From IMG/VR virus record IMGVR_UViG_3300044846_005772: 64,000 nt of DNA. The stretch is one strand, 5' to 3'. Within the stretch, counting starts at the first letter, position 1; each line of letters starts with the position of its first letter. The notes under the pieces were generated by a model. That model ran no database searches and was not told the DNA's origin. It saw nothing but the letters and a program-made list of their open reading frames with translations. This stretch comes from a virus. Its lineage: Duplodnaviria; Heunggongvirae; Uroviricota; Caudoviricetes. This document shows, one piece after another, positions 1 through 64,000 of the stretch. The position numbers and the translations under genes were made by a program.

Positions 1-764
1 CTGGAACTGTTAAGATTGACGAGAAATACTCGGATTTCTATAAGATGCAGGAAAATGTAGGCCCACTTGTTATGGTACTTTCGGCAAAGCACCTTATAGA
101 TAATAAGTATTCACCAAATATTAAGATCAAAATGGTTTATCTCAAGTATGATGAATCGAATGAGTACTTAAAGAAATATTGGGCATTGAAAGAAGATTCT
201 ATTCAAATGTATAAGAATGCCAAGGATTACGGCAGAGACATGTTGAATATAGAGAAGAAATTCATATACGAAAGTCAAGAAAGACTATCATTCATCTCAA
301 ATCTAGTAAAGAAGTTGGGCAAAAATACCTTGATTCTTTTCTCTGATGTAAAAAACGGTTACGGTAAATCTATTCAAGAAGCGATCTTTGAATGGAATCC
401 CAGAACCTATTACATTGATGGAGAAGTTGAAACAAATGTTAGGGATGAATATAAAGATGATATGGAAAAGGAGAATGATGTTATAATAGTCGCATCATAT
501 GGAACTTTTGCGACAGGTATTGACTTAAAGAATGTCCATCACATCATATTTGCAGAATCCACAAAAGCTGAGATAACGATTAGACAGTCAATCGGCCGAG
601 GTATGCGTAAGTTAGCTGAAAAAAATAAGGTCATCATATGGGATTTAATAGATGACCTTAGAGGGTATTCAGTAAAGCACTCAAAGGTGCGAGAGAAAAT
701 TTACGTTGAACAAGAATTTGAGATCGCTAAAAACGTTATTGATTTAACGAAGCTTTCTGTATAG
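1..764 (+). CDS. SF2 helicase, C-terminal domain (5' end truncated by window edge)
   Basis: Frame is open from nt 3. Helicase motifs V and VI are present (IIVASYGTFATGIDL, QSIGRGMR). Confidence 0.6.
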   Translation, partial: GTVKIDEKYSDFYKMQENVGPLVMVLSAKHLIDNKYSPNIKIKMVYLKYDESNEYLKKYWALKEDSIQMYKNAKDYGRDMLNIEKKFIYESQERLSFISNLVKKLGKNTLILFSDVKNGYGKSIQEAIFEWNPRTYYIDGEVETNVRDEYKDDMEKENDVIIVASYGTFATGIDLKNVHHIIFAESTKAEITIRQSIGRGMRKLAEKNKVIIWDLIDDLRGYSVKHSKVREKIYVEQEFEIAKNVIDLTKLSV

Positions 765-905
765 CAATCATTGAATCATAATACATTCCAAATACTTCAT
801 CTTCATATTCAGAAGTTCTGAAGAACTTTGAAAGATCGATGCTGATTTCATGATATGAAGAGTCTATTGAGAATCTAGCAAGTACCTTGGTTTTACGGCT
901 GTCCA

Positions 906-1115
906 TTAGTAACCAGTATAGTCATTCCAAGGCTCATCATCAAATAGCATATCAAGTCTCTTCTTTCTAGCTTCTTCAGATTCGTCTCCTTCTTCAGTTT
1001 CAATTGAGCTCTCCTCATATCCAGGCCACTCATTTGTGTCGAAATCTGGATCAGAATAATTTCCTTCGTTTACTTTAACGAATTCTTTAAAACCTAATAG
1101 TTTTGGATCATTCAT
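906..1115 (-). CDS. hypothetical acidic protein (69 aa)
   Basis: ORF only; Asp/Glu-rich. Confidence 0.3.
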   Translation of the reverse strand: MNDPKLLGFKEFVKVNEGNYSDPDFDTNEWPGYEESSIETEEGDESEEARKKRLDMLFDDEPWNDYTGY

Positions 1116-1312
1116 GTTAATGAATTATTTTTATTTTTTAGCAAGTACTCTAAGCATTCAACATGTTCCTGCATTTGCATTATGTTAAATCTTCGAATAG
1201 CTTTTTTTGGACCATGTAACATCATCTCCTTAATTACTTTAGCCAGTATATCATCTCCCCAAAGAGCAGCTGCTTCCAAAATAGTTGATACTTTGTTGCT
1301 AAATGATCCCAT
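1112..1312 (-). CDS. hypothetical protein (66 aa)
   Basis: ORF with 4-nt overlap to the downstream gene (operon-like). Confidence 0.3.
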   Translation of the reverse strand: MGSFSNKVSTILEAAALWGDDILAKVIKEMMLHGPKKAIRRFNIMQMQEHVECLEYLLKNKNNSLT

Positions 1313-1360
1313 TAGTTTTATTTATTTCTTATTCGCATATATTAACTTAATATGTGAGAA

Positions 1361-2026
1361 TCATCCTTTCCAGAAATATAAGAAGCTTTGGTGAAATCCT
1401 AAAACTACGTGATAGTTATTAAATCCTTTATCTAGAAAAAATTGAACGAATTTGGAGCGTTCAGTATCATCTCCTTCTTCATGAAATTCAATAAATATTT
1501 TCTGGATCTTATCCCAAGTAATTTGACTAACTTCTCTAAACACCTTTTTTTCATTTCCCTCAATATCACATTTCATGTAATCTATTCTTGTGATATTGTG
1601 CTTATCAAAAAATTCATCTAATGTTATGCACGGAATAGGCTGATGCTCCCAATAATTAGGCCACTTTGATATATCGATGACTCCTCTGGTCGTGCCAATT
1701 GCAATATTATCTACAATCCAGTGATAGTTTTTATTTTTATTTAGTGCTTCAAATACACCAGGATCAGGCTCAACACAATATATTTTAGAGCATCCATTTG
1801 ATTCTGCTCGAATGGCTGACATTCCAATATTTGCACCTAAATCTAAATATATGTCTCCGGGTTTTATTCCAGGACCATATGCATTTAATTCATCATGTAT
1901 TAGATTACCATATGCCATTGCGCCTTCCCAACCATACCTATTCGATAAATCTTCAATGGATCCTGAAGTATCCCAAGTTGAAATATCTAATTGTTTATCG
2001 TCCTTTGTATAAAATTTAGTGCGCAT
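1361..2026 (-). CDS. FkbM-family SAM-dependent methyltransferase
   Basis: Glycine-rich SAM motif DLGANIGMSAI; length 221 aa fits FkbM. Confidence 0.6.
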   Translation of the reverse strand: MRTKFYTKDDKQLDISTWDTSGSIEDLSNRYGWEGAMAYGNLIHDELNAYGPGIKPGDIYLDLGANIGMSAIRAESNGCSKIYCVEPDPGVFEALNKNKNYHWIVDNIAIGTTRGVIDISKWPNYWEHQPIPCITLDEFFDKHNITRIDYMKCDIEGNEKKVFREVSQITWDKIQKIFIEFHEEGDDTERSKFVQFFLDKGFNNYHVVLGFHQSFLYFWKG

Positions 2027-2040
2027 AGTTTATTTAACTA

Positions 2041-2811
2041 TTATTTACTCCCATTTAGTTTTTCAGTTCTTTCAATTTCATCAAAGATGGTCTCTAATTT
2101 CTTGATTATCGGATGACGAACTATATCTTCCTTACCTAGTTCAACTATACCAATTTCTTCAATTCCAGAAAAATGTTCTATTAGTATTTCCAAAGCGCTC
2201 TTCTCTTTCTTATTTACTGACTTTTGCTTAATGTCTCCCAAGAAGATCATCTTGGCATTATTTCCGATACGAGTTATTAGCGTTCTTAAGTTATCCTTTG
2301 AGATCTGTTGAGCTTCATCAACGATAATTATAGCATCATCTAATGTTACTCCAAGAGCAAATTTAATAGGTAGAATTTCAATGATTCCATTTGCCTTAAG
2401 TTCCTCAGTAGCAACCTTGCCGATAACTTTATGAAAATTACTAATGAATGGATACATATACATTTCCATCTTCTCTTCTAATGTTCCCTTTAAAAAACCA
2501 ATTTCCTCATCCTTAGGCACATTTACAGACTTGATAAGAACTATCTTCTTGTATGTTAATGCTTCATCCTTTATGAATTTCAATGCTCTTGCGCAAGACA
2601 GATAAGTTTTACCTGTTCCTGGAGGACCTGTCACAATTGAAATAACTTTGTCTTGGATAGCATCAATAACGTCCTTTTGAGATTTTGATTTACACTTAAT
2701 ATCAATCTTTCCAGATAATATTTTAGCATTGCTTAATAACTCTCTATCCCTATCCCAACCTGCAATATTTTCACTCTCTTCCTTTCTAGTTCTTTTGATT
2801 CCTTTTGCCAT
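2041..2811 (-). CDS. phoH: PhoH-like ATPase
   Basis: Walker A TGPPGTGKTYL and PhoH-like C-terminal layout; common in phages. Confidence 0.8.
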   Translation of the reverse strand: MAKGIKRTRKEESENIAGWDRDRELLSNAKILSGKIDIKCKSKSQKDVIDAIQDKVISIVTGPPGTGKTYLSCARALKFIKDEALTYKKIVLIKSVNVPKDEEIGFLKGTLEEKMEMYMYPFISNFHKVIGKVATEELKANGIIEILPIKFALGVTLDDAIIIVDEAQQISKDNLRTLITRIGNNAKMIFLGDIKQKSVNKKEKSALEILIEHFSGIEEIGIVELGKEDIVRHPIIKKLETIFDEIERTEKLNGSK

Positions 2812-2814
2812 ACT

Positions 2815-3465
2815 TTAATATATTTTTGCAGCGATTACTATACCCAATAATATTCGCATGTGATTTAATAAAAAGTTGTAATATGAAGTTACGACTTTAA
2901 GTTCGTCTGCTGTAAAACGATTCTCATTTACTTTTGAGCTCAATGTTCTAACCAATGTTCTTGTTTTTGCAGGCATATCTAATCCATGCACCTCTAATAA
3001 ATCATCAAGAAGACTCACAAAAATTCCACTACCTACAAAATTAAATCCTATCTCTTCTACAAACTCCAAGTTTTGTTTTATAGATTCTATCTTCTGTTGT
3101 AAACTATTTGAAGATATTCCCTTTGTTAATGATTCATTTGTTGAGTTCAATTTTTCAACTTCTCCGGATATTTCTTGCAAATACAAAAGATCTTGTGTGT
3201 ATAAAGTAACCATTGCTTGCGTTTCGCCGTCGACAAAATAAAAATTAATCATTTCAGGAGATTCTAGTCCCTGTACTTGACTTAGAATTATTGGTGATAT
3301 TCCCATCTTTTCAGGATCAAACGAATCTTTCTCCAGCACTATTTCATAGTCATCAAATGGAAAGGCTTGCAAGAAAGGCACTAGCTCATATAGCTCAGCT
3401 GCACTCTCATAGTCGTATTCTTCTTCCATCTTGCCACCTTTATTTTTATTTATTTTGAAAATCAA
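2815..3465 (-). CDS. hypothetical protein (216 aa)
   Basis: Long ORF, compact spacing with phoH. Confidence 0.5.
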   Translation of the reverse strand: MIFKINKNKGGKMEEEYDYESAAELYELVPFLQAFPFDDYEIVLEKDSFDPEKMGISPIILSQVQGLESPEMINFYFVDGETQAMVTLYTQDLLYLQEISGEVEKLNSTNESLTKGISSNSLQQKIESIKQNLEFVEEIGFNFVGSGIFVSLLDDLLEVHGLDMPAKTRTLVRTLSSKVNENRFTADELKVVTSYYNFLLNHMRILLGIVIAAKIY

Positions 3466-3600
3466 CCGACCGTATTTAATACTCTAGTCAAGCCGTAATT
3501 CTTTATCTAGGTGAATAGAAATATGGATAAATAATACAATAAATTAGCCTGAAGGGCAGGTCTCCTAAAACTTTATTCAAGGGTCTGTGTATAAAAATAC

Positions 3601-5025
3601 ATGGAAGACATTCAAAAAACGATTAAAAAGCTAGACTTAAAGCAAAATGCTATCAAGATCTTAATTAATTCTATATACGGAGCTTTTGGAAACAAATGGT
3701 TCTATTTCTATAATCCAGACATAGCACAATCAATTACTCTACAGGGCCAAGATCTTATCAAATTCTCAATCAAAGCAGTAAACCACTATTTTGCGGAGAA
3801 ATGGCATCTTGACTCTGAACTTCATGAAAAATTAGGAATATCTGGTTATAAAATTAATAAGATTGAAGAAGAAGCTGCAATTTACACAGACACTGACTCA
3901 ATCTACGTGCAATTCGATCCTGCTTTAAAATCAATTGAAGGTTATAATCCAGACAATGAAGAAGCTCTTAAGTTATGTATTGCAATTGATGATCTTAGAC
4001 TCTCTAGTTACTTTGATGCGTGCTTTGAGAAATATGGAAAAGTATTCAACACCAAGAATCGTTTGAAATTTAAACTTGAAAATCTTTCAGAACGTGGACT
4101 ATGGTTGAAGAAAAAGAATTATGTTATCAAGGTTTCGTATGAACCTAACTCAAAGCTTGAAGTTATTCCTAAAGATAAACGATATTTGATTATCAAGGGA
4201 CTTGAACCAGTTAAGAGCTCATATCCTACTTGGGCACGCGAACATCTCAAAAAGATGACTGACTATTTGCTTGCTCTCGGTCGTAACTTAAATTTAGAGC
4301 AAGATCTTATTCCTAAACTTCGTTCTCTTAAGGATGAGTTCAATACTCTCCATATTGAAGATATTGCGTTCAACTTCAACATCAGAGTTTACAACAAGTA
4401 CGTAGGTAGCGAGGAGAAACTCGACCTTAAGAAAGGAATATCGATCTTTCCTAGAGCAGCTGCATACCACAATCACCTTCTAATTAAGAAAGGACTGGAT
4501 CAGAAATACTCAAAGATCAGAGAAAAAGATAAAATTAAGTTTTACTATTGCGCTCCAAATGAGCATGAATTTGATGTGTTTGCGTATGTTCCTCAAGTAT
4601 TTCCTGATGAGATTGCTCCACCGATCGATCGAGATCTGCAATTCTTCAATTTAATAGTTGAACCTTTGAACAGGCAGCTCGAAGCAATGGGTGTAAACTC
4701 ACTAACTCCCGACCTAACTCGTCAAGTGGATTTCGTAAAGACTAAAACTAAGAAAGAGATTAAGGAGTCTGACTTCTTCCCGTTATACGTTATTAATAGA
4801 GCAACCTTGGAAACCAGCGAAGTTCCGGAGAAATTTTGGAAAGTTATCGGAAATCCAGAAGCTAAGGTATCCGATGATGATTTTGGCGAGTACTTGGCAA
4901 CTATTACGAGATATGGACTAAATTCAACTATTGTTCCAAAGATAGATCTTGAAAAGTACAAGAAGAAACTTATCAAGAAGATGGAGGAACCAATAGTTGA
5001 GGAGGTTGAGGAAAATGAAGATTGA
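3601..5025 (+). CDS. family B DNA polymerase, C-terminal fragment (motif B, motif C, thumb)
   Basis: N-terminus is KILINSIYGAFG (motif B, Kx3NSxYG); IYTDTDSIYV is motif C. An in-frame TAA lies 2 codons upstream of the ATG. No exonuclease domain or motif A is present. Confidence 0.8.
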   Translation: MEDIQKTIKKLDLKQNAIKILINSIYGAFGNKWFYFYNPDIAQSITLQGQDLIKFSIKAVNHYFAEKWHLDSELHEKLGISGYKINKIEEEAAIYTDTDSIYVQFDPALKSIEGYNPDNEEALKLCIAIDDLRLSSYFDACFEKYGKVFNTKNRLKFKLENLSERGLWLKKKNYVIKVSYEPNSKLEVIPKDKRYLIIKGLEPVKSSYPTWAREHLKKMTDYLLALGRNLNLEQDLIPKLRSLKDEFNTLHIEDIAFNFNIRVYNKYVGSEEKLDLKKGISIFPRAAAYHNHLLIKKGLDQKYSKIREKDKIKFYYCAPNEHEFDVFAYVPQVFPDEIAPPIDRDLQFFNLIVEPLNRQLEAMGVNSLTPDLTRQVDFVKTKTKKEIKESDFFPLYVINRATLETSEVPEKFWKVIGNPEAKVSDDDFGEYLATITRYGLNSTIVPKIDLEKYKKKLIKKMEEPIVEEVEENED

Positions 5026-6166
5026 TTTTCAAATGATGACTGGTTCCAAGTATGAAATAAGCGAGTTTATTAAGGATGTTCTTAAAGTTAGATTTCCAAA
5101 ATCTCCTCTAAAGCAAGAGATAAACGATGAGGATCCTGATAAAATCAATTTCGCATGTCCATACTGTGGAGATTCTGAAAAGGATCAGAACAAGAAGAGA
5201 GGTAATCTCTACTTGACCACCAAAACCTACAAGTGTTTTAATGATGGTTGCATGAAATGGGTTCCATTAAAGACCTTCATTTCTAATTTTGCAAGTAAAT
5301 ATGCATTAAGTATCCCTGATCTCGAGCTTCAAAGAACTGTTGATACTTCAAAAACTAAAGAACGAGAACTAAACATCATAGAGTTTTTAGTAGATAGGCG
5401 AATCGGAGATTCATTATTAAGCATAGAACAAGTAGCTTCTCGATTTTCTCTAACGCCTTGTGCTGAAGCGGAAATTGATTCTCCGATATATGAATACATT
5501 ACTAACCGTAAGTTAAATCATCTACCCGCTTTTGAGAAAAGCTGTTACTTTGATTCTAGAGAAGACAAAATCTATCTTTTTAATTTAGATAATTCATCCG
5601 GTAAAATATTAGGATTTGCTATTCGTCGAATTAGTAATGATTGGAAGGGGCCAAGATACGATATCCGAAACTATTCGGAATTGCAGAAGAGCGGATTAGT
5701 TCGAAGTATTAGCGATGAGTTTTTAGAAAAAATAAATTCAGTAAACAATTTCTTTAATATTTTAAACGTTGACTTTTCAAAACCTATTATGATAACTGAA
5801 GGTCAAATCGACTCAATGTTTCTAAACAATAGCATAGCAACTACTGGAGTAACTAAGAGCAAGAAGATCTTGGGAACCATTGTTAGCAAGAAGAATGCAA
5901 GAATCTTATTTGATCGTGACTCTGCAGGTAAAGGTGAAATGATTGATCTAATAAAGCAAGGCTACAAAGTTTTTCTTTGGAATAAACTAACGTATGATCT
6001 TCGACTAAAACATATGGGAAAATCGAAAGAGATTGATCTTATTAAAGATATTAATGATCTATATCGTTTTTTATCAGAATATGATAGCTCGATGGATTAC
6101 CAAAAATTCAATGTAGTAATCGAACAGTATTTCTCAGAGACAGCCTTCGACCTTATCTTTATCTAA
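5015..6166 (+). CDS. DnaG-like DNA primase (zinc ribbon + TOPRIM)
   Basis: Zinc ribbon CPYCGDS...CFNDGC. TOPRIM motifs ITEGQIDSMF (Glu) and LFDRDSAGKG (DxD). Start chosen at the ATG that overlaps the polymerase stop. Confidence 0.7.
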   Translation: MKIDFQMMTGSKYEISEFIKDVLKVRFPKSPLKQEINDEDPDKINFACPYCGDSEKDQNKKRGNLYLTTKTYKCFNDGCMKWVPLKTFISNFASKYALSIPDLELQRTVDTSKTKERELNIIEFLVDRRIGDSLLSIEQVASRFSLTPCAEAEIDSPIYEYITNRKLNHLPAFEKSCYFDSREDKIYLFNLDNSSGKILGFAIRRISNDWKGPRYDIRNYSELQKSGLVRSISDEFLEKINSVNNFFNILNVDFSKPIMITEGQIDSMFLNNSIATTGVTKSKKILGTIVSKKNARILFDRDSAGKGEMIDLIKQGYKVFLWNKLTYDLRLKHMGKSKEIDLIKDINDLYRFLSEYDSSMDYQKFNVVIEQYFSETAFDLIFI

Positions 6167-6189
6167 TAAATAGTAAAAAGGCTAAACAA

Positions 6190-6456
6190 ATGGCAAATGA
6201 AGAAACAGAATACAATCTCTCAGAAGAAGCATTGGAAAAACTCATCGACTTGGTCGGTTCTGAAGAGGATGTGGAGATGGCTGCTGAAGCTGCTCATGAC
6301 GATTTATTAAAAGCTTTCGAAGAAGGCGAGACAGAATATCAGGAAGGTAGTGTTCCTGAAAAACTAGCTCTTGCTGCATTAGTAGTTAAATTAGTTGAGT
6401 TAGGAAAGATTGGTCCTGAAGATGCTGATGCATTCATTTCAGAGAATCTCGACTAA
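6190..6456 (+). CDS. hypothetical acidic protein (88 aa)
   Basis: ORF, acidic, tight spacing. Confidence 0.45.
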   Translation: MANEETEYNLSEEALEKLIDLVGSEEDVEMAAEAAHDDLLKAFEEGETEYQEGSVPEKLALAALVVKLVELGKIGPEDADAFISENLD

Positions 6457-6465
6457 TACTACATA

Positions 6466-6969
6466 ATGGCAAAGAAAGAAAGAGATATTCATGACTTTCT
6501 AAAACCCCAAAACGGCAGAGTTCGTCAGGGATACTTTGTGCCTAAAAATCCTCAAAAATACAAGGGTGATCCGACCAAAGTAATTTACAGATCTAGTTGG
6601 GAATTTAAGTTTTTAGATTATTGTGATCAAAACGAACTAGTTGTTGAATACGCATCTGAACCTACTGGGATCCCATACTGGAACCCTATTCTAAAAAAGG
6701 AAAGTACTTATTGGGTAGACTGCTATATGGCAACCAGGCAGCTCGATGGATCGATAAAGAAGTGGCTGATTGAGATCAAGCCAAACAAATATCTAAATCC
6801 TCCCGAGTCTCCGAAGAGACTTACTGAGAAACAGACATTAAACTATGTGCGTCATGCAAAAGCATATATCATCAATGATGCTAAATTCAAAGCAGCAAAG
6901 GTGTACGCTCGTAAGAATAACATGGAGTTCGGGATAATTACTGAAAACTTTCTGTTTAACAAGGCGTAA
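6466..6969 (+). CDS. hypothetical protein (167 aa)
   Basis: ORF in a co-directional block. Confidence 0.5.
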   Translation: MAKKERDIHDFLKPQNGRVRQGYFVPKNPQKYKGDPTKVIYRSSWEFKFLDYCDQNELVVEYASEPTGIPYWNPILKKESTYWVDCYMATRQLDGSIKKWLIEIKPNKYLNPPESPKRLTEKQTLNYVRHAKAYIINDAKFKAAKVYARKNNMEFGIITENFLFNKA

Positions 6970-6979
6970 AAGATACTAG

Positions 6980-7651
6980 ATGAAAAAGTTTGAGGACATT
7001 ATTTCTAACCGAGCTGAGAGAACAATTTCTCAAGTTTTTGAACAAAGTGGGACTTCAGTCAATCGAGGAGAGTTGATTCCTGCATACTTTTATTCACTAT
7101 CTATTGAGATTCCAAATATAAATGAATCATGGATTCCTAGAAGTACTCAAGAGTACAGAGAGAACCCAGAAGGTTACATAACTGAAAAACAGTATTTTGA
7201 CCTTAATCCATGCGGTCTAATGCTACATCATGAGCGATGGAGAGAATTCTCTATACTTGTGAACTTAAAACCTATCCCACCAATATATCGAGCTAAATTA
7301 TTAGCAGTCTACTATACTTTAGCTAGACCACTAATTGAAAAGCTTTACTATTCTGAAAGGGTAGATGGAAATGAGGTTGAAAAACTACTTCCATTCAAGG
7401 AGAGAGGAACTCGTCATCTGCCATTTTATGGCATATCCCAAGACATGCTGCAGGCAGCTAGTGGTTTAAATTTAAACTATTCAATAAATAAATATAATTT
7501 AGAAGCTGTTAGGAATGCTAGAATCCTAGATTGGGACAAATTTGGAGAGCTTCCATTTGCAGCAATCGATTCTAGAGCAATGATGACTGCACCCAATATA
7601 GGAAGCATTGCGGATATTTTTGATAGATTCGAACAAAAACAACAAAGTTAA
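6980..7651 (+). CDS. hypothetical protein (223 aa)
   Basis: ORF; its stop overlaps the next start. Confidence 0.5.
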   Translation: MKKFEDIISNRAERTISQVFEQSGTSVNRGELIPAYFYSLSIEIPNINESWIPRSTQEYRENPEGYITEKQYFDLNPCGLMLHHERWREFSILVNLKPIPPIYRAKLLAVYYTLARPLIEKLYYSERVDGNEVEKLLPFKERGTRHLPFYGISQDMLQAASGLNLNYSINKYNLEAVRNARILDWDKFGELPFAAIDSRAMMTAPNIGSIADIFDRFEQKQQS

Positions 7652-9354
7652 TGGCTGGTTTTTTAGATACAAATGGCTTAGGAAGAGGAGGTTCAAAGTT
7701 CTCAGCGCTCAGCAAATTCGGGAACAGGTATGAAGATCTTCTTCTTAGAAACTCTCAGGCGATAGGTTTCGTTGAGGGTCAAATGCAATCTCGACTTGGT
7801 CGAAATGGAGCTGGCGACGATCTTTTAAGATATTCAATGGCTCTTTCAGATACTACTTCTAATCTTAGAAGCAAGGCAATTGCATTCTTTCAATTGGAGT
7901 ATACTACTAAAAGAGAGAGATTACGAGATGTTGCAGCAAATGGAGAAATAGAATTTGTATTAGACACTATCACAGATGATATGATCGTTTATGGAGAAGA
8001 TAATAGATTCTGTTATCCGAACGATATTACTGGAAAGATCTTATATAGAGGATCGAATAAACAACAGCGCTTAAATTTCCAAGAATCAGTAACCAAGAAT
8101 TATTCAGATACTTTCAACAAAATATATTCAACTTGGGGATTTACTGAGGGAATATCTGCATGGCAATACGCTTTTCAATTTTTGATAGAAGGTCATCTTT
8201 CCTTTGAAATCATTTACGATAATTTGGAAAAGCCTACTGAGATTATCGGGTTTAAGGAGCTTGATCCAGCGAGCTTAGCTCCTCAATTAACAAAGGACGC
8301 TAAGGGTAAATTATATCTTGTTTGGAATCAATATGACCCAACTACTGGTTCAACTAGGACGTTGACTGATTCTCAAGTAATCTACATATCGTATTCGAAC
8401 CACTTTAAAACAAAGCGCGTTTCATTCGTTGAACGTTTGATAAGATCATTCAATTTGCTTAGAGTCATTGAACATAGTAAGGTGATTTGGCACGTAATGA
8501 ATGCTCCAATACGTTTGCAAACAAGCGTGCCTATCGGATCTAAGAGTTTCCAAAAGGCGCAAGAGGACGTAAAAGAATTCATGAACTTATTGAAAGAAGA
8601 CGTTCAATTTAATGGAGACACTGGTGAAGTTCAAGTTGACGGTAAACCAAATATATTGTTCTATAAGAATTATGTGACTCCAGTAAATGATCAGAATCAA
8701 TCAGTTAAGATTGAGCCTTTACAAATGCCTGGACCAAACTTGTCTGGATCAGAGCTCCTAAATTATTTCTATAAGAAATTGAAGATGGATTCAAAGATTC
8801 CTTACTCAAGATGGGAAGGTCAATCTGGAATGGGAGCATTCACATTAAACGCTGAAGGTATTACAAGGGAAGAAATCAGATACCAAAAATTTATTAGAAG
8901 ACTACGTTCGGCTTTTTCTGAATTACTTGTAAAACCATGGTATCTACAGATGTGTCTTACTTATCCTGAATTGGCAGAAGATCATAAGTTCAATACTGCA
9001 ATGGGAATCATGTACAACGACGATAACGTGTTTGAGGAGATGAAGAAGAATGATTTAGATGCAAAACGTATCGCTTCATTTACTGCTAAGAAAGGAATAA
9101 TGAAAGATGACGGAACTCCTTATTTCTCGACAGAATACTTGATTCGAACTGAATTGCGATTGACTCAAGACGAAATTGATTCAAATAATCGATGGCTGGA
9201 ATCAGCAAAAGACGAACCTGTTGCTGGCGAAGGCGGCGAAGCACCCGCTCCTCCAGCTGGAGGAGGAGCTGCCCCAGCCCCAGCCGCACCAGAAGCAGCA
9301 GCCGGCTCTGAAACAATCGAGGGCGGAGAGACCAAAGGTACTGGCGCTCTATAA
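7651..9354 (+). CDS. large hypothetical virion-type protein (567 aa; portal-size) with Ala/Pro/Gly-rich C-terminal tail
   Basis: Long ORF; the C-terminal 40 aa are low-complexity (GEGGEAPAPPAGGGAAPAPAAPEAAAG), encoded by a local GC spike. No family assigned. Confidence 0.5.
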   Translation: MAGFLDTNGLGRGGSKFSALSKFGNRYEDLLLRNSQAIGFVEGQMQSRLGRNGAGDDLLRYSMALSDTTSNLRSKAIAFFQLEYTTKRERLRDVAANGEIEFVLDTITDDMIVYGEDNRFCYPNDITGKILYRGSNKQQRLNFQESVTKNYSDTFNKIYSTWGFTEGISAWQYAFQFLIEGHLSFEIIYDNLEKPTEIIGFKELDPASLAPQLTKDAKGKLYLVWNQYDPTTGSTRTLTDSQVIYISYSNHFKTKRVSFVERLIRSFNLLRVIEHSKVIWHVMNAPIRLQTSVPIGSKSFQKAQEDVKEFMNLLKEDVQFNGDTGEVQVDGKPNILFYKNYVTPVNDQNQSVKIEPLQMPGPNLSGSELLNYFYKKLKMDSKIPYSRWEGQSGMGAFTLNAEGITREEIRYQKFIRRLRSAFSELLVKPWYLQMCLTYPELAEDHKFNTAMGIMYNDDNVFEEMKKNDLDAKRIASFTAKKGIMKDDGTPYFSTEYLIRTELRLTQDEIDSNNRWLESAKDEPVAGEGGEAPAPPAGGGAAPAPAAPEAAAGSETIEGGETKGTGAL

Positions 9355-9372
9355 AAAATATTCATAAAAATT

Positions 9373-9401
9373 AAAACCGCTAGAGATCCTAGCGGTTTTT
9401 T
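9373..9401 (+). terminator. rho-independent terminator
   Basis: ccgctag-agatc-ctagcgg followed by T6. Confidence 0.7.
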
Positions 9402-9402
9402 A

Positions 9403-9804
9403 TTGTATAATAGTTTCATGAAAAGACTTTACACTTCTCCAAAGTTAAAGATTATGGAAAGTTCTATTCACGGATGGGGAGTCTTTGCAACTGGCGATAT
9501 TGAAGCATATTGTCTTCTTGAAGAAGCACCGATTGCAAAAATAGCAGATTACTCTCCAAATACAGTAGGTAACCTCTTAGAAGATTATAGATTTTTATGG
9601 CCTACTCGAGAACCATATTCAGAATTAGTAGTCGGCTTTGGTTTTTCTTCGTTATACAACCATAGTGATTCTCCAAATGCTGCATGGTCTCACAACTTAG
9701 AAAATAGAACATTAATTTTTAGGTCAATTAGAAAGATTAGTGCTGGCGAAGAGATAACTGTTTCTTATGGAGACCAGTATGCTTACAGTTTTAAAAACCA
9801 CTAA
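9403..9804 (+). CDS. SET-domain protein (putative lysine methyltransferase)
   Basis: GWGVFATGDI, YNHSDSPNA and GEEITVSYG motifs of the SET domain. Confidence 0.7.
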   Translation: MYNSFMKRLYTSPKLKIMESSIHGWGVFATGDIEAYCLLEEAPIAKIADYSPNTVGNLLEDYRFLWPTREPYSELVVGFGFSSLYNHSDSPNAAWSHNLENRTLIFRSIRKISAGEEITVSYGDQYAYSFKNH

Positions 9805-9815
9805 ATAAAAAATAT

Positions 9816-10094
9816 ATGCCACGTTTTACAGAACGATATGTCGAAGTTTATGTAGATATTGATGTTACAGTTGATGAGCTCTTATCTAAGTGCACACAAT
9901 CTGATATTAAAGATCTCATTAAAGCTTTGAAAGAAGAAGGTCATCTTAATACTGATTCTCTAGTCGAATCAGATACTGTTTCTCTACATGAGGGCGAATT
10001 CATAAGTAAATTGTCGAGCCTCTCTTCAAAATATTATTCAATGAGTAATGAAGATATTGAAAAGATTGAAGAACTACATAAGAAGTACTGTTGA
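9816..10094 (+). CDS. hypothetical protein (92 aa)
   Basis: ORF. Confidence 0.4.
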   Translation: MPRFTERYVEVYVDIDVTVDELLSKCTQSDIKDLIKALKEEGHLNTDSLVESDTVSLHEGEFISKLSSLSSKYYSMSNEDIEKIEELHKKYC

Positions 10095-10233
10095 TCAATT
10101 TGTGCGAAAGTACATATGCGACAGGTGCCCTGAAGAATTAGACGATTTATTTTAAGTTATTGAAGTAAGTAGGCACCAGACCTCTCACTTTGAATAAGTT
10201 AATCCCTAAGAAGAACCAAAAGATTAAGAAGAT

Positions 10234-10872
10234 ATGAAGACAAAATTTGCAGATACTTTTTTTGATAGTTTCAAAAGAATGGTAAACCGACAAAAATGGT
10301 ATTGGAAAACTTGGGACTTGTTTAGATACGACATACCAAACTTTTTCCGCAATCTCTGGATATTCCGTAAGAACTTATGGAACCACACTTGGTATAATGG
10401 GGACGGTTCTATCCTGCCTTGGGTAAAAACGGCAGTTGACGATATGTCCTGGAGGATTGAAAAACACGGACACGAAGTTGATGAGAGTCGTATGAAGAAA
10501 GTTGCAAAGATGAAACGACTATCATATCTTATCGATGTTTGTGTTCACGACACATTCATTGAAGACGCTGAAAAGGAGTTGGGAATGAAGATGATTTTAC
10601 ATGATTGGGAATTCAAGGAGATTGATGATGAGACTATTAATAATCCACTCGGAGAAGAGAATGAAAAATTATATGAACTGGTCGATAAGGATACACCTGA
10701 AGAAAAAGAACATAATCATAAAATAATAACTAGAGCCCACGAACTTCAAAAAGAATATTGGGAAGAGTTATGTTACATCATCAAAGGACCTGATTATGAT
10801 GCAATCCGAGAATCAGGTGAAGATTTTTACAAGAAACTTGATGGAACTGACATTCGTGGTTGGTGGGACTAA
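10234..10872 (+). CDS. hypothetical protein (212 aa, Trp-rich)
   Basis: ORF. Confidence 0.5.
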   Translation: MKTKFADTFFDSFKRMVNRQKWYWKTWDLFRYDIPNFFRNLWIFRKNLWNHTWYNGDGSILPWVKTAVDDMSWRIEKHGHEVDESRMKKVAKMKRLSYLIDVCVHDTFIEDAEKELGMKMILHDWEFKEIDDETINNPLGEENEKLYELVDKDTPEEKEHNHKIITRAHELQKEYWEELCYIIKGPDYDAIRESGEDFYKKLDGTDIRGWWD

Positions 10873-10882
10873 ATAAAAACAA

Positions 10883-11467
10883 ATGAACTATACAAACAGC
10901 CGACTTATCTCAAACGATCCAACTAATTGGTATTGGTTTGAACATGGTTTTTCAAACGAAGAGATACAGCGAGTCATTGAATTTGCATCACATCTAGAAA
11001 AATCTTCTGGAAAATTGTTGAGCTCAGTTGATGCAATTGAATCATACCGAAAAAGTGAAATTTCCTGGATATTTAGAGATCATGTTACCAATTGGTTATA
11101 TGAAAAGATTATTGGCATGGCAAATGAAGCTAACGAAAATCAGTATGGATATATTATGCTTCCATCGTTTGAGTCAATTCAATATACTGAATATCATGAA
11201 GGTGGAGGCCACTACGATTTTCATATAGACGTTGGTCAAGGTGTTGCAGCTACTCGAAAATTAAGCATAACTGTCCAACTCTCAGATCCATCAGAATACG
11301 ATGGAGGAGATTTTGGAATATTGCGTGGAAGAAACGAGGAGATTTTGCCAAAAGGTAAAGGGACTGTTTTAGTATTTCCTTCATTCTTACTACATAGGGT
11401 TTCACCAGTAACTAGAGGGACGCGTAGGAGTTTAGTAATGTGGCTAGGTGGATGTAGCTATCGTTAA
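10883..11467 (+). CDS. 2OG-Fe(II) oxygenase superfamily protein
   Basis: HxD (FHIDVG), distal His (LLHRV) and RxS (RRSLVMW) arrangement. Confidence 0.65.
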   Translation: MNYTNSRLISNDPTNWYWFEHGFSNEEIQRVIEFASHLEKSSGKLLSSVDAIESYRKSEISWIFRDHVTNWLYEKIIGMANEANENQYGYIMLPSFESIQYTEYHEGGGHYDFHIDVGQGVAATRKLSITVQLSDPSEYDGGDFGILRGRNEEILPKGKGTVLVFPSFLLHRVSPVTRGTRRSLVMWLGGCSYR

Positions 11468-11841
11468 TCGTATAGAACTGAGAAAGCGCTAGTCGATCCA
11501 TCAATATTGATGTTCAACATAGCTCCAATTCTATGTGACTGTCCTAACTCAAATACTTGAGAAGAAGCTGTTATTCTTCTATTTGAACTTTCAGGAACAA
11601 ATGCAGTTATCTGATTATTTGCCTCTTCAGTAAACTGTTCAATATCGATCTGGTATTCAAACAATCTACCTTCGATATTCAATCCAAAATTAGGTTCTCC
11701 TAAAACGTCTCCCTTAGAAGTTAATAGAGTCATTTTAACTTGAGTAAGAATTGCTTCCAATGGATCATACACCTCGATCTGATCTGGTATGTATCTAGGA
11801 TCCTCTTCAGGACGCATATAGAAATCTCTAACGTTTGCCAT
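11464..11841 (-). CDS. hypothetical protein (125 aa)
   Basis: ORF, first gene of a tightly packed leftward block. Confidence 0.45.
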   Translation of the reverse strand: MANVRDFYMRPEEDPRYIPDQIEVYDPLEAILTQVKMTLLTSKGDVLGEPNFGLNIEGRLFEYQIDIEQFTEEANNQITAFVPESSNRRITASSQVFELGQSHRIGAMLNINIDGSTSAFSVLYD

Positions 11842-11846
11842 AGTAA

Positions 11847-12581
11847 TTATTGTCTAGTTAAGAACAACCAATCTGGAGTGTTCTCTTTAGCCATCATAGT
11901 AGTTACTTCAGTCATTTCAGCAGTAGCTGCCTGAGTAATTGTTTGATAGTTTAAAGTTATTTCTCCAGGAAGAGTATAGTTAAATGTTTGTAGCATTTGT
12001 GCAAGTCTAACCTTAGAATGCGCACGAACATATCTTTGGAAAAGTTCGTCCTTGTACAAATATTCTTTATCTAATTTTTTTAAAACTTTAATAACTGCAT
12101 CTACTTTTGGAGATCTACCGACAACTGTCAACTTCTTGCTGTTCTTATTAAAGTCATATGAGACTGTGTCCAAAACAAATGCTTTAGTTAGGTCAAGAAA
12201 AGAAAAGATTGTTGTACGATACATTATAGATTCGCCAATGAATGGAGTCAAGTAAACTTCTGATCCTATAAACTTTTGCTCTCCGAAATCTCGGTCAATT
12301 GTTCCTAATATTGAATTTCCTCGAGTTTCCTTAAACTCAATAACTGCTTGCACACAGTCCGGAAGAGTAATCTGACGATTTGCTTTAAAAGCAGGATCAC
12401 CAAAAAGAGCAGTAGGCAATAGTATGTACTGTGGTTCTACTGCGTGCCTCCAGTTATCATAAAAATATTTAGTATCATTTTCCAGAATCCTCTTTAATTC
12501 TTTGTCGGGCAAAGAATATGGAATCATTCCGGAAAAGGTGATCTCATTATTAATATCTTCTAATAGTTCTCTTTCAGTCAT
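11847..12581 (-). CDS. hypothetical protein (244 aa)
   Basis: ORF. Confidence 0.5.
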   Translation of the reverse strand: MTERELLEDINNEITFSGMIPYSLPDKELKRILENDTKYFYDNWRHAVEPQYILLPTALFGDPAFKANRQITLPDCVQAVIEFKETRGNSILGTIDRDFGEQKFIGSEVYLTPFIGESIMYRTTIFSFLDLTKAFVLDTVSYDFNKNSKKLTVVGRSPKVDAVIKVLKKLDKEYLYKDELFQRYVRAHSKVRLAQMLQTFNYTLPGEITLNYQTITQAATAEMTEVTTMMAKENTPDWLFLTRQ

Positions 12582-12586
12582 GTTAA

Positions 12587-13030
12587 TTATTGATTTGATC
12601 CTGGTCCAAATCCAGTTCGATCATCACTAAATCTAACGCTAGATTTATCGATGTCTACATTGAATTTTTCATCTCCTAAATTTCTTCCCATTGCTCTTTG
12701 ATTCTTCTTAGCTGATACTTTATCTTGTTTACCGGCACGTTCAGCAGCATTGTTCATCATTTGGCCGACTAACTGTTGCTTCATCTTCTTCTTCCAATCG
12801 CTATGAAATATTAAATTCATTGCTCTTGTAATATCTACTTCCTCTATTTTTCCGTTATGTCTATTTGGATTTCTAACTGCCTTCTCATTAGCTATTTGCT
12901 GAGCTATTGCAAGAACTGAAGTATAAATGCCAGCAATAGCCGATTGTGCCATTCCAGTATAGTTGGTGACATACACTTGATTCTTCTTTTCAAAGATAAA
13001 ATCATCAAATGAATCTAAATGATCTTTCAT
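12587..13030 (-). CDS. hypothetical protein with N-terminal F-x-x-F-I-x-E motif
   Basis: N-terminus MKDHLDSFDDFIFE. Confidence 0.5.
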   Translation of the reverse strand: MKDHLDSFDDFIFEKKNQVYVTNYTGMAQSAIAGIYTSVLAIAQQIANEKAVRNPNRHNGKIEEVDITRAMNLIFHSDWKKKMKQQLVGQMMNNAAERAGKQDKVSAKKNQRAMGRNLGDEKFNVDIDKSSVRFSDDRTGFGPGSNQ

Positions 13031-13299
13031 TATGCAGTCGGTTGTATGTTTTTAGCGGCCTCTGCTTCAGCTGCTGCTTTTTGATTCTGTGCATTTACGC
13101 TAGCTGCTAATGCGTCATTATATTGCCTTTGAGCTTCTTGATATGCTTTATCCGCTAATGTTAATGCATTTTGAGCATTGTTCTTGGTAGTCAAAGCAGT
13201 TTCCATCTTCTGTTTCAAGCCTGCAATATCCCCTTCTCCGGTCGCCTGTTCGCTAACTTTCAAATTTTTAAAAGTATCATAGTCATTTAAGTATGCCAT
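13030..13299 (-). CDS. hypothetical Ala/Gln-rich coiled-coil protein
   Basis: ORF; start and stop overlap neighbours. Confidence 0.45.
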   Translation of the reverse strand: MAYLNDYDTFKNLKVSEQATGEGDIAGLKQKMETALTTKNNAQNALTLADKAYQEAQRQYNDALAASVNAQNQKAAAEAEAAKNIQPTA

Positions 13300-13547
13300 T
13301 ACTTGTTTATTTTTTTTAAAGCATTCATAAATTCCTTATAGCTTAATGCTTTCTTTTTTTTAGTAGCCTTTGGATTTCTTCCAAATGCGCTAACTGCTGG
13401 CGAACCTGCCAAGAATGGTGAATTATTCCAATGAGATGGCGGTTGACCTGACCCTCTAGCGTACATTGTGACTTTATTTGGTCTATAGTCATCTGGCTGA
13501 GGCAAAGAGTAATACTCGACTAGATATTGAGAAAAGTTCTTAGTCAT
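13299..13547 (-). CDS. hypothetical protein with N-terminal NFSQYLVE motif
   Basis: ORF. Confidence 0.45.
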   Translation of the reverse strand: MTKNFSQYLVEYYSLPQPDDYRPNKVTMYARGSGQPPSHWNNSPFLAGSPAVSAFGRNPKATKKKKALSYKEFMNALKKINK

Positions 13548-13912
13548 TATGCTCCAAATGTCGGTACGTTATATTCTTGATTAGGTGAACCTTGAGTAAA
13601 TTCTCCAAATGTTGGAACTGGCTCAGATAAAGTAGGTTCAGCTTGAGAAGTTGGCTCCATTGTAGGTTCCATTGTAGGCTCCATCACAGGCTCAGCTTCT
13701 GGGCTAAATGCAGTCATCACTGCAGGTTGCGCACAAATATCTGAAACTAATGTCTTTAATGAATCTAATTTATCAGATAAACTTGCGTCGTTTGCACAAC
13801 ATGCTTCGAGCTTTGTCATAAATTCAGAAAGTCCACAATTTGCAATTTCTTGAGAAAGTTCTGGCATTTCTACTGATTCATACATGCGATTCAATTTCTT
13901 ATAATTCTTCAT
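13547..13912 (-). CDS. hypothetical protein with EPTM tandem peptide repeats
   Basis: EPVMEPTMEPTMEPT repeat. Confidence 0.45.
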   Translation of the reverse strand: MKNYKKLNRMYESVEMPELSQEIANCGLSEFMTKLEACCANDASLSDKLDSLKTLVSDICAQPAVMTAFSPEAEPVMEPTMEPTMEPTSQAEPTLSEPVPTFGEFTQGSPNQEYNVPTFGA

Positions 13913-14149
13913 CTTTTACAGATCTTTTTTATTATTTATTCGAGATCGAAATCCAATTATCTAAGTATAAGATAACATGACAAAAGAACAAGAGTTATTA
14001 AAAAAAGAACTTAAGAAGGAGATACTTCAAAAGCTAGAAGCCATACAGAACTCAATAATTTCTGAAAAAGGAATAGACTCTCCTGAGTATTTTCAAATGT
14101 TAATAATGGTAGCCGACGATTTAGGTGATGTACTTCTTAATTGGGAAGA

Positions 14150-14758
14150 TTAAAATCCGTCTTGACTTCTCAAGTAAGCCGTCCTCAACGACATGTACGC
14201 ATCTTCCAAATTAGCTAAAACATACGGATGTTGTTTGTTATTCTTTCCTCGTTTAGAGACTAAGCCTTTCATAATCTCTGCCATTGTCATAATAGAATCA
14301 AGCTTTCGAGTAGGGCTTTCCATATGTTTTCTAAAAACTTCAGGGTCTTCGAAATCTTCTTCTGGTTCTTCCTCAAATCTACGATCTTTTGGAAACTCCA
14401 TTTCCATTTGATTTGGATTAGATCCGTATTCATATCTTTGGGCGCCTTCTGTATCTTGAGCTACACTAGCAGCTTGTTGAAAATCAAGATAGCTTTCATC
14501 CATTTTATTAATACGCATACGGATTTTAGCAATTTCGTCTTCAATTCTGTTTAATTCATCACCATATCTATTAGCATCGTCATCTGTCCAGTTTTCACCA
14601 GCCATTCCAGCTTCAGCTTCCATCTCAGCAAATACTTCTCTCATCTCATCTTTTAGATCAAGAATTCTTTCCTCAAGTTCTTGTCTTTTTGAAGTATGCT
14701 TTCTATTCTCATCTAATTTTGATGAAAAAGAATTAAAAGTATGTATGTGATTTTTCAT
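14150..14758 (-). CDS. hypothetical acidic coiled-coil protein, N-terminal FNSFSSKLDE motif
   Basis: ORF. Confidence 0.5.
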   Translation of the reverse strand: MKNHIHTFNSFSSKLDENRKHTSKRQELEERILDLKDEMREVFAEMEAEAGMAGENWTDDDANRYGDELNRIEDEIAKIRMRINKMDESYLDFQQAASVAQDTEGAQRYEYGSNPNQMEMEFPKDRRFEEEPEEDFEDPEVFRKHMESPTRKLDSIMTMAEIMKGLVSKRGKNNKQHPYVLANLEDAYMSLRTAYLRSQDGF

Positions 14759-14763
14759 ATCTC

Positions 14764-15384
14764 TTATTTTTTTAGGTGATTCATCAATACTCCACCCAAT
14801 GTTGCTGCACTAAATTTTAGTTCCTGAATAGTTGCATGTTCAAGTTCTTTCTTACGACCAGTATATTCAATTCCTAAAACCCCAATTATTCTACCTTCTG
14901 GGTTTTTTATAGCAAAGAGGTAAGAACTTCTAGTTCCATTTTCTTCAGCAATATATTTCAAGCCATATGTTGCAGTTTCCTCATCTCGATAGTCTGGAAT
15001 TATTACTTCTCCTGTTTTTACTATTTGCGATAGAGATTTACTAAAAAGATTAACTGGTATATTTTGGTATTGCAATCTAACTGAATCTTTTGCATGTCTA
15101 ACTACTTCAAAGAACATGCTAAATTTTTGTATTGATTTTCCAGTAGGATAATAGTGTCCTCCGTTATGAAATTGAAGTATCCATGCACGATCGACGCTCT
15201 TATCTGCAAGTATTCCATCTAACATTGAATTTACAACATCTGAATGCTCAACAGCTTCAGTTAACAAGTCTACTTTCTTATTATTCTTTTCCAAGTAAGA
15301 CTTTACAAATAGAATGAGAACTGGTCCTAAAACACCAGTAATAAAAGCAATACCAATCTCCATCATTTCCTTAGTTATCTGCAT
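14764..15384 (-). CDS. membrane-anchored hypothetical protein (206 aa)
   Basis: Single N-terminal hydrophobic helix. Confidence 0.5.
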   Translation of the reverse strand: MQITKEMMEIGIAFITGVLGPVLILFVKSYLEKNNKKVDLLTEAVEHSDVVNSMLDGILADKSVDRAWILQFHNGGHYYPTGKSIQKFSMFFEVVRHAKDSVRLQYQNIPVNLFSKSLSQIVKTGEVIIPDYRDEETATYGLKYIAEENGTRSSYLFAIKNPEGRIIGVLGIEYTGRKKELEHATIQELKFSAATLGGVLMNHLKK

Positions 15385-15394
15385 TATTTAAGGA

Positions 15395-15943
15395 TTACAT
15401 GTTGCAGCCACACTGCATGCCAAATTCTTGAGAATACCATGGATCCTCTTCAGGAACTTCTGCATCCATTGCTTTTTGAGTTCCGCAACTTGAACAAATT
15501 ACAATCGGACCAGCGTCCGCATATTCTTTATCAAGTAGTATAGAATCATCCATACAATCGTCGCAATCATCATACCTCTCCAGCAACCATTCTAAAGACT
15601 CATTTGTTTTTTTCTTAGGATTTGCTCCCATTTCTGGTTCAGGTGTCTCATCTTCTTCAGAAGACTCAGAAGATTCTGGTTTCTCTAGTTTAGTTGAATC
15701 AGCAGCTGATGAATTGAATTTAGGGGCTCCGTTTTCTCCAGGTTGAGGAGGAGTAGGCTCATCGCTAGTTGAGATAGGGCGATTTGGTTTTGGTTCAGGC
15801 GAACCATATGTTTCCTTATCGAAACCTTCTTTGAAATTATCTGCACTATGCGAGAATGTATCAAAGCTTGCAGCGGTATTTTGTTCAGAATCCTTCGAAA
15901 ATTTCGATGAGAATTCAGCAAAGTTTAAAACTCTTCCTGCCAT
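15395..15943 (-). CDS. Pro-rich protein with C-terminal Cys-rich zinc-finger-like domain; N-terminal NFAEFSSKF motif
   Basis: CDDCMDD...CSSCG...CGC cluster. Confidence 0.5.
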   Translation of the reverse strand: MAGRVLNFAEFSSKFSKDSEQNTAASFDTFSHSADNFKEGFDKETYGSPEPKPNRPISTSDEPTPPQPGENGAPKFNSSAADSTKLEKPESSESSEEDETPEPEMGANPKKKTNESLEWLLERYDDCDDCMDDSILLDKEYADAGPIVICSSCGTQKAMDAEVPEEDPWYSQEFGMQCGCNM

Positions 15944-15956
15944 GTTATTTGTTATT

Positions 15957-16418
15957 TTATAAGTGATTTATTATGTTTATGAACGTGTCCATTAATTCAG
16001 GATCCATAATATCACCTGAATCTAGAGAATTAAAGTAAGCTATCAATTCCTTGTTAGTTAGAATCCAACGTCCCTGATCAGTCTTAGTGCAATAGTTCGT
16101 TAGTATACCTCCTCGGTATTCGCCTCCGTACCATCCATATTTAGCTTGCGTTAAGTTAGTAGCCCAATGGCCTCGATCGAATTTATGTTGATATTTCCCT
16201 CCCTTAACGTCTTCCACTATAAACTTTACAATATCTGTATATCTTATCCCTTCATACCCAGATTGATAAATTTTATGAAGTACTCTAAAAGTAATAGTTG
16301 GAACATCAGTAGAATCTTTAGGAACTCTAATCCTTTGTCTTGACCCTTCCTTAGGCTGTGTAGGAATGTATTTACTACTTTCCTTCAAAAATGAATTAAA
16401 ACTCGCAAAAGCAGACAT
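15957..16418 (-). CDS. hypothetical protein, N-terminal FNSFLKE motif
   Basis: ORF. Confidence 0.5.
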   Translation of the reverse strand: MSAFASFNSFLKESSKYIPTQPKEGSRQRIRVPKDSTDVPTITFRVLHKIYQSGYEGIRYTDIVKFIVEDVKGGKYQHKFDRGHWATNLTQAKYGWYGGEYRGGILTNYCTKTDQGRWILTNKELIAYFNSLDSGDIMDPELMDTFINIINHL

Positions 16419-16493
16419 AGTCGTTCTTTCTTTTTATTTATTTTAAGAGAGCTCTTAAAAATTGTATATTAGTAAAAACAAATAGAATAAAAT

Positions 16494-16814
16494 ATGACGA
16501 GCGAAACAGTGACCGTAGAGTTGCCAAAGAGACTTGCATGGTTCGATTCAAATGGAGAACCGGGCTGGGTATCAAACATTCACAGATTGACTGAGGAGGA
16601 AGCCTCACAGATGGCAGATCTTTATGATTTTACTGAGGATGAAAGTTGTGAAACCTCATGGATCAACCGAGTTAATCGTGAATTACCTAAGGAGAACATA
16701 AGTAAAGTTATCCATGATTCGTTGATTGAGATGAGAAACGATCCTTCACTTTCACCAGCAATGGCGTACACCATTTCATTTCAGAAAAACTTCCCAAATG
16801 CAGATGGAATCTAA
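16494..16814 (+). CDS. hypothetical protein (106 aa)
   Basis: ORF. Confidence 0.45.
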   Translation: MTSETVTVELPKRLAWFDSNGEPGWVSNIHRLTEEEASQMADLYDFTEDESCETSWINRVNRELPKENISKVIHDSLIEMRNDPSLSPAMAYTISFQKNFPNADGI

Positions 16815-17100
16815 TACACCACGAGTAGTTCACTTTAAAAAAGAACCATGTGATGTGTATATAGGACGTCCTTCTAAATGGGGAAATCCTTTCACTCATA
16901 TCGATGACCGTAGGACTGCCGCAAAATACATTGTGAGCAATAGGGATGAAGCTGTTGCAAAGTACGAGGAATATATCTTAAAAGGAGAAGGTCAGCATTT
17001 ATTAGCTGACCTTCACGAGTTAAGAGGAAAAACATTAGGTTGTTGGTGTCATCCTAAGTCATGTCATGGAGACGTTTTGCTAAAACTAGCAAACTCTTAG
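16798..17100 (+). CDS. DUF4326-like protein
   Basis: YIGRPSKWGNPF ... GKTLGCWCHPKSCHGDVL pattern recalled for DUF4326; from memory only. Confidence 0.45.
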   Translation: MQMESNTPRVVHFKKEPCDVYIGRPSKWGNPFTHIDDRRTAAKYIVSNRDEAVAKYEEYILKGEGQHLLADLHELRGKTLGCWCHPKSCHGDVLLKLANS

Positions 17101-17258
17101 TGATTAACCTTGACCTGCGTAAGGTTTCTTGTACAACTTAGCATTCTTATTGCTTGACTGTTTAGTCTTAGCATGAATCCCAGGTCTCTTCTTCTTGGGT
17201 TTACTCTTGAATGCACTAGTTGTTTGTGTTTTAGTTTTGGCCATCTCTCTTATGCGGG

Positions 17259-17513
17259 TTATTTGTTAAACTTTCTAGACTTTTTAAAGGCTTTTTTCTT
17301 ATCCATTCCACCTGCTTTGTATTGAGCCATTTTAGCATCAGCGAAATCTGAATCTCCATCTCCATCCTGGTCAATTTTCTTAGTTGCTTTTTTAGCAGGT
17401 TTCTTTTTTGGCATCTTTACTTGAGTTTCTTCATCGGCGAAAAATTCATCCAAGTAATTCTTTTTGTTCTTTTTAGCTTCATTAACGAAACTATTGAAAT
17501 TGTGCAATTTCAT
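17259..17513 (-). CDS. small Lys-rich basic protein, N-terminal MKLHNFNSFVNE motif
   Basis: KKPAKKATKK stretch; candidate DNA-associated internal protein. Confidence 0.45.
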   Translation of the reverse strand: MKLHNFNSFVNEAKKNKKNYLDEFFADEETQVKMPKKKPAKKATKKIDQDGDGDSDFADAKMAQYKAGGMDKKKAFKKSRKFNK

Positions 17514-17523
17514 CTTCTACTTA

Positions 17524-17787
17524 TTATTTTTTCAAGTCATGTGACCAACTTTCATACGTATGAATTCGACCATTAATTCCATGGTGAGTTAGTGTATTTT
17601 GAGTGTATGAAAGCATAAATTCAGTAACTTCCTGCAAGTCATCTTTGCTTGTTGCAATATGGTCTTCTGCCCATGCATGCTCTTGTAAAATAGCGTCTAA
17701 TTGGTTCGGGTTGATTCGTCTTAGCTCTTCAATGTGTCTAGCCATCGAATCAAGGTTTGACAAGAACATTTGTGTAGATTCGGTCAT
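17524..17787 (-). CDS. hypothetical protein (87 aa)
   Basis: ORF. Confidence 0.45.
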   Translation of the reverse strand: MTESTQMFLSNLDSMARHIEELRRINPNQLDAILQEHAWAEDHIATSKDDLQEVTEFMLSYTQNTLTHHGINGRIHTYESWSHDLKK

Positions 17788-18707
17788 TATTTTTTAGTAG
17801 TTTTTTTAATAGCTTCCTCAACTGCTTTATGGATCTCAACCAATACATTCTTAATCTTTGCGATCTGCTCAGATTTTGATTCATTAACTCCACTGGCATT
17901 CATTAAATTCTTAGCTAAAGTTAATCTCTTATGCAAAGTAGAATCCTTTTTTCCAAGTTGAAGACCTTTTTTCTTAGGGTCTTTGTCCTTTTTCTTTAAT
18001 TTTTTCTCAGCCTTTTCAATATCTGCAAACGTAAGATCGTCATCTCCTAATTGTTTTTTAAGAGCGCCTTTCTTCATATCAATATCTTTAATCCATTGCT
18101 TATTTTTCTTAGCTTCTTGAACCGCCATGAAAGCATCAAATGTTGCTATCTTGCCTTCTGTTGCTATTCCCGGTAAAAGTTCAGCATCTGTTGGAATTTC
18201 ACTAGGTTCATTCATCATTGGCTCAGAAGGTTGAGCTTGCATTTCAGGCTGAGCAGTTGTTTGAATTCCCTGTTGAGCAACATTAATTTTAACAGGAGTC
18301 AATTGTCCGTTTACGTCAGCTACTGCTGCTTTTGAAGGATCATCTGGCGCTCTTAAGATTAAGTCGATCAATTGTTTTCCAGAAGCTAATTCATCAATTT
18401 GAGCGGAGGTTAAAGGAAGAATATATGAATCACTAACTGCCTCCGCATTCATTGAAACAGTAGGAACATCCTCATCAAAGTATACTTTGATTGTTTTTGA
18501 TTGTTTCTTAGCGTCTGACTGATTAGGATCTATTGCATACACTACTAATGAATCATCGACACTTTGGAATTCATTCTTTAAGTTAGCAATATTTTGAGCA
18601 GATATTTGTAAGTTCAAGTTTACTCCATTTTGTAATGCAAGATCTTGTGCAGTTTGTTGAATTGCTGCATCTTCGTATATCTTATTAAAATTTAGGTATT
18701 TGTACAT
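17787..18707 (-). CDS. hypothetical protein (306 aa), Lys-rich C-terminus
   Basis: ORF. Confidence 0.5.
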   Translation of the reverse strand: MYKYLNFNKIYEDAAIQQTAQDLALQNGVNLNLQISAQNIANLKNEFQSVDDSLVVYAIDPNQSDAKKQSKTIKVYFDEDVPTVSMNAEAVSDSYILPLTSAQIDELASGKQLIDLILRAPDDPSKAAVADVNGQLTPVKINVAQQGIQTTAQPEMQAQPSEPMMNEPSEIPTDAELLPGIATEGKIATFDAFMAVQEAKKNKQWIKDIDMKKGALKKQLGDDDLTFADIEKAEKKLKKKDKDPKKKGLQLGKKDSTLHKRLTLAKNLMNASGVNESKSEQIAKIKNVLVEIHKAVEEAIKKTTKK

Positions 18708-18726
18708 CCTATTTTCTTTTTTTTAT

Positions 18727-19461
18727 TTATTCTTCGTAGATTAATCGATACGCATCCTGCTGAGCGTTTATGATCTTCTCTATTGAACCGTCTCGTCGTA
18801 ATTCCTTGAAAGCTAGATTCTCTATTGAAAATTCTCCATCTTTCGCAAGACCTTCCTTGCGATCGTTTTGTATCTTTTTTCTAAATCTACCAATATAGTC
18901 ATATAATTCTTGAGCTTCTTCTGAATCTGCCTTCTTGAGGCGATCCATGATCTCAGACATCTCTGATTTAATTACTCTCACCTTTTCAGTAACGTCCCTC
19001 TCGTCGACCTTAGGTTCTTTCCAGGTAGGCGTAATTATCCACTGATTCTTAAGTATTGAAAATAGACCCGACGCTACGTGTTGTTCGTCTTTATGTTGAA
19101 CATAACATTCAACATCATGTCCTCTTAATTGAAGAGCATGGCGTTGGTTCCAGATAAACCTCTGACCGTCCAATGCTTTTCTAACAAGATCCTGATCTTG
19201 ATTGATTTGTCCAAAATCAATTATAAGGTGCACATCTAAGTCAGATGCATTCGTCCAATTGTAATTTGCTAGGGAACCGGTCAATTGAATATCATATAAT
19301 TCAATATCTAGCTTTAATGATTCCCAAAAATCATTTGCAATTGCAAGCAACTTTTCTCTAAGTGCTTCATCCATTTGCATGTTATTCCATACCTTTGGAC
19401 AGAGTTCACGGTGATATTCTACTTTCTCTGAGATGAATTTTGAAAAGCTATGTAATTTCAT
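18727..19461 (-). CDS. minimal nucleotidyltransferase-fold protein (pol-beta/CD-NTase-like signature), N-terminal MKLHSFSKFISE motif
   Basis: GS-x10-SDLDVHLIID fits the [GS]x9-13Dx[DE] signature. Confidence 0.45.
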   Translation of the reverse strand: MKLHSFSKFISEKVEYHRELCPKVWNNMQMDEALREKLLAIANDFWESLKLDIELYDIQLTGSLANYNWTNASDLDVHLIIDFGQINQDQDLVRKALDGQRFIWNQRHALQLRGHDVECYVQHKDEQHVASGLFSILKNQWIITPTWKEPKVDERDVTEKVRVIKSEMSEIMDRLKKADSEEAQELYDYIGRFRKKIQNDRKEGLAKDGEFSIENLAFKELRRDGSIEKIINAQQDAYRLIYEE

Positions 19462-19488
19462 GATATTATTTATTTAAGATCAGCAGTA

Positions 19489-20262
19489 TTATGCGAATCC
19501 TACTAAATTTGCTATCTTTTTGCCACCTTGTGCAACTAAGCTATTTCCACTATTTACTCTTGCATCTAACACAACTTGAACAAGCTGGTCAGTTACCTTT
19601 ATTCCAGATTTAACTGCATCATTTAGTTTATTAGCAAATTTCTGGAACCATCCACTTCCGTTCCACGTAGCATATATGAAATTAAATAGAAGACGGCCGT
19701 CTGAATTTACTAGAGCTAATGCTTCTGGTGAAAGATATTTTTGAGCAAGCCTTTCATATTCGGGCTTAATTATTTGCGCAGCTAATTCCAATAGTCTGGG
19801 TTGAATTGCAGAAGGTCCCTTTTCTCCCCATTTCCAAGTAGATCTAGCGTTTTGAGAATCAATAGTTTCCCAGAATTCTTTAGCTGCTGGCGTCTTGTAT
19901 TCATAGCTATCTAAATACTGCAGATCATCGATTGGATCTTTACCCTTTCTAGGAGTAGAGTAATATAGACCATGTCCTGCAAATCTATCTAATCCATACA
20001 TAGTTTCACCGCTTCCGGAATAACGAGTATCTTTTACACGACCGTCCTTCAACATATCTGGATGGTAATAACCTCCTTCAAGCTTTGCTATAACAAGCTT
20101 AGTTATTTCTATGAAGTCAGTTAAATCTTTTGAAACAGCTGCAGTAGATAAGCTTGGGCTCCATTGATTTATTGCATTAAATGAAGGAGTTCCAGACTTC
20201 ATTTCTAAAGTATTATCCGGAACTAGTGTATTCAAGTATTTTACTATTTTCTCAAGAACCAA
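19489..20262 (-). CDS. peptidoglycan hydrolase, GH108-like lysozyme
   Basis: LEGGYYHPDM and GSGETMYGLD resemble the GH108 EGGY motif. Confidence 0.5.
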   Translation of the reverse strand: MVLEKIVKYLNTLVPDNTLEMKSGTPSFNAINQWSPSLSTAAVSKDLTDFIEITKLVIAKLEGGYYHPDMLKDGRVKDTRYSGSGETMYGLDRFAGHGLYYSTPRKGKDPIDDLQYLDSYEYKTPAAKEFWETIDSQNARSTWKWGEKGPSAIQPRLLELAAQIIKPEYERLAQKYLSPEALALVNSDGRLLFNFIYATWNGSGWFQKFANKLNDAVKSGIKVTDQLVQVVLDARVNSGNSLVAQGGKKIANLVGFA

Positions 20263-20311
20263 TGGATCTAATCCAAATTCTGCTGCGATCTTATTAGAAT
20301 CTAATCCTACT

Positions 20312-21229
20312 TTATCTAACGTCTTTAGTGATCCGATTGGGATCTTTTTGAGTGTCTTTGCAAAATTTATCTAGTTCTTGAGCAATAGCCGTATCATCCT
20401 GTGCTTTAGACAATTGAGCTATTACTGGAGCTAGTGCCATTTTAGTTATTCCCATAATCATGTTTCTCATTATGGGATTTGATTTAATCTCTTCAGTGGT
20501 CGCAGCAGGTATAGTATCAGTAACCTTAGGATCAGTTACGGATTGTATGCTGGCTGCTGGATCAATTTGAGTACTCGTAGTCGACTCTGGTGCATCAATA
20601 TTTGAAGAAACACCAACGTTTCTAAGAGCTGCATTTACTGTTTCTGTTAATTTTTGATTAAATCCAGGTTCAGATCTATATTCTAAAAAAGGATCAATGA
20701 ATCCAAGTAATTCAGAGTCAGATAATTTACGACCCCTTTCAATATTCAAACCAACTCTATGACCTTCTCCGCTAAGTTCATCGTTTGTGTTTCCTTCAAT
20801 CGTTTTTAGTTGATCGTTTTCAAAACCAAGTACAATACCAGTATGTCCCTTTCCAGAAGCAGCGCCTCCTCTGCTTTTAATAAAGATCATCCCAGGTAAA
20901 ATTAATGATGTATTTTTTCTAGCAGAATCTATATTAATCTTCATAGATTCTGGTGAATTTTTCCACATGCTTAACACAGATGCACTTGTCTTGAATGGAG
21001 GATTTTCAGAGAAAGCTAAATCAAATATCCATGAAACAAAAGCTGCACACCATGCCGCTGGAGAATTTATACCAACGTTACTCAACATCTTCTTAATCTC
21101 TGGAGAATTATTTGAGCCAGCTGGAGTTTCTTTAACTTTACTGTTTTGTGCAACAGCTGTTGCAAATTTTTGTATAAGTTGATCTGGATTTTCTTTCTCC
21201 TTTAAATATTGACTAAATGATTTGAGCAT
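20312..21229 (-). CDS. CHAP-domain peptidoglycan peptidase/amidase; N-terminal SFSQYLKE motif
   Basis: Cys in PAAWCAAFVSW and His in GHTGIVLG form a CHAP-like dyad. Confidence 0.6.
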   Translation of the reverse strand: MLKSFSQYLKEKENPDQLIQKFATAVAQNSKVKETPAGSNNSPEIKKMLSNVGINSPAAWCAAFVSWIFDLAFSENPPFKTSASVLSMWKNSPESMKINIDSARKNTSLILPGMIFIKSRGGAASGKGHTGIVLGFENDQLKTIEGNTNDELSGEGHRVGLNIERGRKLSDSELLGFIDPFLEYRSEPGFNQKLTETVNAALRNVGVSSNIDAPESTTSTQIDPAASIQSVTDPKVTDTIPAATTEEIKSNPIMRNMIMGITKMALAPVIAQLSKAQDDTAIAQELDKFCKDTQKDPNRITKDVR

Positions 21230-21550
21230 TATAGTTAAAAGTTTAGCTTTTGATTATTTATTTTTAAAAAGATAGCTTATCTTTAAGAAGAACCAACTTG
21301 TCCATGCAAATAGACACCAAACTGACACAGCTATCGCTAATTTTAAAGATCTCATACTTTATTTATAGAGAACTATCGTGGAAACCTGAGTAAAAATTAA
21401 CATGAATTACGATAAACACGATAGAGAATTACTTTACGCAAAATTTAGAGAATGCTACCCAAATGGAAATAAGGAGAAACAAAGAAAATTTTCTCAAGAA
21501 ATTGCTGATTCTAGAGTCGGTGTGTACATAGAAATATTTTCTTCAAAAAA

Positions 21551-21922
21551 ATGAAAAAAGTTTTATTCTTCTTCGATGCTCCAAAATATCCATTACTATC
21601 ATGGTTTATAATATGCATAATATATTCAATATTGCGTGTATTCAAACTAAACAACAGTCTTATTCTGAGCATAGTCATTCAACTAATCGCATTTGACTGT
21701 TTCGAAATATATTTTCTAAATAGAATAAGAGAGAAGGTAGTTAAGAATCTAACTAAAGAATATGGACAATCGGCAGAAGATGCTATAATTCTTGATGAAG
21801 CTTTTGCTAGATATAGAAGAACGCTTTCATATTTATGGGTAATATTGCTGGCTATCGTGGTAACTTTTTGCCTAACTTTCACAATCTCGATATTATTAGA
21901 ATCGATCTTTGCTAATAAATAA
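21551..21922 (+). CDS. small multi-pass membrane protein (holin-like candidate)
   Basis: 2-3 hydrophobic segments in 123 aa. Confidence 0.35.
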   Translation: MKKVLFFFDAPKYPLLSWFIICIIYSILRVFKLNNSLILSIVIQLIAFDCFEIYFLNRIREKVVKNLTKEYGQSAEDAIILDEAFARYRRTLSYLWVILLAIVVTFCLTFTISILLESIFANK

Positions 21923-22361
21923 AGATATGGAGACACTTCAATTTACTACAAAATTACGATCTTCTGACGTAAGTGTGTATGGCGAACCTAAATTGGGTAG
22001 GGACTTTGGATATTCTGATTTTCCACAGTATGATCCAAAGATTCAAGATATTTACTTTGAAATACGTGACAAGCTAACCGTTACGTGGACAGCTGACCTT
22101 AGAATAGGCAAAGAAGGAATATTTGGGGCTGAAATCAACATCAATTCAATTGTTGGAGAAGCAGTACTTGATGTATGGTCTGAAGAAACAGACTACGACC
22201 GGACAATACCAATAGAAATGTCCATCAACTTCGCTGACTCTAGTGAGGACGAAGGATGGACATATCAGTTGGAATTTGATAGCTCTAAATTTGGACAAAT
22301 TTCAATAAATGATATTGAAATTCACCTAGATAAAAGAGAAGTCACAATAAACTTTGCCTAA
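21909..22361 (+). CDS. hypothetical protein (150 aa)
   Basis: ORF. Confidence 0.45.
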   Translation: MLINKDMETLQFTTKLRSSDVSVYGEPKLGRDFGYSDFPQYDPKIQDIYFEIRDKLTVTWTADLRIGKEGIFGAEININSIVGEAVLDVWSEETDYDRTIPIEMSINFADSSEDEGWTYQLEFDSSKFGQISINDIEIHLDKREVTINFA

Positions 22362-22362
22362 G

Positions 22363-22746
22363 TTATAGGTCATTTGCCGAGCCAGATGCAATGAATGCCA
22401 TGATGCTTCTGATGTTTCTCTGCTCGTTTGCAAGTTTCTCAAGGTTGATCTTAATCATTTGAATTTGCTTGTCTAAATCACCCAAGCTTGCTGCAATCTC
22501 ACATAGTTGCGGATGCGCCTTCGCTCTTTCAGAAAGAGCAGCATCACGAGACTCAGCGTTTGAATACACTTTCTTTCCATTGTCATCAACTTCGGTCAAG
22601 ATGTTCATCTTGATCTGTAACTCAAGATCAACTTGCTCATTTTTTAAGTCTTGACTCTTTTGTTGCAACTCCATTAATTGAGTTGACACTTCTGCGATTT
22701 GTGCAGGCAATTGATCTAAACGATCGATTAATTGCTGGTTTTTCAT
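22363..22746 (-). CDS. coiled-coil hypothetical protein
   Basis: Heptad-like Q/L/E-rich sequence. Confidence 0.45.
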   Translation of the reverse strand: MKNQQLIDRLDQLPAQIAEVSTQLMELQQKSQDLKNEQVDLELQIKMNILTEVDDNGKKVYSNAESRDAALSERAKAHPQLCEIAASLGDLDKQIQMIKINLEKLANEQRNIRSIMAFIASGSANDL

Positions 22747-23382
22747 TTATTTTTTAGTTTTAATGATTTTCTTTTTACGGATCGGTACTTGATACTTTAG
22801 CATCTTTTCAAGTTCAGCTAACGTTATCTCCTTTCCGACTGAGTCGTTTATTTTATTAGTAAACAGTAGAACATGCGTAACTTTCAGGGTCGATAGTGAT
22901 TGTACAACTTTCCAACAATATGTTGGAACTTGTATTCCTTTCTCAATAGTTCCTGTCCAAATTCCTCCAGTTATTATCAATAAGGAGTCTTTTTGAGATT
23001 CCTGTCTAATTGTTGTTTCCCAGACTTTCCAAGGACCTCGGTTTAGGTTCGGAGTCTGCGGTAGACAGTTATAGTATCTAAATGTCAATTCATCTTTAAC
23101 GCAATCATATGCAAAATCCTCAGCATTTGCTAAATGTCCTCTGTCAAAACCAGATCTAGTGTACTCCGAATTATCAACCATTGCTAATTCAGTATCATTT
23201 ATAAATCTAAATTTCGATCGACTACATTCTCCTCCTCCTTTCCAAAGAACATACTTTACATACATTGGTTGCTGTAAAGAGTATGAGTAATAAGATTGAT
23301 AAATTCCTCGATCGATTATCGTATCTTGAGAAAAGGAAAGTAGTTGTAATACGATCCCAAGAGTAAGTAGCATAAACTTCAT
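22747..23382 (-). CDS. secreted DNA/RNA non-specific endonuclease (NUC family)
   Basis: N-terminal signal peptide and DRGHLANAED active-site motif. Confidence 0.7.
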   Translation of the reverse strand: MKFMLLTLGIVLQLLSFSQDTIIDRGIYQSYYSYSLQQPMYVKYVLWKGGGECSRSKFRFINDTELAMVDNSEYTRSGFDRGHLANAEDFAYDCVKDELTFRYYNCLPQTPNLNRGPWKVWETTIRQESQKDSLLIITGGIWTGTIEKGIQVPTYCWKVVQSLSTLKVTHVLLFTNKINDSVGKEITLAELEKMLKYQVPIRKKKIIKTKK

Positions 23383-23406
23383 GATTCGCGTTTATGCTAT
23401 TTATTT

Positions 23407-23649
23407 TTAATAATCGTCTATTGAAGCTTTAACTTCAATCAGTTCGCCTTCGCCGTCTACGTAATCCATTCTCCATAAAGTAAGCTCATTATCTACTTTA
23501 GAGATCGCAGCCAAACCACAACCTTCACAAATGAATCCGGATTGCATGTAACCGTCATTTAAAGATTCAAATATCTCACGTATGTCAATGTCCGGTTTAA
23601 CGTCTTCGCCAAACATATGATTTGCGCATTTAGTACAAAAATCTGCCAT
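23407..23649 (-). CDS. small Cys-containing hypothetical protein
   Basis: CTKC...CEGC pairs. Confidence 0.4.
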   Translation of the reverse strand: MADFCTKCANHMFGEDVKPDIDIREIFESLNDGYMQSGFICEGCGLAAISKVDNELTLWRMDYVDGEGELIEVKASIDDY

Positions 23650-23724
23650 AGTAAAATTATACTCAATATTTGAAACATTTAAAAATAGTTATAACATTTT
23701 TTTGAAATTTAGTATAATTGATAC

Positions 23725-24294
23725 ATGAAAATAATCTTTTTGGATATTGACGGTGTGCTGAATTGCCAGGATGCGTATGCTGCCGGTGAATGCGAATATG
23801 TTGAATGGACTAATGGGGATCAACATCAAGCTTTTTGCTCATGGAGCAAAGAATGGTTGAATAAGCTGATTGCTGAAAGTGAGGCAAAGATCGTCATCAG
23901 CTCTACTTGGAGGCATTCAGGCATTGAATATATGAAAAAGGTTTGGGAACTTGAAGGTATGCCTGGCGAAATCATTGGACTTACCCCAAACTTTAGAGGA
24001 GACATCAATGGCTATACTGTACCTCGAGGATGTGAAATTGAGAAGTGGTTAAGAGACAATGGCTTTCATCATATTAATTGGAGCCGTGACGCGCAGAACG
24101 AAAACATTCAAAAATCTGGCATTGAAAACTATTTGATTATTGATGATGATAGTGATATGCTCTACAGCCAAAGACATAACTTTTTGCATGTGCTACCTTC
24201 ACCGAGAAACACTCGTGGATTTGACCGCGATCATTATGTAAAAGGCATGCAAATACTTAGTTGGACAGTAACAGAACAAACATACGGAATATGA
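23725..24294 (+). CDS. HAD-superfamily phosphatase / nucleotidase-like
   Basis: N-terminal IIFLDIDGVLN motif I. Confidence 0.55.
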   Translation: MKIIFLDIDGVLNCQDAYAAGECEYVEWTNGDQHQAFCSWSKEWLNKLIAESEAKIVISSTWRHSGIEYMKKVWELEGMPGEIIGLTPNFRGDINGYTVPRGCEIEKWLRDNGFHHINWSRDAQNENIQKSGIENYLIIDDDSDMLYSQRHNFLHVLPSPRNTRGFDRDHYVKGMQILSWTVTEQTYGI

Positions 24295-24590
24295 AAAGCA
24301 TAACAATAGCAGGAAGAACCTTCCAATACGAAACTTGGTGGGAATCATATGGCGAAGATATCGGATCAGAACCGGTGACAATTTTTTACGAAGGGACTAA
24401 AATTGTCACATATCGAAAGTGGTGGATATTCGGTCCAAAATTGGAGAAGGAAGTTCCAAGAGAAGTTTTTAGAATCTATGCAGATTCTAACGACATCGAC
24501 CTTTCAAAAAGTTGGTGGTTCAGTAGGATAAGCAATAAAGTAGAGCTTCTTAATCGTAAAGAAGAAATTGAAAAAGGAGAATTGATATAA
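24261..24590 (+). CDS. hypothetical Trp-rich protein
   Basis: ORF; the true start is probably the internal Met (MKSITIAG). Confidence 0.4.
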   Translation: MDSNRTNIRNMKSITIAGRTFQYETWWESYGEDIGSEPVTIFYEGTKIVTYRKWWIFGPKLEKEVPREVFRIYADSNDIDLSKSWWFSRISNKVELLNRKEEIEKGELI

Positions 24591-24591
24591 C

Positions 24592-25173
24592 ATGGTAAAT
24601 AACTTTGAACTAATAAAGAGCATACTTCAATTTAGAAGTGAGGATGATTTTTATCATTTACAGATAATCAAGCGAAAGAAGGAAAATCCAGAAATAGGAT
24701 CAAATTCATATGTGATAAAGACTTATTATATCACATCCGAATCTCATCTAGAAAAGCTATTTCCAGAGATAGTAAATCTTTGCGAGTTTAATAATGCACG
24801 AGCATGCATAAACTTGAATAGAAGATCCTTTGAGAGAATAGCGTTTCACGTTCTAAAGAAAGTAACTGATCAGATCATGAACAAGGATTTTAAGTCAGCT
24901 CGAAAGGCGTACGAGTCGGTGTGTGGAGAATACTCAGCTGATCCTGAAAAGAAATGGATTATCGATATTGATAATTTCGATGAGATCTTTGACCGAGAAG
25001 TTCAGATGTACATTGCAAGCTTGCAACCAATTGGAGCGAAAGTTATTGCAAATATTCCTACTAAGCACGGTCATCATCTTATCTGTTCTCCATTTAGGCT
25101 TGATGAATTTAAGCAAAAATACTCTGAGCTCGACATACATAAAGATAATCCAACAATCTTGTATATTCCTTAA
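24592..25173 (+). CDS. hypothetical protein (193 aa)
   Basis: ORF. Confidence 0.45.
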   Translation: MVNNFELIKSILQFRSEDDFYHLQIIKRKKENPEIGSNSYVIKTYYITSESHLEKLFPEIVNLCEFNNARACINLNRRSFERIAFHVLKKVTDQIMNKDFKSARKAYESVCGEYSADPEKKWIIDIDNFDEIFDREVQMYIASLQPIGAKVIANIPTKHGHHLICSPFRLDEFKQKYSELDIHKDNPTILYIP

Positions 25174-25205
25174 AACTTTAGATAAATTCCTAGTAAAAAA
25201 TAGTT

Positions 25206-25481
25206 ATGATTAGCAAAGTTAGAATAAGTATTGTGTTAATACTGATTGTAGTTTTTACAACAAGTATACTAATGTTCTTATCTGAAAGAAATACAAGGTC
25301 TTCTCTTTATAAAATAATTGCTCAGGACAAACAGTACTATTACACTAATTCGTATTCTGAGAAAGATGGATGCATAACTTTTACTCAAGAGAATCACAAT
25401 ATTCCATTGACTCAGAACAATGTGTACACAATAACTCTATGCGGCAACTTCACGATAATTCAACAAGTCTCCGCAAAATAA
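25206..25481 (+). CDS. small membrane hypothetical protein
   Basis: N-terminal TM helix; overlaps an alternative ORF. Confidence 0.3.
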   Translation: MISKVRISIVLILIVVFTTSILMFLSERNTRSSLYKIIAQDKQYYYTNSYSEKDGCITFTQENHNIPLTQNNVYTITLCGNFTIIQQVSAK

Positions 25482-25768
25482 GTTTGTTAGATTGGACTGT
25501 TAAGTCAGTTGATCATGAATGCGTTATCTTAGAAATATCTGAAAAAGTTTCTTTGGAAGATCTTCAGTTTAGTCTCATTGATGAAAATAGAATTCCAATA
25601 CTTAAAATCAAAGTAACTTCGCATAAGATAGAGATATGTTCTCATCTAGTTCGACCTACTTTTGCTCAACTTGGGGATTCAGTAAAATACGTAAAAGGCA
25701 GTGAATTGTGAACTTACACTTTTGCAAGTATTAAAACCTGACGAATTTTAAAAGTAAAAGATAAGTAG

Positions 25769-26527
25769 ATGAGAATAGCTGTCTGTTTATCAGGTCATAG
25801 TAGAAATTATCTACAAAACGTACCAAACTTTCCATTTGAAGTTGATTATTTTATCTCTTCGTGTATGGAATCTGGGTTACCTAATATACACACCCAATCT
25901 TTCATATCATATCATTCACAAAATAATGTTAGAACAGAGTTAGCTAATTTGAATGATATACTTACAAAGTATAATCCGAAAGCTTGGGAATTTTTATATG
26001 ATACTACTATACCTGCTGAAGTTGAAAGATATATTGGTCTAAAAACAAAAAATAACAGTTATTTACATCATATTGCTATGATGTTTTATCGTATCTATAG
26101 GGCAAATGTGTTAAAATCTGAACATGAAAGATCGTATAACTTCACATATGATTTCGTGATTAGAAGTAGATTCGATGTTAAAGTTAATTCATTTGAATTT
26201 GATCAAAATTATTTGTATATGTTGAAGGGTCCAGATGGGATTCTAGATCTATTCTTTGCAGGTAAATCATATATAATTGATTCAATATGTAACTGCTATC
26301 TATGGTTTATACAACAGAGTCCAGACTATCTTCAATCGTTCAATAATGCTGAAAATATTCTTTTTCACTATGTTTGTAATTTAAAATTGAATCAGCCTAT
26401 GTTGAACACGTTTACAATAACTTTCAATAAAGACTATCCAGTGCAATATAGCATAATCAAAAATGGTTTAATGAAGTCCTTCGATCAAGATAATCATGTA
26501 TTTCTTGATGACCTAAATATTTTATAA
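25769..26527 (+). CDS. putative glycan-biosynthesis protein, paralog 1 (GT-like N-terminus)
   Basis: Starts MRIAVCLSGHSR, identical to the next gene; tandem duplicate. Confidence 0.5.
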   Translation: MRIAVCLSGHSRNYLQNVPNFPFEVDYFISSCMESGLPNIHTQSFISYHSQNNVRTELANLNDILTKYNPKAWEFLYDTTIPAEVERYIGLKTKNNSYLHHIAMMFYRIYRANVLKSEHERSYNFTYDFVIRSRFDVKVNSFEFDQNYLYMLKGPDGILDLFFAGKSYIIDSICNCYLWFIQQSPDYLQSFNNAENILFHYVCNLKLNQPMLNTFTITFNKDYPVQYSIIKNGLMKSFDQDNHVFLDDLNIL

Positions 26528-26528
26528 A

Positions 26529-27227
26529 ATGAGAATTGCTGTTTGTTTATCAGGTCATAGTCGGTACTTTAATGAAATAATGTTGCCCGAATTGGATGCT
26601 GATTACTTTATATCAACATATAAACAAGATGGATATCGACCAGTACATACGATAGACAACCCAATCGCTTATCATTTTTTTGATCATGTCGATACAACGT
26701 CTGCGAATATTAATGATATATTGAATAAGTATAATCCTAAATCAATTATAATATCAGACGACACCTGCATAGAAAATATAAAGAATAAATTTGGCGATGC
26801 TTTGACTTATTCTGGTGTTATTATTAGAAATGTTGCATCAATGTTTTATAAAATAAAACAAGCGAATGATCTAAAAAAGCAATATGAAATTGACAATAAT
26901 TTCAAATATGATTTTGTTTTTAGATACAGATTCGATACTAAATTAGACAGCATTACTTTTAATAGATTAGACACGTCAATGTACATAAAAAATAAAGGAG
27001 AATCTTCTTTTTATGATATGATGTATGGTGGAAACAGTTATGTCATGGATATTGCATCGAACTGCTTCGACTGGATGATGCAGGAATCTATTGAAAATCT
27101 AGCAAAGTTGAAAGATGCTGAGCATATTTTATTTCAATACTTAAAAAAATCGTTACCGCATATTACACTTAATGATAATTTCAAATATACTTTCTATAGT
27201 TTAAGAGACGGGACATATACAATATGA
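26529..27227 (+). CDS. putative glycan-biosynthesis protein, paralog 2
   Basis: Shares MRIAVCLSGHSR...YNPK...FRYRFD blocks with paralog 1. Confidence 0.5.
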   Translation: MRIAVCLSGHSRYFNEIMLPELDADYFISTYKQDGYRPVHTIDNPIAYHFFDHVDTTSANINDILNKYNPKSIIISDDTCIENIKNKFGDALTYSGVIIRNVASMFYKIKQANDLKKQYEIDNNFKYDFVFRYRFDTKLDSITFNRLDTSMYIKNKGESSFYDMMYGGNSYVMDIASNCFDWMMQESIENLAKLKDAEHILFQYLKKSLPHITLNDNFKYTFYSLRDGTYTI

Positions 27228-28597
27228 AAAAAATTAAACTAATTATCTTTGATTTAGACGGTGTTCTAATTGATGCAAAGAATATACATTTTGATTCATT
27301 AAATCTAGCTCTAGGCGAATACGCTATTGACTGGGATGAACACTTATCAATTTATGATGGATTAAAAACTAGTCAAAAATTAGAAATGTTACATGATCGT
27401 AAAGGACTGCCTAGGGAAAATTTCAAGCGTATTTGGGAAGAAAAACAAAAATACACGTTAGCTTCTCTAAGTAAAGTAGGAGAATCTGATCGCCTTCGAG
27501 AGTGTATGTTCTCTCTTGCTAGTGATGGTTATAAAATAGCAGTCTGTTCAAACAGTATACGAAAAACCGTTTTAACTGTTTTATCTAAATTAGGTATAAT
27601 TGAATACATGGATTTGATTATATCTAATGAAGATGTTAAAAATTCAAAACCTCATCCTGAAATGTACTGGAAAGCTATTTCAATGATGAGTTGTTTACCT
27701 GAGGAGACACTAATAGTTGAGGATTCGCCGTATGGACTATTAGCAGCATCTAGGGCTAAAGCTAATATTCTAAGAGTCACGCATCCGAATGAAGTAACGT
27801 ATGATAGTTTACGTAAAAAAATAAATGAAATAAGCACAGGAAGTATTATGATAACACCTAAATGGAAAGATGAAAAACTAAATATACTCGTTCCGATGGC
27901 TGGTGCAGGAAGTAGATTCGAGCAAGCTGGTTATACTTTTCCAAAACCTCTTATCGACGTAAATGGGAAGCCTATGATACAAGTAGTAATTGAGAATTTG
28001 AATATTGACGCAAATTACATATTCGTTGTTCAAAAAGAGCACAGAGAAAAATATAATTTAGATACTATGCTATCTTTAATTGCGCCGGGCTGCAAAATTG
28101 TCGAAACTGACCGACTAACACAAGGAGCCGCATGTACAGCGCTTTTAGCTAAAGAACACATTGATAATGACTCACCATTATTCTTTGCAAATTCAGATCA
28201 ATTTGTTGAATGGGACTCAAATGAGTTTATGTATAAAATGAATGAAACTAATGCAGACGGAGGAATAGTTACTTTTAAAGCGGCTCATCCAAAATGGTCC
28301 TTTGCTAAAATAGATTTAGAGACAGGCTGCGTAACTGAAGTTGCTGAAAAAAATCCAATATCGGACGACGCAACAGTCGGCTATTACTACTGGAAAATAG
28401 GTTCAGATTTTGTTAAGTATGCGGAACGTATGATAGAAAAAAACATTAGAGTAAATAATGAGTTCTATGTATGTCCAGTCTTCAATCAAGCTATTGAAGA
28501 TAATAAAAAAATACGCACGTTTACTGCAGACAAAATGTGGGGCTTAGGAACGCCTGAAGATTTAAAATATTATATTGAAAATTATGGGAAAAACTAA
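27224..28597 (+). CDS. bifunctional HAD phosphatase/phosphomutase-like + sugar-phosphate nucleotidyltransferase
   Basis: N-terminal IIFDLDGVLIDA (HAD motif I). Second half LVPMAGAGSRFEQAGYTFPKPLIDVNGKPMIQ is an NTP-transferase glycine-rich loop. Confidence 0.7.
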   Translation: MKKIKLIIFDLDGVLIDAKNIHFDSLNLALGEYAIDWDEHLSIYDGLKTSQKLEMLHDRKGLPRENFKRIWEEKQKYTLASLSKVGESDRLRECMFSLASDGYKIAVCSNSIRKTVLTVLSKLGIIEYMDLIISNEDVKNSKPHPEMYWKAISMMSCLPEETLIVEDSPYGLLAASRAKANILRVTHPNEVTYDSLRKKINEISTGSIMITPKWKDEKLNILVPMAGAGSRFEQAGYTFPKPLIDVNGKPMIQVVIENLNIDANYIFVVQKEHREKYNLDTMLSLIAPGCKIVETDRLTQGAACTALLAKEHIDNDSPLFFANSDQFVEWDSNEFMYKMNETNADGGIVTFKAAHPKWSFAKIDLETGCVTEVAEKNPISDDATVGYYYWKIGSDFVKYAERMIEKNIRVNNEFYVCPVFNQAIEDNKKIRTFTADKMWGLGTPEDLKYYIENYGKN

Positions 28598-29165
28598 AAT
28601 TGAAGTTGGCGCGAATAGCGGCGTCGACACTGAATTACTAGCGAGCGATGGTTCTATCGTATATGCGTTTGAACCTACTCATGAACTATTGAACACTCTG
28701 TGGGATAGGTTTAAAGAAAATAATAATGTCAAAATATTGCCGTTTGCAGTTGATACTGAGAACGGATTTGCTACATTTAAAGTCGCAGGCCATTGGGACT
28801 GGGGCTGCAGTAGTTTACATGATTTTTCTGGCCAATGGGAAAGAGAAGATTTTCACGTAACTCATACTTATCAAGTGCCTAAAATAACATTATTCGATTT
28901 TTGTAATCTTTATAATATTACAAAAATAGATTATCTCTGGATTGACGCTCAAGGTAATGACTTTAATTGTTTGTTATCGTTGAAGGATAAAATCAATTTA
29001 GTCGTTGAGGGTAGATGCGAAGTCGCCTTAAATTTAGAATTGTATAAAGACACAAATAACCATATCAATTACGTAAAGCCATGGTTAGAAACACATGGAT
29101 TCACAGTTGAAATACATCCAGATGGAACATCGGCTGAAGCTAATTTGATATTTTATAGAAAATGA
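28575..29165 (+). CDS. FkbM-family methyltransferase
   Basis: GANSGVDTELLA SAM motif; size 196 aa. Confidence 0.55.
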   Translation: MKIMGKTKIEVGANSGVDTELLASDGSIVYAFEPTHELLNTLWDRFKENNNVKILPFAVDTENGFATFKVAGHWDWGCSSLHDFSGQWEREDFHVTHTYQVPKITLFDFCNLYNITKIDYLWIDAQGNDFNCLLSLKDKINLVVEGRCEVALNLELYKDTNNHINYVKPWLETHGFTVEIHPDGTSAEANLIFYRK

Positions 29166-29614
29166 AACTAATATCTCATAGAGGTAACATTCGTGGACCC
29201 ATTCAAGAATTAGAGAATAGTCCAGAGTATATTGAAACTGCAATAACTCTAGGCTTTGATGTGGAAGTAGATGTGAGAATAAGAAATAATAAATTATTTC
29301 TAGGTCATGATGAACCACAATTTGAATTAAGTATTAACTTTTTAGAAAAATATTATTCAAAATTATGGTTACATTGTAAGGAAATTGAAGTCATCGAAAA
29401 GTTTAACGAATTAGATCCGAATGGAACACATCTACATTACTTTTGGCATGAAAATGATGTAATGGCTCTAACAAGTAAAGGCAATATATGGGCATATCCC
29501 GGAAAGCAGCCTATTTTAAATAGCATAGCAGTTTTGCCCGAAATCAACGGTGATGACGTCTCTAAATGTTATGGAGTATGCAGTGATTTTATAACAAATT
29601 ATAGAAGTATATGA
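29162..29614 (+). CDS. glycerophosphodiester phosphodiesterase (GDPD)-like protein
   Basis: ISHRGN...ENS...A...GFDVEVDVR...LGHDE matches the GDPD N-terminal signature. Confidence 0.55.
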   Translation: MKLISHRGNIRGPIQELENSPEYIETAITLGFDVEVDVRIRNNKLFLGHDEPQFELSINFLEKYYSKLWLHCKEIEVIEKFNELDPNGTHLHYFWHENDVMALTSKGNIWAYPGKQPILNSIAVLPEINGDDVSKCYGVCSDFITNYRSI

Positions 29615-30267
29615 AAATAGAATTAAAGAAAGATCAGCGACTGTGGTTCACAAGCGATACTCACTATAATCATGCAAACATATGTAGTGCTACTACACGG
29701 TGGGTAGGCGCAGATAACTTAACTCGTAAATTTAGCTCCTTGGAGAGAATGAATGATGAACTAGTTTTTTGGATTAATCACCGTGTAGAGCAGGACGATA
29801 TTCTAATTCATCTAGGTGACTGGTCATTTGGCGGATTTGAAAGCATCAAAGCATTTAGGGATCGTATTGTATGCCAGAACGTACACCTAGTACTAGGTAA
29901 CCACGATCACCATATCCAACGAAACAAGGACGATGTACAAAGCTTATTCAGCTCAGTGCACGAATACTTGTACTTGGAAGTTAAACGTCCTGGTACTACT
30001 AAGAAGGATGCGATAGATCGATTCGCTTTTGTTTGTATGCACTATCCGATTGCTAGTTGGAACAATATGAACAACGGAGCCATTCACTTACATGGACACG
30101 TTCACTTACCTAATCACCTTAGAGTAGCTGATGGTAAAGCTATGGATGTTGGCGTTGATGGAAATAACTTAGAGCCAATTAGCATGGAAGAGGTTCTTCG
30201 AATAATGAACAAGCGACCAATCGCTAAATTGGCTCTTCCAAAAGATCATCATGAAAAAAGAATATAG
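29611..30267 (+). CDS. metallophosphoesterase
   Basis: DTHYNH, GDWSFG and GNHDHH motifs. Confidence 0.65.
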   Translation: MKIELKKDQRLWFTSDTHYNHANICSATTRWVGADNLTRKFSSLERMNDELVFWINHRVEQDDILIHLGDWSFGGFESIKAFRDRIVCQNVHLVLGNHDHHIQRNKDDVQSLFSSVHEYLYLEVKRPGTTKKDAIDRFAFVCMHYPIASWNNMNNGAIHLHGHVHLPNHLRVADGKAMDVGVDGNNLEPISMEEVLRIMNKRPIAKLALPKDHHEKRI

Positions 30268-30272
30268 TCTGT

Positions 30273-31391
30273 ATGTTTTTCGAAAATAGTAAAGTAAAAA
30301 TTAATTTAGAAAAGTTTACTGAATTTGATTCAGGAAAACTTGCATTACTTGCAGTAGAACATTCTCCAAATGACGTAGCAATAGTATTCTTTCCACATGA
30401 CATCAATATTGAATACAAAATATCTATACAAATAAATTCTATATGTTTTAAAGAGTATACAATAAAACAGCAAGACGTATTTTATGTAATTCTTAAAAGG
30501 ACGATTGGTTTTTTCGAAATAGAAATATCATCAGTTTTTCAAAAAGACAAGTATATTAATACTTTGAGTAATTTAGAAGAAAATGGGAGCATTAACATAA
30601 TCAAGCCAAGAATAACATTGTATTCAATTTGCTGGAATGAAGAAAAGATATTGCCTTTTTTCTTACAGCATTATTCTAAATTCGTAGATAAAATAATAAT
30701 ATTTGATAACGAGTCGACTGATGATTCTATTAAGATCATTCAAGAGTTTAATGAATGTAGCGTTGAGATTATTTCATATTCTACTAATAATAAGATAGAC
30801 GATCGTAAATACCTCGAGATAAAAAATAATTGCTGGAAATCAGATCCATCTGAGTATGTAATTGTTTGCGATTCTGATGAATTTTTAGCTAGTGAGTATG
30901 ATATTCTTGAATATCTTTCTAATAATACAGACATAGACGTTTTTACACCAACCGGTTTTGAAATGATTTCTGAGGTTTTTCCAAATCAATCAGAATCAAT
31001 AATTCAACAAGTATTGAATGGAAGACCCCACGCTGGGTTAAATAAGAGAATTTTGTTTAGACCAAATATGATATTTGAGATAGGATATTCTCCAGGATGC
31101 CACATTAATTATCCAGTAGGAATCAATCTTAACGTTAAAGAGAGCAATTTGGATCTTATTATGCTACATTATAAATGTCTATCCCTCGATTATTTTATAA
31201 GTAGAACCGCTATTTTGGGAACTAGGTTGAGCGATTTTAATCTAAACGTTAATGCAGGTTCTCATTATCTTCTTGAAGATTCAAATCAAATTAATATTTT
31301 CAATCAAATTCTTTTGAATTCAACGCAAGTGGTTTCTGAAAAAATCATAAAACGCTTTGAAAAAAGATCAAAGCGAACATGGAAAATATAA
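30273..31391 (+). CDS. glycosyltransferase family 2-like protein
   Basis: YSICWNEEKILPFFLQHY...IIIFDNESTDDS resembles a GT-A (GT2) N-terminal region. Confidence 0.5.
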   Translation: MFFENSKVKINLEKFTEFDSGKLALLAVEHSPNDVAIVFFPHDINIEYKISIQINSICFKEYTIKQQDVFYVILKRTIGFFEIEISSVFQKDKYINTLSNLEENGSINIIKPRITLYSICWNEEKILPFFLQHYSKFVDKIIIFDNESTDDSIKIIQEFNECSVEIISYSTNNKIDDRKYLEIKNNCWKSDPSEYVIVCDSDEFLASEYDILEYLSNNTDIDVFTPTGFEMISEVFPNQSESIIQQVLNGRPHAGLNKRILFRPNMIFEIGYSPGCHINYPVGINLNVKESNLDLIMLHYKCLSLDYFISRTAILGTRLSDFNLNVNAGSHYLLEDSNQINIFNQILLNSTQVVSEKIIKRFEKRSKRTWKI

Positions 31392-31617
31392 ATTTTTATT
31401 AAATCTTTTCAAAAATATAGTATAATAATCACATGAATAAAATACTTTTCACATCACTTCTGTTTATCGTAGCAAACACAGGCTTGCTATGGTTATGGAC
31501 GATCGTATTTCGATCAGCAATTCCTTGGGCAGCATGGATCGGAGTAGTAACTCACATCTTCGTTCTATTCAACTTGCCTTATTCAAAAATGTTTAAACAA
31601 TAAATCCAAAAATCAAA

Positions 31618-32394
31618 ATGAAAAAAGCTATTTACTTTAGCCTTATTGCAGTGGTATTCGCTGCATGTAACTCAGTTCAACCGAACTTTGAGGGAGTCTT
31701 AATGCAAAATTACGGACGAAACGGAGTACAAGATTTCACAATCGTTACTGGTAATCAGGGAATGTTGGGTCCGGGAACAGAACTGTATCAGGTACCTATG
31801 TACGAGCAAACAGCCGATCCACAGCAAGTTAGTATTACTGCAAAGGACGCAGGTGTATTCACAGTAGATCCTTCATTCACTTACGAAGCCATTAGAGGTA
31901 AGGGGATCGATGTTGTGTTCAACTATAAGCATACTGGCTTTGACGATAACATGGACAACTTGGAGAACATGATCCTCAATCCAATAGTAGTAAACGCATT
32001 CAGAGAGGAAGCTCGCAATTTTACAACGGACTCCCTAATGAATAACTTAAATGCATTTGAATCTAGAGTACAGGAGAGATTAAAGCAGGAATTTGAGATA
32101 AAGTTCTTTAAGCTTAACTCATTAACTTCTGGTCTAACTCCACCTGCTTCAATGGCGCAAGCAATTGAGCAACGTAATAATCAAAAGCAAATGGCAGAGC
32201 AAGTAAAGAACGAGTTGGAAGTTGCTCGCATGCAAAAGGAGAAAGCGCAAATCGAACAAGAAACTAATCGTATCAAATCTCAAGGGTTGACGAAGGAAAT
32301 CTTAATGGAGCGCTATATAGATGCGTTACGCTGGAGCAATAATAGAATCATCATAACTGACGGAAAAACACCAGTTCTCCTAAATCAAAACTAA
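31618..32394 (+). CDS. lipoprotein with SPFH/band-7-like C-terminal region
   Basis: Lipobox AACNS after a signal peptide; Ala/Glu/Gln-rich C-terminal helix typical of SPFH. Confidence 0.45.
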   Translation: MKKAIYFSLIAVVFAACNSVQPNFEGVLMQNYGRNGVQDFTIVTGNQGMLGPGTELYQVPMYEQTADPQQVSITAKDAGVFTVDPSFTYEAIRGKGIDVVFNYKHTGFDDNMDNLENMILNPIVVNAFREEARNFTTDSLMNNLNAFESRVQERLKQEFEIKFFKLNSLTSGLTPPASMAQAIEQRNNQKQMAEQVKNELEVARMQKEKAQIEQETNRIKSQGLTKEILMERYIDALRWSNNRIIITDGKTPVLLNQN

Positions 32395-32582
32395 AAATAT
32401 AAACTAGAGGAGCAGCAGTGCTCCTCTTTATTCTTTAAATATATGACAGCATTTTCACTTTGCATGGCTATTGGTTGGGTAGCATTAGTCGCTTCATGGA
32501 TAATTCCATGGACGATGAAAAACAAAAAAATTAGCAGAATCGTTGCAATGATATTGTCTGCATTTGCAGTAGGGATATTCAT
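32391..32582 (-). CDS. small membrane protein (63 aa)
   Basis: Two hydrophobic segments. Confidence 0.35.
   Translation of the reverse strand: MNIPTANADNIIATILLIFLFFIVHGIIHEATNATQPIAMQSENAVIYLKNKEEHCCSSSLYF
32406..32433 (+). terminator. rho-independent terminator
   Basis: agaggagca-gcag-tgctcctct followed by T-rich run. Confidence 0.6.
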
Positions 32583-32619
32583 AGCTAATGGAATTTATAT
32601 TCTTTTTAAATAAGAACTG

Positions 32620-33105
32620 ATGAGAAGAACAATAACACCAGAATCAGAAGAACAAGAATCGGAAGATTATTTTAGATCGTACGCGACTGTTTTCCTAGCT
32701 GGCTCAATTGAAATGGGAGAAGCTGAGGACTGGCAAACGAAAGTCATCAATTCATTTGATGAGAAAGATGAAGTCACTTTCTTTAATCCTAGAAGAGATG
32801 CTTGGGATTCTTCGTGGGAACAAGCACAATCTAATCCACAGTTCAATCATCAAGTAAACTGGGAGTTGAATCATTTAGACTCATGTGATATTGTCTTTAT
32901 GAACTTTATTCCAGGAACAAAGAGCCCTATCTCTTTACTTGAATTGGGAGCATATGGTCATCATAATAAAATGATAGTGTGCTGCCCTGAAGGTTTCTGG
33001 AGAAAAGGAAACGTTGATATTTTCTGCACTAGACAAAACATCCAAGTGTTTACTGATCTTACTGCAGCAATTGGTGCTCTACGAACTAAACTTGAAACCA
33101 TTTAA
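32620..33105 (+). CDS. nucleoside 2-deoxyribosyltransferase-fold protein
   Basis: VFLAGSIEMG ... SLLELGAYGH pattern of the PF05014-like fold. Confidence 0.45.
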   Translation: MRRTITPESEEQESEDYFRSYATVFLAGSIEMGEAEDWQTKVINSFDEKDEVTFFNPRRDAWDSSWEQAQSNPQFNHQVNWELNHLDSCDIVFMNFIPGTKSPISLLELGAYGHHNKMIVCCPEGFWRKGNVDIFCTRQNIQVFTDLTAAIGALRTKLETI

Positions 33106-33109
33106 CTAG

Positions 33110-34630
33110 ATGAATCCTCTACTATTAACAGACGGCTACAAGACTGGCCATCACCAACAGTATCCTAAAGGCACGACTTTAGTGTATTCTAACTTCACAC
33201 CACGTTCAAACAAGTACGCTCCTAAGGGATGTGATGCAGTTGTAGTATTCGGACCTCAAATGGTTATGATGCAATTGGACGAAATGTTTCAAAGAGACTT
33301 TTTTGATCGACCTAAGGATCTGGTTTGCGGAGAAATGAAAAGAGAACTTTCAGCATATCTAGGTACAGATTATGATGTTAGCCACTTTGAGGCGTTGCAT
33401 GATTTAGGCTATCTTCCAATTGCAGTTAAAGCATTGCCGGAAGGTACTAAGGCACCAATTAAGGTTCCAGTGTTGACTATTTACAACACACATCCTGACT
33501 TCTATTGGATCACAAATTATCTTGAAACAATTCTTTCCAACTTGCTGTGGAAACCAATGACGTCAGCTACTATCGCCCATCAGTACAGAAAGGTATTGAC
33601 ATGTTGGATGGAAAAGACAGATAAAGAAAGAGCATGGTTTGTGGATTGGCAAGGGCATGACTTTTCAATGCGAGGCATGGACTCAGTCGAGGCAGTCGTT
33701 AGTTCAGGCTTAGGTCACCTAACTTCCTTTCTAGGTTCCGATTCTCTACCAGCTATTCATGGTGCTAGAAAGTTCTATGGAGCTAGCGAGTTTGTTGCAG
33801 GTTCAGTTCCAGCTACAGAGCATTCGGTGATGTGCGCAGGCGGTAAGGAAGACGAGGTTGAAACGTTCCGCAGATTGTTAGAGACATATCCGAAAGGAAT
33901 CCTTTCAGTAGTATCTGATACATGGGATCTTTGGAAAGTTTGTACCGAACATGTGGTTACTTTGAAAGAAGAAATTATGGCTCGTGATGGTAAGTTAGTT
34001 ATTCGCCCTGACTCAGGTGACCCAGTAGATATTTTATGTGGTTCTATTCGTTTTGATAATAAAGAAGAATACGAAACGGAAAAAGCTGATGGAACATTAA
34101 GTAAAGCAAATCCATCTGAAAAAGGAGTTATCGAATTACTTTGGGATGTATTTGGAGGAACAGTAAACGAACAAGGATACAAAGTTCTTGACTCACATAT
34201 TGGAGCTATTTACGGTGACTCAATCACAATTGACAGAGCAGATGAGATTTGCAGACGTTTAGAAGCAAAAGGATTCGCATCAACAAACGTAGTGTTAGGT
34301 ATCGGTTCATTCACTTACCAATACAATACTCGTGATACATTTGGGTTTGCAATGAAAGCCACTTACGTAGAAGTTAAACACCAAGTAGAATCAGGAATCC
34401 CAGTGTTTGCAATTGAAGGTCGTGAGATTTTTAAAGACCCGATCACTGATGATGGAACAAAGAAATCAGCAACTGGTCTGTTGTGTGTTGAGGAGTTAGA
34501 TGGTGAAATTAAGTTATACGATAAAGTATCTTGGAATACAGAAGACACTGGCGTACTTCAACTTATCTATAAAGACGGCCAGCAATATAACGTTACATCA
34601 TTAGAAGATATCCGAAAAAAATTAAGATAA
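33110..34630 (+). CDS. nadV: nicotinamide phosphoribosyltransferase (NAMPT/NadV) family protein; could equally be a NARP1 Namat
   Basis: 506 aa, NAMPT-like throughout; adjacent to a PRPP-synthetase homolog. Confidence 0.75.
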   Translation: MNPLLLTDGYKTGHHQQYPKGTTLVYSNFTPRSNKYAPKGCDAVVVFGPQMVMMQLDEMFQRDFFDRPKDLVCGEMKRELSAYLGTDYDVSHFEALHDLGYLPIAVKALPEGTKAPIKVPVLTIYNTHPDFYWITNYLETILSNLLWKPMTSATIAHQYRKVLTCWMEKTDKERAWFVDWQGHDFSMRGMDSVEAVVSSGLGHLTSFLGSDSLPAIHGARKFYGASEFVAGSVPATEHSVMCAGGKEDEVETFRRLLETYPKGILSVVSDTWDLWKVCTEHVVTLKEEIMARDGKLVIRPDSGDPVDILCGSIRFDNKEEYETEKADGTLSKANPSEKGVIELLWDVFGGTVNEQGYKVLDSHIGAIYGDSITIDRADEICRRLEAKGFASTNVVLGIGSFTYQYNTRDTFGFAMKATYVEVKHQVESGIPVFAIEGREIFKDPITDDGTKKSATGLLCVEELDGEIKLYDKVSWNTEDTGVLQLIYKDGQQYNVTSLEDIRKKLR

Positions 34631-34634
34631 TTAC

Positions 34635-35513
34635 ATGAGTCAATTAAATTTAGAATATCCTGAAAAATCAGATATTAAGTATAAGATCAATAGGTTTCCT
34701 GACGGCCAACAAAGCATCACCTTAAACACAACTTGGGGATACTTGGATGTTGAGGTTCAGATAGTAAGTAGACTCAAAACATTTAGGGATCTTGAATTAG
34801 TTATTTGCGCAACGGCTGCTTTAAGAAATATAGGTTACTCCAAAATTTCTCTGTATGTTCCCTACTTCTTGGGCGCTAGGTCAGATCGTCGATTTAATGA
34901 TTGGGAAGCAAACTACTTGAAGGAAGTAATCTGTCCTATTGTTAATTCTCAAAAGTACCATTCGGTTACTGTGATGGACCCTCATTCGGATGTGCTGGAA
35001 GCCTGCCTAGAAAACTATCGATTGATAGATAATATCAACTTAGTCAAGTTTGCTCTTACAGATATTGATAACCGAAATGATGCTCGTGATCGAATCGTCA
35101 TAGTATCGCCAGACGCTGGTGCGCTAAAGAAGATTTACAAGGTAGCTGAGCATTTCAAAATTAGCAACTTGATCACAGCATCTAAGCACAGGGATATTGC
35201 GACTGGTAAGATAACTGAAACTGTTGTGCCGGAGTTGGAAAAGTATTCTGATAACCACGCATTCGTTATCGTTGACGACATCTGTGATGGAGGCAGAACT
35301 TTTATTGAAGCCTCAAAGGTAATCAAGCAAGCACACCCTTCAGCAAAAGTATATGCAATTGTGACACATGGAATATTTAGTAATAGCTTCTTGGAATTGA
35401 GTAGACACTTTACTAAGATGTACTCAACTAATAGTTACTCAGATATTGATGTTGAAAGCCACAGCGACTATACAGTAAGTAAGGACTTCCTAATGCAATT
35501 CAATATATTCTAA
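34635..35513 (+). CDS. prs: ribose-phosphate pyrophosphokinase (PRPP synthetase) family protein; could be an ADPR-PP synthetase (Adps) of NARP1
   Basis: IVSPDAGALKK and PRPP-binding IVDDICDGGRTF motifs. Confidence 0.7.
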   Translation: MSQLNLEYPEKSDIKYKINRFPDGQQSITLNTTWGYLDVEVQIVSRLKTFRDLELVICATAALRNIGYSKISLYVPYFLGARSDRRFNDWEANYLKEVICPIVNSQKYHSVTVMDPHSDVLEACLENYRLIDNINLVKFALTDIDNRNDARDRIVIVSPDAGALKKIYKVAEHFKISNLITASKHRDIATGKITETVVPELEKYSDNHAFVIVDDICDGGRTFIEASKVIKQAHPSAKVYAIVTHGIFSNSFLELSRHFTKMYSTNSYSDIDVESHSDYTVSKDFLMQFNIF

Positions 35514-35514
35514 G

Positions 35515-35700
35515 ATGGCTCTACTTGAATCACAATACAAATTGCACCTGCAGAAAAATCCAGAGCATTCACATTGGACGTATGACGAATGGTTGAAATG
35601 GCACGGAGATCAGTTAGCAGAATCCATTAGGAACTCGGATCCAAAAATATCTGATAATTTTCAGATAGGACCGGATGGAGCATACGAAGAGGATGACTAG
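35515..35700 (+). CDS. hypothetical protein (61 aa)
   Basis: Short ORF directly after prs. Confidence 0.35.
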   Translation: MALLESQYKLHLQKNPEHSHWTYDEWLKWHGDQLAESIRNSDPKISDNFQIGPDGAYEEDD

Positions 35701-35766
35701 AAGACATAGCTAGCCTTCTGGGATACTCAATACGTTAAGATAGCTAGTAAATCAGATTAAACTAAG

Positions 35767-35791
35767 AAAGGGACCAGTAGGTCCCTTTTTA
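35767..35791. terminator. bidirectional rho-independent terminator
   Basis: gggacc-agta-ggtccc with A-run upstream and T-run downstream. Confidence 0.7.
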
Positions 35792-35807
35792 ATTATTAAG
35801 ATAAGTA

Positions 35808-36086
35808 TTACTTCTTTTTAAGAGTTAAGTAATACTCAAGTCTAGAATGAATCTTCTCAGACAAGTTAACTGCATCTTCCAAAGCGGCTGGCTTTACAAT
35901 ACTCATTTTTGTCCAAAGTTCATCGCTCTCTTTTTCATACTTTGCTGAATCGAATTTACATGCAGCAAATGCCTGTGACTTAGCTTGTACGCAAGTTAAA
36001 GCAGTTTCAGAGTGGATCGTTAGTTTTTCTCTTTCTGGAGAAATCTCATCCTTATTTATGACAATTAGTGTTATATCGTATTTCAT
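35808..36086 (-). CDS. hypothetical protein (92 aa)
   Basis: ORF. Confidence 0.45.
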   Translation of the reverse strand: MKYDITLIVINKDEISPEREKLTIHSETALTCVQAKSQAFAACKFDSAKYEKESDELWTKMSIVKPAALEDAVNLSEKIHSRLEYYLTLKKK

Positions 36087-36103
36087 AATTTTTATTTTTT
36101 ATT

Positions 36104-38158
36104 TTAGCACCAGTTATAGAATGTATAATCGTTAGGCATTGAGTAGTCTCTCACAAAGTTCTCGTCGCTTAAATAGTATGGAGTTCCATCTGGCGTCACT
36201 GTCAAGTAAGAGGTTGCGTCACCAGAGACCATAAAGAAACGGTCAGATACTAATCGATAAGAGACAACATCTTCAATCGGATATCCAGTATCAATTGAAT
36301 TCAAGCGTGCTCCATAAATATCATACACATCAATAAACCAATTCGTATTTTGCCAAATATGCATTACCATATTTGCAGATACGTATAGTCTGACGTATCC
36401 AATTGAGTATTCAAAAGCTTCTGACATTCCAGCAGGACTAAGTAGTCTTGCAGTGTTATCGTCAAATTCAAAATAAGTAACACCTGCAGTGTGACCATTT
36501 ATGTCTTTCCATTGGGCTGAAGAAGAATTGTTATTCCAAAAATACGAATCATGTATAACTTTAGTAACTGTTCCAGCAACGCTGTCTCCTCCAGTAGGAC
36601 AATAAAAGTGTAGAGTTCCGTTATCAATATCCGATAACCAAAAAGTATTCCAATTTACGTCATATTGAGCTGGAATTATTCCATTTACCGCAAGCTCAGT
36701 TGAGCCAGTCTCTCCATTTACAACTAAATAGCTACCCGTATTCAACACAAGTATTGTAACATCACCACACACCATAAGATTAATCCCTGCATAATCGGCG
36801 TACGCCATGATGTCTTCATATACTGGAGCAGCATCCTTTCTAAGGGTTAATAAGTCTACTGAAGTCGTACTTTCAGATGCATTTATTACTAACTGAGGAC
36901 ACGTGTTCTCAATATTGGCAGTTTCAAATCCAAATGTTTCGCCTTCAGCTAAAGAAGGACTCCACTCAACGAATTCAGTTTCTCCTCCAAATAAAGTGAT
37001 TGTCGTAAAAGCAGTGTACCTATCCATTTTTCCATCGTATGTGCTATTCGAGTAGAAAAGAAACATTAAATTTTCAAATCCATTTAATGAATTGAAATAA
37101 TTCTCCGTTGGATCTAATCGAGAATAATAGCTATCCCAAAATGGATAAACAGATCTATCAATTACGTTAGAAACGGCAAGCGTTCTTGCAAGATTATCGT
37201 ATGCGTAAATAACGCTCTCACTAGAACCATTAGTTAGCATAAAACCAAATTTAGATGTACCATATGAGAAAGAATTTAGGCCATCTGCGTCAGAGATTTC
37301 AGTTAAAGAGTAATCAGCAAACGTTCCGTCCAGTTGAATTACTCGAAGTTTGTAAAAATAGCCATTCTCGTCTTCAAAGAATAAGGGTATACAGTTAGAA
37401 GTTGGATGATTTCTACTGCTATGATGATAGTTGCCTGCATCTTCGAGAAGATCAGTAATGTCTATTAGATTTCCATTAGGTCTGGCTAGAAATACTCTCG
37501 TTTGAGAACCGTCATATACGCTGACATTAAGAGTACCGTCGGATGAAGTATCCCAGTTAAACTCTCCAGTACTCACGTCCTGTATTGAATTTTCAATAGA
37601 TCTGCTAAATACCTCTTCTCCCATCCACCAATAGAATTTGGTGACAGTTTCTCTAACTTGAAAAGAAAGACCTACTGCTTTTCCGTCTGAGCTGAATGTG
37701 CTGAGATTATCCTTCCATGGAATAAATTCAAGTAAATTTCCTCCAGCATCAACGAACGCAGCCCAGTTATAATAATCGCTATATCTTCCTCCAATTAGTA
37801 TTGTTCCTCCATTATGCAAGAGTCTAAAGTATAGATAGTCAGTGTCGACTGTTTCTTCTCCCAAATCAAGAATTTCACTAAATGCGAAATTCGAAGTATC
37901 TGTTGTTTTAGCTACTGTTATTCCAACATGGCCGTTTTCTTGAAGAAAGCCAGCATGAAAAATTACTGGAGCAAATGCAACAATCGATTTAGGATTTTTG
38001 GGTTTTCCTGAACCTACTCCGGCTGCAGCTGATGCGCTAGTAGCTCCTCGAGCTTCAAAGATCTTCTTAGAGATTAGCTGATTCATCATATCTTCTTCGA
38101 TACGCTTTCTAATCTCCTTCTGTTCAGGAGTCTCATGTCCCCAGTTAATAAATGACAT
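36104..38158 (-). CDS. tail fibre / receptor-binding protein, paralog 1
   Basis: N-terminal MSFINWGHETPEQKEIRK anchor shared with two other genes; Gly/Ser linker; 684 aa. Confidence 0.6.
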   Translation of the reverse strand: MSFINWGHETPEQKEIRKRIEEDMMNQLISKKIFEARGATSASAAAGVGSGKPKNPKSIVAFAPVIFHAGFLQENGHVGITVAKTTDTSNFAFSEILDLGEETVDTDYLYFRLLHNGGTILIGGRYSDYYNWAAFVDAGGNLLEFIPWKDNLSTFSSDGKAVGLSFQVRETVTKFYWWMGEEVFSRSIENSIQDVSTGEFNWDTSSDGTLNVSVYDGSQTRVFLARPNGNLIDITDLLEDAGNYHHSSRNHPTSNCIPLFFEDENGYFYKLRVIQLDGTFADYSLTEISDADGLNSFSYGTSKFGFMLTNGSSESVIYAYDNLARTLAVSNVIDRSVYPFWDSYYSRLDPTENYFNSLNGFENLMFLFYSNSTYDGKMDRYTAFTTITLFGGETEFVEWSPSLAEGETFGFETANIENTCPQLVINASESTTSVDLLTLRKDAAPVYEDIMAYADYAGINLMVCGDVTILVLNTGSYLVVNGETGSTELAVNGIIPAQYDVNWNTFWLSDIDNGTLHFYCPTGGDSVAGTVTKVIHDSYFWNNNSSSAQWKDINGHTAGVTYFEFDDNTARLLSPAGMSEAFEYSIGYVRLYVSANMVMHIWQNTNWFIDVYDIYGARLNSIDTGYPIEDVVSYRLVSDRFFMVSGDATSYLTVTPDGTPYYLSDENFVRDYSMPNDYTFYNWC

Positions 38159-38189
38159 AAAGTACTTTTATTTTAGTTATTTATTTAGA

Positions 38190-38861
38190 CTAAACTAGAT
38201 CAAATAGAATAATCTCTGCTTCTGAGCTCGTTACGATCTCTATCTTGCTCTCCTCAGTATAACTAAGACCATCTCCCTCAATCAGGGAAAGTCCATTTAC
38301 TGTTGCTTCACCTAGCACAACATACAAGTAATATCTACGCGAAGAGTCTAATTCAAAAGTAAAATCTTGAGTAAAGATTCCAGCAAGAAGTCTAGCGTCC
38401 TGCTTGATGGGAAGTTTTTCAGTAATATTGCAAAAACGATTTAACTTATCTTCCCTTGTAAATTGGTACCATGCATACTCAGATTCAGTTTCGGTGACAT
38501 TTGGCTGAATCCACAGTTGTAAGTATCTATTTTGTTCATCAGTTGAGTTTCCTTCAGTGTGCCATATGCTTTTTCCAGCGCTCATTCGTTGAACTGCGCC
38601 TGCTGGAATATCCATATTGTTTCCATGACTATCAGTATGTCTGCACTTCCCTTTAACTACGTATCCAAATATTTCCATGTTGTTATGTTCGTGCCATGGA
38701 ACATGACCATTTGGTTCAACTCGATCATCGTTAATGGTCTGAAGATGACCAAAATTCATGTAGGCAGGGTCATAATACCCTGGAAAGCTGAATGTTCTAT
38801 ATGAATTTATCCAACTTGCTCTAGGATTTCCTCTAGTGTGATGCGGTCTGTGTATTATCAT
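38190..38861 (-). CDS. pirin-like cupin protein
   Basis: HTRGNPRASW...NGHVPWHEHNNMEI...RHTDSHGN...MSAGKSIWHTE matches pirin HxH...E metal site and RHxDS signature. Confidence 0.7.
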   Translation of the reverse strand: MIIHRPHHTRGNPRASWINSYRTFSFPGYYDPAYMNFGHLQTINDDRVEPNGHVPWHEHNNMEIFGYVVKGKCRHTDSHGNNMDIPAGAVQRMSAGKSIWHTEGNSTDEQNRYLQLWIQPNVTETESEYAWYQFTREDKLNRFCNITEKLPIKQDARLLAGIFTQDFTFELDSSRRYYLYVVLGEATVNGLSLIEGDGLSYTEESKIEIVTSSEAEIILFDLV

Positions 38862-38868
38862 ACTTTGA

Positions 38869-39459
38869 TTAACACCAAGAGTTCTTATCGATTACTGGAG
38901 TATACAAGGTAAATTTAGCAGGAAACAAGAAGGTTCCACCTAATGGAGTTCCGGCAGTATCGTCATTTAGCATCCAATCTGGGTCAGATGGATCGATTGG
39001 TAAAACTCTAAATTTATTCAAATTTGAGTAATATGCGAATTTAGCTAGTCCGCTGCTTACTGCGCTACCCTCAGCCCAAACAACATTGTAGACATATCCA
39101 GTACTTCCGCTACTTGGGTGAATTGCCATTATGCTATCTTCAAGCTCCTGGGTAACACCAGTTCCTTCGTATGCCATGATAAGATTCTCGGATTCAGCTA
39201 CATCAAATCCGTAAGTGTCGCCTTGCTCTACTGGAGTTATTGTGTCCCAAGGAGATACTCCTGTGAATGAGGTAGGCGTTATGGTAAATGAAGGTGTAGC
39301 TGGTCCACCTGAACCTGCTCCACTTGCAGAAGCGCTAGAAACTCCAGACCTTGCTTCAAATACTTTTCTTAACATTAGCTGATGAGAATCATGCTCTTCC
39401 AACTTTTTACGAATTTCCTTTTGTTCAGGAGTCTCATCTCCCCAATTGATAAATGGCAT
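38869..39459 (-). CDS. short tail-fibre-like protein, paralog 2
   Basis: MPFINWGDETPEQKEIRK anchor. Confidence 0.55.
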   Translation of the reverse strand: MPFINWGDETPEQKEIRKKLEEHDSHQLMLRKVFEARSGVSSASASGAGSGGPATPSFTITPTSFTGVSPWDTITPVEQGDTYGFDVAESENLIMAYEGTGVTQELEDSIMAIHPSSGSTGYVYNVVWAEGSAVSSGLAKFAYYSNLNKFRVLPIDPSDPDWMLNDDTAGTPLGGTFLFPAKFTLYTPVIDKNSWC

Positions 39460-39475
39460 ATTACTTGTTTATTTT

Positions 39476-41209
39476 TTAAAATTCAGTTACTAAGAAATAT
39501 TTAGACACTTCGGAGTATTGACCAGAATTAGCATTCGCAAATACTCCAGTAGGCTTTCCAATATCTTTTGGACCGACTGCTATTATTTCCTTAGGAGTTC
39601 CGTCATTATCGATAACCCAGTTGGCTCCATTATAATATATGTAGACACTCTCTTCACCGTTTCCAAACCAGTCATACGACGCTGTCCAATAGTTAATATT
39701 AAATATTTTATCTGGTAGATTCGCGTCAGCCACAAATAATTGCCTGTCCTGGTCGTCGAACACTCTTAACTGGCCAGTCTTTGGTTTAGGATGTACTGTT
39801 GTTCCAGGAAGTACGGATCCGTCTAACACTGATTGGAATGCGCTAGTGTCGTCGGGTCCAACTACATAAATAACGTCTTGTGAATTCTGTAGTCTATTAG
39901 TAGTAAGATCAGCTTCTATGCGAAATGTCTGCTCTCCATATGTGTCATCTGGTGTCTCCGACCATGGTGAAACTGTGAAGTCATATGTATTATTTCCTGA
40001 GTCCGAAAGAACTAGTGTTATCGCCGGTGTCCACCCATCATTAGTTGAAGAGAGCTTTACGGTACTTCCGATTATTGAATCACCAGTAACCTTAAACTTA
40101 AAATATCCAGTGTATGGATCAGCTTCAATTATTGATACAATGTTGTCTGCTGGAGGCTTGACTCCGCCACCATCACCTGGATAAACATCAGCTGAATACG
40201 TTTCAAAAAGAGTATCGAATACTGCAACATCAGAAGTATCATCATATAACTTTTCAACAACATCTGCTATGAAATCAGTTGAACCTATTGTGTAATCAAC
40301 TAGAAGAATGCTCAATCTACTAGAAGTAGGTAAATTTTGAGAGACTAACTGTTTTATGGTGTTTGCTTCAACTTCTCCTGCTTTACGTAACGCAAAGTAT
40401 TCATTCAAGTCAACTTGACCTAGTGTAAGAGATAGAGCTAATGCTGTTCTGCTTGTTCCAGCAAACTCAATATCACTGTCCAGTATCGTATCATTCTCAA
40501 CGCCAGCTGACTCTAATAAATACTCTGCCTTCCGTATAGGAGTTATTAATGATTGGTATGCATCGGTCGGAACATATCCGTCTCTTTTTATTCGGTCAGA
40601 ATCTTCTTCGCTGAACTCATATTCTAACAATTCACTAAAAATATTAAGAGTGCTTTCCCACTCAGAATAATCTTTAAATGATGTGTCTGCTATTAAGTTT
40701 GGAGCAGATGACAGTATTGTCGTTATTTGATTTACGTGATTTACTGAAACATTTGAGCTCATTGGAGCAGGCGTGTATCCTAAATCAGCGCCTCCACCAA
40801 CTGCGTATATTGGAGCGTATCGCTTAATCAGATTCCCAGTAGAATAGTCATACAACACCCATTGAGGATTAAACTTAGTAAAGTTTGCTACGCCAGTAGA
40901 ATCAGTGGTTGCGTACTCTGTACCCAACTGAGACTCATCTAATACTATTGTATTGCCTTCGCTATTTACATACGAAGTATTTTGTTCCCAACCTATCTTT
41001 ACAACGGCTCCAGTTATAATACTTCCTTGAACAGTTACTCCGAAACTCCCCGGCCCTGCACCTGAAATTGAAGAAGCTGATTGCTCACTAATTTTTTGAG
41101 CTTCGAACATTTTTCTAGCCATCATTTGACGGATGGCTTCCTGCTCCTCAAATCTTCTTCTCATTTCCTTCTGTTCAGGAGTTTCATGTCCCCAATTGAT
41201 AAATGACAT
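39476..41209 (-). CDS. tail fibre / receptor-binding protein, paralog 3
   Basis: MSFINWGHETPEQKEMRR anchor; 577 aa. Confidence 0.6.
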   Translation of the reverse strand: MSFINWGHETPEQKEMRRRFEEQEAIRQMMARKMFEAQKISEQSASSISGAGPGSFGVTVQGSIITGAVVKIGWEQNTSYVNSEGNTIVLDESQLGTEYATTDSTGVANFTKFNPQWVLYDYSTGNLIKRYAPIYAVGGGADLGYTPAPMSSNVSVNHVNQITTILSSAPNLIADTSFKDYSEWESTLNIFSELLEYEFSEEDSDRIKRDGYVPTDAYQSLITPIRKAEYLLESAGVENDTILDSDIEFAGTSRTALALSLTLGQVDLNEYFALRKAGEVEANTIKQLVSQNLPTSSRLSILLVDYTIGSTDFIADVVEKLYDDTSDVAVFDTLFETYSADVYPGDGGGVKPPADNIVSIIEADPYTGYFKFKVTGDSIIGSTVKLSSTNDGWTPAITLVLSDSGNNTYDFTVSPWSETPDDTYGEQTFRIEADLTTNRLQNSQDVIYVVGPDDTSAFQSVLDGSVLPGTTVHPKPKTGQLRVFDDQDRQLFVADANLPDKIFNINYWTASYDWFGNGEESVYIYYNGANWVIDNDGTPKEIIAVGPKDIGKPTGVFANANSGQYSEVSKYFLVTEF

Positions 41210-41228
41210 ATTTTGTGTTTATTTTATT

Positions 41229-41432
41229 TTATTTATTCGGTAGAGTTACGATAAGGCCCGCATCCCATATAAGAAAATTGAGCCCCATCACCATATTAGT
41301 TCCCCTAAACCCATTACGATTTAAAACAAATACTGGGCTTGGAATAGGCGTAATCTGATAAAAACTATCCTCAAAACTAAATGTTCGGTGTAAATACACA
41401 CTTAGTGTAAATCTCTTAAATATTTTGTTCAT
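41229..41432 (-). CDS. hypothetical protein (67 aa)
   Basis: ORF. Confidence 0.3.
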   Translation of the reverse strand: MNKIFKRFTLSVYLHRTFSFEDSFYQITPIPSPVFVLNRNGFRGTNMVMGLNFLIWDAGLIVTLPNK

Positions 41433-41456
41433 ATACTAGTATTTATATCAAAAGAA

Positions 41457-41480
41457 AGGCCGGAGTTTTCCGGCCTTTTA
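41457..41480 (-). terminator. rho-independent terminator
   Basis: ggccgga-gttt-tccggcc flanked by A and T runs. Confidence 0.65.
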
Positions 41481-41497
41481 AATTACTCTTTGATAAC

Positions 41498-43735
41498 TTA
41501 CTTGTATATTTTATAGACTTCAAAGCGATCAGAATAAACTTCTTTGACGATATACATACCACTGGGTAGATCAGCGAAATTATCGATGTTTAATTTTACG
41601 CCAGTCACCGTATAGAAAATATAAGATGGAGTCTCAAGTACTTCATTATTTAGAATTTCATTTGTTGCAATTCTATTTACAATAAAATCAACAGTATTAT
41701 TTGAAGTATTTCCATCATCCGTGAAACCATTTACTGTCATAATTTTTAGTTGATATGTATTTGTCGAGCCAACTGGAACGGCACAGTTGTTAGTACTTCC
41801 GCAAAGATTTAAACTAATATAACTGTTTGGTCCAGGCAAAAAAGTAGACTGTCCGGGTAAAAGATTACCTGACCAATTTACAGTGACTGAGCATCCAAAC
41901 GCTGACGTACAAGTCAGCCACTTTCTATAATATGAAAGGCTAGTGATCGGAGTGGTTCCTTGATTAGTTATTCTCCATCGTACGTTAACTATTTGAGAGG
42001 AAGTCGTTAAAGGATTTGAAGTTGGCATAGCTAATTCTACGCTAACGTCGGTTCCTACAAATAGCGGATCATTTACTATGAATTGTGAAAGGGCAACATT
42101 ATCAGATTGGATATCGTCAGAGTATCCTAAATCATAGTTTATTTTAACTAGCACATATTTTGTTCCCTGTGGACCGCTTACTGTACGTTGCATAGAAACT
42201 GGTGAACTTGCCAAATTTGCACCTAACTCTACAGTATCGGTAGAAAGTATGGTGTCATCCGAGTCTCCCCATATCGTATTAGTCGAGTATCTAGTTTGCA
42301 CAAGAACGCTAACTTCTTCCAGAGTAGGTTGTGAAGTTACTGCATTAAATGAAATAGCTAGCGTGTCACCTATGTTCAACATGGCAGGAGAAAGAGCCAA
42401 TCCACTAACTGTAAAATTATGTTTTGGAGCAGGCGGTGGAGGTGGAGGAGTACCTGGACCAGGAGTCATCAACACAGCCGAGTGTAGATTTATTCTACCA
42501 TAACCCAGTTCATTGCTCCTGGTTCCATATGGCCATGCTGCATTATTTGAGTAAACATATCCGCCAACTTTATCGCATGACATGGAAAGTATTTGAAGTA
42601 TTTCATCGTCTGTCAATTCCCAATTTTTATATGCGATAATTGCGGAGGCAGCTGCTGTTATTGGACATGAGAATGAAGTTCCGCTTACGCTCCTGTAGTT
42701 TTCAATCCCATATCCGTCAACTCCTACACGGTCAGTCGTTCTTATAGAACTGCCGGGCGCAGAAATATCACAGATTTGGCCATAATTTGAGAAGGATGAT
42801 CTAAAGTCCAACGACGTAGTTGCACCTACTCCCCATACTGCTGAATAATTTGCAGGATATTGCGCAGCTGTGCCAGAGTATCCGTTCCCAGAAGATGCAA
42901 ACACCATCATTCCCTTACCGCCTCTTCCATTTGTTCTGGCTGACTGGAAGGCAGCGTCCAATGCAGCAGAATAGCTGCTTCCTCCATATGACATGGCAAT
43001 GGCAACGCAATTAGGATTAGACATAGCTGCATTAACTGCCGCGATTTGTATAGAAGATGTGGTTGAAAAGGAACCACCTGCATATACAGCAGACATTATG
43101 TTAATTGGCATAACCTTCACGAAGTTATTGCCGACACTACTAACTCCAAGTCCATTGTTAGTAACTGCTGCAATTGTGCCTGAACATGCAGTTCCATGAT
43201 TATCATATGCATTTGCATAAGGTATCGAGCTTGAACCATTTACTGCATTATATGGACTGTCTATGTTCCCAGCCAAGTCAGGGTGAGTTAGGTCTAAGCC
43301 TCCGTCAAACATCGCGACTGAAACCCATGGATTATTTTGAGGCAGAGCATCCCATGCTTCGGGTGCATCTATATCACGATCAGTAGATTGGGAAAGATGC
43401 CAACATTGGGAAAATTCAGTATCGTTTGGAATGTAGTCATGTTCGTAATCCATAACCTCATCACGATACACTTTTTCAATAAAACTCTTACGAGTCAACT
43501 CTAATTCAATATCAGAGATTTGAAGATCTGCTGCTACTTCGACTAGATACCAGCCTAAAGCTGAGTATTCCTTTACAATTTTTAAGCGGTTAAGCTCAAA
43601 GAAAGATTGTGTGGTACTTTCCTGTCCCTTTACCGGAACAACGATGAGCTGACGTTCAGCATTTGCAAAAAGATCTTGTGCAAATGCCTGTGCTGAGATG
43701 ATAAGACCCAACACTAGTGATAATAGTAATTTCAT
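41498..43735 (-). CDS. secreted subtilisin-like serine peptidase (S8) with T9SS C-terminal sorting domain
   Basis: Signal peptide MKLLLSLVLGLIISAQA. DHGTACSG (His region) and SGTSFSCPITAAASAII (Ser region). C-terminus LPSGMYIVKEV...YKIYK resembles Por/T9SS CTD motifs D and E. Confidence 0.7.
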   Translation of the reverse strand: MKLLLSLVLGLIISAQAFAQDLFANAERQLIVVPVKGQESTTQSFFELNRLKIVKEYSALGWYLVEVAADLQISDIELELTRKSFIEKVYRDEVMDYEHDYIPNDTEFSQCWHLSQSTDRDIDAPEAWDALPQNNPWVSVAMFDGGLDLTHPDLAGNIDSPYNAVNGSSSIPYANAYDNHGTACSGTIAAVTNNGLGVSSVGNNFVKVMPINIMSAVYAGGSFSTTSSIQIAAVNAAMSNPNCVAIAMSYGGSSYSAALDAAFQSARTNGRGGKGMMVFASSGNGYSGTAAQYPANYSAVWGVGATTSLDFRSSFSNYGQICDISAPGSSIRTTDRVGVDGYGIENYRSVSGTSFSCPITAAASAIIAYKNWELTDDEILQILSMSCDKVGGYVYSNNAAWPYGTRSNELGYGRINLHSAVLMTPGPGTPPPPPPAPKHNFTVSGLALSPAMLNIGDTLAISFNAVTSQPTLEEVSVLVQTRYSTNTIWGDSDDTILSTDTVELGANLASSPVSMQRTVSGPQGTKYVLVKINYDLGYSDDIQSDNVALSQFIVNDPLFVGTDVSVELAMPTSNPLTTSSQIVNVRWRITNQGTTPITSLSYYRKWLTCTSAFGCSVTVNWSGNLLPGQSTFLPGPNSYISLNLCGSTNNCAVPVGSTNTYQLKIMTVNGFTDDGNTSNNTVDFIVNRIATNEILNNEVLETPSYIFYTVTGVKLNIDNFADLPSGMYIVKEVYSDRFEVYKIYK

Positions 43736-43990
43736 TTATATAGAATATTTTTATTGAATTATTGAAATGATCTGCATTTCAAGCTAACCTTCATCCACGT
43801 GGATGCACATATTCTAACATAGAGCAAGAGCTCAGAAGCAAAGGACGTTGAACTCTTAGGTTCAATTTCACCAGAGAGGTGAACACGAAAACAATCAAAT
43901 AAGCTAGGTATAACTATTTATACGAGAAAAGTGAAGAGACGTCGGTGCAATCTAAAAACGCTGTGTTTTTATCGAGGTCTCTCCACTGAG

Positions 43991-44065
43991 TGGTAGGTCC
44001 ACCAGGAATCGAACCTGGAATAGAAGCTTAGAAGGCTACTGTTATATCCATTTAACTATGGACCC
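43991..44065 (-). tRNA. tRNA-Arg (anticodon TCT)
   Basis: Acceptor GGGTCCA/TGGACCT, T-arm CCAGG-TTCGATT-CCTGG, anticodon loop CTTCTAA, encoded CCA. One mismatch in the anticodon stem. Confidence 0.55.
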
Positions 44066-44073
44066 AAATAAGC

Positions 44074-44123
44074 AAAGGTCAGCTTCTCTATCCGTGTGGT
44101 ATTTCACGAGCTGACCTTTTAGT
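44074..44123. terminator. long-loop hairpin, possible terminator
   Basis: aaaggtcagc ... gctgaccttt inverted repeat. Confidence 0.4.
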
Positions 44124-44133
44124 TTAAATTATT

Positions 44134-44877
44134 TTAGGAAATTTTACCTAAAGTAAATTCTCCATTCTCGTAAACGAGATACTGTTTTTCCTCAAGAGCG
44201 TCTATGAAGTAATAGCGATTGCCTGTTGACTTTCCTTCTATGTCGATCTTACGTACACCGGTGTGTCCGGCTATTTGGATATGCTTCTCCTTTAGGAAGG
44301 TGTCCCGGTTCCCACTCATCAAGCTCGCAGGACGTATCCAGATGGGGGTTTGAGTTTTTGAATCTCCATAAGGATCCCAACCATTAAAGGTAAATTTAGC
44401 AGGCCTGTATTTCCAAAGGTCGTTCACGAAATCGGAGATGCTCTGCTCACCAGTCTCATCATACCCATTTTGAGTTACCAACCACGAATGACCGATTCCT
44501 GCATGCGAACAGATGATGTCGTCCAACTGATAGCACATTTGTAAATGGTGAGAGTTTTCCTCAAGCAACTGTCGTATTACTGGCGCAGCACCGTGCTGAT
44601 AACCCGAATAGGTCTCTCCGCCTGGATAGTAATGGTAATCGTGATTACCTATGAGCATGATAACTTGGGTCTTGCGTTGAGTGTCCGTACCTTCATCAGT
44701 AAATGAAGTCTCCTTGTACTCAATGATCTCCTTGAAATTATGTAGCTGTTCGGTCGTGCCTATGTCAAAGCTGTCAAAGTAGTCGCCGACGAAGACCACA
44801 TGATCCGCATTTTCCTTCTCCACAATCTCCTTCCAAATAGATCTGCCGTGGATATCGCCTATGAATATTGTTTTCAT
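44134..44877 (-). CDS. PPP-family Ser/Thr phosphatase / ApaH-like metallophosphoesterase
   Basis: GDIHGR, GDYFDSFDIG and GNHDYH motifs. Confidence 0.7.
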   Translation of the reverse strand: MKTIFIGDIHGRSIWKEIVEKENADHVVFVGDYFDSFDIGTTEQLHNFKEIIEYKETSFTDEGTDTQRKTQVIMLIGNHDYHYYPGGETYSGYQHGAAPVIRQLLEENSHHLQMCYQLDDIICSHAGIGHSWLVTQNGYDETGEQSISDFVNDLWKYRPAKFTFNGWDPYGDSKTQTPIWIRPASLMSGNRDTFLKEKHIQIAGHTGVRKIDIEGKSTGNRYYFIDALEEKQYLVYENGEFTLGKIS

Positions 44878-45104
44878 CTAGATTGATTATTTTTTATCCT
44901 AGCCCTCAGACCTTCCCAGTAACCCGACTCATGTCGGTACCTATGTACCGGCCCAAGTTCATCCGGAAAAGCGGTGAGCATGCGCGAGGAGTTTTGAGTG
45001 TCCGCTAACATGAAAGTGTTTACCAAGCTTGTGTGGAAGCTACCGGCCGTGCCGATGCTCCAATAGTAGAGTTCCCACTCCCATCTGTTTATTTCCTTAT
45101 CCAT
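44874..45104 (-). CDS. hypothetical protein
   Basis: ORF overlapping the upstream stop. Confidence 0.35.
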   Translation of the reverse strand: MDKEINRWEWELYYWSIGTAGSFHTSLVNTFMLADTQNSSRMLTAFPDELGPVHRYRHESGYWEGLRARIKNNQSR

Positions 45105-45303
45105 CGATTAATGCTGTTAAAAATACTCCAACATAGAACACAAAGAAGGCTGGGATCCAAGTAACTAAAAGTGCCAACATCTGAATGGCGTCATACTTTT
45201 GGAATGCAAAATAGATCGGAGACACAAAGATGCAGATGGCAGCTATCGAAAAGATCGAGATCGTGATCAGGGCCAGAACTCCTCTTAATTTTCTAGTTTT
45301 CAT
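45097..45303 (-). CDS. small membrane protein
   Basis: Two TM-like segments. Confidence 0.35.
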   Translation of the reverse strand: MKTRKLRGVLALITISIFSIAAICIFVSPIYFAFQKYDAIQMLALLVTWIPAFFVFYVGVFLTALIDG

Positions 45304-45344
45304 ATCAGTTTTATTTTTTCTATTATACTAAGATCCTTGGGAAT

Positions 45345-45629
45345 TTACTCCAGGATCTGGACTTTATTTTGGGTCTCAATCCAAACCTTAGCACCACAAC
45401 TTAGCGGTTTATCCGGAGAGTAGATTATCCTGCAGGCTTCCTTGCCATTCTCATCATACACTATTGCCTGGTGACCGTACTCATTTGACTTATATGTTTT
45501 ACAAGTAAGCACGGGTCGATTCTCCTCGTCCTTGGAGTTCGCCTTGATATTATGCTGATTAACGTGGATTATCGTTTTCATCGGGTGCATGATTAAAGTA
45601 TTGCGGCGTCCATTCGCTGTCCGGTTCAA
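45345..45629 (-). CDS. hypothetical protein
   Basis: ORF; overlaps the next ORF in another frame. Confidence 0.3.
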   Translation of the reverse strand: MNRTANGRRNTLIMHPMKTIIHVNQHNIKANSKDEENRPVLTCKTYKSNEYGHQAIVYDENGKEACRIIYSPDKPLSCGAKVWIETQNKVQILE

Positions 45630-45921
45630 GATCGCTGCCGATTGATGTTACGTGAGACCTGACGTCTCGACCGTTTTGGTTCAGGAGACGAATGTTATGC
45701 TTGATGGCGGCAAACGGCCTCCCTCCAACATGCACCAACTCAAATTCCACATTGGGTTCGGCTAGTATCCTGGCATCAAGGTTATCGAAGATCCTGTCGA
45801 GTTCAGCCAGGTCTGCCCTTTCCTGAGGATGTAGGTCCACGCAGAATGTGGATCCACTATCATCGACGTACGAGATCTCCCAACCTCTGCTCGGATGTTT
45901 TTGCATGGTGCCCTGCATCAA
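45559..45921 (-). CDS. hypothetical protein
   Basis: ORF. Confidence 0.35.
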   Translation of the reverse strand: MMQGTMQKHPSRGWEISYVDDSGSTFCVDLHPQERADLAELDRIFDNLDARILAEPNVEFELVHVGGRPFAAIKHNIRLLNQNGRDVRSHVTSIGSDLEPDSEWTPQYFNHAPDENDNPR

Positions 45922-46118
45922 ATATCCGTTTTGTTTCTAAAAATAAATTCCTTATGGTCTTCGTCCTTCATCGATGCTCCCTGCAGCCACTCATAAAATT
46001 CGTCAGCCGCCCGTAATACAGTTTTCGTACCCCCATGTATTCCCATAGTTCTCTTCGTCTCTTCCATGGCCATCTGCAGGGCCACTTGACGATTTGTGTA
46101 AAACTTAATGTTACTCAT
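45918..46118 (-). CDS. hypothetical protein
   Basis: ORF. Confidence 0.35.
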   Translation of the reverse strand: MSNIKFYTNRQVALQMAMEETKRTMGIHGGTKTVLRAADEFYEWLQGASMKDEDHKEFIFRNKTDI

Positions 46119-46404
46119 GTTGCTTTCTTTTTATATTATACTCCAGTATTTGAGAAGGATTTTACTACGGAGTAAATCAAAAAATTGTGCTCAAGATTGG
46201 ACTTGCACCAATACGTTCCTTCGAACTCGTTACCTTAGCGTCTACTATCGGGTACTACATGATTACCTCGCTTCCGCCACTTGAGCATATGTAAAACACA
46301 CTCTCAAGCATTCTACTTCCCGCCCCTACACAAATGCGTAGCACGAAATTGTATCTTACTTAGCCCGTCGCTCGCGGTATGGGTACTTGAGTTTATGTGT
46401 TTCG

Positions 46405-46482
46405 TACCCCCTGAGAGACTCGAACTCTCACCCGAAGACTAGATCCTAAGTCTAGCGCGTCTACCGATTCCGCCAAAGGGGC
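46405..46482 (-). tRNA. tRNA-Leu-like (anticodon TAG), class II D-arm
   Basis: GCGGAATCGGTAGACGC D-arm, anticodon arm CTAGA-CTTAGGA-TCTAG, T-arm GAGAG-TTCGAGT-CTCTC, acceptor GCCCCTT/AGGGGGT. The variable region is only ~9 nt. Confidence 0.45.
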
Positions 46483-46692
46483 ATGATGGAAAACTTGGCT
46501 ACCATACGCGTCGATATGGTCAAGAATTGATTGATGGTTGGTTCCCCATCACCTGATGCCGTGCACAGCAGAGCAGGATCTCCTACATAACAACCCGGGG
46601 CATGATTACTCTCCGTTAAGGTTGCGATCCTCTGAGAGCCGGGTTCTCTTTCAACGGTGCTAATCCGTCCTATGTTAGCTGTTTTCCATTTG

Positions 46693-46829
46693 TAGTCAGG
46701 ACAGGAATCGAACCTGCATAAGTGTTACTGTGCTTCGCACTCCATTTGGTTATTATCAGGCTTTGTGTGAGGTCGCATCTCGTGCTAAACTGTTTTACCC
46801 AAATGACGTTACCATTCCGCCACCTGACT
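46693..46829 (-). tRNA. tRNA-like element 1 (class II ends, 137 nt, aberrant core)
   Basis: 5' AGTCAGGTGGCGGAATGGTAACG and 3' CAGGTTCGATTCCTGTCCTGACTA; no canonical anticodon arm is foldable by eye. Confidence 0.3.
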
Positions 46830-46983
46830 ATTTGTTTACTTTATCATTCCAATTACAATGGCTACAATTTCTAACCATGCAATTATTCCAAAAAATATGT
46901 ATGGTAATCTAAAATCATCCCATGTAGGTTTTTTAAATAACAAAAGAACTTTTAATGCTTCAATCATAACATTGTTGTTTTAG

Positions 46984-47085
46984 TAGTCAGGACAGGATTC
47001 GAACCTGTATGAGATGGTCAAAGCTTTCGCTGCATCTTACGTGGAACTTTGCGGGATCCTGCGTCTACCATTCCGCCACCTGACT
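46984..47085 (-). tRNA. tRNA-like element 2 (102 nt)
   Basis: Same ends (GCGGAATGGTAGACGC D-arm, ACAGG-TTCGAAT-CCTGT T-arm). Candidate anticodon arm GGATC-CCGCAAA-GTTCC has a mismatch and C33. Confidence 0.3.
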
Positions 47086-47161
47086 ATGTTGTTTAGTGGG
47101 ACTCATACCACCATGCTTCATTGCCTTGTATCATGTTTTTTGTTTAAGTTAATTTGTTTAG

Positions 47162-47273
47162 TAGTCAGGACAGGATTCGAACCTGTAAATCTCCAAAATA
47201 AAACTATCTCGAGTTCATTTTATTTCTTAAGGAGTCCATTAGATGGAGCGTCTACCAGTTCCGCCACCTGACT
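47162..47273 (-). tRNA. tRNA-like element 3 (112 nt)
   Basis: Same ends; the core contains a TCCAT-CTA-ATGGA hairpin instead of an anticodon arm. Confidence 0.3.
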
Positions 47274-47279
47274 ATTGTT

Positions 47280-47552
47280 TTACTTACTTACGTAATCCAT
47301 CATCTCACGCATCTTAAGAATCAGCAATTCCATCTCATCCTTATTGAGATACATCCTTGAACTTCCAGTCTTGTCGTCTAACTCCTTGGTTTCCACGATA
47401 ATTCCATTGAACCCCTCGGTTGGATATACATCAACGTTCTGCTCTTCAGTTGCGATTACGACTTTGTGCCAAACTTTATTTTTCATAGCTCTATTTTTAT
47501 TAGTAGTCAGGACAGGATTCGAACCTGTAACCGTAGCAGAGACGGTGCACAT
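47280..47552 (-). CDS. hypothetical protein between tRNA-like elements
   Basis: ORF. Confidence 0.4.
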   Translation of the reverse strand: MCTVSATVTGSNPVLTTNKNRAMKNKVWHKVVIATEEQNVDVYPTEGFNGIIVETKELDDKTGSSRMYLNKDEMELLILKMREMMDYVSK

Positions 47553-47590
47553 CGGGAGGAAACAGCGTCTACCAATTCCGCCACCTGACT
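47504..47590 (-). tRNA. tRNA-like element 4 (87 nt, class II length; anticodon loop CTCCCGA)
   Basis: Segment lengths fit a class II tRNA exactly (GCGGAATTGGTAGACGC; variable arm ACCGT-CTCTGCT-ACGGT; discriminator A). The anticodon stem GTTTC/TGTGC pairs poorly. Confidence 0.4.
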
Positions 47591-47593
47591 ATA

Positions 47594-47881
47594 TTATTCG
47601 CTGCACGGCTGGAACCATGCTTCCCGCTGCACGTATCTCTGACTTAGGGACAGCTGATCCAAGGAGAATGACGCCACCTCGGACTCCACTATAGTAAATT
47701 CAAATCCGTCCTGCACATAGGTCTCAACATGCTTTACCTTTCTGCCCAGCTTACTGGGAAAGTAGGGTCCAAAATTACCCAAAGTCCTGTACACGCCAGA
47801 CCCAATCAAAATCTCCTTGGCCTGTTGCATCTCACCAGCCTGTTCAGCACGGCCGTTAACGTATAACTTAGCAGCTCCCAT
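47594..47881 (-). CDS. hypothetical protein (first GC-rich gene)
   Basis: ORF; composition shifts here. Confidence 0.4.
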   Translation of the reverse strand: MGAAKLYVNGRAEQAGEMQQAKEILIGSGVYRTLGNFGPYFPSKLGRKVKHVETYVQDGFEFTIVESEVASFSLDQLSLSQRYVQREAWFQPCSE

Positions 47882-48014
47882 ATCTTTTTACTTTTAACTA
47901 ATATACACAAGTATCCTGCTAGATTAAAAAAGAAAATTGGTTAAATTAGCCAGGTAGCAGAGACCACAATAGAATACCCCTTGATCAGGACAGGTATAGA
48001 GACACCTGGAAAAC

Positions 48015-48072
48015 AAGTGCACCAGCTAGCCAACGTAAGTACACCAGCTGTCAGGAATAAGTGCACCAGCTA
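48015..48072. repeat. three 14-15 bp direct repeats (iteron-like): AAGTGCACCAGCTAG / AAGTACACCAGCTG / AAGTGCACCAGCTAG
   Basis: Read directly; ~22 bp spacing. Confidence 0.75.
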
Positions 48073-48137
48073 GGGGACCCATGCTACACCAGACCAGGCA
48101 GCAGACAGTACCCCGTGTCATGCAACCCTACCTCCGT

Positions 48138-48206
48138 GCCATGTCACCACCATGTCACCACCATGTCACCACCATGTCACCATCATGTCATCGCCATGTC
48201 ATCGCC
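48138..48206. repeat. 11-bp tandem repeat array, about 6 copies of C(A/G)CCATGTCA(C/T)
   Basis: Read directly. ORF-track peptides here (MSPPCHHHV...) are repeat artefacts. Confidence 0.8.
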
Positions 48207-48395
48207 TACAAAAAGCATATACTATTTTGCAAGTATGGGCGCCTCTTACTACGGAGTCCCATTCTGGGTGCCCAGAGGACAACAGGATGCAGCGAGCCTT
48301 GGGGGTAGCGCCTCGAGGGCGATCCATGGCGATCCACCAGGTGTTCCTGCACGGATAAATAACTAAAAGCGCGCGGAGCCGGGACTACGGAGTCC

Positions 48396-49100
48396 GTGCA
48401 GGAGGGCAGAATTATGTACAGGCACGAAGCAGTGGAATACTTGGGGGTCACCTACTCCAAGTTTAGGCGCATGGTGAACAACGGTAACATCAGGTTTACC
48501 GACATGCCGGGTAATCGCAGGATCTATTGGGACGAGGACATCTACCGGGTAGCAGGTAGGCGTAAGGGGCAGAGCGCTAACCAATGCGTGCTCTACTGTC
48601 GGGCCGGCGGCAAACGCGCTAAGACGCTCTTACAGGAACAGAAGCTCCGGTGCACGCGTTGGGCGACCGAGAACGGGTATAGCTTTGACAGGATCTACGA
48701 GGAGTCTGCTCTATCTCAGGACTGGGAAGCCGAACGTCGACCCGCCTTCTACGAGTTACTCAAAGACTGTAGGGACGGTCAGATTAGCATGGTGGTCGTG
48801 GAGACCCCGTGCAGGCTCTCTCGCTGGCACCTGCCCCTCTTCATGAATATCTTGGATTCCTATAACGTGAATCTCTTTATCATCAACAGGCTAGTACAAC
48901 AGCCGGAGTATCTACAGGAACAGGTGGAGGAACTCGTATGGATTACTGAGGAAGCGCAACGACAACGTGAGAATGGCTGGGCGCCGCGCAAGATGCTGGA
49001 GGCGAAGAAGCGCCGTGACAGGGGCCAGGTAATCTGGGCGAAACCCAATCCCGAGATGGGGCACGATCCTGATCAGCACGCGCTTGGCGATCTACTCTAA
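48396..49100 (+). CDS. N-terminal HTH (MerR/excisionase-like) + serine-recombinase-fold domain lacking the catalytic Ser
   Basis: VLYCRAGG in place of YxRVSS. Resolvase-like blocks GYSFDRIYEE, RPAFYELL and ISMVVVETPCRLSR. IS607-TnpA-like domain order. Confidence 0.5.
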   Translation: MQEGRIMYRHEAVEYLGVTYSKFRRMVNNGNIRFTDMPGNRRIYWDEDIYRVAGRRKGQSANQCVLYCRAGGKRAKTLLQEQKLRCTRWATENGYSFDRIYEESALSQDWEAERRPAFYELLKDCRDGQISMVVVETPCRLSRWHLPLFMNILDSYNVNLFIINRLVQQPEYLQEQVEELVWITEEAQRQRENGWAPRKMLEAKKRRDRGQVIWAKPNPEMGHDPDQHALGDLL

Positions 49101-49283
49101 GCCGGGACTACGGAGTCCGCCGGAAACGCGTCCTGCACGGTCGAGCCCCGATTCCCATGGTACAGGAGCCACTACGGAGTCCCGACGGGCAGGGGCCCAG
49201 CTCTCCCGTACGGGCGCCCGCGGGTAGGAGCCAAAAAAAGGGAGCGCTCGGCTCCCATGGGTTTACTACGGAGTAGACTCTAG

Positions 49284-49889
49284 TTATGCTGGAAAGTTCT
49301 TCTTGATCTGACCACGAATGATCCTTTCCTGGGTGTATTCATTGACGTCAGTGATCTCCTCGTTTACTCGACGAGCTAGCTCTGCATCGATGTTGCCGTC
49401 CCATGATCCTTCAACCATCGCGTTGACCAGGCTGTAACTACCCGATATATCTTCGATCGTGTTCTCCCTTTCGTTATTGGTCCAATCAACCGCAACGTTA
49501 AACCAGAAACCTACTGACAGGTACTTCTCGTCGGGATACATTGCATCGAACTCAGCATCTCCTGTCTGGGTGGGAAATACTAGCAGGTCCAAGCCGGCCT
49601 CGCTACTGCTGCTCGATTCGTTTGCCATGTCGGTCAGAGCCGAATCTCCCCATGGACCTTCAACCAGCTCAACTCCTACCAGGGTCAGGTCGTTTGGTAT
49701 GTTGGCCAGGCCCTTCGCGGCATGGATGCATAGTTGATTACACATTTCATTTATCGCATCTCTCTGCTCTTGGCTGAGGTCGTCATGCCAGTTAAGCTGA
49801 TTACCTACTACCTTGAATAGGGTAGGGAAACTAGACCAATCTACGGAGTGGCTCTTCTCGTTCTCCAGGATGGGTTTAATGTACTTCAT
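49284..49889 (-). CDS. hypothetical protein (201 aa)
   Basis: ORF, GC-rich; contains one CTACGGAGTGG motif in frame (HSVD). Confidence 0.5.
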   Translation of the reverse strand: MKYIKPILENEKSHSVDWSSFPTLFKVVGNQLNWHDDLSQEQRDAINEMCNQLCIHAAKGLANIPNDLTLVGVELVEGPWGDSALTDMANESSSSSEAGLDLLVFPTQTGDAEFDAMYPDEKYLSVGFWFNVAVDWTNNERENTIEDISGSYSLVNAMVEGSWDGNIDAELARRVNEEITDVNEYTQERIIRGQIKKNFPA

Positions 49890-49930
49890 TAGTTCTTCTA
49901 TTTGATAATATTTATCTGTTCTATCTAAAC

Positions 49931-49953
49931 AAAGAAAGGGCCCGAAGGCCCTT
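49931..49953 (-). terminator. rho-independent terminator
   Basis: gggcc-cgaa-ggccc with flanking A and T runs. Confidence 0.6.
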
Positions 49954-49970
49954 CCTCTGATTATGATAGG

Positions 49971-51146
49971 TTACAGGTTAGCGTACTGTGCGAATTCCAA
50001 ATCGTATCCTGCACGGGTTCCCTTAGCGAATAGGGTGCCAGCGTCCTGCTTCAGCTCGGCCTTGCCGTTAAGTTCGAAGCCAGAGTTGTTTGATCCCAAG
50101 AAGGTAAGAGAGTTCACAACGTCCCAGATCGACATGCCGGTCTTGACGAAACTCTTCTGCTTCTCTCCCAATCGCATTGGGTCTTGGCCCTTCTGCACGA
50201 TGCGTGCCATTGTACGAGAGTAGCCAGGGAAGTACTGATCCGCGATCGAAGAGTTATAGATCTTCTTCAAATCAGGATCGATCTCGACCAACATGCTCTG
50301 CGACTTACGCATGGCGTTCTCCACTTCCAACAGGCTGGCCTTGGTCTCAACAGCTCGGTTCAAGGTGGAGCCGAATGCAGTCGGTACGAAGCCGGCTTTC
50401 TCCATGTCCCCGATCTTGTTAAGGAAGATCTTAATCTCCTCGGCACTGGTGCCTCCTAAGCGAAAGTTCTCGCTGAAGTTAAGTTCTCTGTTGCCGCCGA
50501 TCGCACCTTGTCCTAGGCTAACCCGTAGGCCATTAGAACATACTAATCGCTGGTTGTATGACTCAGCATAAGTATCACGGTTGGTCTGCACGATCGAGAA
50601 ACCGAACTTAAAGAACTCGTCCTTACCTGCCTGAGCGAAGCCAACTTCCTGGTTGTTCAAGAGGTTCACGCTCACGTTGTTGGTGTAGGGATCCACATCG
50701 ATCGTCTCAATCATCAGGCTCGGAGTGTCGTTCAACAGGCGCTCTGTGATATCGAAGACAGTATCGTTAGAGATCTTACGGAAGTTCTTGGGTGCGCAGA
50801 TATCAACGATCAACTTCGTGTTAGGATTAGCAATCAACATTACTTCGCCCTTGCCCTTCTGCGCACGGTAATCCTTGAGAGCGTTGATCAGGTGCACCGC
50901 GATCTTGTCATCGGAGTTCTTCATGAACTCGCTAGTAAAGCTACGGTTCAACTTCAGCATCGACGCCAAACGATGGAAGAAGGAATCGCTAACGCCCACA
51001 GGAACGCCGCCGATTTCGATCTTACCCTTACGTAGGGAGTCAGATGTCATGTTGATTGAGGAGATGGGCACGATCTTGGTGGCCTTCTCGGTACGGTTAA
51101 GCGTGTCTCGCATTTCCGTAAATTGTTCTTGAGTTACCTGTTTCAT
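49971..51146 (-). CDS. DUF932-like phage/plasmid protein (391 aa)
   Basis: Size and an RLVCSNG motif recalled for DUF932/TIGR03299; from memory only. Confidence 0.4.
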   Translation of the reverse strand: MKQVTQEQFTEMRDTLNRTEKATKIVPISSINMTSDSLRKGKIEIGGVPVGVSDSFFHRLASMLKLNRSFTSEFMKNSDDKIAVHLINALKDYRAQKGKGEVMLIANPNTKLIVDICAPKNFRKISNDTVFDITERLLNDTPSLMIETIDVDPYTNNVSVNLLNNQEVGFAQAGKDEFFKFGFSIVQTNRDTYAESYNQRLVCSNGLRVSLGQGAIGGNRELNFSENFRLGGTSAEEIKIFLNKIGDMEKAGFVPTAFGSTLNRAVETKASLLEVENAMRKSQSMLVEIDPDLKKIYNSSIADQYFPGYSRTMARIVQKGQDPMRLGEKQKSFVKTGMSIWDVVNSLTFLGSNNSGFELNGKAELKQDAGTLFAKGTRAGYDLEFAQYANL

Positions 51147-51219
51147 ATTTTATGATTGATTAGTTTAGTAAATATACTACATTACTATTTATTCTAAAAA
51201 TAAATGCACACCCTTTTTA

Positions 51220-52362
51220 TCAAAGGGTTGCACTCTCTTCCTGCACGGCGGGCTGCTCGTCCTGCTGGGAATCTCCCTCTTGCAGGTCCTCTCCCAACTT
51301 AAAGATCTCCTCGAAGCGGCGGCCCATGTCAACTCGACGAGTCATCTCACTGTTCTCAATCTCTCTCATCTCCTCGGTCTCGTTGAAGCGGTCCACATCG
51401 TACACAACCTGACCTTCTTGTAAGAAGTAGTATAGACGCTTGCCGACCGCACTGCCGCCTCGACGGTTCTTGGAGAACTCGACGTAGCGTTTGCCTGATA
51501 GATCGAATCGGATCTCCAACATCGCTGTGGTTGCGTGCTTGAGGTAGGTTGAGCCGACATATGTACCACCCTTCGTCATGTGTTGGATGGCAAAGACAGC
51601 TGAACCCTTGGTCTCGGCAGAATCGATCATCAAGCCTGTCAACCAAGACTCGGCTCGGGTAGAAGTCCAATGGTGTACTTCCTTGATCTTCACCAACACG
51701 TCCTGATAGGAGTCCAAGATGATGATGTCATAGTCGCCGTTAAACGCCTGTTCCATGATACCCGTTACCTGACCTGACTTCACATAGTCCATCAACAACA
51801 GTGTAGGAACCTTCGCGATGCTTGGCGTCTTCTTGTAATAGAATAAGATATCGTTGCGTGTCATCTCGCTGGAGATGTACAACACTCTAGCATCGGGCTG
51901 CTGTTCCTGAATGCTGGCGATCATGTCCAACATTACGGTTGACTTACCGACACCGGACTCACCGATAACGATATTCACGGTGCCGCCATATGTGCCGCCG
52001 CCTTCCTCATGATCGGAGAACAGGTCGTCGATCTTCTTGCCAGTTCGATAGAGCTTGAAGTTGGGAAACTCCATGTCCTCTACTGTTACTACATTGAGAG
52101 TCAAAGGTTCTTGTGGGACTACGGAGTGAATGACCCCTGGTGCAGCTGCTGGCTCGAGACGCTCCTGGCCGATATGACCTTCTGTGACAATCTTCTTCAA
52201 GACTCCATTAAAGGATGAGTAGCTGATGTCCGCATCGGGCATGTGAGATACGATCTGAGCATGCAGATCCAACACCTTGCCTCTTGGCACTAGTCCATTG
52301 TGTACGTCGTTGAACCATTGACGGATAACCTGTTCCTTTTTACCACCTGTGATTTGTATCAT
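51220..52362 (-). CDS. RecA-fold ATPase (DnaB-C-terminal / AAA_25-like)
   Basis: Walker A GESGVGKST and Walker B IIILDSYQD. Confidence 0.55.
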   Translation of the reverse strand: MIQITGGKKEQVIRQWFNDVHNGLVPRGKVLDLHAQIVSHMPDADISYSSFNGVLKKIVTEGHIGQERLEPAAAPGVIHSVVPQEPLTLNVVTVEDMEFPNFKLYRTGKKIDDLFSDHEEGGGTYGGTVNIVIGESGVGKSTVMLDMIASIQEQQPDARVLYISSEMTRNDILFYYKKTPSIAKVPTLLLMDYVKSGQVTGIMEQAFNGDYDIIILDSYQDVLVKIKEVHHWTSTRAESWLTGLMIDSAETKGSAVFAIQHMTKGGTYVGSTYLKHATTAMLEIRFDLSGKRYVEFSKNRRGGSAVGKRLYYFLQEGQVVYDVDRFNETEEMREIENSEMTRRVDMGRRFEEIFKLGEDLQEGDSQQDEQPAVQEESATL

Positions 52363-52420
52363 ATTCTTAGAGTTATTAAGTTATTGAGCTAATATACAAC
52401 GAAAAATTGGGAAAGTACAA

Positions 52421-52924
52421 CTATTTGGTGAGAAATTCCAAACGTTGTTTCTGTGCGGGCGAGAGCTTCTCGAAACTTCCAACCTCGTTCAGGATGTCTA
52501 GCAACTCGTCAAGGTCCAACTCGCAAGTCTCGTTCTCTACTACGGAGTGGCTGGCTTCGGGCTGCTCGCCCTTGCTCGCATCAGCTACTCTACCTCTGAG
52601 CTCGTCGACCGCATCGCAACCTCCTTTGAAGAAAGCATCGACCACGTTCTCGACAATATCTAAAGTTGCGAAGTTATATCCATTACGGGAGTTGGCATCG
52701 AATGCAACGACTGGCAAGATATCGTTATGTTCAGCAGCGACGTTACGGAATATCTCAGCACATTCTGACGGGCTGAATTCCGTTTCTACTAAGCTCAACA
52801 CTCCGCCTGGGAAAGGAAGGCCTACTGCCTTGTCGAGACTGCCTTGAGTGATTGTTGTCATCGCAACAACATCTCCACTTAGGGGAGTGTCTACCCCAAA
52901 TCTGAAAATTACTACTTTGTTCAT
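52421..52924 (-). CDS. hypothetical protein (167 aa)
   Basis: ORF. Confidence 0.5.
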   Translation of the reverse strand: MNKVVIFRFGVDTPLSGDVVAMTTITQGSLDKAVGLPFPGGVLSLVETEFSPSECAEIFRNVAAEHNDILPVVAFDANSRNGYNFATLDIVENVVDAFFKGGCDAVDELRGRVADASKGEQPEASHSVVENETCELDLDELLDILNEVGSFEKLSPAQKQRLEFLTK

Positions 52925-53013
52925 GTTATTATGTTTTAGAGTTATTAAGCTATATTACCACGAATAATCATAACTTCGACGAAAAGTTTCCGAAGTTATT
53001 AACAGTCAATTGT

Positions 53014-53220
53014 TCATAACTCCTCGACAGAAACGACCTCCTCAACGATTAGCGTCGGCCAGAAGATTCCACAAATTCTCTTTAAACCTTGACGCTCGTG
53101 CCAGAACTGGCTAGCTGCTCTTGCAGTTTGCGGGTCAAGTTGGGTTACTGCTGATTGGAATAGCTCATGCGCAACTCCGTTGGGCGAGCTTAAGCGTACT
53201 GTGATTTTGACTTGTTGCAT
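53014..53220 (-). CDS. small hypothetical protein (68 aa; start corrected)
   Basis: The ORF-track N-terminal extension translates the promoter module (YIYSIILNN). Start placed at the Met after it. Confidence 0.4.
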   Translation of the reverse strand: MQQVKITVRLSSPNGVAHELFQSAVTQLDPQTARAASQFWHERQGLKRICGIFWPTLIVEEVVSVEEL

Positions 53221-53333
53221 GTTGTTTAGAATTATAGAGTAAATATAACACGATAAAACGACAAAGTACAACGTTTCCGAAAATAAGTTTCCTGCACGGG
53301 CGGAGCCCCCATGCTCGGAATTCCTATCGTGCA
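53216..53333 (-). promoter_or_regulatory. repeated early-promoter module copy 1 (variant A) with CCTGCACGG/CGTGCAGG hairpin
   Basis: tagagtaaatataacacgataaaacgacaaagtacaacgtttccgaaaataagtttcctgcacgg ... cgtgcagg. Confidence 0.6.
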
Positions 53334-53563
53334 GGAGGTATGCCGATTGCCACGAACGTGCAACCATCCAGCGAATCCCTACCCACGAATAATAGATCGC
53401 AATTATACGCGTCATGGTGGCGCTTCTCCCAGCGAATCGTATCGCCGCTTGCGAAGGTAACTGGACACCCAGGTGGAGGTTGAGACCAGTCCCTCACAGC
53501 GACCTGATCGTACTTGCTCTCGCAAGAGATCAAGACCAAACATAGAATACTTATATACTTCAT
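53324..53563 (-). CDS. small lipoprotein (79 aa)
   Basis: MKYISILCLVLISC lipobox; the 3' end runs into the module hairpin. Confidence 0.45.
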   Translation of the reverse strand: MKYISILCLVLISCESKYDQVAVRDWSQPPPGCPVTFASGDTIRWEKRHHDAYNCDLLFVGRDSLDGCTFVAIGIPPAR

Positions 53564-53905
53564 TTAATAAGATTTTACTTTAAATATTGATGCCTTCACG
53601 TCGGTCATGCTGGCCTTATTGCCAAGGTCAACCTTATAAGATACTTTTATTTTTTCCAAGCATGCACGGTACGCACGGTTAGCTTCGGTGATTCCGCCTA
53701 AGAATAGAGCAAGCTCGTAAGCCTTTGCGAAAGTATCACAGACCATCGTGGTCTCACGCACGGCCAAACCCGGCTCCTTGTCCGGGCTGGGCTCTTGCGC
53801 GAATCCCATGACTATGTACTTATCCTTCTTTGCCATCGATTTTCTTTTCCATGTTAAATAGGACAGCACATCGCTCGTAGTTCTCCTTCTGCTCATAGTG
53901 TTCAC
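53564..53905 (-). CDS. hypothetical protein (start uncertain; may begin at internal MAKKDKY)
   Basis: ORF overlaps the upstream gene. Confidence 0.4.
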   Translation of the reverse strand: MNTMSRRRTTSDVLSYLTWKRKSMAKKDKYIVMGFAQEPSPDKEPGLAVRETTMVCDTFAKAYELALFLGGITEANRAYRACLEKIKVSYKVDLGNKASMTDVKASIFKVKSY

Positions 53906-54080
53906 GGACCTTGCGTAAAGCCTTGAGCTTGTTCTCGGAATCCTCGCTCTTCTCGCCTACCTTGTCTGGCCAGCTAGATATAGTAGAATACACAAGCTCC
54001 ATGAACTTGTCCTCGTCCTGAGCTCGCAGCTGCATCAAGCGCTGAATCAGGTCAGGATCCTTGAATGGGTCGAACTTCAT
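53820..54080 (-). CDS. hypothetical protein (86 aa)
   Basis: ORF; ATGA overlap with the upstream gene. Confidence 0.45.
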   Translation of the reverse strand: MKFDPFKDPDLIQRLMQLRAQDEDKFMELVYSTISSWPDKVGEKSEDSENKLKALRKVREHYEQKENYERCAVLFNMEKKIDGKEG

Positions 54081-54388
54081 ACTCGTACTGCGTTAATTGA
54101 ATCTATTGTTCTCTTCCATATGGCAGCAGCGGAATCCGTACCGAACTTCTCGTCCAATTCTACTGTCAAGCAGCGAACTCCTTGCTTGATATCTTGCATG
54201 ACGGCCGGCGATACTTTAGCATCGCAGACGTCGGTCACGATACCGCGCGCAATCAAGTCTGACATGTCCGAGAGCAAGTCATAATAGACTGCTGTTGCTT
54301 CAAATACTTCCACCAACTTGGTCGGTGAGTAACTAGCGATCACTTCCTTGGTGACGTCTAGTACATTATCTCCATCGTATACCTTCAT
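54077..54388 (-). CDS. hypothetical protein (103 aa)
   Basis: ORF in the sigma operon. Confidence 0.45.
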   Translation of the reverse strand: MKVYDGDNVLDVTKEVIASYSPTKLVEVFEATAVYYDLLSDMSDLIARGIVTDVCDAKVSPAVMQDIKQGVRCLTVELDEKFGTDSAAAIWKRTIDSINAVRV

Positions 54389-54402
54389 CTTACTTATATT
54401 AG

Positions 54403-55116
54403 TTATTTAGACATTACTTCCAATGCGCTCTTCGCGATCTGACAAACACGGATCTGAGTAAGACCGAATTCCTCAGCAACTTCAGCGCTGCTACGTGGCT
54501 CCTCATAGCCGATGCCGTACAGCATCTTCATGATAGCATGGTCACGATCCTTGAGGCGAGCTAATCGACGTTTCAACTCATGATCAACAAACTCGTCATT
54601 GATCACGTGATAGATATCGGGTTGACAGTTAGCATAACGTTCGCCGACCGTCGTCTCGCTGTCTTCTGAGATGGGCGCATCCAATTGTACAGGTCGGAAG
54701 TTGGGTGTTTCCAAACCCGCTTTCTTCTTCTTGTAAACATCGTATTCCTGATTCATGGGAATCCTAACGATTTTACCGACGGTCGCGACCGCCTCGTTAC
54801 AGTGCTTGCGAATCCATAGACTGGCATAGGTAGAAAATCGTGTATCTCTATCTGCGGTAAAACGTTCAGCTGCTGCGATCAGACCCAAGTTACCTTCTTG
54901 GATTAGGTCATCGATTGGAACGCCCTGACCGATAAATCGATTGGCGATCTTCACCACCAACTTTAGGTTATGACGAACTAATTCGTCCACCGCACGACGA
55001 TCGCCGGTCTGGATTCTAGCAGCTAGTGCATGCTCTTCTTCCTTGCTAAGAGGAGATAATCCCTTAATGGTCTTGAAATATTTTGGAAGACCTTCTGTTG
55101 ATTCGAATTTAGACAT
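54403..55116 (-). CDS. RNA polymerase sigma factor, sigma-70 family (regions 2, 3, 4)
   Basis: Region 2 DLIQEGNLGLIAAAERF...FSTYASLWIRK; region 4 SSAEVAEEFGLTQIRVCQIAKSALEVM. Confidence 0.8.
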   Translation of the reverse strand: MSKFESTEGLPKYFKTIKGLSPLSKEEEHALAARIQTGDRRAVDELVRHNLKLVVKIANRFIGQGVPIDDLIQEGNLGLIAAAERFTADRDTRFSTYASLWIRKHCNEAVATVGKIVRIPMNQEYDVYKKKKAGLETPNFRPVQLDAPISEDSETTVGERYANCQPDIYHVINDEFVDHELKRRLARLKDRDHAIMKMLYGIGYEEPRSSAEVAEEFGLTQIRVCQIAKSALEVMSK

Positions 55117-55228
55117 ATGTTTTTTTTGAGTTAGTTATAAAGCTAATGTAAACTGATAATTTTAAAAAGTACAACGTTTGCGAAACTATTTTTCCTGCAC
55201 GGTGGGGAGTACAAGTTAGCCGTGCAGG
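55117..55228 (-). promoter_or_regulatory. early-promoter module copy 2 (variant A) + hairpin
   Basis: aaaagtacaacgtttgcgaaa...tttcctgcacgg-17 nt-ccgtgcagg. Confidence 0.6.
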
Positions 55229-55233
55229 AATGA

Positions 55234-55413
55234 TTACATATGTTTCATAGCATTGTGCTTGGCTTCTAACACCTTAGCGTAATGTTCCCAGTTTACGTAA
55301 TTTACATCGTATCCTTCGTTAATCATCTTAGCACGACGGGTTTCCACCATCTTGGAAAAATTGATTCTTGTGCTTGCAGACAAGCGATCAAAGATATTCT
55401 TAAACATTTTCAT
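55234..55413 (-). CDS. small protein (59 aa), not in ORF track
   Basis: ATG directly after a module; translation MKMFKNIFDRLS...; stop placed by hand count. Confidence 0.35.
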   Translation of the reverse strand: MKMFKNIFDRLSASTRINFSKMVETRRAKMINEGYDVNYVNWEHYAKVLEAKHNAMKHM

Positions 55414-55494
55414 AGTTATTAGTTTAGAGTTAAGTAAATATAAAATGAAAAAATGGAAAAGTACAACGTTTCTTAAATTAAATTTCCTGCACGG
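55414..55494 (-). promoter_or_regulatory. early-promoter module copy 3 (variant A)
   Basis: tagagttaagtaaatataaaatgaaaaaatggaaaagtacaacgtttcttaaattaaatttcctgcacgg. Confidence 0.55.
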
Positions 55495-55650
55495 TCAAGC
55501 TTGGTCCTGCTCCTCGGCTGCGCTCGTGCGTGAGTTTAGGTTGCGAGACGTGCAGCGCCAGCAAGTAACAGCTGTTGCTTTATCATCTACTTTGTCTACC
55601 TTCTCCCCACAGATTTTACAGTTTAGGGATTTAAAGCTTTTGCTCTTCAT
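55495..55650 (-). CDS. small zinc-ribbon protein (51 aa), not in ORF track
   Basis: MKSKSFKSLNCKICGEK...CWRCTSRN (CxxC...CxxC). Confidence 0.35.
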   Translation of the reverse strand: MKSKSFKSLNCKICGEKVDKVDDKATAVTCWRCTSRNLNSRTSAAEEQDQA

Positions 55651-55675
55651 GGATTATTGATTATTTTTTATACAC

Positions 55676-55710
55676 AAAAAAGGGAGAAGATGTATTACAC
55701 CCTCTCCCTC
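55676..55710 (-). terminator. rho-independent terminator
   Basis: gggaga-15 nt loop-tctccc with an A-run on the + strand (T-run in gene sense). Confidence 0.55.
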
Positions 55711-55729
55711 AATCTGTTCCAAACTTGGA

Positions 55730-55951
55730 TTACGCAGTGATCTTGCGGCGACCTACCATTTTGTAAGCTGCGTTTACGATCTCGTTGCTTGGGTTGTTGC
55801 TCTCTCCTCTGAGAACGCGAGCCACATGCGACTTGTCATAGCCAGTTCTTACTGCTAATTCTGCGATGTCGCCACGACGTAGGCGAACTGATACTGCTGC
55901 TCTCTTCTCATTTACTGAAGTAGAGCTTTTCATTGTTGCTGTTTTCTTCAT
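55730..55951 (-). CDS. small putative DNA-binding (HTH-like) protein
   Basis: GDIAELAVRTGYDKSHVARVLRG helix-turn-helix-like segment. Confidence 0.4.
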   Translation of the reverse strand: MKKTATMKSSTSVNEKRAAVSVRLRRGDIAELAVRTGYDKSHVARVLRGESNNPSNEIVNAAYKMVGRRKITA

Positions 55952-56081
55952 AATACTTAAATAGTTAATGTATTATCTTATACTACAACAAGTTAAAAGG
56001 TTTTACTACGGAGTAGATAATTTTCTATTTTCCGGGCCAGGTAAAGAACATGTTTAACTATCAGTTTACTACGGAGTAACC

Positions 56082-56255
56082 TTAGTCTTCCTGGGAATAG
56101 CGATACTTCTTACGACTATACGCTCGTGGGTTGGGTTCGCTGCGCTGCCTGAACCTGCCGTCTAGGGCTCCTTGTTCCAGCATCTGCTGGCGCTGTGCTG
56201 TACGGGCAGCCGCTACTTGATTCCAACTTCCAGTTATTTTAATCTTGCGTTTCAT
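56082..56255 (-). CDS. small basic protein (57 aa), not in ORF track
   Basis: MKRKIKITGSW...; last gene of a three-gene operon. Confidence 0.3.
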   Translation of the reverse strand: MKRKIKITGSWNQVAAARTAQRQQMLEQGALDGRFRQRSEPNPRAYSRKKYRYSQED

Positions 56256-56266
56256 GATACACTTAT

Positions 56267-56491
56267 TTATTCTCCAGTTACTAGTATCTCGTCACCACCG
56301 ACTATGACAGTTGTACCTAGGATATCGTCGATAAAGAGAATCTCGCCTGATTCTGTCTCGAACAGGAAGTCATCGCTCCATTCAGCACCATCCATCTCTC
56401 TAAAAAGATTCGCGATTTCTTCCGGTTCGCCGTAGACCTGCTCGTGCCCCCAGTTATCTAGGGTTTCAGTTATCTTGATTATCTTGTGCAT
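56267..56491 (-). CDS. hypothetical acidic protein (74 aa)
   Basis: ORF. Confidence 0.45.
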   Translation of the reverse strand: MHKIIKITETLDNWGHEQVYGEPEEIANLFREMDGAEWSDDFLFETESGEILFIDDILGTTVIVGGDEILVTGE

Positions 56492-56492
56492 A

Positions 56493-56762
56493 TCAATTAG
56501 TTGTTTGGGTTACTACTAATATTAATGCCTCCTGACCCGAACTCAACGAGCGCCATGCTCCTTTTTCCAGGTCAAAGAATCTTACGCTCGCGTCGGTTGA
56601 TGTACCATTACCATTGGGTCGTAATGTTTCCGGAATCATGGAAAGATTCACGGTTCCCACCGCCGTGCGTAAAGTGCCATCCAACTTGCGGAAGGCAAAT
56701 GTTACTGCACCTTCTCTGAGTCTTGCTCTTAGTGCGTCCTTGCTGATTTCTTGAAATACCAT
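56493..56762 (-). CDS. hypothetical protein (89 aa)
   Basis: ORF directly downstream of a module. Confidence 0.45.
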   Translation of the reverse strand: MVFQEISKDALRARLREGAVTFAFRKLDGTLRTAVGTVNLSMIPETLRPNGNGTSTDASVRFFDLEKGAWRSLSSGQEALILVVTQTTN

Positions 56763-56924
56763 ACTTATATTGTTTAGAAGTTATAAGTAAATATAAACTG
56801 ATAATTTTAAAAAGTACAACGTTTTTGAAAATAAGTTTCCTGCACGGACTCCACCCGGCAAGCATGGGATCCCGGCCCGTGCAGGAGAGACCTCATGAAA
56901 AAAGGGACCGAAGTCCCTTTAGTC
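56763..56924 (-). promoter_or_regulatory. complete module copy 4: promoter (variant A) + CCTGCACGG-29 nt-CCGTGCAGG hairpin + GGGAC-CGAA-GTCCC terminator
   Basis: Read directly. Confidence 0.7.
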
Positions 56925-56943
56925 AAGTTATGTAAGATATACA

Positions 56944-57243
56944 TTATACTAACTCCTTCACCGATTCCAGATACTTCTCGATCTTCTTGAGATAGCTGAC
57001 AGCTGATCGCTTGTCCGGAAAGTATGCCCACATCTGACAGGATTCGGAATCCCAAGTAATGTTCTCCGGACTTCCGACCTTCTCCTTCAGGTGATCTTCA
57101 ACATCGTACGCGCTCCCATAGTCTCGGAAGCGGTATTCAGGTTTTGGCGAGCCAGTTAGTGACCAGCTCTTACCGTTGTTAGAGTAGCCGTCGTTGTAGA
57201 TAACGAATCCGGTCTTTGAAACGATTTCTTCTTGTTTTTTCAT
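56944..57243 (-). CDS. hypothetical protein (99 aa; start corrected to MKKQEE)
   Basis: The track extension translates the module. Confidence 0.45.
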   Translation of the reverse strand: MKKQEEIVSKTGFVIYNDGYSNNGKSWSLTGSPKPEYRFRDYGSAYDVEDHLKEKVGSPENITWDSESCQMWAYFPDKRSAVSYLKKIEKYLESVKELV

Positions 57244-57328
57244 GACTATATTATTTAGAGTTATAGTGTAAATATAACACGACTCTAGTAAATTGGTACT
57301 CACAAGTGAAACTATTCTTCCTGCACGG
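57244..57328 (-). promoter_or_regulatory. module copy 5 (variant B: gtaaattggtactcacaagtgaaactattcttcctgcacgg)
   Basis: Read directly; left hairpin arm only. Confidence 0.55.
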
Positions 57329-57348
57329 TCGCTCCCCGACAAGCTTCT

Positions 57349-57615
57349 TTACTCCTCCCCTTCAGGAAAGAGCTTAGCCCAGCCAGCTGGAGAAATGCCG
57401 GAGATCACGAACTCTCTATTCTCTGCGGGCTCGTTTCCCAAGCAAGTATAGATTCTTTCTCCTAGGCAGAATCTGCGCAGACCTTCGGTTGGCATCTCGC
57501 ATTCCCATTCCTTGCCAGTAATTACGCATTTACCCCAAACTCGTGAGTGAGTCTCATTGATTGGGGTGTAGAATCTCTCATCCACGAGAGATAGGGGATA
57601 ATCTTTATTTTCCAT
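57349..57615 (-). CDS. hypothetical protein (88 aa)
   Basis: ORF. Confidence 0.45.
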   Translation of the reverse strand: MENKDYPLSLVDERFYTPINETHSRVWGKCVITGKEWECEMPTEGLRRFCLGERIYTCLGNEPAENREFVISGISPAGWAKLFPEGEE

Positions 57616-57790
57616 GTTTAATTGTTTCTTTTGGTTGGCCTATTGTGTCGTCGTCAAATGCAGGTTCCAAAGTTGTTGGGTCTACCCATACTGAATCCTG
57701 CATGGAAGTTTCTCGTGAAATCCCGGGCTTGTCGAGGGGCACGCTCGTGCAGGAAGCAAGTATAATTGACAGTGTAATAATTCTAATCAT
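57605..57790 (-). CDS. small lipoprotein (61 aa)
   Basis: MIRIITLSIILASC lipobox. Confidence 0.4.
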   Translation of the reverse strand: MIRIITLSIILASCTSVPLDKPGISRETSMQDSVWVDPTTLEPAFDDDTIGQPKETIKHGK

Positions 57791-57824
57791 AAGATAATAA
57801 TACTAAATAATCAAGCTAATTAAA

Positions 57825-57849
57825 AGAAAAATGGGAACTAACGTTCCCA
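57825..57849 (-). terminator. rho-independent terminator
   Basis: tgggaac-taac-gttccca with A-run upstream on the + strand. Confidence 0.6.
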
Positions 57850-57889
57850 TCCTCTTAACTCTAAAACATATATAACTAATCAACAAACA

Positions 57890-58243
57890 TTAGTTCCAGG
57901 TAATCTCGGCTCGATTTGCCTTGATCTTGATCTCAGCTCCTTCCTTCAAGGTAACTGATCCGAATGGGGTGTTCATCGTCCATGCAGGAGCAGATGCAGT
58001 AGTTACTGATCTTTTGCGTGGGGCACGACTTACTTTTGTTGTCTCTTTATATTCTACAATCAAACCCGCTTTCTTCATCTTGCTGATGTGTGAATACACG
58101 GTTTGGCGAGAGACTTTTAGAAGGTCTGCGATTACAGGAGCTTTTACACCTGTTCCGACCATGATTGCGATTTGACGGCGAGCGTCTTCAACTTGAGCAC
58201 GAGTGCTGCGATTTCTTCTTGTTTGATTAGTAATTTTTTTCAT
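57890..58243 (-). CDS. HTH transcriptional regulator-like protein
   Basis: VIADLLKVSRQTVYSHISKMKKAGLI helix-turn-helix. Confidence 0.5.
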   Translation of the reverse strand: MKKITNQTRRNRSTRAQVEDARRQIAIMVGTGVKAPVIADLLKVSRQTVYSHISKMKKAGLIVEYKETTKVSRAPRKRSVTTASAPAWTMNTPFGSVTLKEGAEIKIKANRAEITWN

Positions 58244-58311
58244 GACTTTAAATTATGAATTAAATATACTATAGTTTCTCACCAGATTAAAATAAATTTA
58301 CTACGGAGTAG

Positions 58312-58845
58312 CTATATTTCATCCTCTTCTTCAAAAGCTTCGTCAAGATCGGCCTGCCCTGAAGCTGAATATCCTTCTTCCAAGATGTTGTATAATCTGT
58401 GGCACTCGTCGATTCTCCATTTCTCGGTGGCCGCTTGGATTCCGTCCAACAACTCGTCGGTCAGGTCCTCATGCTCCTCGCTATCGATGTTCATGCTACA
58501 CGTCATCTCGTGAGAGTATCGACTTGTGCTGCGCTCCGACGAGATAAGAAGATTCTCAAACAGGAGTTCCAACAACTTCTCCATCTCCTCATCCATCGGC
58601 AGGACCTTATGTAAATTGTATCTAGCTGTGAACTCTCGCGGATCTATCGACGAGCCTTCGCCCTTCCAATACTCGCTCTCAATTAAATACGTAAGAAATT
58701 GCTTGTTTACGACATCGCGTGCATCAAAGGTAAAGCTTGCGCCGTCACCTTGGCTCCAAAAGCCCGTGAACTGCACGTCGTCTACATCCACGCCTACCAT
58801 AAACATGGTTGCTTTAAAGTCAGTGATGTATTCATCGTACCACAT
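58312..58845 (-). CDS. acidic hypothetical protein (possible DNA-mimic/anti-restriction-like)
   Basis: Strongly acidic, DEAFEEEDEI C-terminus; no family assigned. Confidence 0.45.
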   Translation of the reverse strand: MWYDEYITDFKATMFMVGVDVDDVQFTGFWSQGDGASFTFDARDVVNKQFLTYLIESEYWKGEGSSIDPREFTARYNLHKVLPMDEEMEKLLELLFENLLISSERSTSRYSHEMTCSMNIDSEEHEDLTDELLDGIQAATEKWRIDECHRLYNILEEGYSASGQADLDEAFEEEDEI

Positions 58846-59006
58846 AGTTATATTGTTTAGAAGTTATGAGTAAATATAAAACGATAATCTTAAAAAGTAC
58901 AACGTTTCCGAAACTAAATTTCCTGCACGGCCGAGATCCCGGTTTTGGGGCGGCCGACCATGCAGGAGAGCTCACAAAGAAAAAGGGACGCAAGGCCCCT
59001 TCATCA
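58846..59006 (-). promoter_or_regulatory. module copy 6 (variant A) + hairpin (cctgcacgg/ccatgcagg) + imperfect GGGAC terminator
   Basis: Read directly. Confidence 0.65.
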
Positions 59007-59021
59007 GTAAAGCCAATTAGA

Positions 59022-59435
59022 CTATTCCTTCAACGCATCAATCACTCTCATTGGCATCTTAGAGGATCCATACGCAGCCGCAACCAACCACTCTCCTTCC
59101 TGTGTGAATAGGTAGCCGAACTCCTCAATATCTCCCTTAAAGAATTCTAGCACTGACTTGTGCGTTTGCTGGCTAAACTCCTCACCACGATCCCGGTGGT
59201 ACGCGACAGTAACGCCACCTTCTGGGTTAGAGAAGTTGTGAGGTCCACTAGGCTCTAGTCTCTCTTGCAGGGAACTTAGACTTCCCAACGCGATTAGGGC
59301 CTTCACCTTTTCAGGGGTGTTGTAATGGTCTATTAAAGTTTGACCATTGTGAGATGGGTAGCCATCCCAGTGACAGTAGATAGAAACGACGGTCTTGTCT
59401 TCCATCTCCATTGCGATTCTTGAGCGTGTTGCCAT
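59022..59435 (-). CDS. hypothetical protein (137 aa; start corrected to MATRSR)
   Basis: The track extension translates the module. Confidence 0.45.
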   Translation of the reverse strand: MATRSRIAMEMEDKTVVSIYCHWDGYPSHNGQTLIDHYNTPEKVKALIALGSLSSLQERLEPSGPHNFSNPEGGVTVAYHRDRGEEFSQQTHKSVLEFFKGDIEEFGYLFTQEGEWLVAAAYGSSKMPMRVIDALKE

Positions 59436-59596
59436 AGTTATTATTATTTTAGAATTATAGAGTAAATATAAAATGAAAAAATGGAAAAGTACAACGTTTG
59501 CGAAACTATTTTTCCTGCACGGGCACTTTCCCGGCCTAGCACGGATTACAGCCCGTACAGGAGTGCTCACAAGAAAAAAGGGACCAAAGTCCCTTT
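59436..59596 (-). promoter_or_regulatory. module copy 7 (variant A) + hairpin + GGGACC-AAA-GTCCC terminator
   Basis: Read directly. Confidence 0.65.
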
Positions 59597-59617
59597 TCAA
59601 TATATTACTATTAAGAA

Positions 59618-60289
59618 TTACAGAGCAAGTCTTCTATTAAGATCAGATCTTCTAATATAGATGTATGGGAAATCCCAGTTTGCACCATTCCATTCTGCTA
59701 CTTTGACAGTTCCACCATCCTTAGTTGGGCACTCATGAAGATCTATTTGATTGCTTCCAGGAGATCCTGACCAAACTTCATCTTGCCAAATTTCCTTACT
59801 GTTACAGCTTGACATCTTAGCATAGTATTCATTAAACTCCCAACCTTCATCATTAGCAAGATCAGGATGACCTACTATGATAGGATCATAATCATCATTC
59901 CAATCAATTAAGCAAACAATATCTTCTGGGCTTGCACCAAGAGTATCAGCAATAGCTCTGAAACCTGATTTAACTGATTCGATTTCATCATCTTCAGCAT
60001 CAGGTCCAAGGTTTTGAATAGCCTCTTCCTCATTTTCGATCAAGTTTTGAAGATCTAAAAAATCAGTATCAACTTGGATTGATTGTGGATTATCAATATC
60101 ATTAGCATCAACCTCAAATGTTCCATTCTTTGAACACCCAATTGTATACATAGCTTTTCCACTTTTAGAAAAATACACATTATCTATTCTACAGGTATCA
60201 CCATCAAAGAAATCAACATAATCACCTATTGAGAATTTGTGTGAGTTACTTTCATTTAAGAAGTTTTCAAATGTTTGTAAATGTTTCAT
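59618..60289 (-). CDS. hypothetical protein with N-terminal MKHLQTFENFLNE motif
   Basis: ORF. Confidence 0.5.
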   Translation of the reverse strand: MKHLQTFENFLNESNSHKFSIGDYVDFFDGDTCRIDNVYFSKSGKAMYTIGCSKNGTFEVDANDIDNPQSIQVDTDFLDLQNLIENEEEAIQNLGPDAEDDEIESVKSGFRAIADTLGASPEDIVCLIDWNDDYDPIIVGHPDLANDEGWEFNEYYAKMSSCNSKEIWQDEVWSGSPGSNQIDLHECPTKDGGTVKVAEWNGANWDFPYIYIRRSDLNRRLAL

Positions 60290-60472
60290 ACTTAATTTTT
60301 TAGTTATTTATTTTTTAGTTATAGAGTAAATATAATATGACTTCTGTAAATTGGTACTCACAAGTGAAACTATTCTTCCTGCACGGGCGGAGTAGTGCAG
60401 ATGTCAAGCAACTGAAACAATTGCGACCGTGCAGGAGAGACCTCATGAAAAAAGGGACTCATCGTCCCTTTT
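60290..60472 (-). promoter_or_regulatory. module copy 8 (variant B) + CCTGCACGG-40 nt-CCGTGCAGG hairpin + GGGAC-TCATC-GTCCC terminator
   Basis: Read directly. Confidence 0.7.
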
Positions 60473-60496
60473 CCATTACTACGGAGTAGCCCGTTT

Positions 60497-60895
60497 CTAC
60501 TCCTCGTTCTGGACAAACGCCTTATGTCCCCAGTGAGTGGCTCCTACGAAAGCATACTGGTGCTGATTGTACAGGTTGGTGTTGTACCATTTATCGTTGA
60601 TGTCTCCCACCGTGATTTGAGAGAGCAACTGCTCATCCGCAATCACAACCTTCTTGCCCTTCATCGCAAACACGGTTAACCAGAAATCAAAGCCGTCCTC
60701 GTCGGGCTGGAACTGAATCGTCTGGATCGTTCCTTTCTTATAGGCTCTGAATACATGGTACACATCTCGTTCCATGCAATCAACTGCCGTTAGAAAGCCT
60801 GCCTTGACCTTGATGATCGCTCTGAACTTGCCTGAGCGACCTTTGATTTGGTTGACCGCATTGATGTCGCGAATTAATACTTTTAAATTTTTCAT
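60497..60895 (-). CDS. hypothetical protein (132 aa; start corrected to MKNLKV)
   Basis: The track extension translates the module. Confidence 0.45.
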   Translation of the reverse strand: MKNLKVLIRDINAVNQIKGRSGKFRAIIKVKAGFLTAVDCMERDVYHVFRAYKKGTIQTIQFQPDEDGFDFWLTVFAMKGKKVVIADEQLLSQITVGDINDKWYNTNLYNQHQYAFVGATHWGHKAFVQNEE

Positions 60896-61054
60896 GTCTT
60901 TATTTTTTAGAGTTAAGTAAATATAACACGATAATCTTAAAAAGTACAACGTTTCCGAAATTAAATTTCCTGCACGGGCTCTCCCCGGCTAGCAGGCCAG
61001 CAAACACCGTGCAGGAGAGCTCACAAGAAAAAAGGGACCGGTTTGGTCCCTTTA
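60896..61054 (-). promoter_or_regulatory. module copy 9 (variant A) + hairpin + GGGACC-GGTTT-GGTCCC terminator
   Basis: Read directly. Confidence 0.7.
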
Positions 61055-61072
61055 CTGTTACTACGGAGTAAG

Positions 61073-61279
61073 CTAATCCTGCCCGTCCAAGAAGTCTAGG
61101 ATCTCTTCCACCTCTGCTGGATCGTCCACTTCGTACCCGTCCTTGGTTCTAACTTCCGTGTCAATGATCTTGTCGCGCTCATCATAGTAATCCTTTACGA
61201 CCACTACTGATCCTGAATCGAGCTGCACACGGCTTTCGACCATCTTAACCACCTGCGTTGTCTTGCTTAGTAATTCCAT
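61073..61279 (-). CDS. hypothetical acidic protein (68 aa)
   Basis: ORF. Confidence 0.4.
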   Translation of the reverse strand: MELLSKTTQVVKMVESRVQLDSGSVVVVKDYYDERDKIIDTEVRTKDGYEVDDPAEVEEILDFLDGQD

Positions 61280-61303
61280 GTTGATTAGTTTAATTGGTTA
61301 TTA

Positions 61304-61528
61304 TTATCTTTCAAGTATCACGAACGATCCAAATTCTCGATCAAACACCTTGATCAGGTTCTCGTAATCGGATGACATCATCTCGGCATTGATTTCTCCT
61401 CTCTTCTTTGGATCCCAGCCAAGTTGCTTGCCAAAGTCGTTTGCCATGCCGAGTAGCACGAACGCGTTTCCGTCGGGCCCAGTCAGGTCAATCACGATCT
61501 GCTTGTTCTCTTGCTTTTTTCTAATCAT
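61304..61528 (-). CDS. hypothetical protein (74 aa)
   Basis: ORF. Confidence 0.4.
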   Translation of the reverse strand: MIRKKQENKQIVIDLTGPDGNAFVLLGMANDFGKQLGWDPKKRGEINAEMMSSDYENLIKVFDREFGSFVILER

Positions 61529-61683
61529 ATCGCGTGCATGTTAGAGATTATTACTTCTGCCTCCTCAAGGCTTTTTACAGGGATGAGTTGGCCCGCACCC
61601 ACAACGTAATGTCCGTCCCATATGGTAAGGGTTCGTGGAGGCCCGCTTGTGTCGATGGTGATCCCATCAGAAAATCTTAGCAT
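61525..61683 (-). CDS. small hypothetical protein (52 aa; start corrected to MLRFSDG)
   Basis: The track extension translates the module. Confidence 0.35.
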   Translation of the reverse strand: MLRFSDGITIDTSGPPRTLTIWDGHYVVGAGQLIPVKSLEEAEVIISNMHAI

Positions 61684-61843
61684 AGTTATGTTGTTTAGAA
61701 TTATAGAGTAAATATAAACTGAAATAATTAAAAAGTACAACGTTTTTGAAATTAAATTTCGTGTACGGTCGTTCCAAGACAAGCTTGCCGGGAGACGCCG
61801 TGCAGGAGTACTCACCCTAAAAAAGGGACCAAAGTCCCTTTTT
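61684..61843 (-). promoter_or_regulatory. module copy 10 (variant A) + degenerate hairpin + GGGACC-AAA-GTCCC terminator
   Basis: Read directly. Confidence 0.65.
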
Positions 61844-61846
61844 CAA

Positions 61847-62269
61847 TTAGTCAATAGTTAGCATGAATGCGGTGCCGTCCCAATCGTCCGGTATTTCTAT
61901 CTCATCAAGCTCCTTCACAAACTTCTCTGCTGTCTTAATAAGTTGTTCACGGGTATTAACCTTAGATATATTAAAGAAAATTATCTTGTCATTGACTGAT
62001 GAATACAACTCAAGATCGGGACCAGTGTCTGCATCTCCATCTACCGTACGTGATACTTTACTTCCCTGTTCCGCGTCATTTGCGAACTTTAGGATTCTTT
62101 CTGCGACTCCACGCAACTTTGATAATGAATCGATTTCGCCAAGATCAATCTTCTTTGTGGATTTGCCTGCCGTAATCTCAAGATAGTCATGAGATATTTC
62201 ATTAACAAACTCATTTCCTCTGTGTCCTTCATTAATAAATTCTGAAAAATTCTTAATTTCCATTGTCAT
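61847..62269 (-). CDS. hypothetical protein with N-terminal KNFSEFINE motif
   Basis: ORF. Confidence 0.5.
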   Translation of the reverse strand: MTMEIKNFSEFINEGHRGNEFVNEISHDYLEITAGKSTKKIDLGEIDSLSKLRGVAERILKFANDAEQGSKVSRTVDGDADTGPDLELYSSVNDKIIFFNISKVNTREQLIKTAEKFVKELDEIEIPDDWDGTAFMLTID

Positions 62270-62353
62270 AGTTATTTGTTTTAGTTATAGAGTAAATATA
62301 AACTGAAATAATTAAAAAGTACAATGTTTCCGAAACTAAATTTCCTGTACCGC

Positions 62354-63025
62354 TTAGCCATGGTGCCACTCCGCGGAGAGCTCTTGCAGGAGAGTTCCGA
62401 AAGAATCGATGAATAATTCAAGGTCACCAACTGGTAGGGCTCTCACCGTATCCCGAGTGCTATGACATCGACTCCAATTGCTCAGGTCAGGAGAACCATC
62501 CTCATGCACCGGACATGGCTGGACTAGGCACGCGTTTAATCCCTTACGGCGAAGTACGACTGAGTCGTTGAATGGAACCTTTACCCTTGGGGCGGAGCTT
62601 AGTCTCTCAATCGCCTCGCCGATTTCCGAATCGCAATAGCCGACTAGCCAATGATCTCCTCCCTCACCGGCAAGTTCGAGGTTAATAATCCATTCTACAT
62701 CGGGTCCGCTCTGAGACCAGGACAGGGCGCCCAACCCACCCACTTCCTCGTGGTCAAAGATAACACAGCTGAGCCAGGGATTGCGGCGGACTAACTCCAA
62801 GCAGGCGATGCAGGCCGCCGAGTTATCGTTCGCGTTCTCGCTCTTTGGATTCACTATATCCCAGTGCGCGCTGATCCAGTACGGTCCATCACCGATCACA
62901 AGATTCAACGACCCGTCCTGGTCAAGGATTCTAGGTCTAAGACCCAAGCAACGCGCGGAGCGAACGATATGTTCTAGCCTGTTCTTGGATTTACATAAGC
63001 TGCGGAGTCTCTCTCTTATCTTCAT
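62354..63025 (-). CDS. hypothetical protein (223 aa); its 3' end overlaps a decayed module copy
   Basis: ORF. Confidence 0.45.
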   Translation of the reverse strand: MKIRERLRSLCKSKNRLEHIVRSARCLGLRPRILDQDGSLNLVIGDGPYWISAHWDIVNPKSENANDNSAACIACLELVRRNPWLSCVIFDHEEVGGLGALSWSQSGPDVEWIINLELAGEGGDHWLVGYCDSEIGEAIERLSSAPRVKVPFNDSVVLRRKGLNACLVQPCPVHEDGSPDLSNWSRCHSTRDTVRALPVGDLELFIDSFGTLLQELSAEWHHG

Positions 63026-63094
63026 AATTATTATTATACTAAATGGCCCTCCTAAATTTCAGAAGGGCCAATGTGATCACTACGGAGTGGACTC

Positions 63095-63283
63095 TTACTC
63101 CATTATGCTTATCCCGCAATTGATGAGATCGACCCTGAGGTCAGCATCACCTCTTAGTTTATCAATCCCATTTTGCGAGAAAATAACTGTTGGGCCCTGT
63201 AAGGAAATGACGTAATCTGTTTCGACGAATCCCGCTAAACGCAATAACGAAATCGCCTTTTCAATAATTTTCTTTTTGTTCAT
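63095..63283 (-). CDS. small hypothetical protein (62 aa; start corrected to MNKKKII)
   Basis: The track extension translates the module. Confidence 0.35.
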   Translation of the reverse strand: MNKKKIIEKAISLLRLAGFVETDYVISLQGPTVIFSQNGIDKLRGDADLRVDLINCGISIME

Positions 63284-63437
63284 AGTTAAAATTTTAGAGT
63301 TAAGTAAATATAAAAAGAAATAATTAAAAAGTACAACGTTTAGAAAAATAAGTTTCCTGAACGGTCGCTCCACGACAAGCATGCCAAGCGTGGCCGTGCA
63401 GGAGTACTCACAAAGAAAAAGGGACTCATGTCCCTTT
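63284..63437 (-). promoter_or_regulatory. module copy 12 (variant A) + hairpin + GGGAC-TCAT-GTCCC terminator
   Basis: Read directly. Confidence 0.7.
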
Positions 63438-63460
63438 AACCAACCAACTAACCCTTAACT

Positions 63461-63646
63461 CTAATCCCGAATCTCTTGATCCCGTAATCCATCCACTGCG
63501 TGACCAAGTGCGGCCAACTCCATCTCAATTCCCTCATTCATCTCAGGATCGTTCTCATCCTGAATGGATTCGAAGATTGCCTGTAATTCCCATCCTAACT
63601 CCTCGATCTTATCGAGGATTTCGTCCCATTTTTCTTGATTTGTCAT
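63461..63646 (-). CDS. small acidic protein (61 aa; start corrected to MTNQEKW)
   Basis: The track extension translates the module. Confidence 0.35.
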   Translation of the reverse strand: MTNQEKWDEILDKIEELGWELQAIFESIQDENDPEMNEGIEMELAALGHAVDGLRDQEIRD

Positions 63647-63776
63647 AGTTATATTGTTTAAAGTTATGATGTAAATATAAAAAGAAATAATTAAAAAGTA
63701 CAATGTTTTGAAAAATATTATTCCTGCATGGGGCCCGAGCTCTCATGTACACGAGTCTAGCTTTCGACCGTGCAGG
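63647..63776 (-). promoter_or_regulatory. module copy 13 (variant A) + hairpin, leftward
   Basis: Read directly. Confidence 0.65.
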
Positions 63777-63851
63777 AAATTTAGTTTCGTCGATGAGTAC
63801 CAATTTAAAGGAGTCGTATTATATTTACTCTATAATTCTAAAACAAATAAC
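63777..63851 (+). promoter_or_regulatory. mirrored module copy (variant B, reverse complement) driving the rightward gene
   Basis: aaatttagtttcgtcgatgagtaccaatttaaaggagtcgtattatatttactctataa is the reverse complement of variant B. Confidence 0.6.
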
Positions 63852-64000
63852 CATGACAAAGATTAGCGCTTTTATTGGAGACACACGCATGCCAGGCGGA
63901 TCCGCTGAGTCGATCAAGAGGGATTACGATTTGGACGTTCACATGTACGAGGATGGAACCTTCCAGGTTGAGGGAGCCAAGGAAGATGTTGATGCCTATT
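63852..64000 (+). CDS. hypothetical protein, 5' part (truncated by window end)
   Basis: ATG follows the mirrored module; open to the window end. Confidence 0.4.

Follow-up and report, generated by a model that had tools for sequence, protein, structure and literature searches.

Split family-B DNA polymerases

In the T4-related Aeromonas and Acinetobacter phages 25, 31, 44RR, 65 and 133, the replicative polymerase is divided into gp43A and gp43B (Petrov et al. 2006, 2010, as cited in PMC3061061 and PMC2988022), and the 43A and 43B products of phage 25 are cited as co-purifying and active (Petrov 2010, cited by PMC2988022). The PolB of Methanothermobacter thermautotrophicus is encoded by two genes 85 kb apart (Kelman et al. 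1999, cited in PMC3061061). An engineered Pfu polymerase split near the tip of the fingers domain is fully active, and the split at this site broadened its substrate use (PMC3061061). Stand-alone halves of the clade treated here are likewise present in the cultured jumbo phages Sphingomonas PAU (gp105 and gp110) and Chryseobacterium MA9V-2 (_192 and _196), where N-halves of 487-495 aa and C-halves of 404-425 aa are annotated as separate polymerase CDSs.

The C-terminal half and its neighbourhood

The ORF at 3601-5025 of the window (the whole stretch of 64,000 nucleotides analysed here) is very probably the gene for the C-terminal subunit, hereafter the C-half, of a T4/RB69-type family-B DNA polymerase that consists of two subunits. 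The locus comprises the following features:

45..764, +, UvsW-type helicase, C-terminal part, cut at the window start (domain and sequence matches)
2041..2811, -, PhoH-like ATPase, a conserved neighbour across the lineage
2815..3465, -, hypothetical protein of ~205-216 aa (216 aa in the window), without Pfam or PHROG match
3466..3600, divergent intergenic region with an in-frame TAA (3592-3594) and a GTATAA box (3589-3594), compared with the loci of relatives
3601..5025, +, putative C-terminal subunit gene of a split T4-type family-B DNA polymerase (43B-like), 474 aa
3655..3681, +, motif B KILINSIYG (K19-G27; K19, N23 and Y26 equal RB69 K560, N564 and Y567; RB69 alignment)
3883..3900, +, motif C YTDTDS (Y95-S100; D97/D99 equal the catalytic aspartates D621/D623 of RB69; RB69 alignment)
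4108..4122, +, KKRY-like motif KKKNY (K170-Y174, equal to RB69 K705-Y708, primer-terminus binding; RB69 alignment)
4753..5022, +, lineage-specific C-terminal extension of ~90 aa (residues ~385-474; comparison with relatives)
5015..6166, +, gp61-like primase with zinc finger and Toprim (phrog_47 DNA primase)

A 474-aa ORF with motif C and an in-frame stop two codons ahead of it had been reported in a preliminary description, and both are present: the TAA is followed by AAA TAC and then by the ATG. The gene does not start exactly at motif B, as was claimed there; the protein starts MEDIQKTIKKLDLKQNAIKILINSIYG, and motif B begins at residue 19. In the RB69 gp43 alignment, which runs from residue 555 on, the C-half start corresponds to residue ~542, and motif B sits in the second finger helix, the only finger helix in the ORF. 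The encoded parts are this helix (P), the part of the palm with motif C, the thumb and the C-terminal extension.

Motif B follows the KxxxNSxYG pattern and is invariant across the homologs in alignment A2; the YxDTDS-type motif C and the KKRY motif of T4/RB69 gp43 are likewise present. Residues 482-819 of the 831-aa gp43 of Synechococcus phage S-SM2 align to the product, which matches the Pfam profile DNA_pol_B at positions 148-237 of 453 only, phrog_262 at positions 500-840 of 856, and phrog_1918, a family of stand-alone C-halves. Sequence identity to T4-type polymerases is only ~20-30%. An AlphaFold model of moderate quality (pLDDT 71.5, with low confidence at the orphan finger helix, 1-47, and at the palm part, 150-203) has the palm and thumb fold, and in Foldseek each of its top 50 PDB matches is to RB69 or T4 polymerase (with probability 1.0 and ~380 aligned columns). 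The C-terminal extension is predicted as a small alpha/beta domain (pLDDT ~80-87), in which W413, Y431, G439 and L440 are invariant in alignment A2. It is missing from unsplit gp43 and from the C-halves of sister lineages (382-425 aa), and distinguishes the C-half from gp43A/gp43B.

C-half homologs form 410 protein clusters, and the best 120 of these are mostly ~460-500 aa long, the exceptions being one truncated entry of 423 aa and four with an intein. Nearly all of the 14 N-termini inspected start with M-E-D. In IMG/VR loci that include the gene start, C-half alignments to gp43 begin at residue ~482-493.

Upstream, the C-half gene adjoins the divergently transcribed hypothetical gene in most relatives inspected. 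The GTATAA box lies 6 nt upstream of the ATG, is kept in ~10 of 14 related loci, and is probably a promoter or start signal of the C-half gene itself. Downstream, the primase gene overlaps the end of the C-half gene, and this immediate position is conserved; the mechanical primase ORF starts with a TTG at 4997, and gene callers choose 5015. The helicase previously named as the upstream gene on the + strand is indeed there, as a part cut by the window edge. However, not three but six leftward ORFs separate it from the polymerase gene, namely three small ones followed by an FkbM methyltransferase, PhoH and the 216-aa hypothetical protein. DNA nearly identical to the window was not found in the phage collection searched, and the protein at the right end of the window was found only on contigs under 10 kb.

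The N-terminal half

In gp43 of the T4/RB69 type the exonuclease motifs and motif A are on the same polypeptide as motifs B and C. Here, exo I-III and motif A (DxxSLYPS) are absent from the ORF and from the 64-kb window, and are located on a separate N-half. The earlier statement that they occur nowhere in the window is borne out by tblastn with S-SM2 gp43, which gave no N-half match at E <= 10 (the sole other match, at E = 0.49, involves the C-terminal residues 800-831), and by six N-half queries from the same clade, which gave only noise (E > 0.3). An N-half was found neither within 8.6 kb upstream of the C-half nor in the more than 59 kb downstream within the window, and it is absent within 10 kb of the C-half in 59 of 59 IMG/VR loci. 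A leftward walk with a conserved neighbour (L012:149-1708) as bait reached ~20 kb in the window's lineage, again without an N-half.

The partner family was found by scanning DNA with a degenerate pattern for the Exo II motif of the clade, GWNxxx[FY]DWx[YF], and by subsequent matching of contigs. It consists of stand-alone N-halves of ~474 aa that contain the exonuclease domain, the first finger helix and motif A. There are 462 homologs, and nearly all of the 120 listed are ~456-481 aa long, a few truncated entries apart. In particular, the N-half at L436:1088-2512 matches Pfam exo1 and positions 18-136 of DNA_pol_B, complementary to positions 148-237 in the C-half, and carries the motifs DIE, NxxxFD, YxxxD and DFSSMYPN. 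N-half tails end ...LYDERIKTQGEIKKLKN*, ~12 residues past the equivalent of RB69 R482, i.e., after the first finger helix; in the window's lineage, Gln, or Lys at a shifted position, takes the place of RB69 K486. The gene lies in a recombination and replication module in the order dUTPase - 43A - ... - uvsX - gp41 - gp47 - gp46.

L436 is a 29.6-kb contig from JGI sample 3300043774, which is also the source of a contig identical to the window (L001). The two halves diverge in parallel, at 68% (C-half) and 72% (N-half) in sample 3300002835 and at 57% and 58.7%, respectively, on one contig. From the shared sample and this parallel divergence we infer that L436 and the window come from one and the same phage.

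Other N-half types were considered and rejected as partners. The L153 type (~468 aa, followed by nrdB-nrdA) shares no contigs with the C-half family, the L152 type does not overlap with it, and the L151 type is a singleton. A profile search of 1.84 billion representatives revealed a large family of stand-alone N-halves, along with 18 representatives in which the halves are fused, and did not single out the partner. Likewise, the candidate N-half families could not be told apart by mirror-tree correlation (25 anchor pairs), and a cluster look-up of 10 N-half candidates yielded no contig matching the C-half family.

Distance between the halves

In three relatives the N-half and the C-half are found together on a single contig, on the same strand:

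ERZ27263765 k141_697333, N-half 96,764-98,185, C-half 144,569-146,002, same strand
ERZ27280231 k141_1071994, N-half 120,644-119,220, C-half 55,505-54,081, same strand
IMGVR 3300010883_000010, N-half from 9,213, C-half 61,492-62,871, same strand

The halves are 46.4, 63.7 and ~51 kb apart in these relatives, respectively, with the N-half upstream of the C-half. In the window's phage the partner of the C-half accordingly lies outside the window. Every C-half-bearing genome or long contig examined also carries an exactly complementary N-half, but distances differ considerably between lineages. The halves are 2.4-4.7 kb apart in the PAU, MA9V-2 and L132/L148-150/L160 lineages; in PAU and MA9V-2 (2.4-3.5 kb) they are on one strand with few genes in between, such as a dUTPase in PAU and TnpB in MA9V-2. 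Both phages are distant from the window's lineage. Their N-halves are ~28-29% identical to the L153-type N-half, and against the window's C-half that of PAU scores 94 bits, compared with 241 bits for L132. The Lak and LR7565xx huge phages (460-735 kb) are the closest complete genomes for the portal and the polymerase halves. Their halves are likewise unlinked, but, unlike in the window's lineage, 100-280 kb apart and on opposite strands. A literature search found no published description of this split in Lak/LR7565xx phages.

The clade forms a graded natural series, from fused through 2-5 kb, about 16 kb and 46-64 kb to 100-280 kb on opposite strands, which is useful for the study of fragmentation and dispersal of essential genes.

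A probable polymerase of two subunits

Judged from these sequences, the two-subunit PolB is a real and conserved long-range variant of the known split arrangement. The preliminary description had placed the polymerase in at least two pieces, with the exonuclease/motif-A half far away, which agrees with the partner family and with its distance in the three relatives. Its comparison with the T4-like Aeromonas phages is justified by the identical break point: gp43A/gp43B belong to the same T4/RB69 gp43 family, are broken in the fingertip between finger helices N and P, and are, as in the window's lineage, two independently translated ORFs with their own start and stop and without an intein. The short fingertip of the window's lineage resembles the "group II" of Petrov, as cited. 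By contrast, a single locus contains both gp43A and gp43B, at a distance of 2 bp to 3 kb, while the halves in the window's lineage are in different gene modules with different upstream contexts. The comparison with archaeal PolB, also drawn previously, holds for the distance between the genes but not for the break point, which in the unrelated lineage of M. thermautotrophicus is in the palm, ~83 residues further C-terminal. Split Pfu resembles the window's lineage in its near-fingertip break, from which its fragments reconstitute full activity, but is artificial, bicistronic and cut inside the first finger helix.

The polymerase is probably assembled from two proteins, because related freshwater phages encode its front half in a gene of its own, 46-64 kb away. 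An ancestral gene 43 would have been split at the fingertip. Of the two products, the N-subunit (~474 aa) would contribute palm motif A and the first finger helix along with the N-terminal domain and the 3'-5' exonuclease; the C-subunit would contribute motif B on the second finger helix, palm motif C, the KKRY-like motif, the thumb and the added C-terminal domain. The gene for the C-subunit has a start and a divergent upstream region of its own, and the primase gene lies directly 3' of it. The two polypeptides would associate non-covalently, likely with the two finger helices packed antiparallel to each other and the palm made complete. By analogy with phage 25 gp43A/B and engineered split Pfu, this association may rebuild an active, proofreading replicase.

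It is improbable that the C-half is a remnant in decay or a fragment put to another use, acting alone or as a non-catalytic accessory, instead of half of a replicase. Such a fate would fit the unlinked partner gene and a subunit assembly deduced by analogy. However, homologs of 56-99% identity share every catalytic and dNTP-binding residue without exception (alignment A2), the family comprises hundreds of members and its length is constant, the complementary N-half accompanies the C-half in every genome or long contig examined, and no other replicative polymerase is present in the window or in the loci around either half.

Still less probable is a joining of the halves after expression into a full-length polymerase, by a split intein (protein trans-splicing) or by RNA trans-splicing. 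Marine phage metagenomes contain split-intein "fractured genes" (PMC2677866), and inteins have invaded the C-half gene of some relatives, in which homologs of 636-653 aa carry PF14890; the C-half of L044 likewise has an insertion. In contrast, neither the C-half nor the N-half has an intein Pfam match. With 18 residues before motif B and ~12 after the first finger helix, the termini at the junction are so short that they leave no room for Int-N or Int-C, and the junction residues are charged helices instead of Cys/Ser/Thr nucleophiles. Int-N and Int-C with a homing endonuclease in between, as in split-intein fractured genes (Dassa et al. 2009), were not found here. The window contains no intron RNA by Rfam, and the DNA upstream of the gene codes for opposite-strand genes, which differs from a gene interrupted by a group I intron; in the megaphages the halves even are on opposite strands. 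The earlier view that neither an intron nor an intein is involved is in accordance with these results.

GC content shifts after ~42-44 kb, so that the right part of the window could be stitched or heterogeneous. Even so, a frameshift or misjoin near 3590 that truncated a normal full-length gene, already doubted in the preliminary description, is practically excluded: gene boundaries, start codon and divergent upstream gene are the same in independent assemblies from JGI, ENA, Logan and IMG/VR, and ORF size and, in nearly all homologs listed, the M-E-D start are conserved in hundreds of assemblies.

Implications of the unlinked halves

The two-subunit reading suggests that a replicative polymerase can last long evolutionary spans as two unlinked genes. 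The clade is large and abundant in freshwater and gut phages, Lak megaphages included. Searches for a one-gene PolB will under-call or mis-call such genomes, and half-length sequences will end up alongside full-length ones in phylogenies that use PolB as a marker. For enzyme engineering, the clade supplies many natural fingertip-split pairs.

A more speculative and rather unlikely extension is that unlinking made the replicase a true heterodimer with separately regulated subunits, and that the C-terminal ~90-aa domain evolved as a docking or control module. If true, the polymerase could be assembled in stages, its exonuclease could act on its own, or its nucleotide selectivity could be altered, as in engineered split Pfu. 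Under such separate regulation, the exonuclease/motif-A subunit would be the one near the recombination genes, and the subunit with motifs B and C and the thumb the one near the primase, with the promoter-like box.

The polymerase gene and its neighbourhood

The window carries only the C-terminal half (C-half) of a gp43-type family-B DNA polymerase, in the following surroundings:

2815-3465 (-), hypothetical protein beside PhoH
3601-5025 (+), polymerase C-half, ORF of 474 aa
4753-5022, additional C-terminal domain of the C-half
6466-6969 (+), protein with a TnsA-like endonuclease N-terminal domain, between primase and portal
from 7651, T4-type portal gene, downstream of the primase

Pfam DNA_pol_B covers only residues 9-106 of the ORF (profile positions 148-237 of 453), and of the 831-aa gp43 of Synechococcus phage S-SM2 only residues 482-819 align to the window in tblastn. 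Mapping onto RB69 gp43 (phmmer against PDB sequences) equates K19, N23 and Y26 of motif B with RB69 K560, N564 and Y567, D97 and D99 of motif C with D621 and D623, and KKKNY at 170-174 with the RB69 KKRY motif (705-708), so that residue 1 of the C-half (N-terminus MEDIQKTIKKLDLKQNAIKILINSIYG) corresponds to about RB69 residue 542, where the second finger helix starts. The gene hence does not begin precisely at motif B, as the preliminary description stated, since this motif starts at residue 19; the in-frame stop just upstream is present (TAA at 3592-3594, then AAA TAC ATG). The top PDB matches to the AlphaFold model, which is of moderate quality (pLDDT 71.5), are without exception RB69 or T4 polymerase, and a stand-alone C-half family already exists in PHROGs (phrog_1918, 382 positions). 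The conserved C-terminal domain of ~90 aa, with an acidic tail at its end and a structure predicted with good confidence, is missing in sister-lineage C-halves and unsplit gp43; a search for a family match to it found none.

Leftward genes do lie upstream as described, although they number six rather than three (three small ORFs, FkbM methyltransferase, PhoH and a 216-aa hypothetical), and beyond them lies the 3' portion of a UvsW-type helicase gene. At its 3' end the polymerase gene overlaps with a gene for a gp61-like primase. The hypothetical at 2815-3465, for which no family match was found, adjoins the C-half gene in divergent orientation in most of the relatives inspected and is possibly linked to the polymerase subunit in function. 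The TnsA-like protein is conserved across the lineage.

Absence of the N-terminal half from the window

S-SM2 gp43 and six N-half queries of the same clade matched noise only across all 64 kb, in line with the reported absence of the exonuclease and motif A. The N-half is likewise absent from the window-identical JGI contig L001, which reaches 5 kb further left. A frameshift, sequencing error or misassembly cutting a full-length gene would leave such a fragment, but is excluded by boundaries that recur among relatives. The best 120 of 410 C-half homologs in the protein database (56-99% identity) measure about 460-500 aa, apart from one truncated entry of 423 aa and four with an intein, and 11 of 14 inspected N-termini start with M-E-D, the remaining three being close variants. 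In 59 IMG/VR loci the gp43 alignment starts at ~residue 482-493 wherever the contig includes the gene start, and in no case does an N-half lie less than 10 kb from the C-half. Gene order is also conserved locally: PhoH (-), hypothetical (-), C-half (+), primase (+).

The partner gene family

When 1.84 billion cluster representatives were searched with a profile, the best 150 matches included ~125 stand-alone N-halves and only 18 fused proteins (838-980 aa); separate N-halves (458-468 aa) that lack a C-half in the surrounding 10 kb are common. N-half lineages of the L153, L151 and L152 type were tested and are not partners of the window's C-half family. An intermediate arrangement occurs in the lineages of loci L132, L148-150 and L160, in which 43A, nrdB, nrdA, two small genes, 43B, uvsX and gp41 follow on one strand and the halves are about 3-4.7 kb apart.

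Scanning DNA for the Exo II motif specific to the clade yielded two decisive loci. The first, L411, is part of IMG/VR contig 3300010883_000010 (87.6 kb), which also bears a C-half (L307) 57% identical to that of the window. L436 (contig 3300043774_001340, 29.6 kb) shares its JGI sample with L001, and no DNA common to L436 and the window was found. Its positions 1088-2512 encode a 474-aa protein with an exonuclease domain, Exo I-III, motif A (DFSSMYPN) and the C-terminal end ...LYNERISTQGEIKKLKNK*; its DNA_pol_B coverage (18-136) is exactly complementary to that of the C-half. A dUTPase gene precedes it, and uvsX, gp41 DnaB-type helicase, gp47 and gp46 (Mre11/Rad50-like) and thymidylate synthase follow. 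Divergence runs parallel in both halves (68% for the C-half and 72% for the N-half in the sample 3300002835 pair; 57% and 58.7% for a pair on one contig). The N-half family has 462 members; among the 120 listed, nearly all measure about 456-481 aa, except for a few truncated entries.

Distance between the halves

Distances between N-half (N) and C-half (C) on single contigs or genomes
ENA ERZ27263765 k141_697333 (250,411 bp): N 96,764-98,185, C 144,569-146,002, both +, 46.4 kb
IMG/VR 3300010883_000010: about 51 kb
ENA ERZ27280231 k141_1071994 (130,950 bp): N 120,644-119,220, C 55,505-54,081, same strand, N upstream, 63.7 kb
LR745206: ~101 kb, opposite strands
LR756502: ~132 kb, opposite strands
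Lak-A2: ~221 kb, opposite strands
LR756504: ~281 kb, opposite strands

The first three pairs come from relatives, and no single contig of the window's own phage was found to carry both halves; contig identity was confirmed by look-up for two cluster pairs. These pairs bear out the proposal of a two-piece polymerase with a distant N-half. With only 3.6 kb of sequence to the left of the C-half, the window would not include a partner located 46-64 kb upstream. Complete megaphage genomes (last four rows) have both halves, far apart on opposite strands. In cultured jumbo phages the halves are close: 2.4 kb apart in Sphingomonas phage PAU (gp105 and gp110) and 3.5 kb in Chryseobacterium phage MA9V-2, while they are about 16 kb apart on IMG/VR contig 3300027770_000025. 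Through this range the clade grades from fused to fully dispersed halves. The gene between the halves of MA9V-2 (locus L305, 11651-12817) encodes a TnpB-family RNA-guided endonuclease, a candidate agent of insertion or rearrangement.

Break point and proposed assembly

The break falls in the loop between the antiparallel pair of finger helices: N-halves of the window's lineage end ~12 residues past the RB69 R482 equivalent, and the C-half starts 18 residues ahead of the K560 equivalent. Judged by these sequences, both ends are too short to accommodate an intein, and searches for an intein domain in either half and for intron RNA detected none, which upholds the earlier rejection of both. The suggested likeness to Aeromonas phages extends to the site itself, which is that of the natural 43A/43B split in Aeromonas and Acinetobacter T4-like phages, where reported distances are 2 bp to 3 kb (PMC3061061; PMC2988022). 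The phage 25 subunits are described as co-purifying and active (PMC2988022, citing Petrov 2010), and Pfu polymerase engineered with a split close to the fingertip has full activity (PMC3061061). From this shared site, these active split enzymes and the lack of intein or intron, we infer that the two polypeptides would associate non-covalently to form the replicase.

In some relatives mobile elements have additionally invaded the C-half gene (proteins P0091, P0092, P0099, P0108; loci L044, 10303-10865, and L045 and L047, ~8.3-9.9 kb). Inteins (PF14890) give proteins of 636-653 aa in some relatives, and a ~1.6-kb insertion splits the gene again after ~residue 100 in two loci.

The fingertip split of gp43 is already established. 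In PAU two CDSs are both annotated as polymerase, and NCBI names one C-half homolog 'DNA polymerase subunit B'; the named NCBI records presumably stem from a freshwater phage paper. No description of the long-range, unlinked halves or of the breadth of this arrangement was found in that paper, in megaphage papers or in a jumbo-phage comparative review, which takes these phages to have a classic family-B polymerase.

Expression context and other features

The two genes differ in expression context. The N-half gene start overlaps a preceding small ORF within a same-strand gene row; the C-half gene follows a divergent intergenic region of 135 bp, with a GTATAA box 6 nt before its ATG that about 10 of 14 relatives' loci share. 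GTATAA occurs 40 times in the window, and eight ORFs (at least 50 aa) have the box 4-10 nt before their ATG; these sites include 3589-3603, 9403-9420, 23710-23727, 27592-27610, 63025-63041 (-) and 23649-23664 (-). The box may act as a promoter from which transcripts with very short leaders start.

From ~42000 to 64000 G+C rises from about 0.33-0.37 to 0.41-0.54; this part holds a subtilase gene (Pirin lies just upstream, 38-39 kb), and the right-end protein (62354-63025) has matches restricted to contigs <10 kb. The window could here cross an assembly or bin joint, or include a horizontally acquired region; the box at 63025 (-) suggests that the right end belongs to the same phage. Further features are:

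9403-9804, SET-domain protein, auxiliary (call taken from a related contig)
27224-28597, HAD-nucleotidyltransferase fusion, auxiliary
33110-34630, nicotinamide/nicotinate phosphoribosyltransferase, auxiliary
43991-47590 (-), tRNA cluster (ARAGORN: Arg-tct, Leu-tag, Arg-ccg)
46526-46587 (-), Rfam 'freshwater-1' sRNA motif (RF02979) within the cluster, 72.1 bits, at gathering score

Rfam adds two unusually long tRNA-like matches (46693-46829, 137 nt; 46984-47085, 102 nt), which may be intron-containing or degenerate tRNAs.

Follow-up and report, generated by a model that had tools for sequence, protein, structure and literature searches.

An N-terminal motif resembling the T4 capsid-targeting sequence is shared by unrelated proteins of an uncultured T4-like phage

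T4 head targeting and the T4-like head module

The capsid-targeting sequence (CTS) of bacteriophage T4 has been defined experimentally as MKTYQEFIAE (PMC8442874), and these 10 residues are enough to bring foreign proteins into the head (PMC8442874, PMC5694885). T4-type and related prohead proteases prefer to cut after Glu, and the propeptide of T4 gp23 is 65 residues long (PMC5694885). The window analyzed here (the whole stretch of 64,000 nucleotides) belongs to a T4-like phage of a Bacteroidota-type host, kin of the huge "Mahaphage" genomes. It is T4-like because it encodes a Portal_T4 protein, a gp4-like head-closure protein, a gp13-like neck protein and a protein with a weak gp25-like match:

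6466..6969, plus strand: gp4-like head-closure protein (phrog_218, E = 7e-47; T4 gp4, tblastn E = 1e-26)
7651..9354, plus strand: T4-type portal protein (PF07230 Portal_T4; phrog_213, E = 2e-58; T4 gp20, tblastn E = 1e-20)
11464..11841, minus strand: gp25-like baseplate wedge protein, final gene of the tagged strand block described below (weak matches to phrog_43, E = 3e-4, and PF04965 GPW_gp25, E = 3e-3; T4 gp25, tblastn E = 0.08)
11847..12581, minus strand: gp13-like neck protein, untagged, at the downstream end of the tagged operon (phrog_211 head-tail adaptor)

The portal match thus marks the head module as T4-like, and a syntenic 244-aa orthologue of the neck protein (L017) matches PF26809 Phage_T4_gp13. 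The nearest public phages by portal are the huge uncultured genomes LR756500 (40% identity), LR756504, LR745206 and LR756501, followed by Lak phages and Tenacibaculum PTm1. Neither the window nor the 6 kb obtained on its left side contains a prohead protease, scaffold or major capsid gene, and further attempts to locate these genes of this phage did not find them.

Genes carrying the N-terminal motif

An earlier note had listed 11 proteins sharing an N-terminal motif that resembles a T4-type capsid-targeting/prohead-protease signal. All 11 open reading frames are present at the coordinates given there, on the minus strand and with the N-termini quoted, except that the frame at 61847-62269 begins MTMEIKNF, two residues upstream of the Met proposed as its start. 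To describe the motif we used a strict form, F-x-x-[FY]-[LIVF]-x-E (F..[FY][LIVF].E), and a leave-one-out PSSM whose threshold, the 99.9th percentile of internal positions, is 5.9 bits. Eight of the 11 proposed members are robust, 14150-14758 comes close, and those at 15395 and 17787 hold up only as looser variants. The tagged genes and further candidates are as follows:

20312..21229, minus strand: tagged CHAP peptidoglycan peptidase, N-terminus MLKSFSQYLKE, predicted cut after E11; strict motif, leave-one-out 20.5 bits
19489..20262, minus strand: probably the rest of the CHAP gene, separated from it in the window by a frameshift (different frame from 20312-21229)
18727..19461, minus strand: tagged Pol-beta-superfamily nucleotidyltransferase, N-terminus MKLHSFSKFISE, predicted cut after E12
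17787..18707, minus strand: variant-tagged 306-aa protein, N-terminus MYKYLNFNKIYE, loose motif match only
17259..17513, minus strand: tagged small Lys-rich basic protein, N-terminus MKLHNFNSFVNE; strict motif, leave-one-out 18.0 bits
15957..16418, minus strand: tagged 153-aa protein, N-terminus MSAFASFNSFLKE; strict motif, leave-one-out 12.9 bits
15395..15943, minus strand: variant-tagged Cys-containing 182-aa protein, N-terminus MAGRVLNFAEFSSKFSKDSE; PSSM only 2.6 bits
14150..14758, minus strand: variant-tagged acidic 202-aa protein, N-terminus MKNHIHTFNSFSSKLDE; loose motif, PSSM 9.2 bits, exceeding the 5.9-bit threshold
13299..13547, minus strand: tagged small basic protein, MTKNFSQYLVE; strict motif, leave-one-out 11.4 bits, mature pI 10.2
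13030..13299, minus strand: possible diverged tag, weak, N-terminus MAYLNDYDTFKNLKVSE; PSSM only 2.1 bits
12587..13030, minus strand: tagged basic 147-aa protein, N-terminus MKDHLDSFDDFIFE; strict motif, leave-one-out 12.6 bits
906..1115, minus strand: extra candidate, acidic 69-aa protein, N-terminus MNDPKLLGFKEFVKVNE; loose motif, PSSM 5.2 bits, slightly below the 99.9th percentile of internal positions
59618..60289, minus strand: tagged acidic 223-aa protein of the early region, N-terminus MKHLQTFENFLNE; strict motif, leave-one-out 9.7 bits
61847..62269, minus strand: tagged acidic 140-aa protein of the early region, N-terminus MTMEIKNFSEFINE; strict motif, leave-one-out 13.3 bits

The strict motif begins within the first 12 residues in 8 of the 111 crude genes of the window and matches internally once in 17,864 positions, an approximately 70-fold N-terminal enrichment (P = 4.5e-9, Fisher's exact test); none of 79 shadow ORFs carries it. 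The eight strict members score 9.7-20.5 bits. No annotated replication or metabolic enzyme exceeds the PSSM threshold, and the highest score among N-termini outside the original list is 6.5 bits. Judged on the window alone, neither 15395-15943 nor 17787-18707 is significant, and the latter is not among the best 26 PSSM matches listed, all of at least 1.0 bit; their variant N-termini (LNF.EFS.K.S and F.F.KIYE) are kept in orthologues on two related contigs. Candidates beyond the earlier list are 906-1115, a further looser variant of the tag, 13030-13299, and two proteins on contig L012 directly left of the window (MSFYKNESKRNVLSFSSFIFE and MSYLVNYSTFKKLFEQ).

Orthologues on related contigs retain the tag while its flanking residues change. 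Those of 12587..13030, on about 10 IMG/VR contigs, start M[EK]R[KN]I[KQ][TS]Y.Q[FY]I[NT]E[SA]TKEVVYP; an orthologue of 17259..17513 starts MNKIYTFAEFINEAKK; those of 17787..18707, a protein with no match in Pfam or PHROG, start MHKYFNFSKIYEAE and MHRFIDYRKIFEAE; and the N-terminus of 15395..15943 is kept as MPGRVLNFLEFSDKYS and MPGRILNFSEFFGKYS. The N-terminus of 13030..13299 is similar to MSYIKNFKGFQKAEE (L017) and to MSYLVNYSTFKKLFEQ on L012. Because the codons at conserved tag positions differ (TTT/TTC, GAA/GAG, CTA/TTG/TTA/ATC/ATT/GTT), the conservation is at the protein level. The mature parts are diverse: that of 17259..17513 is Lys-rich and basic (31% K+R, pI 9.8), that of 15395..15943 contains six Cys, and pI ranges from 4.1 to 10.2 across the tagged proteins. 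The proposed cargo is thus not uniformly basic, whereas T4 internal proteins are basic.

The protein at 20312..21229 matches Pfam CHAP (E = 1.3e-5) and a PHROG endolysin family. It is a tagged CHAP protein as the earlier note held, but the frame probably covers only the beginning of a longer gene: a different assembly of this phage (a 26.7-kb contig of JGI sample 3300059473) has a single 586-aa ORF, just upstream of the nucleotidyltransferase gene, in the place of 20312-21229 plus 19489-20262. Its seven nearest CHAP homologues begin MKRIK[LN]F[ET]SFIKE, and the tag is absent from about 45 distant CHAP+PG_binding_1 homologues. The nucleotidyltransferase matches phrog_36119 (E = 9.5e-37), with weak matches only to PF22600 and to the NTase fold. 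Among the best 120 of its 913 homologues, nearly all have F..[WF][LIV].E right before a conserved VEYH.ELCPK; E12 is invariant in the family, F6 is conserved in more than 90%, and the second aromatic residue is often W (TGG). In an AF2 model, residues 1-11 have pLDDT below 50, compared with an average of about 87. Because the tag directly abuts the conserved core and is nearly universal in this family, the N-terminus of the nucleotidyltransferase could be a fixed functional part rather than a removable tag. Overall, the tag behaves as a portable linear motif, conserved in orthologues, missing from the distant CHAP homologues and predicted to be disordered.

Late-promoter-like motifs and the early region

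The late promoter of T4 is TATAAATA, and a similar element heads the tagged operon:

21255..21261, minus strand: ATAAATA late-promoter-like motif, 32 nt upstream of the CHAP ORF
19467-19473, 18724-18730, 16435-16441, 13933-13939 and 60305-60311: further ATAAATA motifs

The distance to the start is 12 nt for 18727..19461 and 23 nt for both 17787..18707 and 15957..16418. Of the 29 ATAAATA motifs in the window, 16 stand 5-45 nt ahead of a start on the same strand, among them those of the gp4/portal operon (6190) and of the large fibre-like genes at 36104 and 39476. The tagged genes lie mostly in a late-promoter-like operon that finishes with the gp13-like and gp25-like genes. The two right-arm tagged genes had been described as early, and both do stand behind early-type promoters: 61847..62269 has a complete early-type upstream element and no ATAAATA upstream, and 59618..60289 has an early-type -10-like element plus a late-type ATAAATA at 22 nt.

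Processing heptads, scaffold repeats and competing readings

The window tag fits the T4 CTS. On T4 itself, the strict expression matches the N-termini of 4 of 232 crude genes. Three of these are IPII, IPIII and the CTS-like gp61.1; the fourth, at 61.4, looks like a mis-start. A relaxed heptad, h..h[LIV].E, occupies residues 4-10 of IPII, IPIII, Alt and gp24, and in gp23 it falls at residues 59-65 (FGSFLTE), ending at the cut after Glu65, in agreement with the 65-residue propeptide (PMC5694885). The tag is thus identical in pattern with T4 processing heptads. The T4 scaffold gp22 has a single relaxed-heptad match, so scaffold mimicry is not established for T4.

The T4-type prohead protease (Peptidase_S77) of the nearest relatives carries a fused scaffold, made up of tandem repeats of 14 residues that each begin Y-S-E-Y-[LI]-A-E. 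In 120 such fusions (PF03420 Peptidase_S77) there are 821 heptad copies. Counted per 600 aa, these amount to 11.3 beyond residue 230 and 0.15 within the protease domain, compared with 0.41 for the genes of the window; three consecutive repeat units were found in 120 IMG/VR stretches. LR756501 and LR745206 bear 15 and 11 scaffold copies, mostly at exact 14-residue spacing, and tagged N-termini also occur near their nucleotidyltransferase homologues. Genes adjoining the scaffolds of those IMG/VR stretches have the tag N-terminally 4.7 times as often as internally, one such N-terminus being MKRVKSYNEFIAE.

The likeness to the T4 signal proposed earlier is thus supported by the T4-like head genes, the CTS match, the relatives' scaffolds and the portability of the tag. 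We consider it likely that the motif is a T4-type capsid-targeting propeptide, a cleavable tag mimicking one scaffold repeat. The propeptide would comprise about 11-20 residues with one amphipathic heptad, [FY]-x-x-[FY]-[LIV]-x-E. Most tagged genes belong to a single minus-strand block, which runs from 21229 to the gp13-like and gp25-like genes and would be expressed late. The tag heptad would copy one repeat of the phage's scaffolding core, so a tagged protein would assemble with the core inside the prohead; a Peptidase_S77 of the T4 gp21 type would then cut after Glu, dismantling the scaffold and removing the tag. The mature cargo would stay in the head with the DNA and enter the host at infection. 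Because about a dozen unrelated proteins share a tag matching the T4 capsid-loading and cutting signal, they are likely to be packaged alongside the DNA and then injected, by analogy with T4; the proposed cargo includes the CHAP cell-wall peptidase, the Pol-beta-type nucleotidyltransferase, small basic proteins and several others. Against this reading count the search of the window and its 6-kb left flank, in which no protease, scaffold or major capsid gene appeared, the early-type promoters of the two right-arm genes, the wide pI range, the nucleotidyltransferase N-terminus, the looser fit of three listed members and the single gp22 match.

It is unlikely that the tag is instead an uncleaved N-terminal docking helix for another shared partner unrelated to the capsid, such as a host factor or phage chaperone, a system for membrane or compartment targeting, or a degradation signal. 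Being short, conserved and disordered, a linear motif of this kind would fit any binding partner; two tagged genes lie in the early region; and in Maribacter phage Molly the genes bearing a different shared N-terminal motif sit amid NUDIX and ribonucleotide reductase genes, not structural ones. However, docking accounts neither for the identity with the T4 CTS and the processing heptads of gp23, gp24 and Alt, nor for the tandem heptads in the relatives' protease-fused scaffolds, nor for a late operon adjoining gp13-like and gp25-like genes.

Rather improbable too is a tag that a prohead or other protease removes for activation or maturation and that does not direct proteins into the capsid. 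Location would be set otherwise, and tail or baseplate components might be among the tagged proteins, the CHAP enzyme for instance; the operon does close with neck and baseplate genes, and the CHAP domain also matches PHROG baseplate hub and tail lysozyme (E = 3.8e-5). Against this, T4-type prohead proteases work inside the prohead, so their substrates must be there. The [LIV]-x-E ending suits the proteases' preference for Glu (PMC5694885), but two aromatic positions are conserved beyond this cut site and copy the scaffold repeat, which suggests binding as well as cleavage, and in T4 the 10-residue CTS alone loads foreign proteins into heads (PMC8442874, PMC5694885).

An origin at the level of mRNA or composition, in which AT-rich 5' coding sequence (enriching F, N, K, I and E codons) aids translation start without a Shine-Dalgarno sequence, or recent duplications spread a 5' segment, is very improbable and strongly disfavoured. 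In its favour, the AT content of the genome is high (GC 0.33-0.37 on the left), Shine-Dalgarno sequences are missing upstream of the genes and the tag residues use AT-rich codons. Against it, the codons at each conserved position vary both synonymously and conservatively, the spacing is position-specific, the motif has 1 internal match and occurs in 0 of 79 shadow ORFs, W (TGG) is frequent at the second aromatic position in orthologues, and the heptad is also found internally and in tandem in scaffolds.

An N-terminal heptad in unrelated proteins

The earlier note had listed eleven proteins sharing an N-terminal F-x-x-F-[LIV]-x-E motif (hereafter the tag, or heptad; F-x-x-[FY]-[LIV]-x-E in this analysis), which it likened to the capsid-targeting sequence (CTS) of T4. 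All eleven open reading frames (12587, 13299, 14150, 15395, 15957, 17259, 17787, 18727, 20312, 59618 and 61847, named by window coordinates) are present, all on the minus strand and with the N-termini reported there. Among 111 crude non-overlapping ORFs called in the window, 8 have the strict form F..[FY][LIVF].E beginning at one of their first 12 residues, and a single copy was found over 17,864 internal positions (Fisher's exact test, p = 4.5e-9; ~70-fold enrichment at the N-terminus); none of 79 shadow ORFs carries it. A leave-one-out position matrix gives the eight strict members 9.7-20.5 bits, where the 99.9th percentile for internal positions is 5.9 bits. The value for 14150-14758 is 9.2 bits, and a candidate overlooked in the first reading, 906-1115, reaches 5.2 bits. 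The membership of 15395-15943 and 17787-18707 stands only in part: their matrix score is weak (2.6 bits; below the top 26 listed), but their N-termini are kept in orthologues on related contigs (MPGRVLNFLEFSDKYS and MPGRILNFSEFFGKYS for one protein, MHKYFNFSKIYEAE and MHRFIDYRKIFEAE for the other), and from these sequences the two appear to carry a variant form of the tag. Syntenic contigs of relatives keep the tag on the orthologues of 12587, 15395, 17259 and 17787. The window has 8 strict, 1 near-strict and 3 looser carriers, and two further tagged proteins are encoded immediately to its left on an overlapping contig. Most of the predicted cargo proteins have no detectable homology to one another or to known families, and only the nucleotidyltransferase (NTase, 18727-19461) and the CHAP enzyme (20312-21229) could be annotated with Pfam and PHROG.

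Nine of the eleven tagged genes form one minus-strand block from 21229, at the downstream end of which lie two structural genes:

11847-12581, minus strand, gp13-like gene
11464-11841, minus strand, gp25-like gene

The late promoter of T4 is TATAAATA, which ATAAATA resembles. ATAAATA occurs 29 times in the window, and 16/29 copies sit 5-45 nt upstream of a same-strand start; among these starts are those of four tagged genes in the block, of two large genes that are fibre-like, and of the gp4/portal operon. Judged from the consensus, ATAAATA would be a late-promoter-like element here. As for the two right-arm members, 61847-62269 has an early-type element only, and 59618-60289 has an early-type -10-like element together with ATAAATA. 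A parallel to tagged genes in an early region is the CTS-like gp61.1 of T4.

The minus strand of the right arm (51-64 kb) also bears at least 11 copies of a ~60-nt upstream element before small genes (consensus ..GAAACGTTGTACTTTTTAA..ATTATC.GTTTATATTTACTCTATAACT..), which is absent from the left arm and presumably represents an array of early promoters. Examples are:

Upstream of 52362, 55116, 56762, 58845, 59435, 60895, 61683, 62269 and 63646, minus strand, ~60-nt element

Two further observations concern minus-strand genes. Inside the tagged operon, 17104-17244 is an untagged, extremely basic 46-aa ORF (MAKTKTQTTSAFKSKPKKKRPGIHAKTKQS..) possibly encoding an internal peptide that condenses DNA. 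The products of 36104-38158, 38869-39459 and 39476-41209 share another N-terminus (MSFINWGHETPEQKEIRK..) unrelated to the tag; two of them are large with ATAAATA upstream, and the three could be alternative fibre or receptor-binding proteins that have one attachment domain in common.

Comparison with T4 and the origin of the window

The T4 CTS, MKTYQEFIAE, is sufficient for loading foreign proteins into heads (PMC8442874). It fits [FY]..[FYW][LIVF].E and ends in the [LI]-x-E pattern. When the regex used for the window was applied to 150 kb of T4 (232 crude genes), N-terminal matches were found in 4/232 genes: IPII, IPIII, the CTS-like gp61.1 and one apparent mis-start at 61.4. Gene 61.1 (18966-19130 of the T4 stretch) encodes a hypothetical 54-aa protein that starts with MKTFKEFIKE, a near-copy of the CTS, and sits in the early replication-gene region. 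A relaxed heptad lies at the following positions in T4 proteins.

Matches to the relaxed heptad h..h[LIV].E in T4 proteins
IPII and IPIII, residues 4-10, YQEFIAE
Alt, residues 4-10, ITELFDE
gp24, residues 4-10, INELLRE
gp23, residues 59-65, FGSFLTE

The propeptide of gp23 has 65 residues (PMC5694885), and FGSFLTE, the site of the Peptidase_S77 protease gp21, fits F-x-x-F-[LIV]-x-E exactly and ends at the propeptide boundary (residue 65). The claimed likeness to the T4 capsid-targeting/prohead-protease signal is thus borne out. Because these heptads lie at the N-termini of the internal proteins, Alt and gp24 and at the end of the gp23 propeptide, the window motif appears, by sequence, to be the T4 prohead-protease processing heptad, positioned as T4 positions its CTS.

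Like the CTS, the tag is a peptide of ~10-20 residues at the N-termini of otherwise unrelated proteins of one phage, and it ends in [LI]-x-E, the cut site of gp21 (Y-Q-E-F-I-A-E in T4, F-x-x-[FY]-[LIV]-x-E in the window). The cargo is also alike in comprising enzymes (Alt in T4) and small basic proteins (PMC5694885, PMC3012670). Several differences are evident. The first of the two aromatics is F, not the Y of the CTS, the distance from Met to Glu is 11-20 residues, and the heptad lies within the first 20 residues, whereas that of gp23 is internal. Some 9-14 tagged proteins are counted in the 64-70 kb of the window and its left flank, whereas 150 kb of T4 yields 3-4 with the same regex. The T4 internal proteins are uniformly basic, but the predicted window cargo is acidic as often as basic (pI of the mature proteins 4.1 to 10.2, computed on the tagged proteins). 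The kind of system is already known from T4, and it is the predicted cargo set of the window that is unusually large and diverse. In the phiKZ-like giant phages SPN3US, phiKZ and 201phi2-1, a related prohead protease processes head-internal proteins after a Glu, and ejection and inner-body proteins there have propeptides that are thought to target them into the prohead (PMC5694885); however, those propeptides mostly exceed 100 residues, have A/S/G-x-E sites and are served by an S80-type protease, whereas the window tags are short and T4-like.

No near-identical DNA was found in cultured phages and no close relative among deposited ones, and distant blastn matches of the window are to metabolic genes only; its sequence recurs in JGI and SRA assemblies. 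Like T4, the window phage has a T4-type head module, consisting of a gp20 portal (PF07230 Portal_T4, phrog_213; tblastn with T4 gp20, E = 1e-20), a gp4-like head-closure protein (phrog_218; tblastn with T4 gp4, E = 1e-26) and a gp13-like neck protein, the last assigned through the PF26809 match of its syntenic orthologue. A weak match to a gp25-like wedge protein and UvsW-like and PhoH-like proteins are also encoded. A SET-domain protein gene (9418-9804) directly follows the portal. The gene starts lack Shine-Dalgarno sequences and have A-rich leaders, which fits a Bacteroidota-type host. The nearest public genomes by portal are LR756500 (462 kb, 40% identity), LR756504, LR745206 and LR756501 (735 kb), all huge uncultured phages, followed by the Lak phages and Tenacibaculum phage PTm1. 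In tblastn searches of the window plus its 6-kb left flank, T4 gp21, gp22, gp23, gp24, gp67, gp68 and the internal proteins gave no match, and no prohead protease, scaffold or capsid gene was found in these 64 kb or the left flank. The 212-aa ORF after the portal (10234-10872) has the length of gp21 but matched nothing.

Scaffold repeats in related phages

After the portal, LR756500 encodes first a 632-aa protein containing a Peptidase_S77 domain and next a gp23-like protein; Peptidase_S77 genes also lie beside or near the portal in LR756501, LR745206 and PTm1. A database search with the LR756500 protease returned 5,021 homologues, the best 120 of which are protease-scaffold fusions of 560-670 aa (PF03420; many also with PF20034 Peptidase_S80). 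These best 120 contain 821 copies of [FYW]..[FYW][LIVFM].[ED], at a density of 11.3 per 600 aa after residue 230 versus 0.15 in the protease domain; the density in window genes is 0.41 per 600 aa. The repeats are spaced exactly 14 residues apart with the consensus Y-S-E-Y-[LIV]-A-E-N-[LV]-D-K-[NS]-I-x. The fusion of LR756501 (8843-11266 of its stretch) has 807 aa and 15 heptad copies, and that of LR745206 (12384-14507) has 707 aa and 11 copies. In the fusions of LR756500, LR756501 and LR745206, the closest public relatives by portal, the scaffold repeats open with the same heptad as the window tag, whereas the PTm1 fusion has a different repeat and 0 regex matches. Such relatives' fusions are presumed to be the binding and cleavage partner of the tag, not tagged cargo.

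N-terminal tags also occur near the NTase homologues of LR756501 and LR745206 (MNNLINFEDFTLNE, MKVIKFSDYLKE, MIKKYGQFLNE, MTRIRKFLQFLDE and MKHLTQFFDYIKE). Genes were called from first-ATG starts only, so tag counts in relatives are underestimates (many NTase genes start with TTG or GTG). Scanning IMG/VR with a DNA pattern for three consecutive repeat units identified at least 120 stretches, and in the matches listed the heptad is 4.7x commoner at the N-terminus than internally in genes adjoining the scaffolds (for example MKRVKSYNEFIAE, MKLKTYTEFINE and MKNKHIQTFESFLNE). Tagged proteins of ~370 aa beside these scaffolds were rejected as gp24/capsid homologues for want of recognisable homology. 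The fusion of S77 to up to ~15 tandem 14-residue repeats is widespread in uncultured viral contigs and occurs across a large, uncultured T4-related clade that includes many huge phages. Among the matches listed, IMG/VR contigs with the NTase and those with the scaffold-repeat pattern do not overlap, and a scan of metagenome contigs with a flanking 524-aa protein gave no match.

Because the heptad recurs in the 14-residue scaffold repeats, the tag corresponds to the first half of one repeat, and the similarity ends at the Glu, the predicted cut point. We tentatively propose, as a possibility somewhat short of even, that the tag is a single copy of the repeat, such that any protein gaining an N-terminal [FY]xx[FY][LIV]xE would be co-assembled, trimmed and injected. 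The scaffold gp22 of T4 has only one relaxed heptad, so this idea rests on the huge-phage relatives. If true, the motif would allow the injected-protein arsenals of thousands of uncultured phages to be listed from sequence alone. These arsenals could include anti-defence enzymes, cell-wall peptidases and nucleotidyltransferases. The idea would also explain the origin of the T4 CTS, whose YQEFIAE nearly matches the scaffold repeat YSEYIAE. A literature search found no paper on such tags in Bacteroidota-type or huge T4-related phages and none linking the CTS to a tandem-repeat scaffold; such a search cannot prove absence, and the link is possibly a new insight.

Tagged proteins and the proposed function of the tag

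The NTase has 913 metagenome homologues, and in nearly all of the best 120 of these F..[WF][LIV].E directly precedes the conserved core, with E12 invariant and F6 at >90%. In an AlphaFold model built with 42 homologues (mean pLDDT 87), exactly residues 1-11 fall below 50 and form a short helix unpacked on the fold. This is what should be expected of a conserved linear docking and cleavage motif, and the low pLDDT suggests that the predicted cut site should be accessible; because the tag abuts the core directly, cleavage there is not certain. The model points to a Pol-beta-type nucleotidyltransferase, the fold search giving only weak Pol-beta-fold matches and no specific function. For the CHAP enzyme, the seven closest homologues start with MKRIK[LN]F[ET]SFIKE, while ~45 CHAP+PG_binding_1 homologues at greater distance lack a tag, which shows it to be modular. 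In the window, the CHAP ORF and the next ORF (19489-21229, minus strand) are in different frames, and a 26.7-kb contig of the same phage (JGI 3300059473) has a single 586-aa ORF at this position, which points either to a frameshift in the sequence of the window or to variation between strains.

In the Maribacter phage Molly_1 (MT732451), at least six proteins in 13131-22383 have a different common N-terminal motif, K[ST]L[VI]ES (MNLKTLVETDKS, MNLKSLVESNKP, MKPEEIKSLVESENS, MKTTELKSLIESESS, MKDNEVKALVESEKT and MKTGKIKTLIESTKDA), and one carrier is a homologue of the window NTase. It has the look of a tag that follows the same logic and is specific to its lineage, here in a cultured phage.

The tag is probably a T4-type capsid-targeting propeptide, predicted to act in scaffold binding, cleavage, packaging and ejection. 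Assuming that the window phage has the protease and scaffold, a tagged protein made during head assembly would bind the scaffold core through the heptad that copies the scaffold repeat, and the shell would close around the core. The S77 protease would then cut after the Glu of each heptad, dismantling the scaffold and freeing the cargo from its tag, and the cargo would remain in the head and enter the next host with the DNA. An uncleaved docking helix for another partner would suit the early-region members and the different common motif of Molly, but it leaves the matches to T4 and to the scaffold unexplained, and we regard it as unlikely. We have similar doubts, if anything slightly stronger, about a cleavable propeptide that lacks a targeting role; this would fit the cut site, but not the conserved aromatic pair copying the scaffold. 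An mRNA-level or compositional effect is highly improbable and was rejected, because the shadow-ORF control is negative and codons vary at the conserved positions (TTT/TTC, GAA/GAG and five different L/I/V codons), so that the peptide rather than the RNA is under selection.

Proteins delivered together with the phage DNA are at work ahead of any phage gene expression, and in T4 they include the anti-restriction/host-takeover factors IPI* and Alt. If the tag works as a capsid-targeting propeptide as in T4, the window names about a dozen candidate injected proteins, most of unknown function, in an uncultured phage with a Bacteroidota-type host and kinship to the largest known phages. With the motif and its link to the scaffold repeat, packaged cargo could then be predicted by a simple rule in many T4-related genomes from metagenomes, and the motif suggests itself as a portable tag with which foreign proteins could be loaded into such capsids.

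Other parts of the window also deserve mention. The family-B DNA polymerase ORF (3601-5025) spans only the C-terminal half of the PHROG profile (500-840 of 856), so this looks like a split polymerase whose N-terminal half, the exonuclease, is encoded at another place. In the region 33110-35513, a nicotinamide phosphoribosyltransferase-like gene (33110-34630) and the 292-aa ORF after it may be an NAD salvage pair. The GC content, 0.33-0.37 in the left arm, climbs to 0.43-0.53 in 44000-64000, with a peak at 48000-52000. The rise begins beside three tRNA genes (43991-44065, 46404-46482 and 47503-47590), and the GC-rich part contains unknown genes and a DnaB/RecA-like ATPase gene (51220-52362); it is possibly an island that was acquired, or else an early region that evolves differently.

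Follow-up and report, generated by a model that had tools for sequence, protein, structure and literature searches.

A putative glycan-building operon of a large aquatic phage and its conserved viral core

The gene cluster and its products

Seven genes, all on the plus strand, fill positions 25769–31391 of the window, the whole 64-kb stretch of DNA that was analysed. They are packed tightly in an operon-like manner, with overlapping stop and start codons. All seven reading frames are intact and catalytic motifs are kept in all seven products. The genes are given below, together with a second methyltransferase gene located elsewhere in the window.

25769..26527, +: Paralog A, 252 aa, DUF7796-superfamily, GT-A-like predicted transferase
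26529..27227, +: Paralog B, 232 aa, DUF7796-superfamily, GT-A-like predicted transferase
27224..28597, +: HAD-NT fusion, 457 aa, bifunctional (Pfam HAD_2, NTP_transferase)
28575..29165, +: FkbM-family SAM-dependent methyltransferase, 196 aa (PF05050, TIGR01444)
29162..29614, +: mini-GDPD, a minimal GDPD-fold phosphodiesterase-like protein, 150 aa
29611..30267, +: calcineurin-like metallophosphoesterase (MPE), 218 aa (PF00149)
30273..31391, +: GT2-family (GT-A) glycosyltransferase, 372 aa (PF13704, PF00535)
1361..2026, −: second FkbM-family methyltransferase, 221 aa, adjoining phoH (PF05050, TIGR01444)

The window also encodes a T4-like portal (Pfam PF07230, E=2.4e-59). The nearest relative of the portal belongs to a 462-kb uncultured phage (40% identity), followed by the Lak phages, so that by its portal the phage is not a cyanophage. 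The source is a large freshwater phage, and the window is part of its larger genome. Megablast found no match for the cluster among 50,697 phage records. Sigma-70-type promoters were found at background level (51 versus 47.9 expected), and none of the terminator-like sites (7 versus 3.8 expected) clearly bounds the operon. No transmembrane (TM) segment is present in any of the seven products (no hydrophobic 19-mer above KD 1.6). Judging by their sequences, the products are soluble and the operon is entirely cytoplasmic.

The fusion protein consists of an N-terminal HAD-IA (β-phosphoglucomutase-like) domain (aa 1–205) and a sugar-1-phosphate nucleotidyltransferase (NT) domain (aa 218–457). The HAD domain matches HAD_2 (E=2.1e-30, 106.6 bits, cut-off 23.8) and carries the nucleophile motif FDLDGV of the DxDG type at aa 9–14, in keeping with its predicted place in the β-phosphoglucomutase-like subfamily IA of the HAD superfamily. 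The NT domain matches NTP_transferase (PF00483, E=8.2e-11, 42.4 bits, cut-off 21.2) and contains the signature MAGAGSRF...PKPL, of the G-x-G-(S/T)-R type. NCBIfam matches are at the subfamily level only, with every equivalog under its cut-off. The HAD domain does not reach β-phosphoglucomutase proper (TIGR01990, 82.6 bits versus an equivalog cut-off of 189.4) or the PpaX, BT2127-type PPase and HxpB models, and the NT domain does not reach the RmlA, GlmU-type and AglF equivalogs. In the PDB, the HAD domain matches the TM_1254 phosphatase, β-phosphoglucomutases and the BT2127 pyrophosphatase, while the NT domain matches the NDP-sugar pyrophosphorylase 4evw (2e-16). An earlier note on this DNA described a HAD phosphatase fused to a sugar-phosphate nucleotidyltransferase. 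Both domains are borne out; the phosphatase role is uncertain, as the HAD domain could equally be a phosphatase, a mutase or a pyrophosphatase.

The other domain calls of that note also hold, except for the fold class given to the paralogs. The FkbM methyltransferase exceeds both cut-offs (PF05050, E=2.7e-17, 63.9 bits versus 22.7; TIGR01444, 59.3 bits versus 37.7). Its length of 196 aa counts a TTG start; an alternative ATG at 28584 was used in ORF calling. The MPE exceeds the PF00149 threshold (26.4 versus 21.5 bits), matches phrog_547 (E=4.3e-42) and shows the DxH, GD, GNH(D/E) and GHxH motifs in its translation as DTH, GDW, GNHD and GHVH. The GT2 protein matches PF13704 (E=2.5e-11, 44.4 bits versus 27.5) and, just at threshold, PF00535 (23.5 versus 23.3 bits), with the GT2 domain spanning aa 119–232 and the N-terminal ~110 aa lacking a domain assignment. 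It further matches the β-1,4-glycosyltransferase family phrog_13126 (E=2.6e-7) and, weakly, Listeria GmaR in the PDB (E=0.024).

The mini-GDPD has no Pfam or NCBIfam match, the Pfam GDPD model included, and only a weak profile match to the PDB GDPD 7e0v (E=0.009 over 50 residues). Its predicted structure adopts the GDPD TIM-barrel fold with the catalytic His/Arg and metal-binding Glu/Asp residues. Only 136 of its 150 residues align, against matched GDPD chains of 218–328 residues. The model thus describes a minimal or truncated barrel with predicted phosphodiesterase activity, and the earlier call of a GDPD-like phosphodiesterase stands.

A second FkbM methyltransferase had been mentioned alongside the cluster. 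Its family is clear (PF05050, E=3.9e-16; TIGR01444, 76.3 bits), but it lies 23 kb away on the opposite strand and shares just 27% identity with the cluster FkbM (E=3e-7), and we do not count it as part of the unit. The glycan islands of relatives often adjoin phoH, which in the window is 23 kb from the cluster.

The tandem paralogs

Paralogs A and B are neighbouring genes with 38% identity (E=5e-47), confirming the proposed tandem duplication. On the DUF7796 model (PF25072) they score 13.1 (A) and 15.2 bits, under the 27-bit gathering threshold, whereas relatives retrieved by the family profile reach 123.8 bits. This indicates that the paralogs are distant members of the DUF7796 superfamily, outside its curated cut-off. 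A word-indexed protein search with paralog B yielded only 10 homologues; an exhaustive profile search was required to reach the family. Paralog A matches phrog_13607 (E=4e-7) and keeps every residue that is invariant in a 9-sequence alignment (A1), including five that are invariant across a 102-sequence family alignment (A2). The conserved motif is Y127-D128-F-V-x-R-x-R134-F-D136.

The predicted structure of paralog B is confident (pLDDT 92.3) and matches only single-domain GT-A-type nucleotide-diphospho-sugar transferases in fold searches. It forms a single α/β/α Rossmann-like domain that can be superposed on GT-A enzymes. Based on this model, we place the paralogs in the GT-A fold nucleotide-diphospho-sugar transferase superfamily, with glycosyl transfer as a putative activity. 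The conserved motif of the family includes no DxD metal/diphosphate-binding motif. Some GT-A families are metal-independent, and the absence of the motif is therefore compatible with transferase activity. In a BFVD fold search, structural relatives are concentrated in giant viruses. The paralog profile found only a spurious Fab match among PDB sequences.

The paralogs had been described as having a GT-B-like N-terminus reminiscent of phage DNA glucosyltransferases. Neither likeness survives: the predicted fold is a single GT-A domain, not the pair of Rossmann-like domains around an active-site cleft that GT-B enzymes have, and T4 alpha-gt and beta-gt have no tblastn match (E<=1) in the window or in 87 related loci. 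The R...DDD...EDY/F motifs of phage/JGT GT-A DNA glycosyltransferases are likewise absent from the paralogs. In profile comparisons with hhalign, DUF7796 resembled neither the NT domain nor HAD, GT2 or GT10. Kinship with WavE was considered and is not established (E=0.087 with one sequence; E=0.0016 at 16% probability with a small family). We found nothing on DUF7796 in the literature.

A conserved core in related loci

Homologues of the HAD-NT fusion number at least 8000, the best 120 all having at least 77% identity, and those of the mini-GDPD more than 2200. The fusion is 56–58% identical to proteins of the Kyanoviridae S-CAM9, S-PRM1, B3/B23, DSL-LC03 and S-8S55. It occurs in 69 of 83 viral loci, lying upstream of the mini-GDPD in 60 of these 69 and directly adjoining it in 29. 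Across the viral loci the NT domain is 65–91% identical and the GDPD 50–68%. Variable genes lodge between these two constant genes: DUF7796 GT-A-like enzymes, four kinds of methyltransferase, a cupin and RuBisCO-like proteins are interchangeable within the cassette. We found no literature link between RuBisCO-like proteins and phage nucleotidyltransferases. The cassette is overwhelmingly viral, with at least 588 confirmed IMG/VR loci compared to 20 in 185,579 species genomes.

DUF7796-like genes are present in 46 of the 83 viral loci and methyltransferases, from four recurrent families, in 22. In some relatives a methyltransferase and one or two DUF7796 domains form a single polypeptide, which mirrors the tandem paralogs and FkbM of our cluster. 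Orthologues of paralog A (53% identity) are found in loci L001–L004, and the cluster FkbM has an 86% identical orthologue at the equivalent position in L001, L002 and L004. A similar GT2 gene is present in just one related locus (L013, 40%). No MPE homologue lies beside the module in any of the 87 related loci; the MPE is a putative member of the pathway, placed there by its position only.

Other neighbours in relatives encode GDP-mannose 4,6-dehydratase, DegT aminotransferase, GT2, GT4, GT10 fucosyltransferase, TylF, a WavE-like protein and a PF11397 GlcNAc-transferase. By family, these are typical genes of nucleotide-sugar tailoring and transfer, of the O-antigen type. In a complete Pelagibacter chromosome the module is accompanied by a GT9 heptosyltransferase, a SIS isomerase and a CMP-Kdo-synthetase-like gene, and sits inside an LPS-type locus. 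Three or more hydrophobic segments were seen in only 8 of the 1456 ORFs of the related loci, and none of these ORFs is recurrent.

We read the cluster, at a probability of roughly 0.6, as a phage-encoded, cytoplasmic operon that builds a glycan on a glycoconjugate and not on DNA. This reading starts from observations: the identified domains and folds, the tight packing of the operon, the conserved bracket formed by HAD-NT and GDPD, the solubility of the products and the absence of nearby DNA-modification partners; the catalytic steps, their order, the sugar and the acceptor are what we infer. The fusion would produce a nucleotide-activated sugar, its NT domain joining NTP and sugar-1-phosphate. 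The β-PGM-like HAD domain would supply the sugar-1-phosphate, either through mutase activity or by dephosphorylating a sugar bisphosphate, like GmhB before HddC; alternatively, it would drive the reaction by pyrophosphate hydrolysis in the manner of BT2127. The sugar would then be O-methylated by FkbM, and the two DUF7796 paralogs and GT2 would add residues successively to the acceptor. Finally, the mini-GDPD would cleave or form a phosphodiester, serving either the delivery of a phosphorylated precursor or the trimming or installing of a phosphodiester-linked substituent; the MPE may act similarly. The domain calls and the recurrence of methyltransferases in relatives' modules thus support the earlier proposal that a sugar, or a sugar/polyol phosphate, is activated and then transferred; its methylation is probable.

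For the acceptor we lean, tentatively and at less than even odds, towards a phage virion protein; an envelope glycan of the host, of the LPS/O-antigen type, has perhaps one chance in three. A cytoplasmic or virion acceptor is favoured by the lack of TM segments, by relatives without a recurrent multi-TM protein and by the structural kin of the paralogs in giant viruses. In giant viruses, soluble glycosyltransferase and methyltransferase enzymes, for example PBCV-1 A064R, glycosylate the virus's own capsid (PMC9614988). Serotype conversion of the O-antigen by a Gtr-type system (GtrA flippase, GtrB bactoprenol GT and GtrC) was rejected, given that no product has TM segments and no multi-TM protein recurs across the 83 loci.

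DNA is the least supported of the three targets proposed earlier, and we consider it very unlikely. The NDP-sugar from HAD-NT would here be transferred by the paralogs and/or GT2 to a hydroxylated or hydroxymethylated base, protecting against restriction like the modifications of T4, RB69/DLP3 and the 5mYOX-associated pathways. A HAD-like phosphatase and a nucleotidyltransferase do occur in the RB69/DLP3 arabinosyl-cytosine clusters (10.1101/2025.06.16.659550), GT-A-fold DNA glycosyltransferases are known in phages (10.1101/2023.12.21.572611), and a non-specific DNA/RNA endonuclease at 22747–23382 might require protection of self DNA; the window is moreover only part of the genome. However, published DNA-sugar hypermodification clusters adjoin ThyS-like or 5mYOX/C5-MT enzymes (10.1101/2023.12.21.572611), and none were detected here. 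Pfam searches of 20 flanking ORFs (10.2–23.4 and 38.2–39.5 kb) and 10 others found no ThyA/dCMP-hydroxymethylase, TET/JBP (5mYOX) or C5-MT, the search for base-activating enzymes covering ORFs of at least 120 aa in the window and what tblastn is sensitive enough to detect. T4 gp42 and gp56 were as devoid of matches as the two T4 glucosyltransferases in the window and the 87 loci (~1.1 Mb). The missing motifs of the paralogs, the O-antigen-type neighbours and the presence of the module in Kyanoviridae and in the Pelagibacter LPS-type chromosomal locus also argue against DNA.

It is possible, though unlikely, that the product is a soluble metabolite. Following GgpS/GgpP or MpgS/MpgP logic, NT would make the NDP-sugar, the GT-A-like enzyme would glycosylate glycerol-3-phosphate released by the GDPD, and HAD would dephosphorylate the glycosyl-glycerol-phosphate; in a variant, the cluster would comprise auxiliary metabolic genes that alter host nucleotide-sugar or sugar-phosphate pools. 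Against this, the glycosyltransferases and methyltransferases around the core are hypervariable, a pattern typical of diversifying surface glycans and not of one fixed metabolite. Moreover, DUF7796 is missing from 37 of the 83 loci, and we found no precedent in the literature. Hardly credible is the view that the cluster is not one functional unit but a hyperplastic region filled with stuffer DNA or with separately acquired "moron" genes, some of them inactive. Stuffer DNA was raised by Sullivan et al. for cyanophage LPS clusters (PMC3037559), the promoter scan is at background, and the MPE and the GT2 of our type were not found with the module elsewhere, apart from the GT2-like gene in L013. 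The intact frames, the stop/start overlaps and the catalytic motifs speak against this view, as do the conserved gene order and the NT and GDPD identities across viral loci.

Reports of glycan islands in cyanophages and pelagiphages go back to 2010, and to date no product or target has been assigned to any of them. Our putative glycan-building cluster is ordinary by itself, but comparison with relatives sets apart a small core that is very conserved and found almost only in viruses. It consists of the HAD-NT fusion and the mini-GDPD, often joined by a GT-A-like enzyme of the DUF7796 type. Three uncharacterised enzyme families are thereby highlighted for biochemical study. As the core is present in cultured Synechococcus phages, virion glycosylation, host-surface remodelling and DNA modification are directly testable. 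We speculate, while thinking it rather doubtful as a whole, that HAD-NT and mini-GDPD are the constant ends of a very abundant viral cassette for a new activated-sugar or sugar-phosphate chemistry, that aquatic myophages, some of the most abundant among them, use it to coat their virions with glycans that are methylated and possibly phosphodiester-linked, and that DUF7796 is a new metal-independent glycosyltransferase family. If true, this would be the bacterial-virus counterpart of giant-virus self-glycosylation.

Relation to known systems

The GmhB-HddC/HldC steps of NDP-heptose synthesis and BT2127 exemplify how a HAD enzyme can serve a nucleotidyltransferase, by trimming a sugar bisphosphate to sugar-1-phosphate or by removing PPi. 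Our HAD domain has matches to the PpaX and BT2127-type models, and our NT domain to HddC-like PDB entries, with all equivalogs far below cut-off. GmhB belongs to a different HAD subfamily, and our cluster includes no heptose kinase or isomerase. The DNA hypermodification clusters (T4 alpha/beta-gt, RB69/DLP3, 5mYOX/ThyS-associated) share glycosyltransferases with it, and RB69/DLP3 also the HAD phosphatase-type and NDP-sugar pyrophosphorylase domains. Their enzymes are GT-B (beta-gt-like) or JGT-like GT-A, neither of which was found in the window.

Mycobacteriophage GT clusters decorate capsid and tail-tube proteins (Freeman et al. 2023, as cited in PMC12619734 and PMC12801897). They are a precedent for phage self-glycosylation in a different phage group and host, with different enzyme families. 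Mycobacteriophage glycosylation clusters adjoin structural genes; our cluster does not. A further parallel is the chlorovirus PBCV-1, which glycosylates its capsid with A064R (GT-A, metal-independent GT and methyltransferase) and A061L. In contrast, the host of our phage is bacterial, and phages with the module are not known to carry virion glycans.

The closest systems are the "LPS"/CWSM islands of T4-like cyanophages (Kyanoviridae P-SSM2, S-SSM7, S-SM2, S-CAM9, B23 and S-SCSM2R) and pelagimyophages. There too, large aquatic myophages carry glycosyltransferase and NDP-sugar genes in variable sets, and phoH or tRNAs are often close by. Synechococcus phages B23 and S-CAM9 have HAD-NT homologues within their annotated glycosyltransferase islands. 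In B23, the fusion is directly followed by gp353, which shares 48% identity with the mini-GDPD, and a DUF7796-like gene comes two genes further. Our phage differs in being a non-cyanophage by its portal, in the distance of phoH from the cluster and in its own gene combination of tandem DUF7796, FkbM, MPE and long GT2. The T4-like portal, and the fact that the B23 and S-CAM9 islands contain homologues of the fusion, the mini-GDPD and DUF7796, identify the cluster at the sequence level as a further example of the "LPS-like" glycan islands, of putative function, that aquatic T4-like phages carry.

Genes of the cluster

ORF calling resolves the region 25769-31391 into seven genes, all on the plus strand, where the earlier note had counted eight:

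25769-26527, +, paralog A, 252 aa
26529-27227, +, paralog B, 232 aa
27224-28597, +, fusion of a HAD domain and a sugar-1-phosphate nucleotidyltransferase (HAD-NT; Pfam HAD_2 and NTP_transferase), 457 aa
28575-29165, +, FkbM methyltransferase (Pfam), 196 aa
29162-29614, +, mini-GDPD, 150 aa
29611-30267, +, Metallophos protein (Pfam), 218 aa
30273-31391, +, GT2 glycosyltransferase (Pfam), 372 aa

Adjacent ORFs either overlap, by 4-23 nt, or leave gaps of just 1-5 nt, an operon-like packing, and their G+C content of 0.30-0.35 resembles that of the surrounding 42 kb. Pfam confirms the HAD/nucleotidyltransferase fusion, the FkbM protein, the metallophosphoesterase and the GT2 enzyme that had been named in the earlier note, and NCBIfam and PHROGs concur. 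The proposal of a pathway that makes and transfers an activated sugar is supported: the cluster is real and is a glycan or nucleotide-sugar operon. The second FkbM gene reported at 1361-2026 is present as well; it lies next to phoH on the opposite strand and shares just 27% identity with the FkbM protein of the cluster.

As had been noticed, the products of the tandem paralogs have the same start. Both open MRIAVCLSGHSR, and they share 38% identity over 237 residues (E=5e-47). Their proposed GT-B-like fold is of the wrong class, as judged from the AlphaFold2 model of paralog B (pLDDT 92.3, pTM 0.91, from a 102-sequence alignment). Profile comparisons place both paralogs as probable remote members of the DUF7796 superfamily. 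The Pfam DUF7796 model scores 13-15 bits on them, under its threshold, and is passed with up to 124 bits by members of the set retrieved with the paralog family profile (4359 clusters from 1.84 billion representatives, 1486 of them at E<=1e-10). Many members of this set combine an N-terminal SAM methyltransferase domain with one or two DUF7796 domains in a single chain, which parallels the tandem paralogs and FkbM gene of the window. Residues G9, F27, Y127, R134 and D136 are invariant across the family and C6, S8, D25, E120, D128 and D163 nearly so; both paralogs keep all of them. A DxD motif is absent from the paralogs in the family alignments. Foldseek searches of BFVD find the fold in cyanophages (three S-SKS1 proteins and S-PRM1) and in many giant viruses, including Catovirus, Fadolivirus, Tupanvirus, CroV and chloroviruses, with a Sylvanvirus 'DUF7796 domain-containing protein' among the matches. 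A distant DUF7796 homologue (P0010) is encoded amid KdsA-, KdsB- and ManC-like genes.

The HAD domain of the fusion belongs to subfamily IA (beta-phosphoglucomutase-like). Among its best matches are sugar-phosphate phosphatases, beta-phosphoglucomutases, the HAD-type pyrophosphatases PpaX and BT2127, and CbbY. None of the NCBIfam equivalog models reaches its cut-off, and 'phosphatase', the function that had been assigned to this part of the fusion, is therefore just one of three options. The domain could act as a mutase or bisphosphate phosphatase that supplies sugar-1-phosphate to the nucleotidyltransferase (NT), as GmhB does before HddC. Alternatively, it could be a pyrophosphatase drawing the NT reaction forward, a role with a precedent in BT2127 (PMC11210485). 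These roles would suit an NT-fused HAD domain at least as well as 'phosphatase'. The NT domain carries a GxGSR...PK signature but scores below the cut-offs of the substrate-specific NCBIfam equivalogs; in the PDB it matches 4evw best, itself an uncharacterised protein.

The 150-aa protein has no match in Pfam or NCBIfam. Its family is tight, with more than 2200 members that are all about 145-150 aa long, and conserves the catalytic signature of GDPD enzymes, HRG...EN...ExD...HD, which bears out the earlier call of a GDPD-like phosphodiesterase. The protein is thus a GDPD barrel in minimal form, at roughly two-thirds of the normal length.

The HAD-NT/mini-GDPD module in viruses

The closest relatives of the cluster are four metagenome contigs (L001-L004), in which A, B, HAD-NT, FkbM and mini-GDPD follow one another as in the window, at 53-90% identity. 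Past mini-GDPD they diverge from the window and encode other methyltransferases and a short GT2. We compared 83 loci: the window, two cyanophage loci and 80 IMG/VR loci seeded with mini-GDPD. Of these, 69 have HAD-NT, which lies 5' of mini-GDPD in 60 (directly adjacent in 29) and on the same strand in 68. A DUF7796-like gene was detected in 46/83 loci, counting cluster 54, a protein cluster tied to the family by hhalign (probability 97%, E=7e-11), and methyltransferases in 22/83. The inserts between the constant genes are variable and include DUF7796, FkbM, TylF- and Methyltransf_11/23-type methyltransferases, a 106-aa cupin-like protein and a WavE-like protein. In six viral loci (L019, L027, L038, L041 at 1488-2717, L051 and L085) the inserts also include a RuBisCO-like protein, next to mini-GDPD; such proteins of module loci match PF00016 (E=8e-32 and 5e-43). 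Literature searches gave nothing on RuBisCO-like proteins in sugar-nucleotide modules of phages. The next commonest neighbours are GDP-mannose 4,6-dehydratase, DegT aminotransferase, GT2, GT4, GT10 fucosyltransferase, PF11397 GlcNAc-transferase and PhoH. Among the related loci compared, only the window has this metallophosphoesterase beside the module, and its particular GT2 accompanies the module in one other locus (L013).

The NT domain is 65-91% identical across related loci. HAD-NT has at least 8000 homologues, the best 120 of which all share at least 77% identity. It is 56-58% identical to proteins of the Synechococcus phages S-CAM9, S-PRM1, B3/B23, DSL-LC03 and S-8S55; these cultured-phage homologues are located inside annotated glycosyltransferase islands, and B23 gp353 is a mini-GDPD (48% identity). 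At least 588 module loci were confirmed in IMG/VR, compared with 20 among 185,579 species (one genome each), most of them on SAG or MAG contigs. The module is thus overwhelmingly viral. One cellular locus (L101) lies on a complete Candidatus Pelagibacter chromosome and encodes mini-GDPD, a stand-alone NT, a RuBisCO-like protein (9183-10376) and a HAD-NT fusion, together with a GT9 heptosyltransferase, SIS isomerase, 2-hydroxyacid dehydrogenase and CMP-Kdo-synthetase-like gene. This locus is LPS-type.

Possible acceptors of the predicted glycan

Phage DNA, named as a possible target in the earlier note, is the least supported acceptor, and DNA hypermodification is an unlikely role for the cluster. 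Published clusters for sugar hypermodification come with ThyS-like or C5-MT/5mYOX enzymes, and their glycosyltransferases are either beta-gt-like (GT-B) or JGT-like (GT-A), the latter having R...DDD...EDY/F motifs (10.1101/2023.12.21.572611). Pfam scans of 30 other window ORFs detected no ThyS-like, C5-MT/5mYOX or DNA-glycosyltransferase families, and tblastn with T4 gp42, alpha-gt, beta-gt and gp56 gave no match in the window or 87 related loci. In favor of DNA, the window holds only part of the genome, and a HAD phosphatase and an NT domain do occur in the RB69/DLP3 arabinosylation clusters.

Between the host envelope and the virion the evidence is divided. The cellular relatives of the cluster enzymes and their neighbours are LPS/O-antigen-type, consistent with an envelope glycan, which is the prevailing, itself untested, hypothesis for such islands (PMC3037559, PMC7029224, PMC12801897). 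On the other side, all seven cluster products are without a transmembrane segment, which argues for a cytoplasmic acceptor such as a virion protein. The 83 loci share no recurrent multi-pass membrane protein and therefore no flippase, polymerase or polyprenyl-phosphate transferase. Also in favor of the virion, the hosts of module-carrying phages are lysed, and it is mainly in giant viruses that structural relatives of the paralogs occur. Giant viruses modify their own capsids by means of soluble glycosyltransferase and methyltransferase enzymes, e.g. PBCV-1 A064R (PMC9614988). Mycobacteriophages provide a precedent among bacterial viruses. It is also possible that the product is a soluble metabolite.

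The window encodes a prolyl-hydroxylase-type 2OG-Fe(II) oxygenase at 10883-11467 (+; PF13640, E=1.3e-13). A PF11397 'GlcNAc' glycosyltransferase (cluster 52, E=3e-73) lies beside the module in L036, L044, L048, L051, L055 and L061; PF11397 is the family to which the Skp1 hydroxyproline GlcNAc-transferase, a cytoplasmic enzyme, belongs. The two findings hint that module-carrying phages may glycosylate proteins on hydroxyproline.

The surrounding genome and known islands

The window is phage DNA; its genes include those for a T4-type portal (PF07230, E=2.4e-59), a fragment of a family-B DNA polymerase, primase, PhoH, helicase and sigma factor. Within the phage collection the portal is closest to that of an uncultured phage of 462 kb (40% identity), followed by Lak megaphages, and the source is therefore a large myophage other than a cyanophage. 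No near-identical DNA was found in 50,697 phage records. Further genes, of which those at 20312-24294 and 38190-43735 are other accessory genes close to the cluster, are:

3601-5025, +, family-B DNA polymerase ORF, 474 aa (phrog_262 positions 500-840 of 856)
20312-21229, CHAP-domain protein
22747-23382, non-specific DNA/RNA endonuclease
23725-24294, HAD domain of the 'Swiss Army Knife' RNA-repair type
32620-33105, +, nucleoside 2-deoxyribosyltransferase-like gene (PF15891, E=2.4e-35)
33110-35513, +, nicotinamide phosphoribosyltransferase-like and ribose-phosphate pyrophosphokinase-like pair
38190-38861, pirin
41498-43735, S8 subtilase, 745 aa
43991-47590, -, tRNA cluster (ARAGORN: Arg-TCT, Leu-TAG, Arg-CCG)

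The polymerase ORF covers only the C-terminal part of phage polymerase profiles and is immediately followed by the primase ORF. Either the polymerase gene is split or the N-terminal part is encoded elsewhere, as possible explanations. Directly 3' of the cluster (31433-32613, +) lie a 56-aa protein with hydrophobic, predicted membrane-spanning segments, an SPFH/Band-7 protein (PF01145, phrog_200 'lipoprotein') whose N-terminus resembles a lipoprotein signal peptide (…VVFAAC), and a second 56-aa hydrophobic protein, with a hairpin at 32406-32427 3' of the SPFH gene. The pair at 33110-35513, just 3' of the deoxyribosyltransferase-like gene, consists of a 506-aa protein (NF006629, E=1e-162; phrog_448) directly followed by a 292-aa protein (phrog_619). 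Such a pair has been described as the phage NAD+ reconstitution pathway NARP1 (Namat and Adps), an anti-defence system.

The first 42 kb have a G+C content of 0.30-0.40; over 42000-64000 it is higher, at 0.41-0.53, and peaks at 0.535 at 48-50 kb. Phage-like genes continue in this region (RecA/DnaB-like ATPase, 51220-52362; sigma factor, 54403-55116), and long ORFs are sparse at 45.9-48.4 kb. Rfam adds two unusually long tRNA matches uncalled by ARAGORN, one of 137 nt (46693-46829) and one of 102 nt (46984-47085), which may be intron-containing or otherwise atypical, and a 'freshwater-1' sRNA motif at 46526-46587, at the gathering score (72.1 vs 72).

HAD-NT (27224-28597) is up to 58% identical to cyanophage proteins, whereas the portal (7651-9354) reaches at most 40% to any phage in the same database; HAD-NT is also about 80% identical to thousands of metagenome proteins. 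The contrast in identity suggests that the module has spread horizontally between unrelated aquatic myophages or else is under unusually strong constraint.

The kind of feature is already known: the cluster groups with the variable 'LPS-like' islands known from T4-like myophages of aquatic habitats. What it adds is the conserved, nearly virus-specific bracket of HAD-NT and mini-GDPD with its DUF7796 partner. The bracket occurs in cultured cyanophages, where the role of such islands is directly testable.
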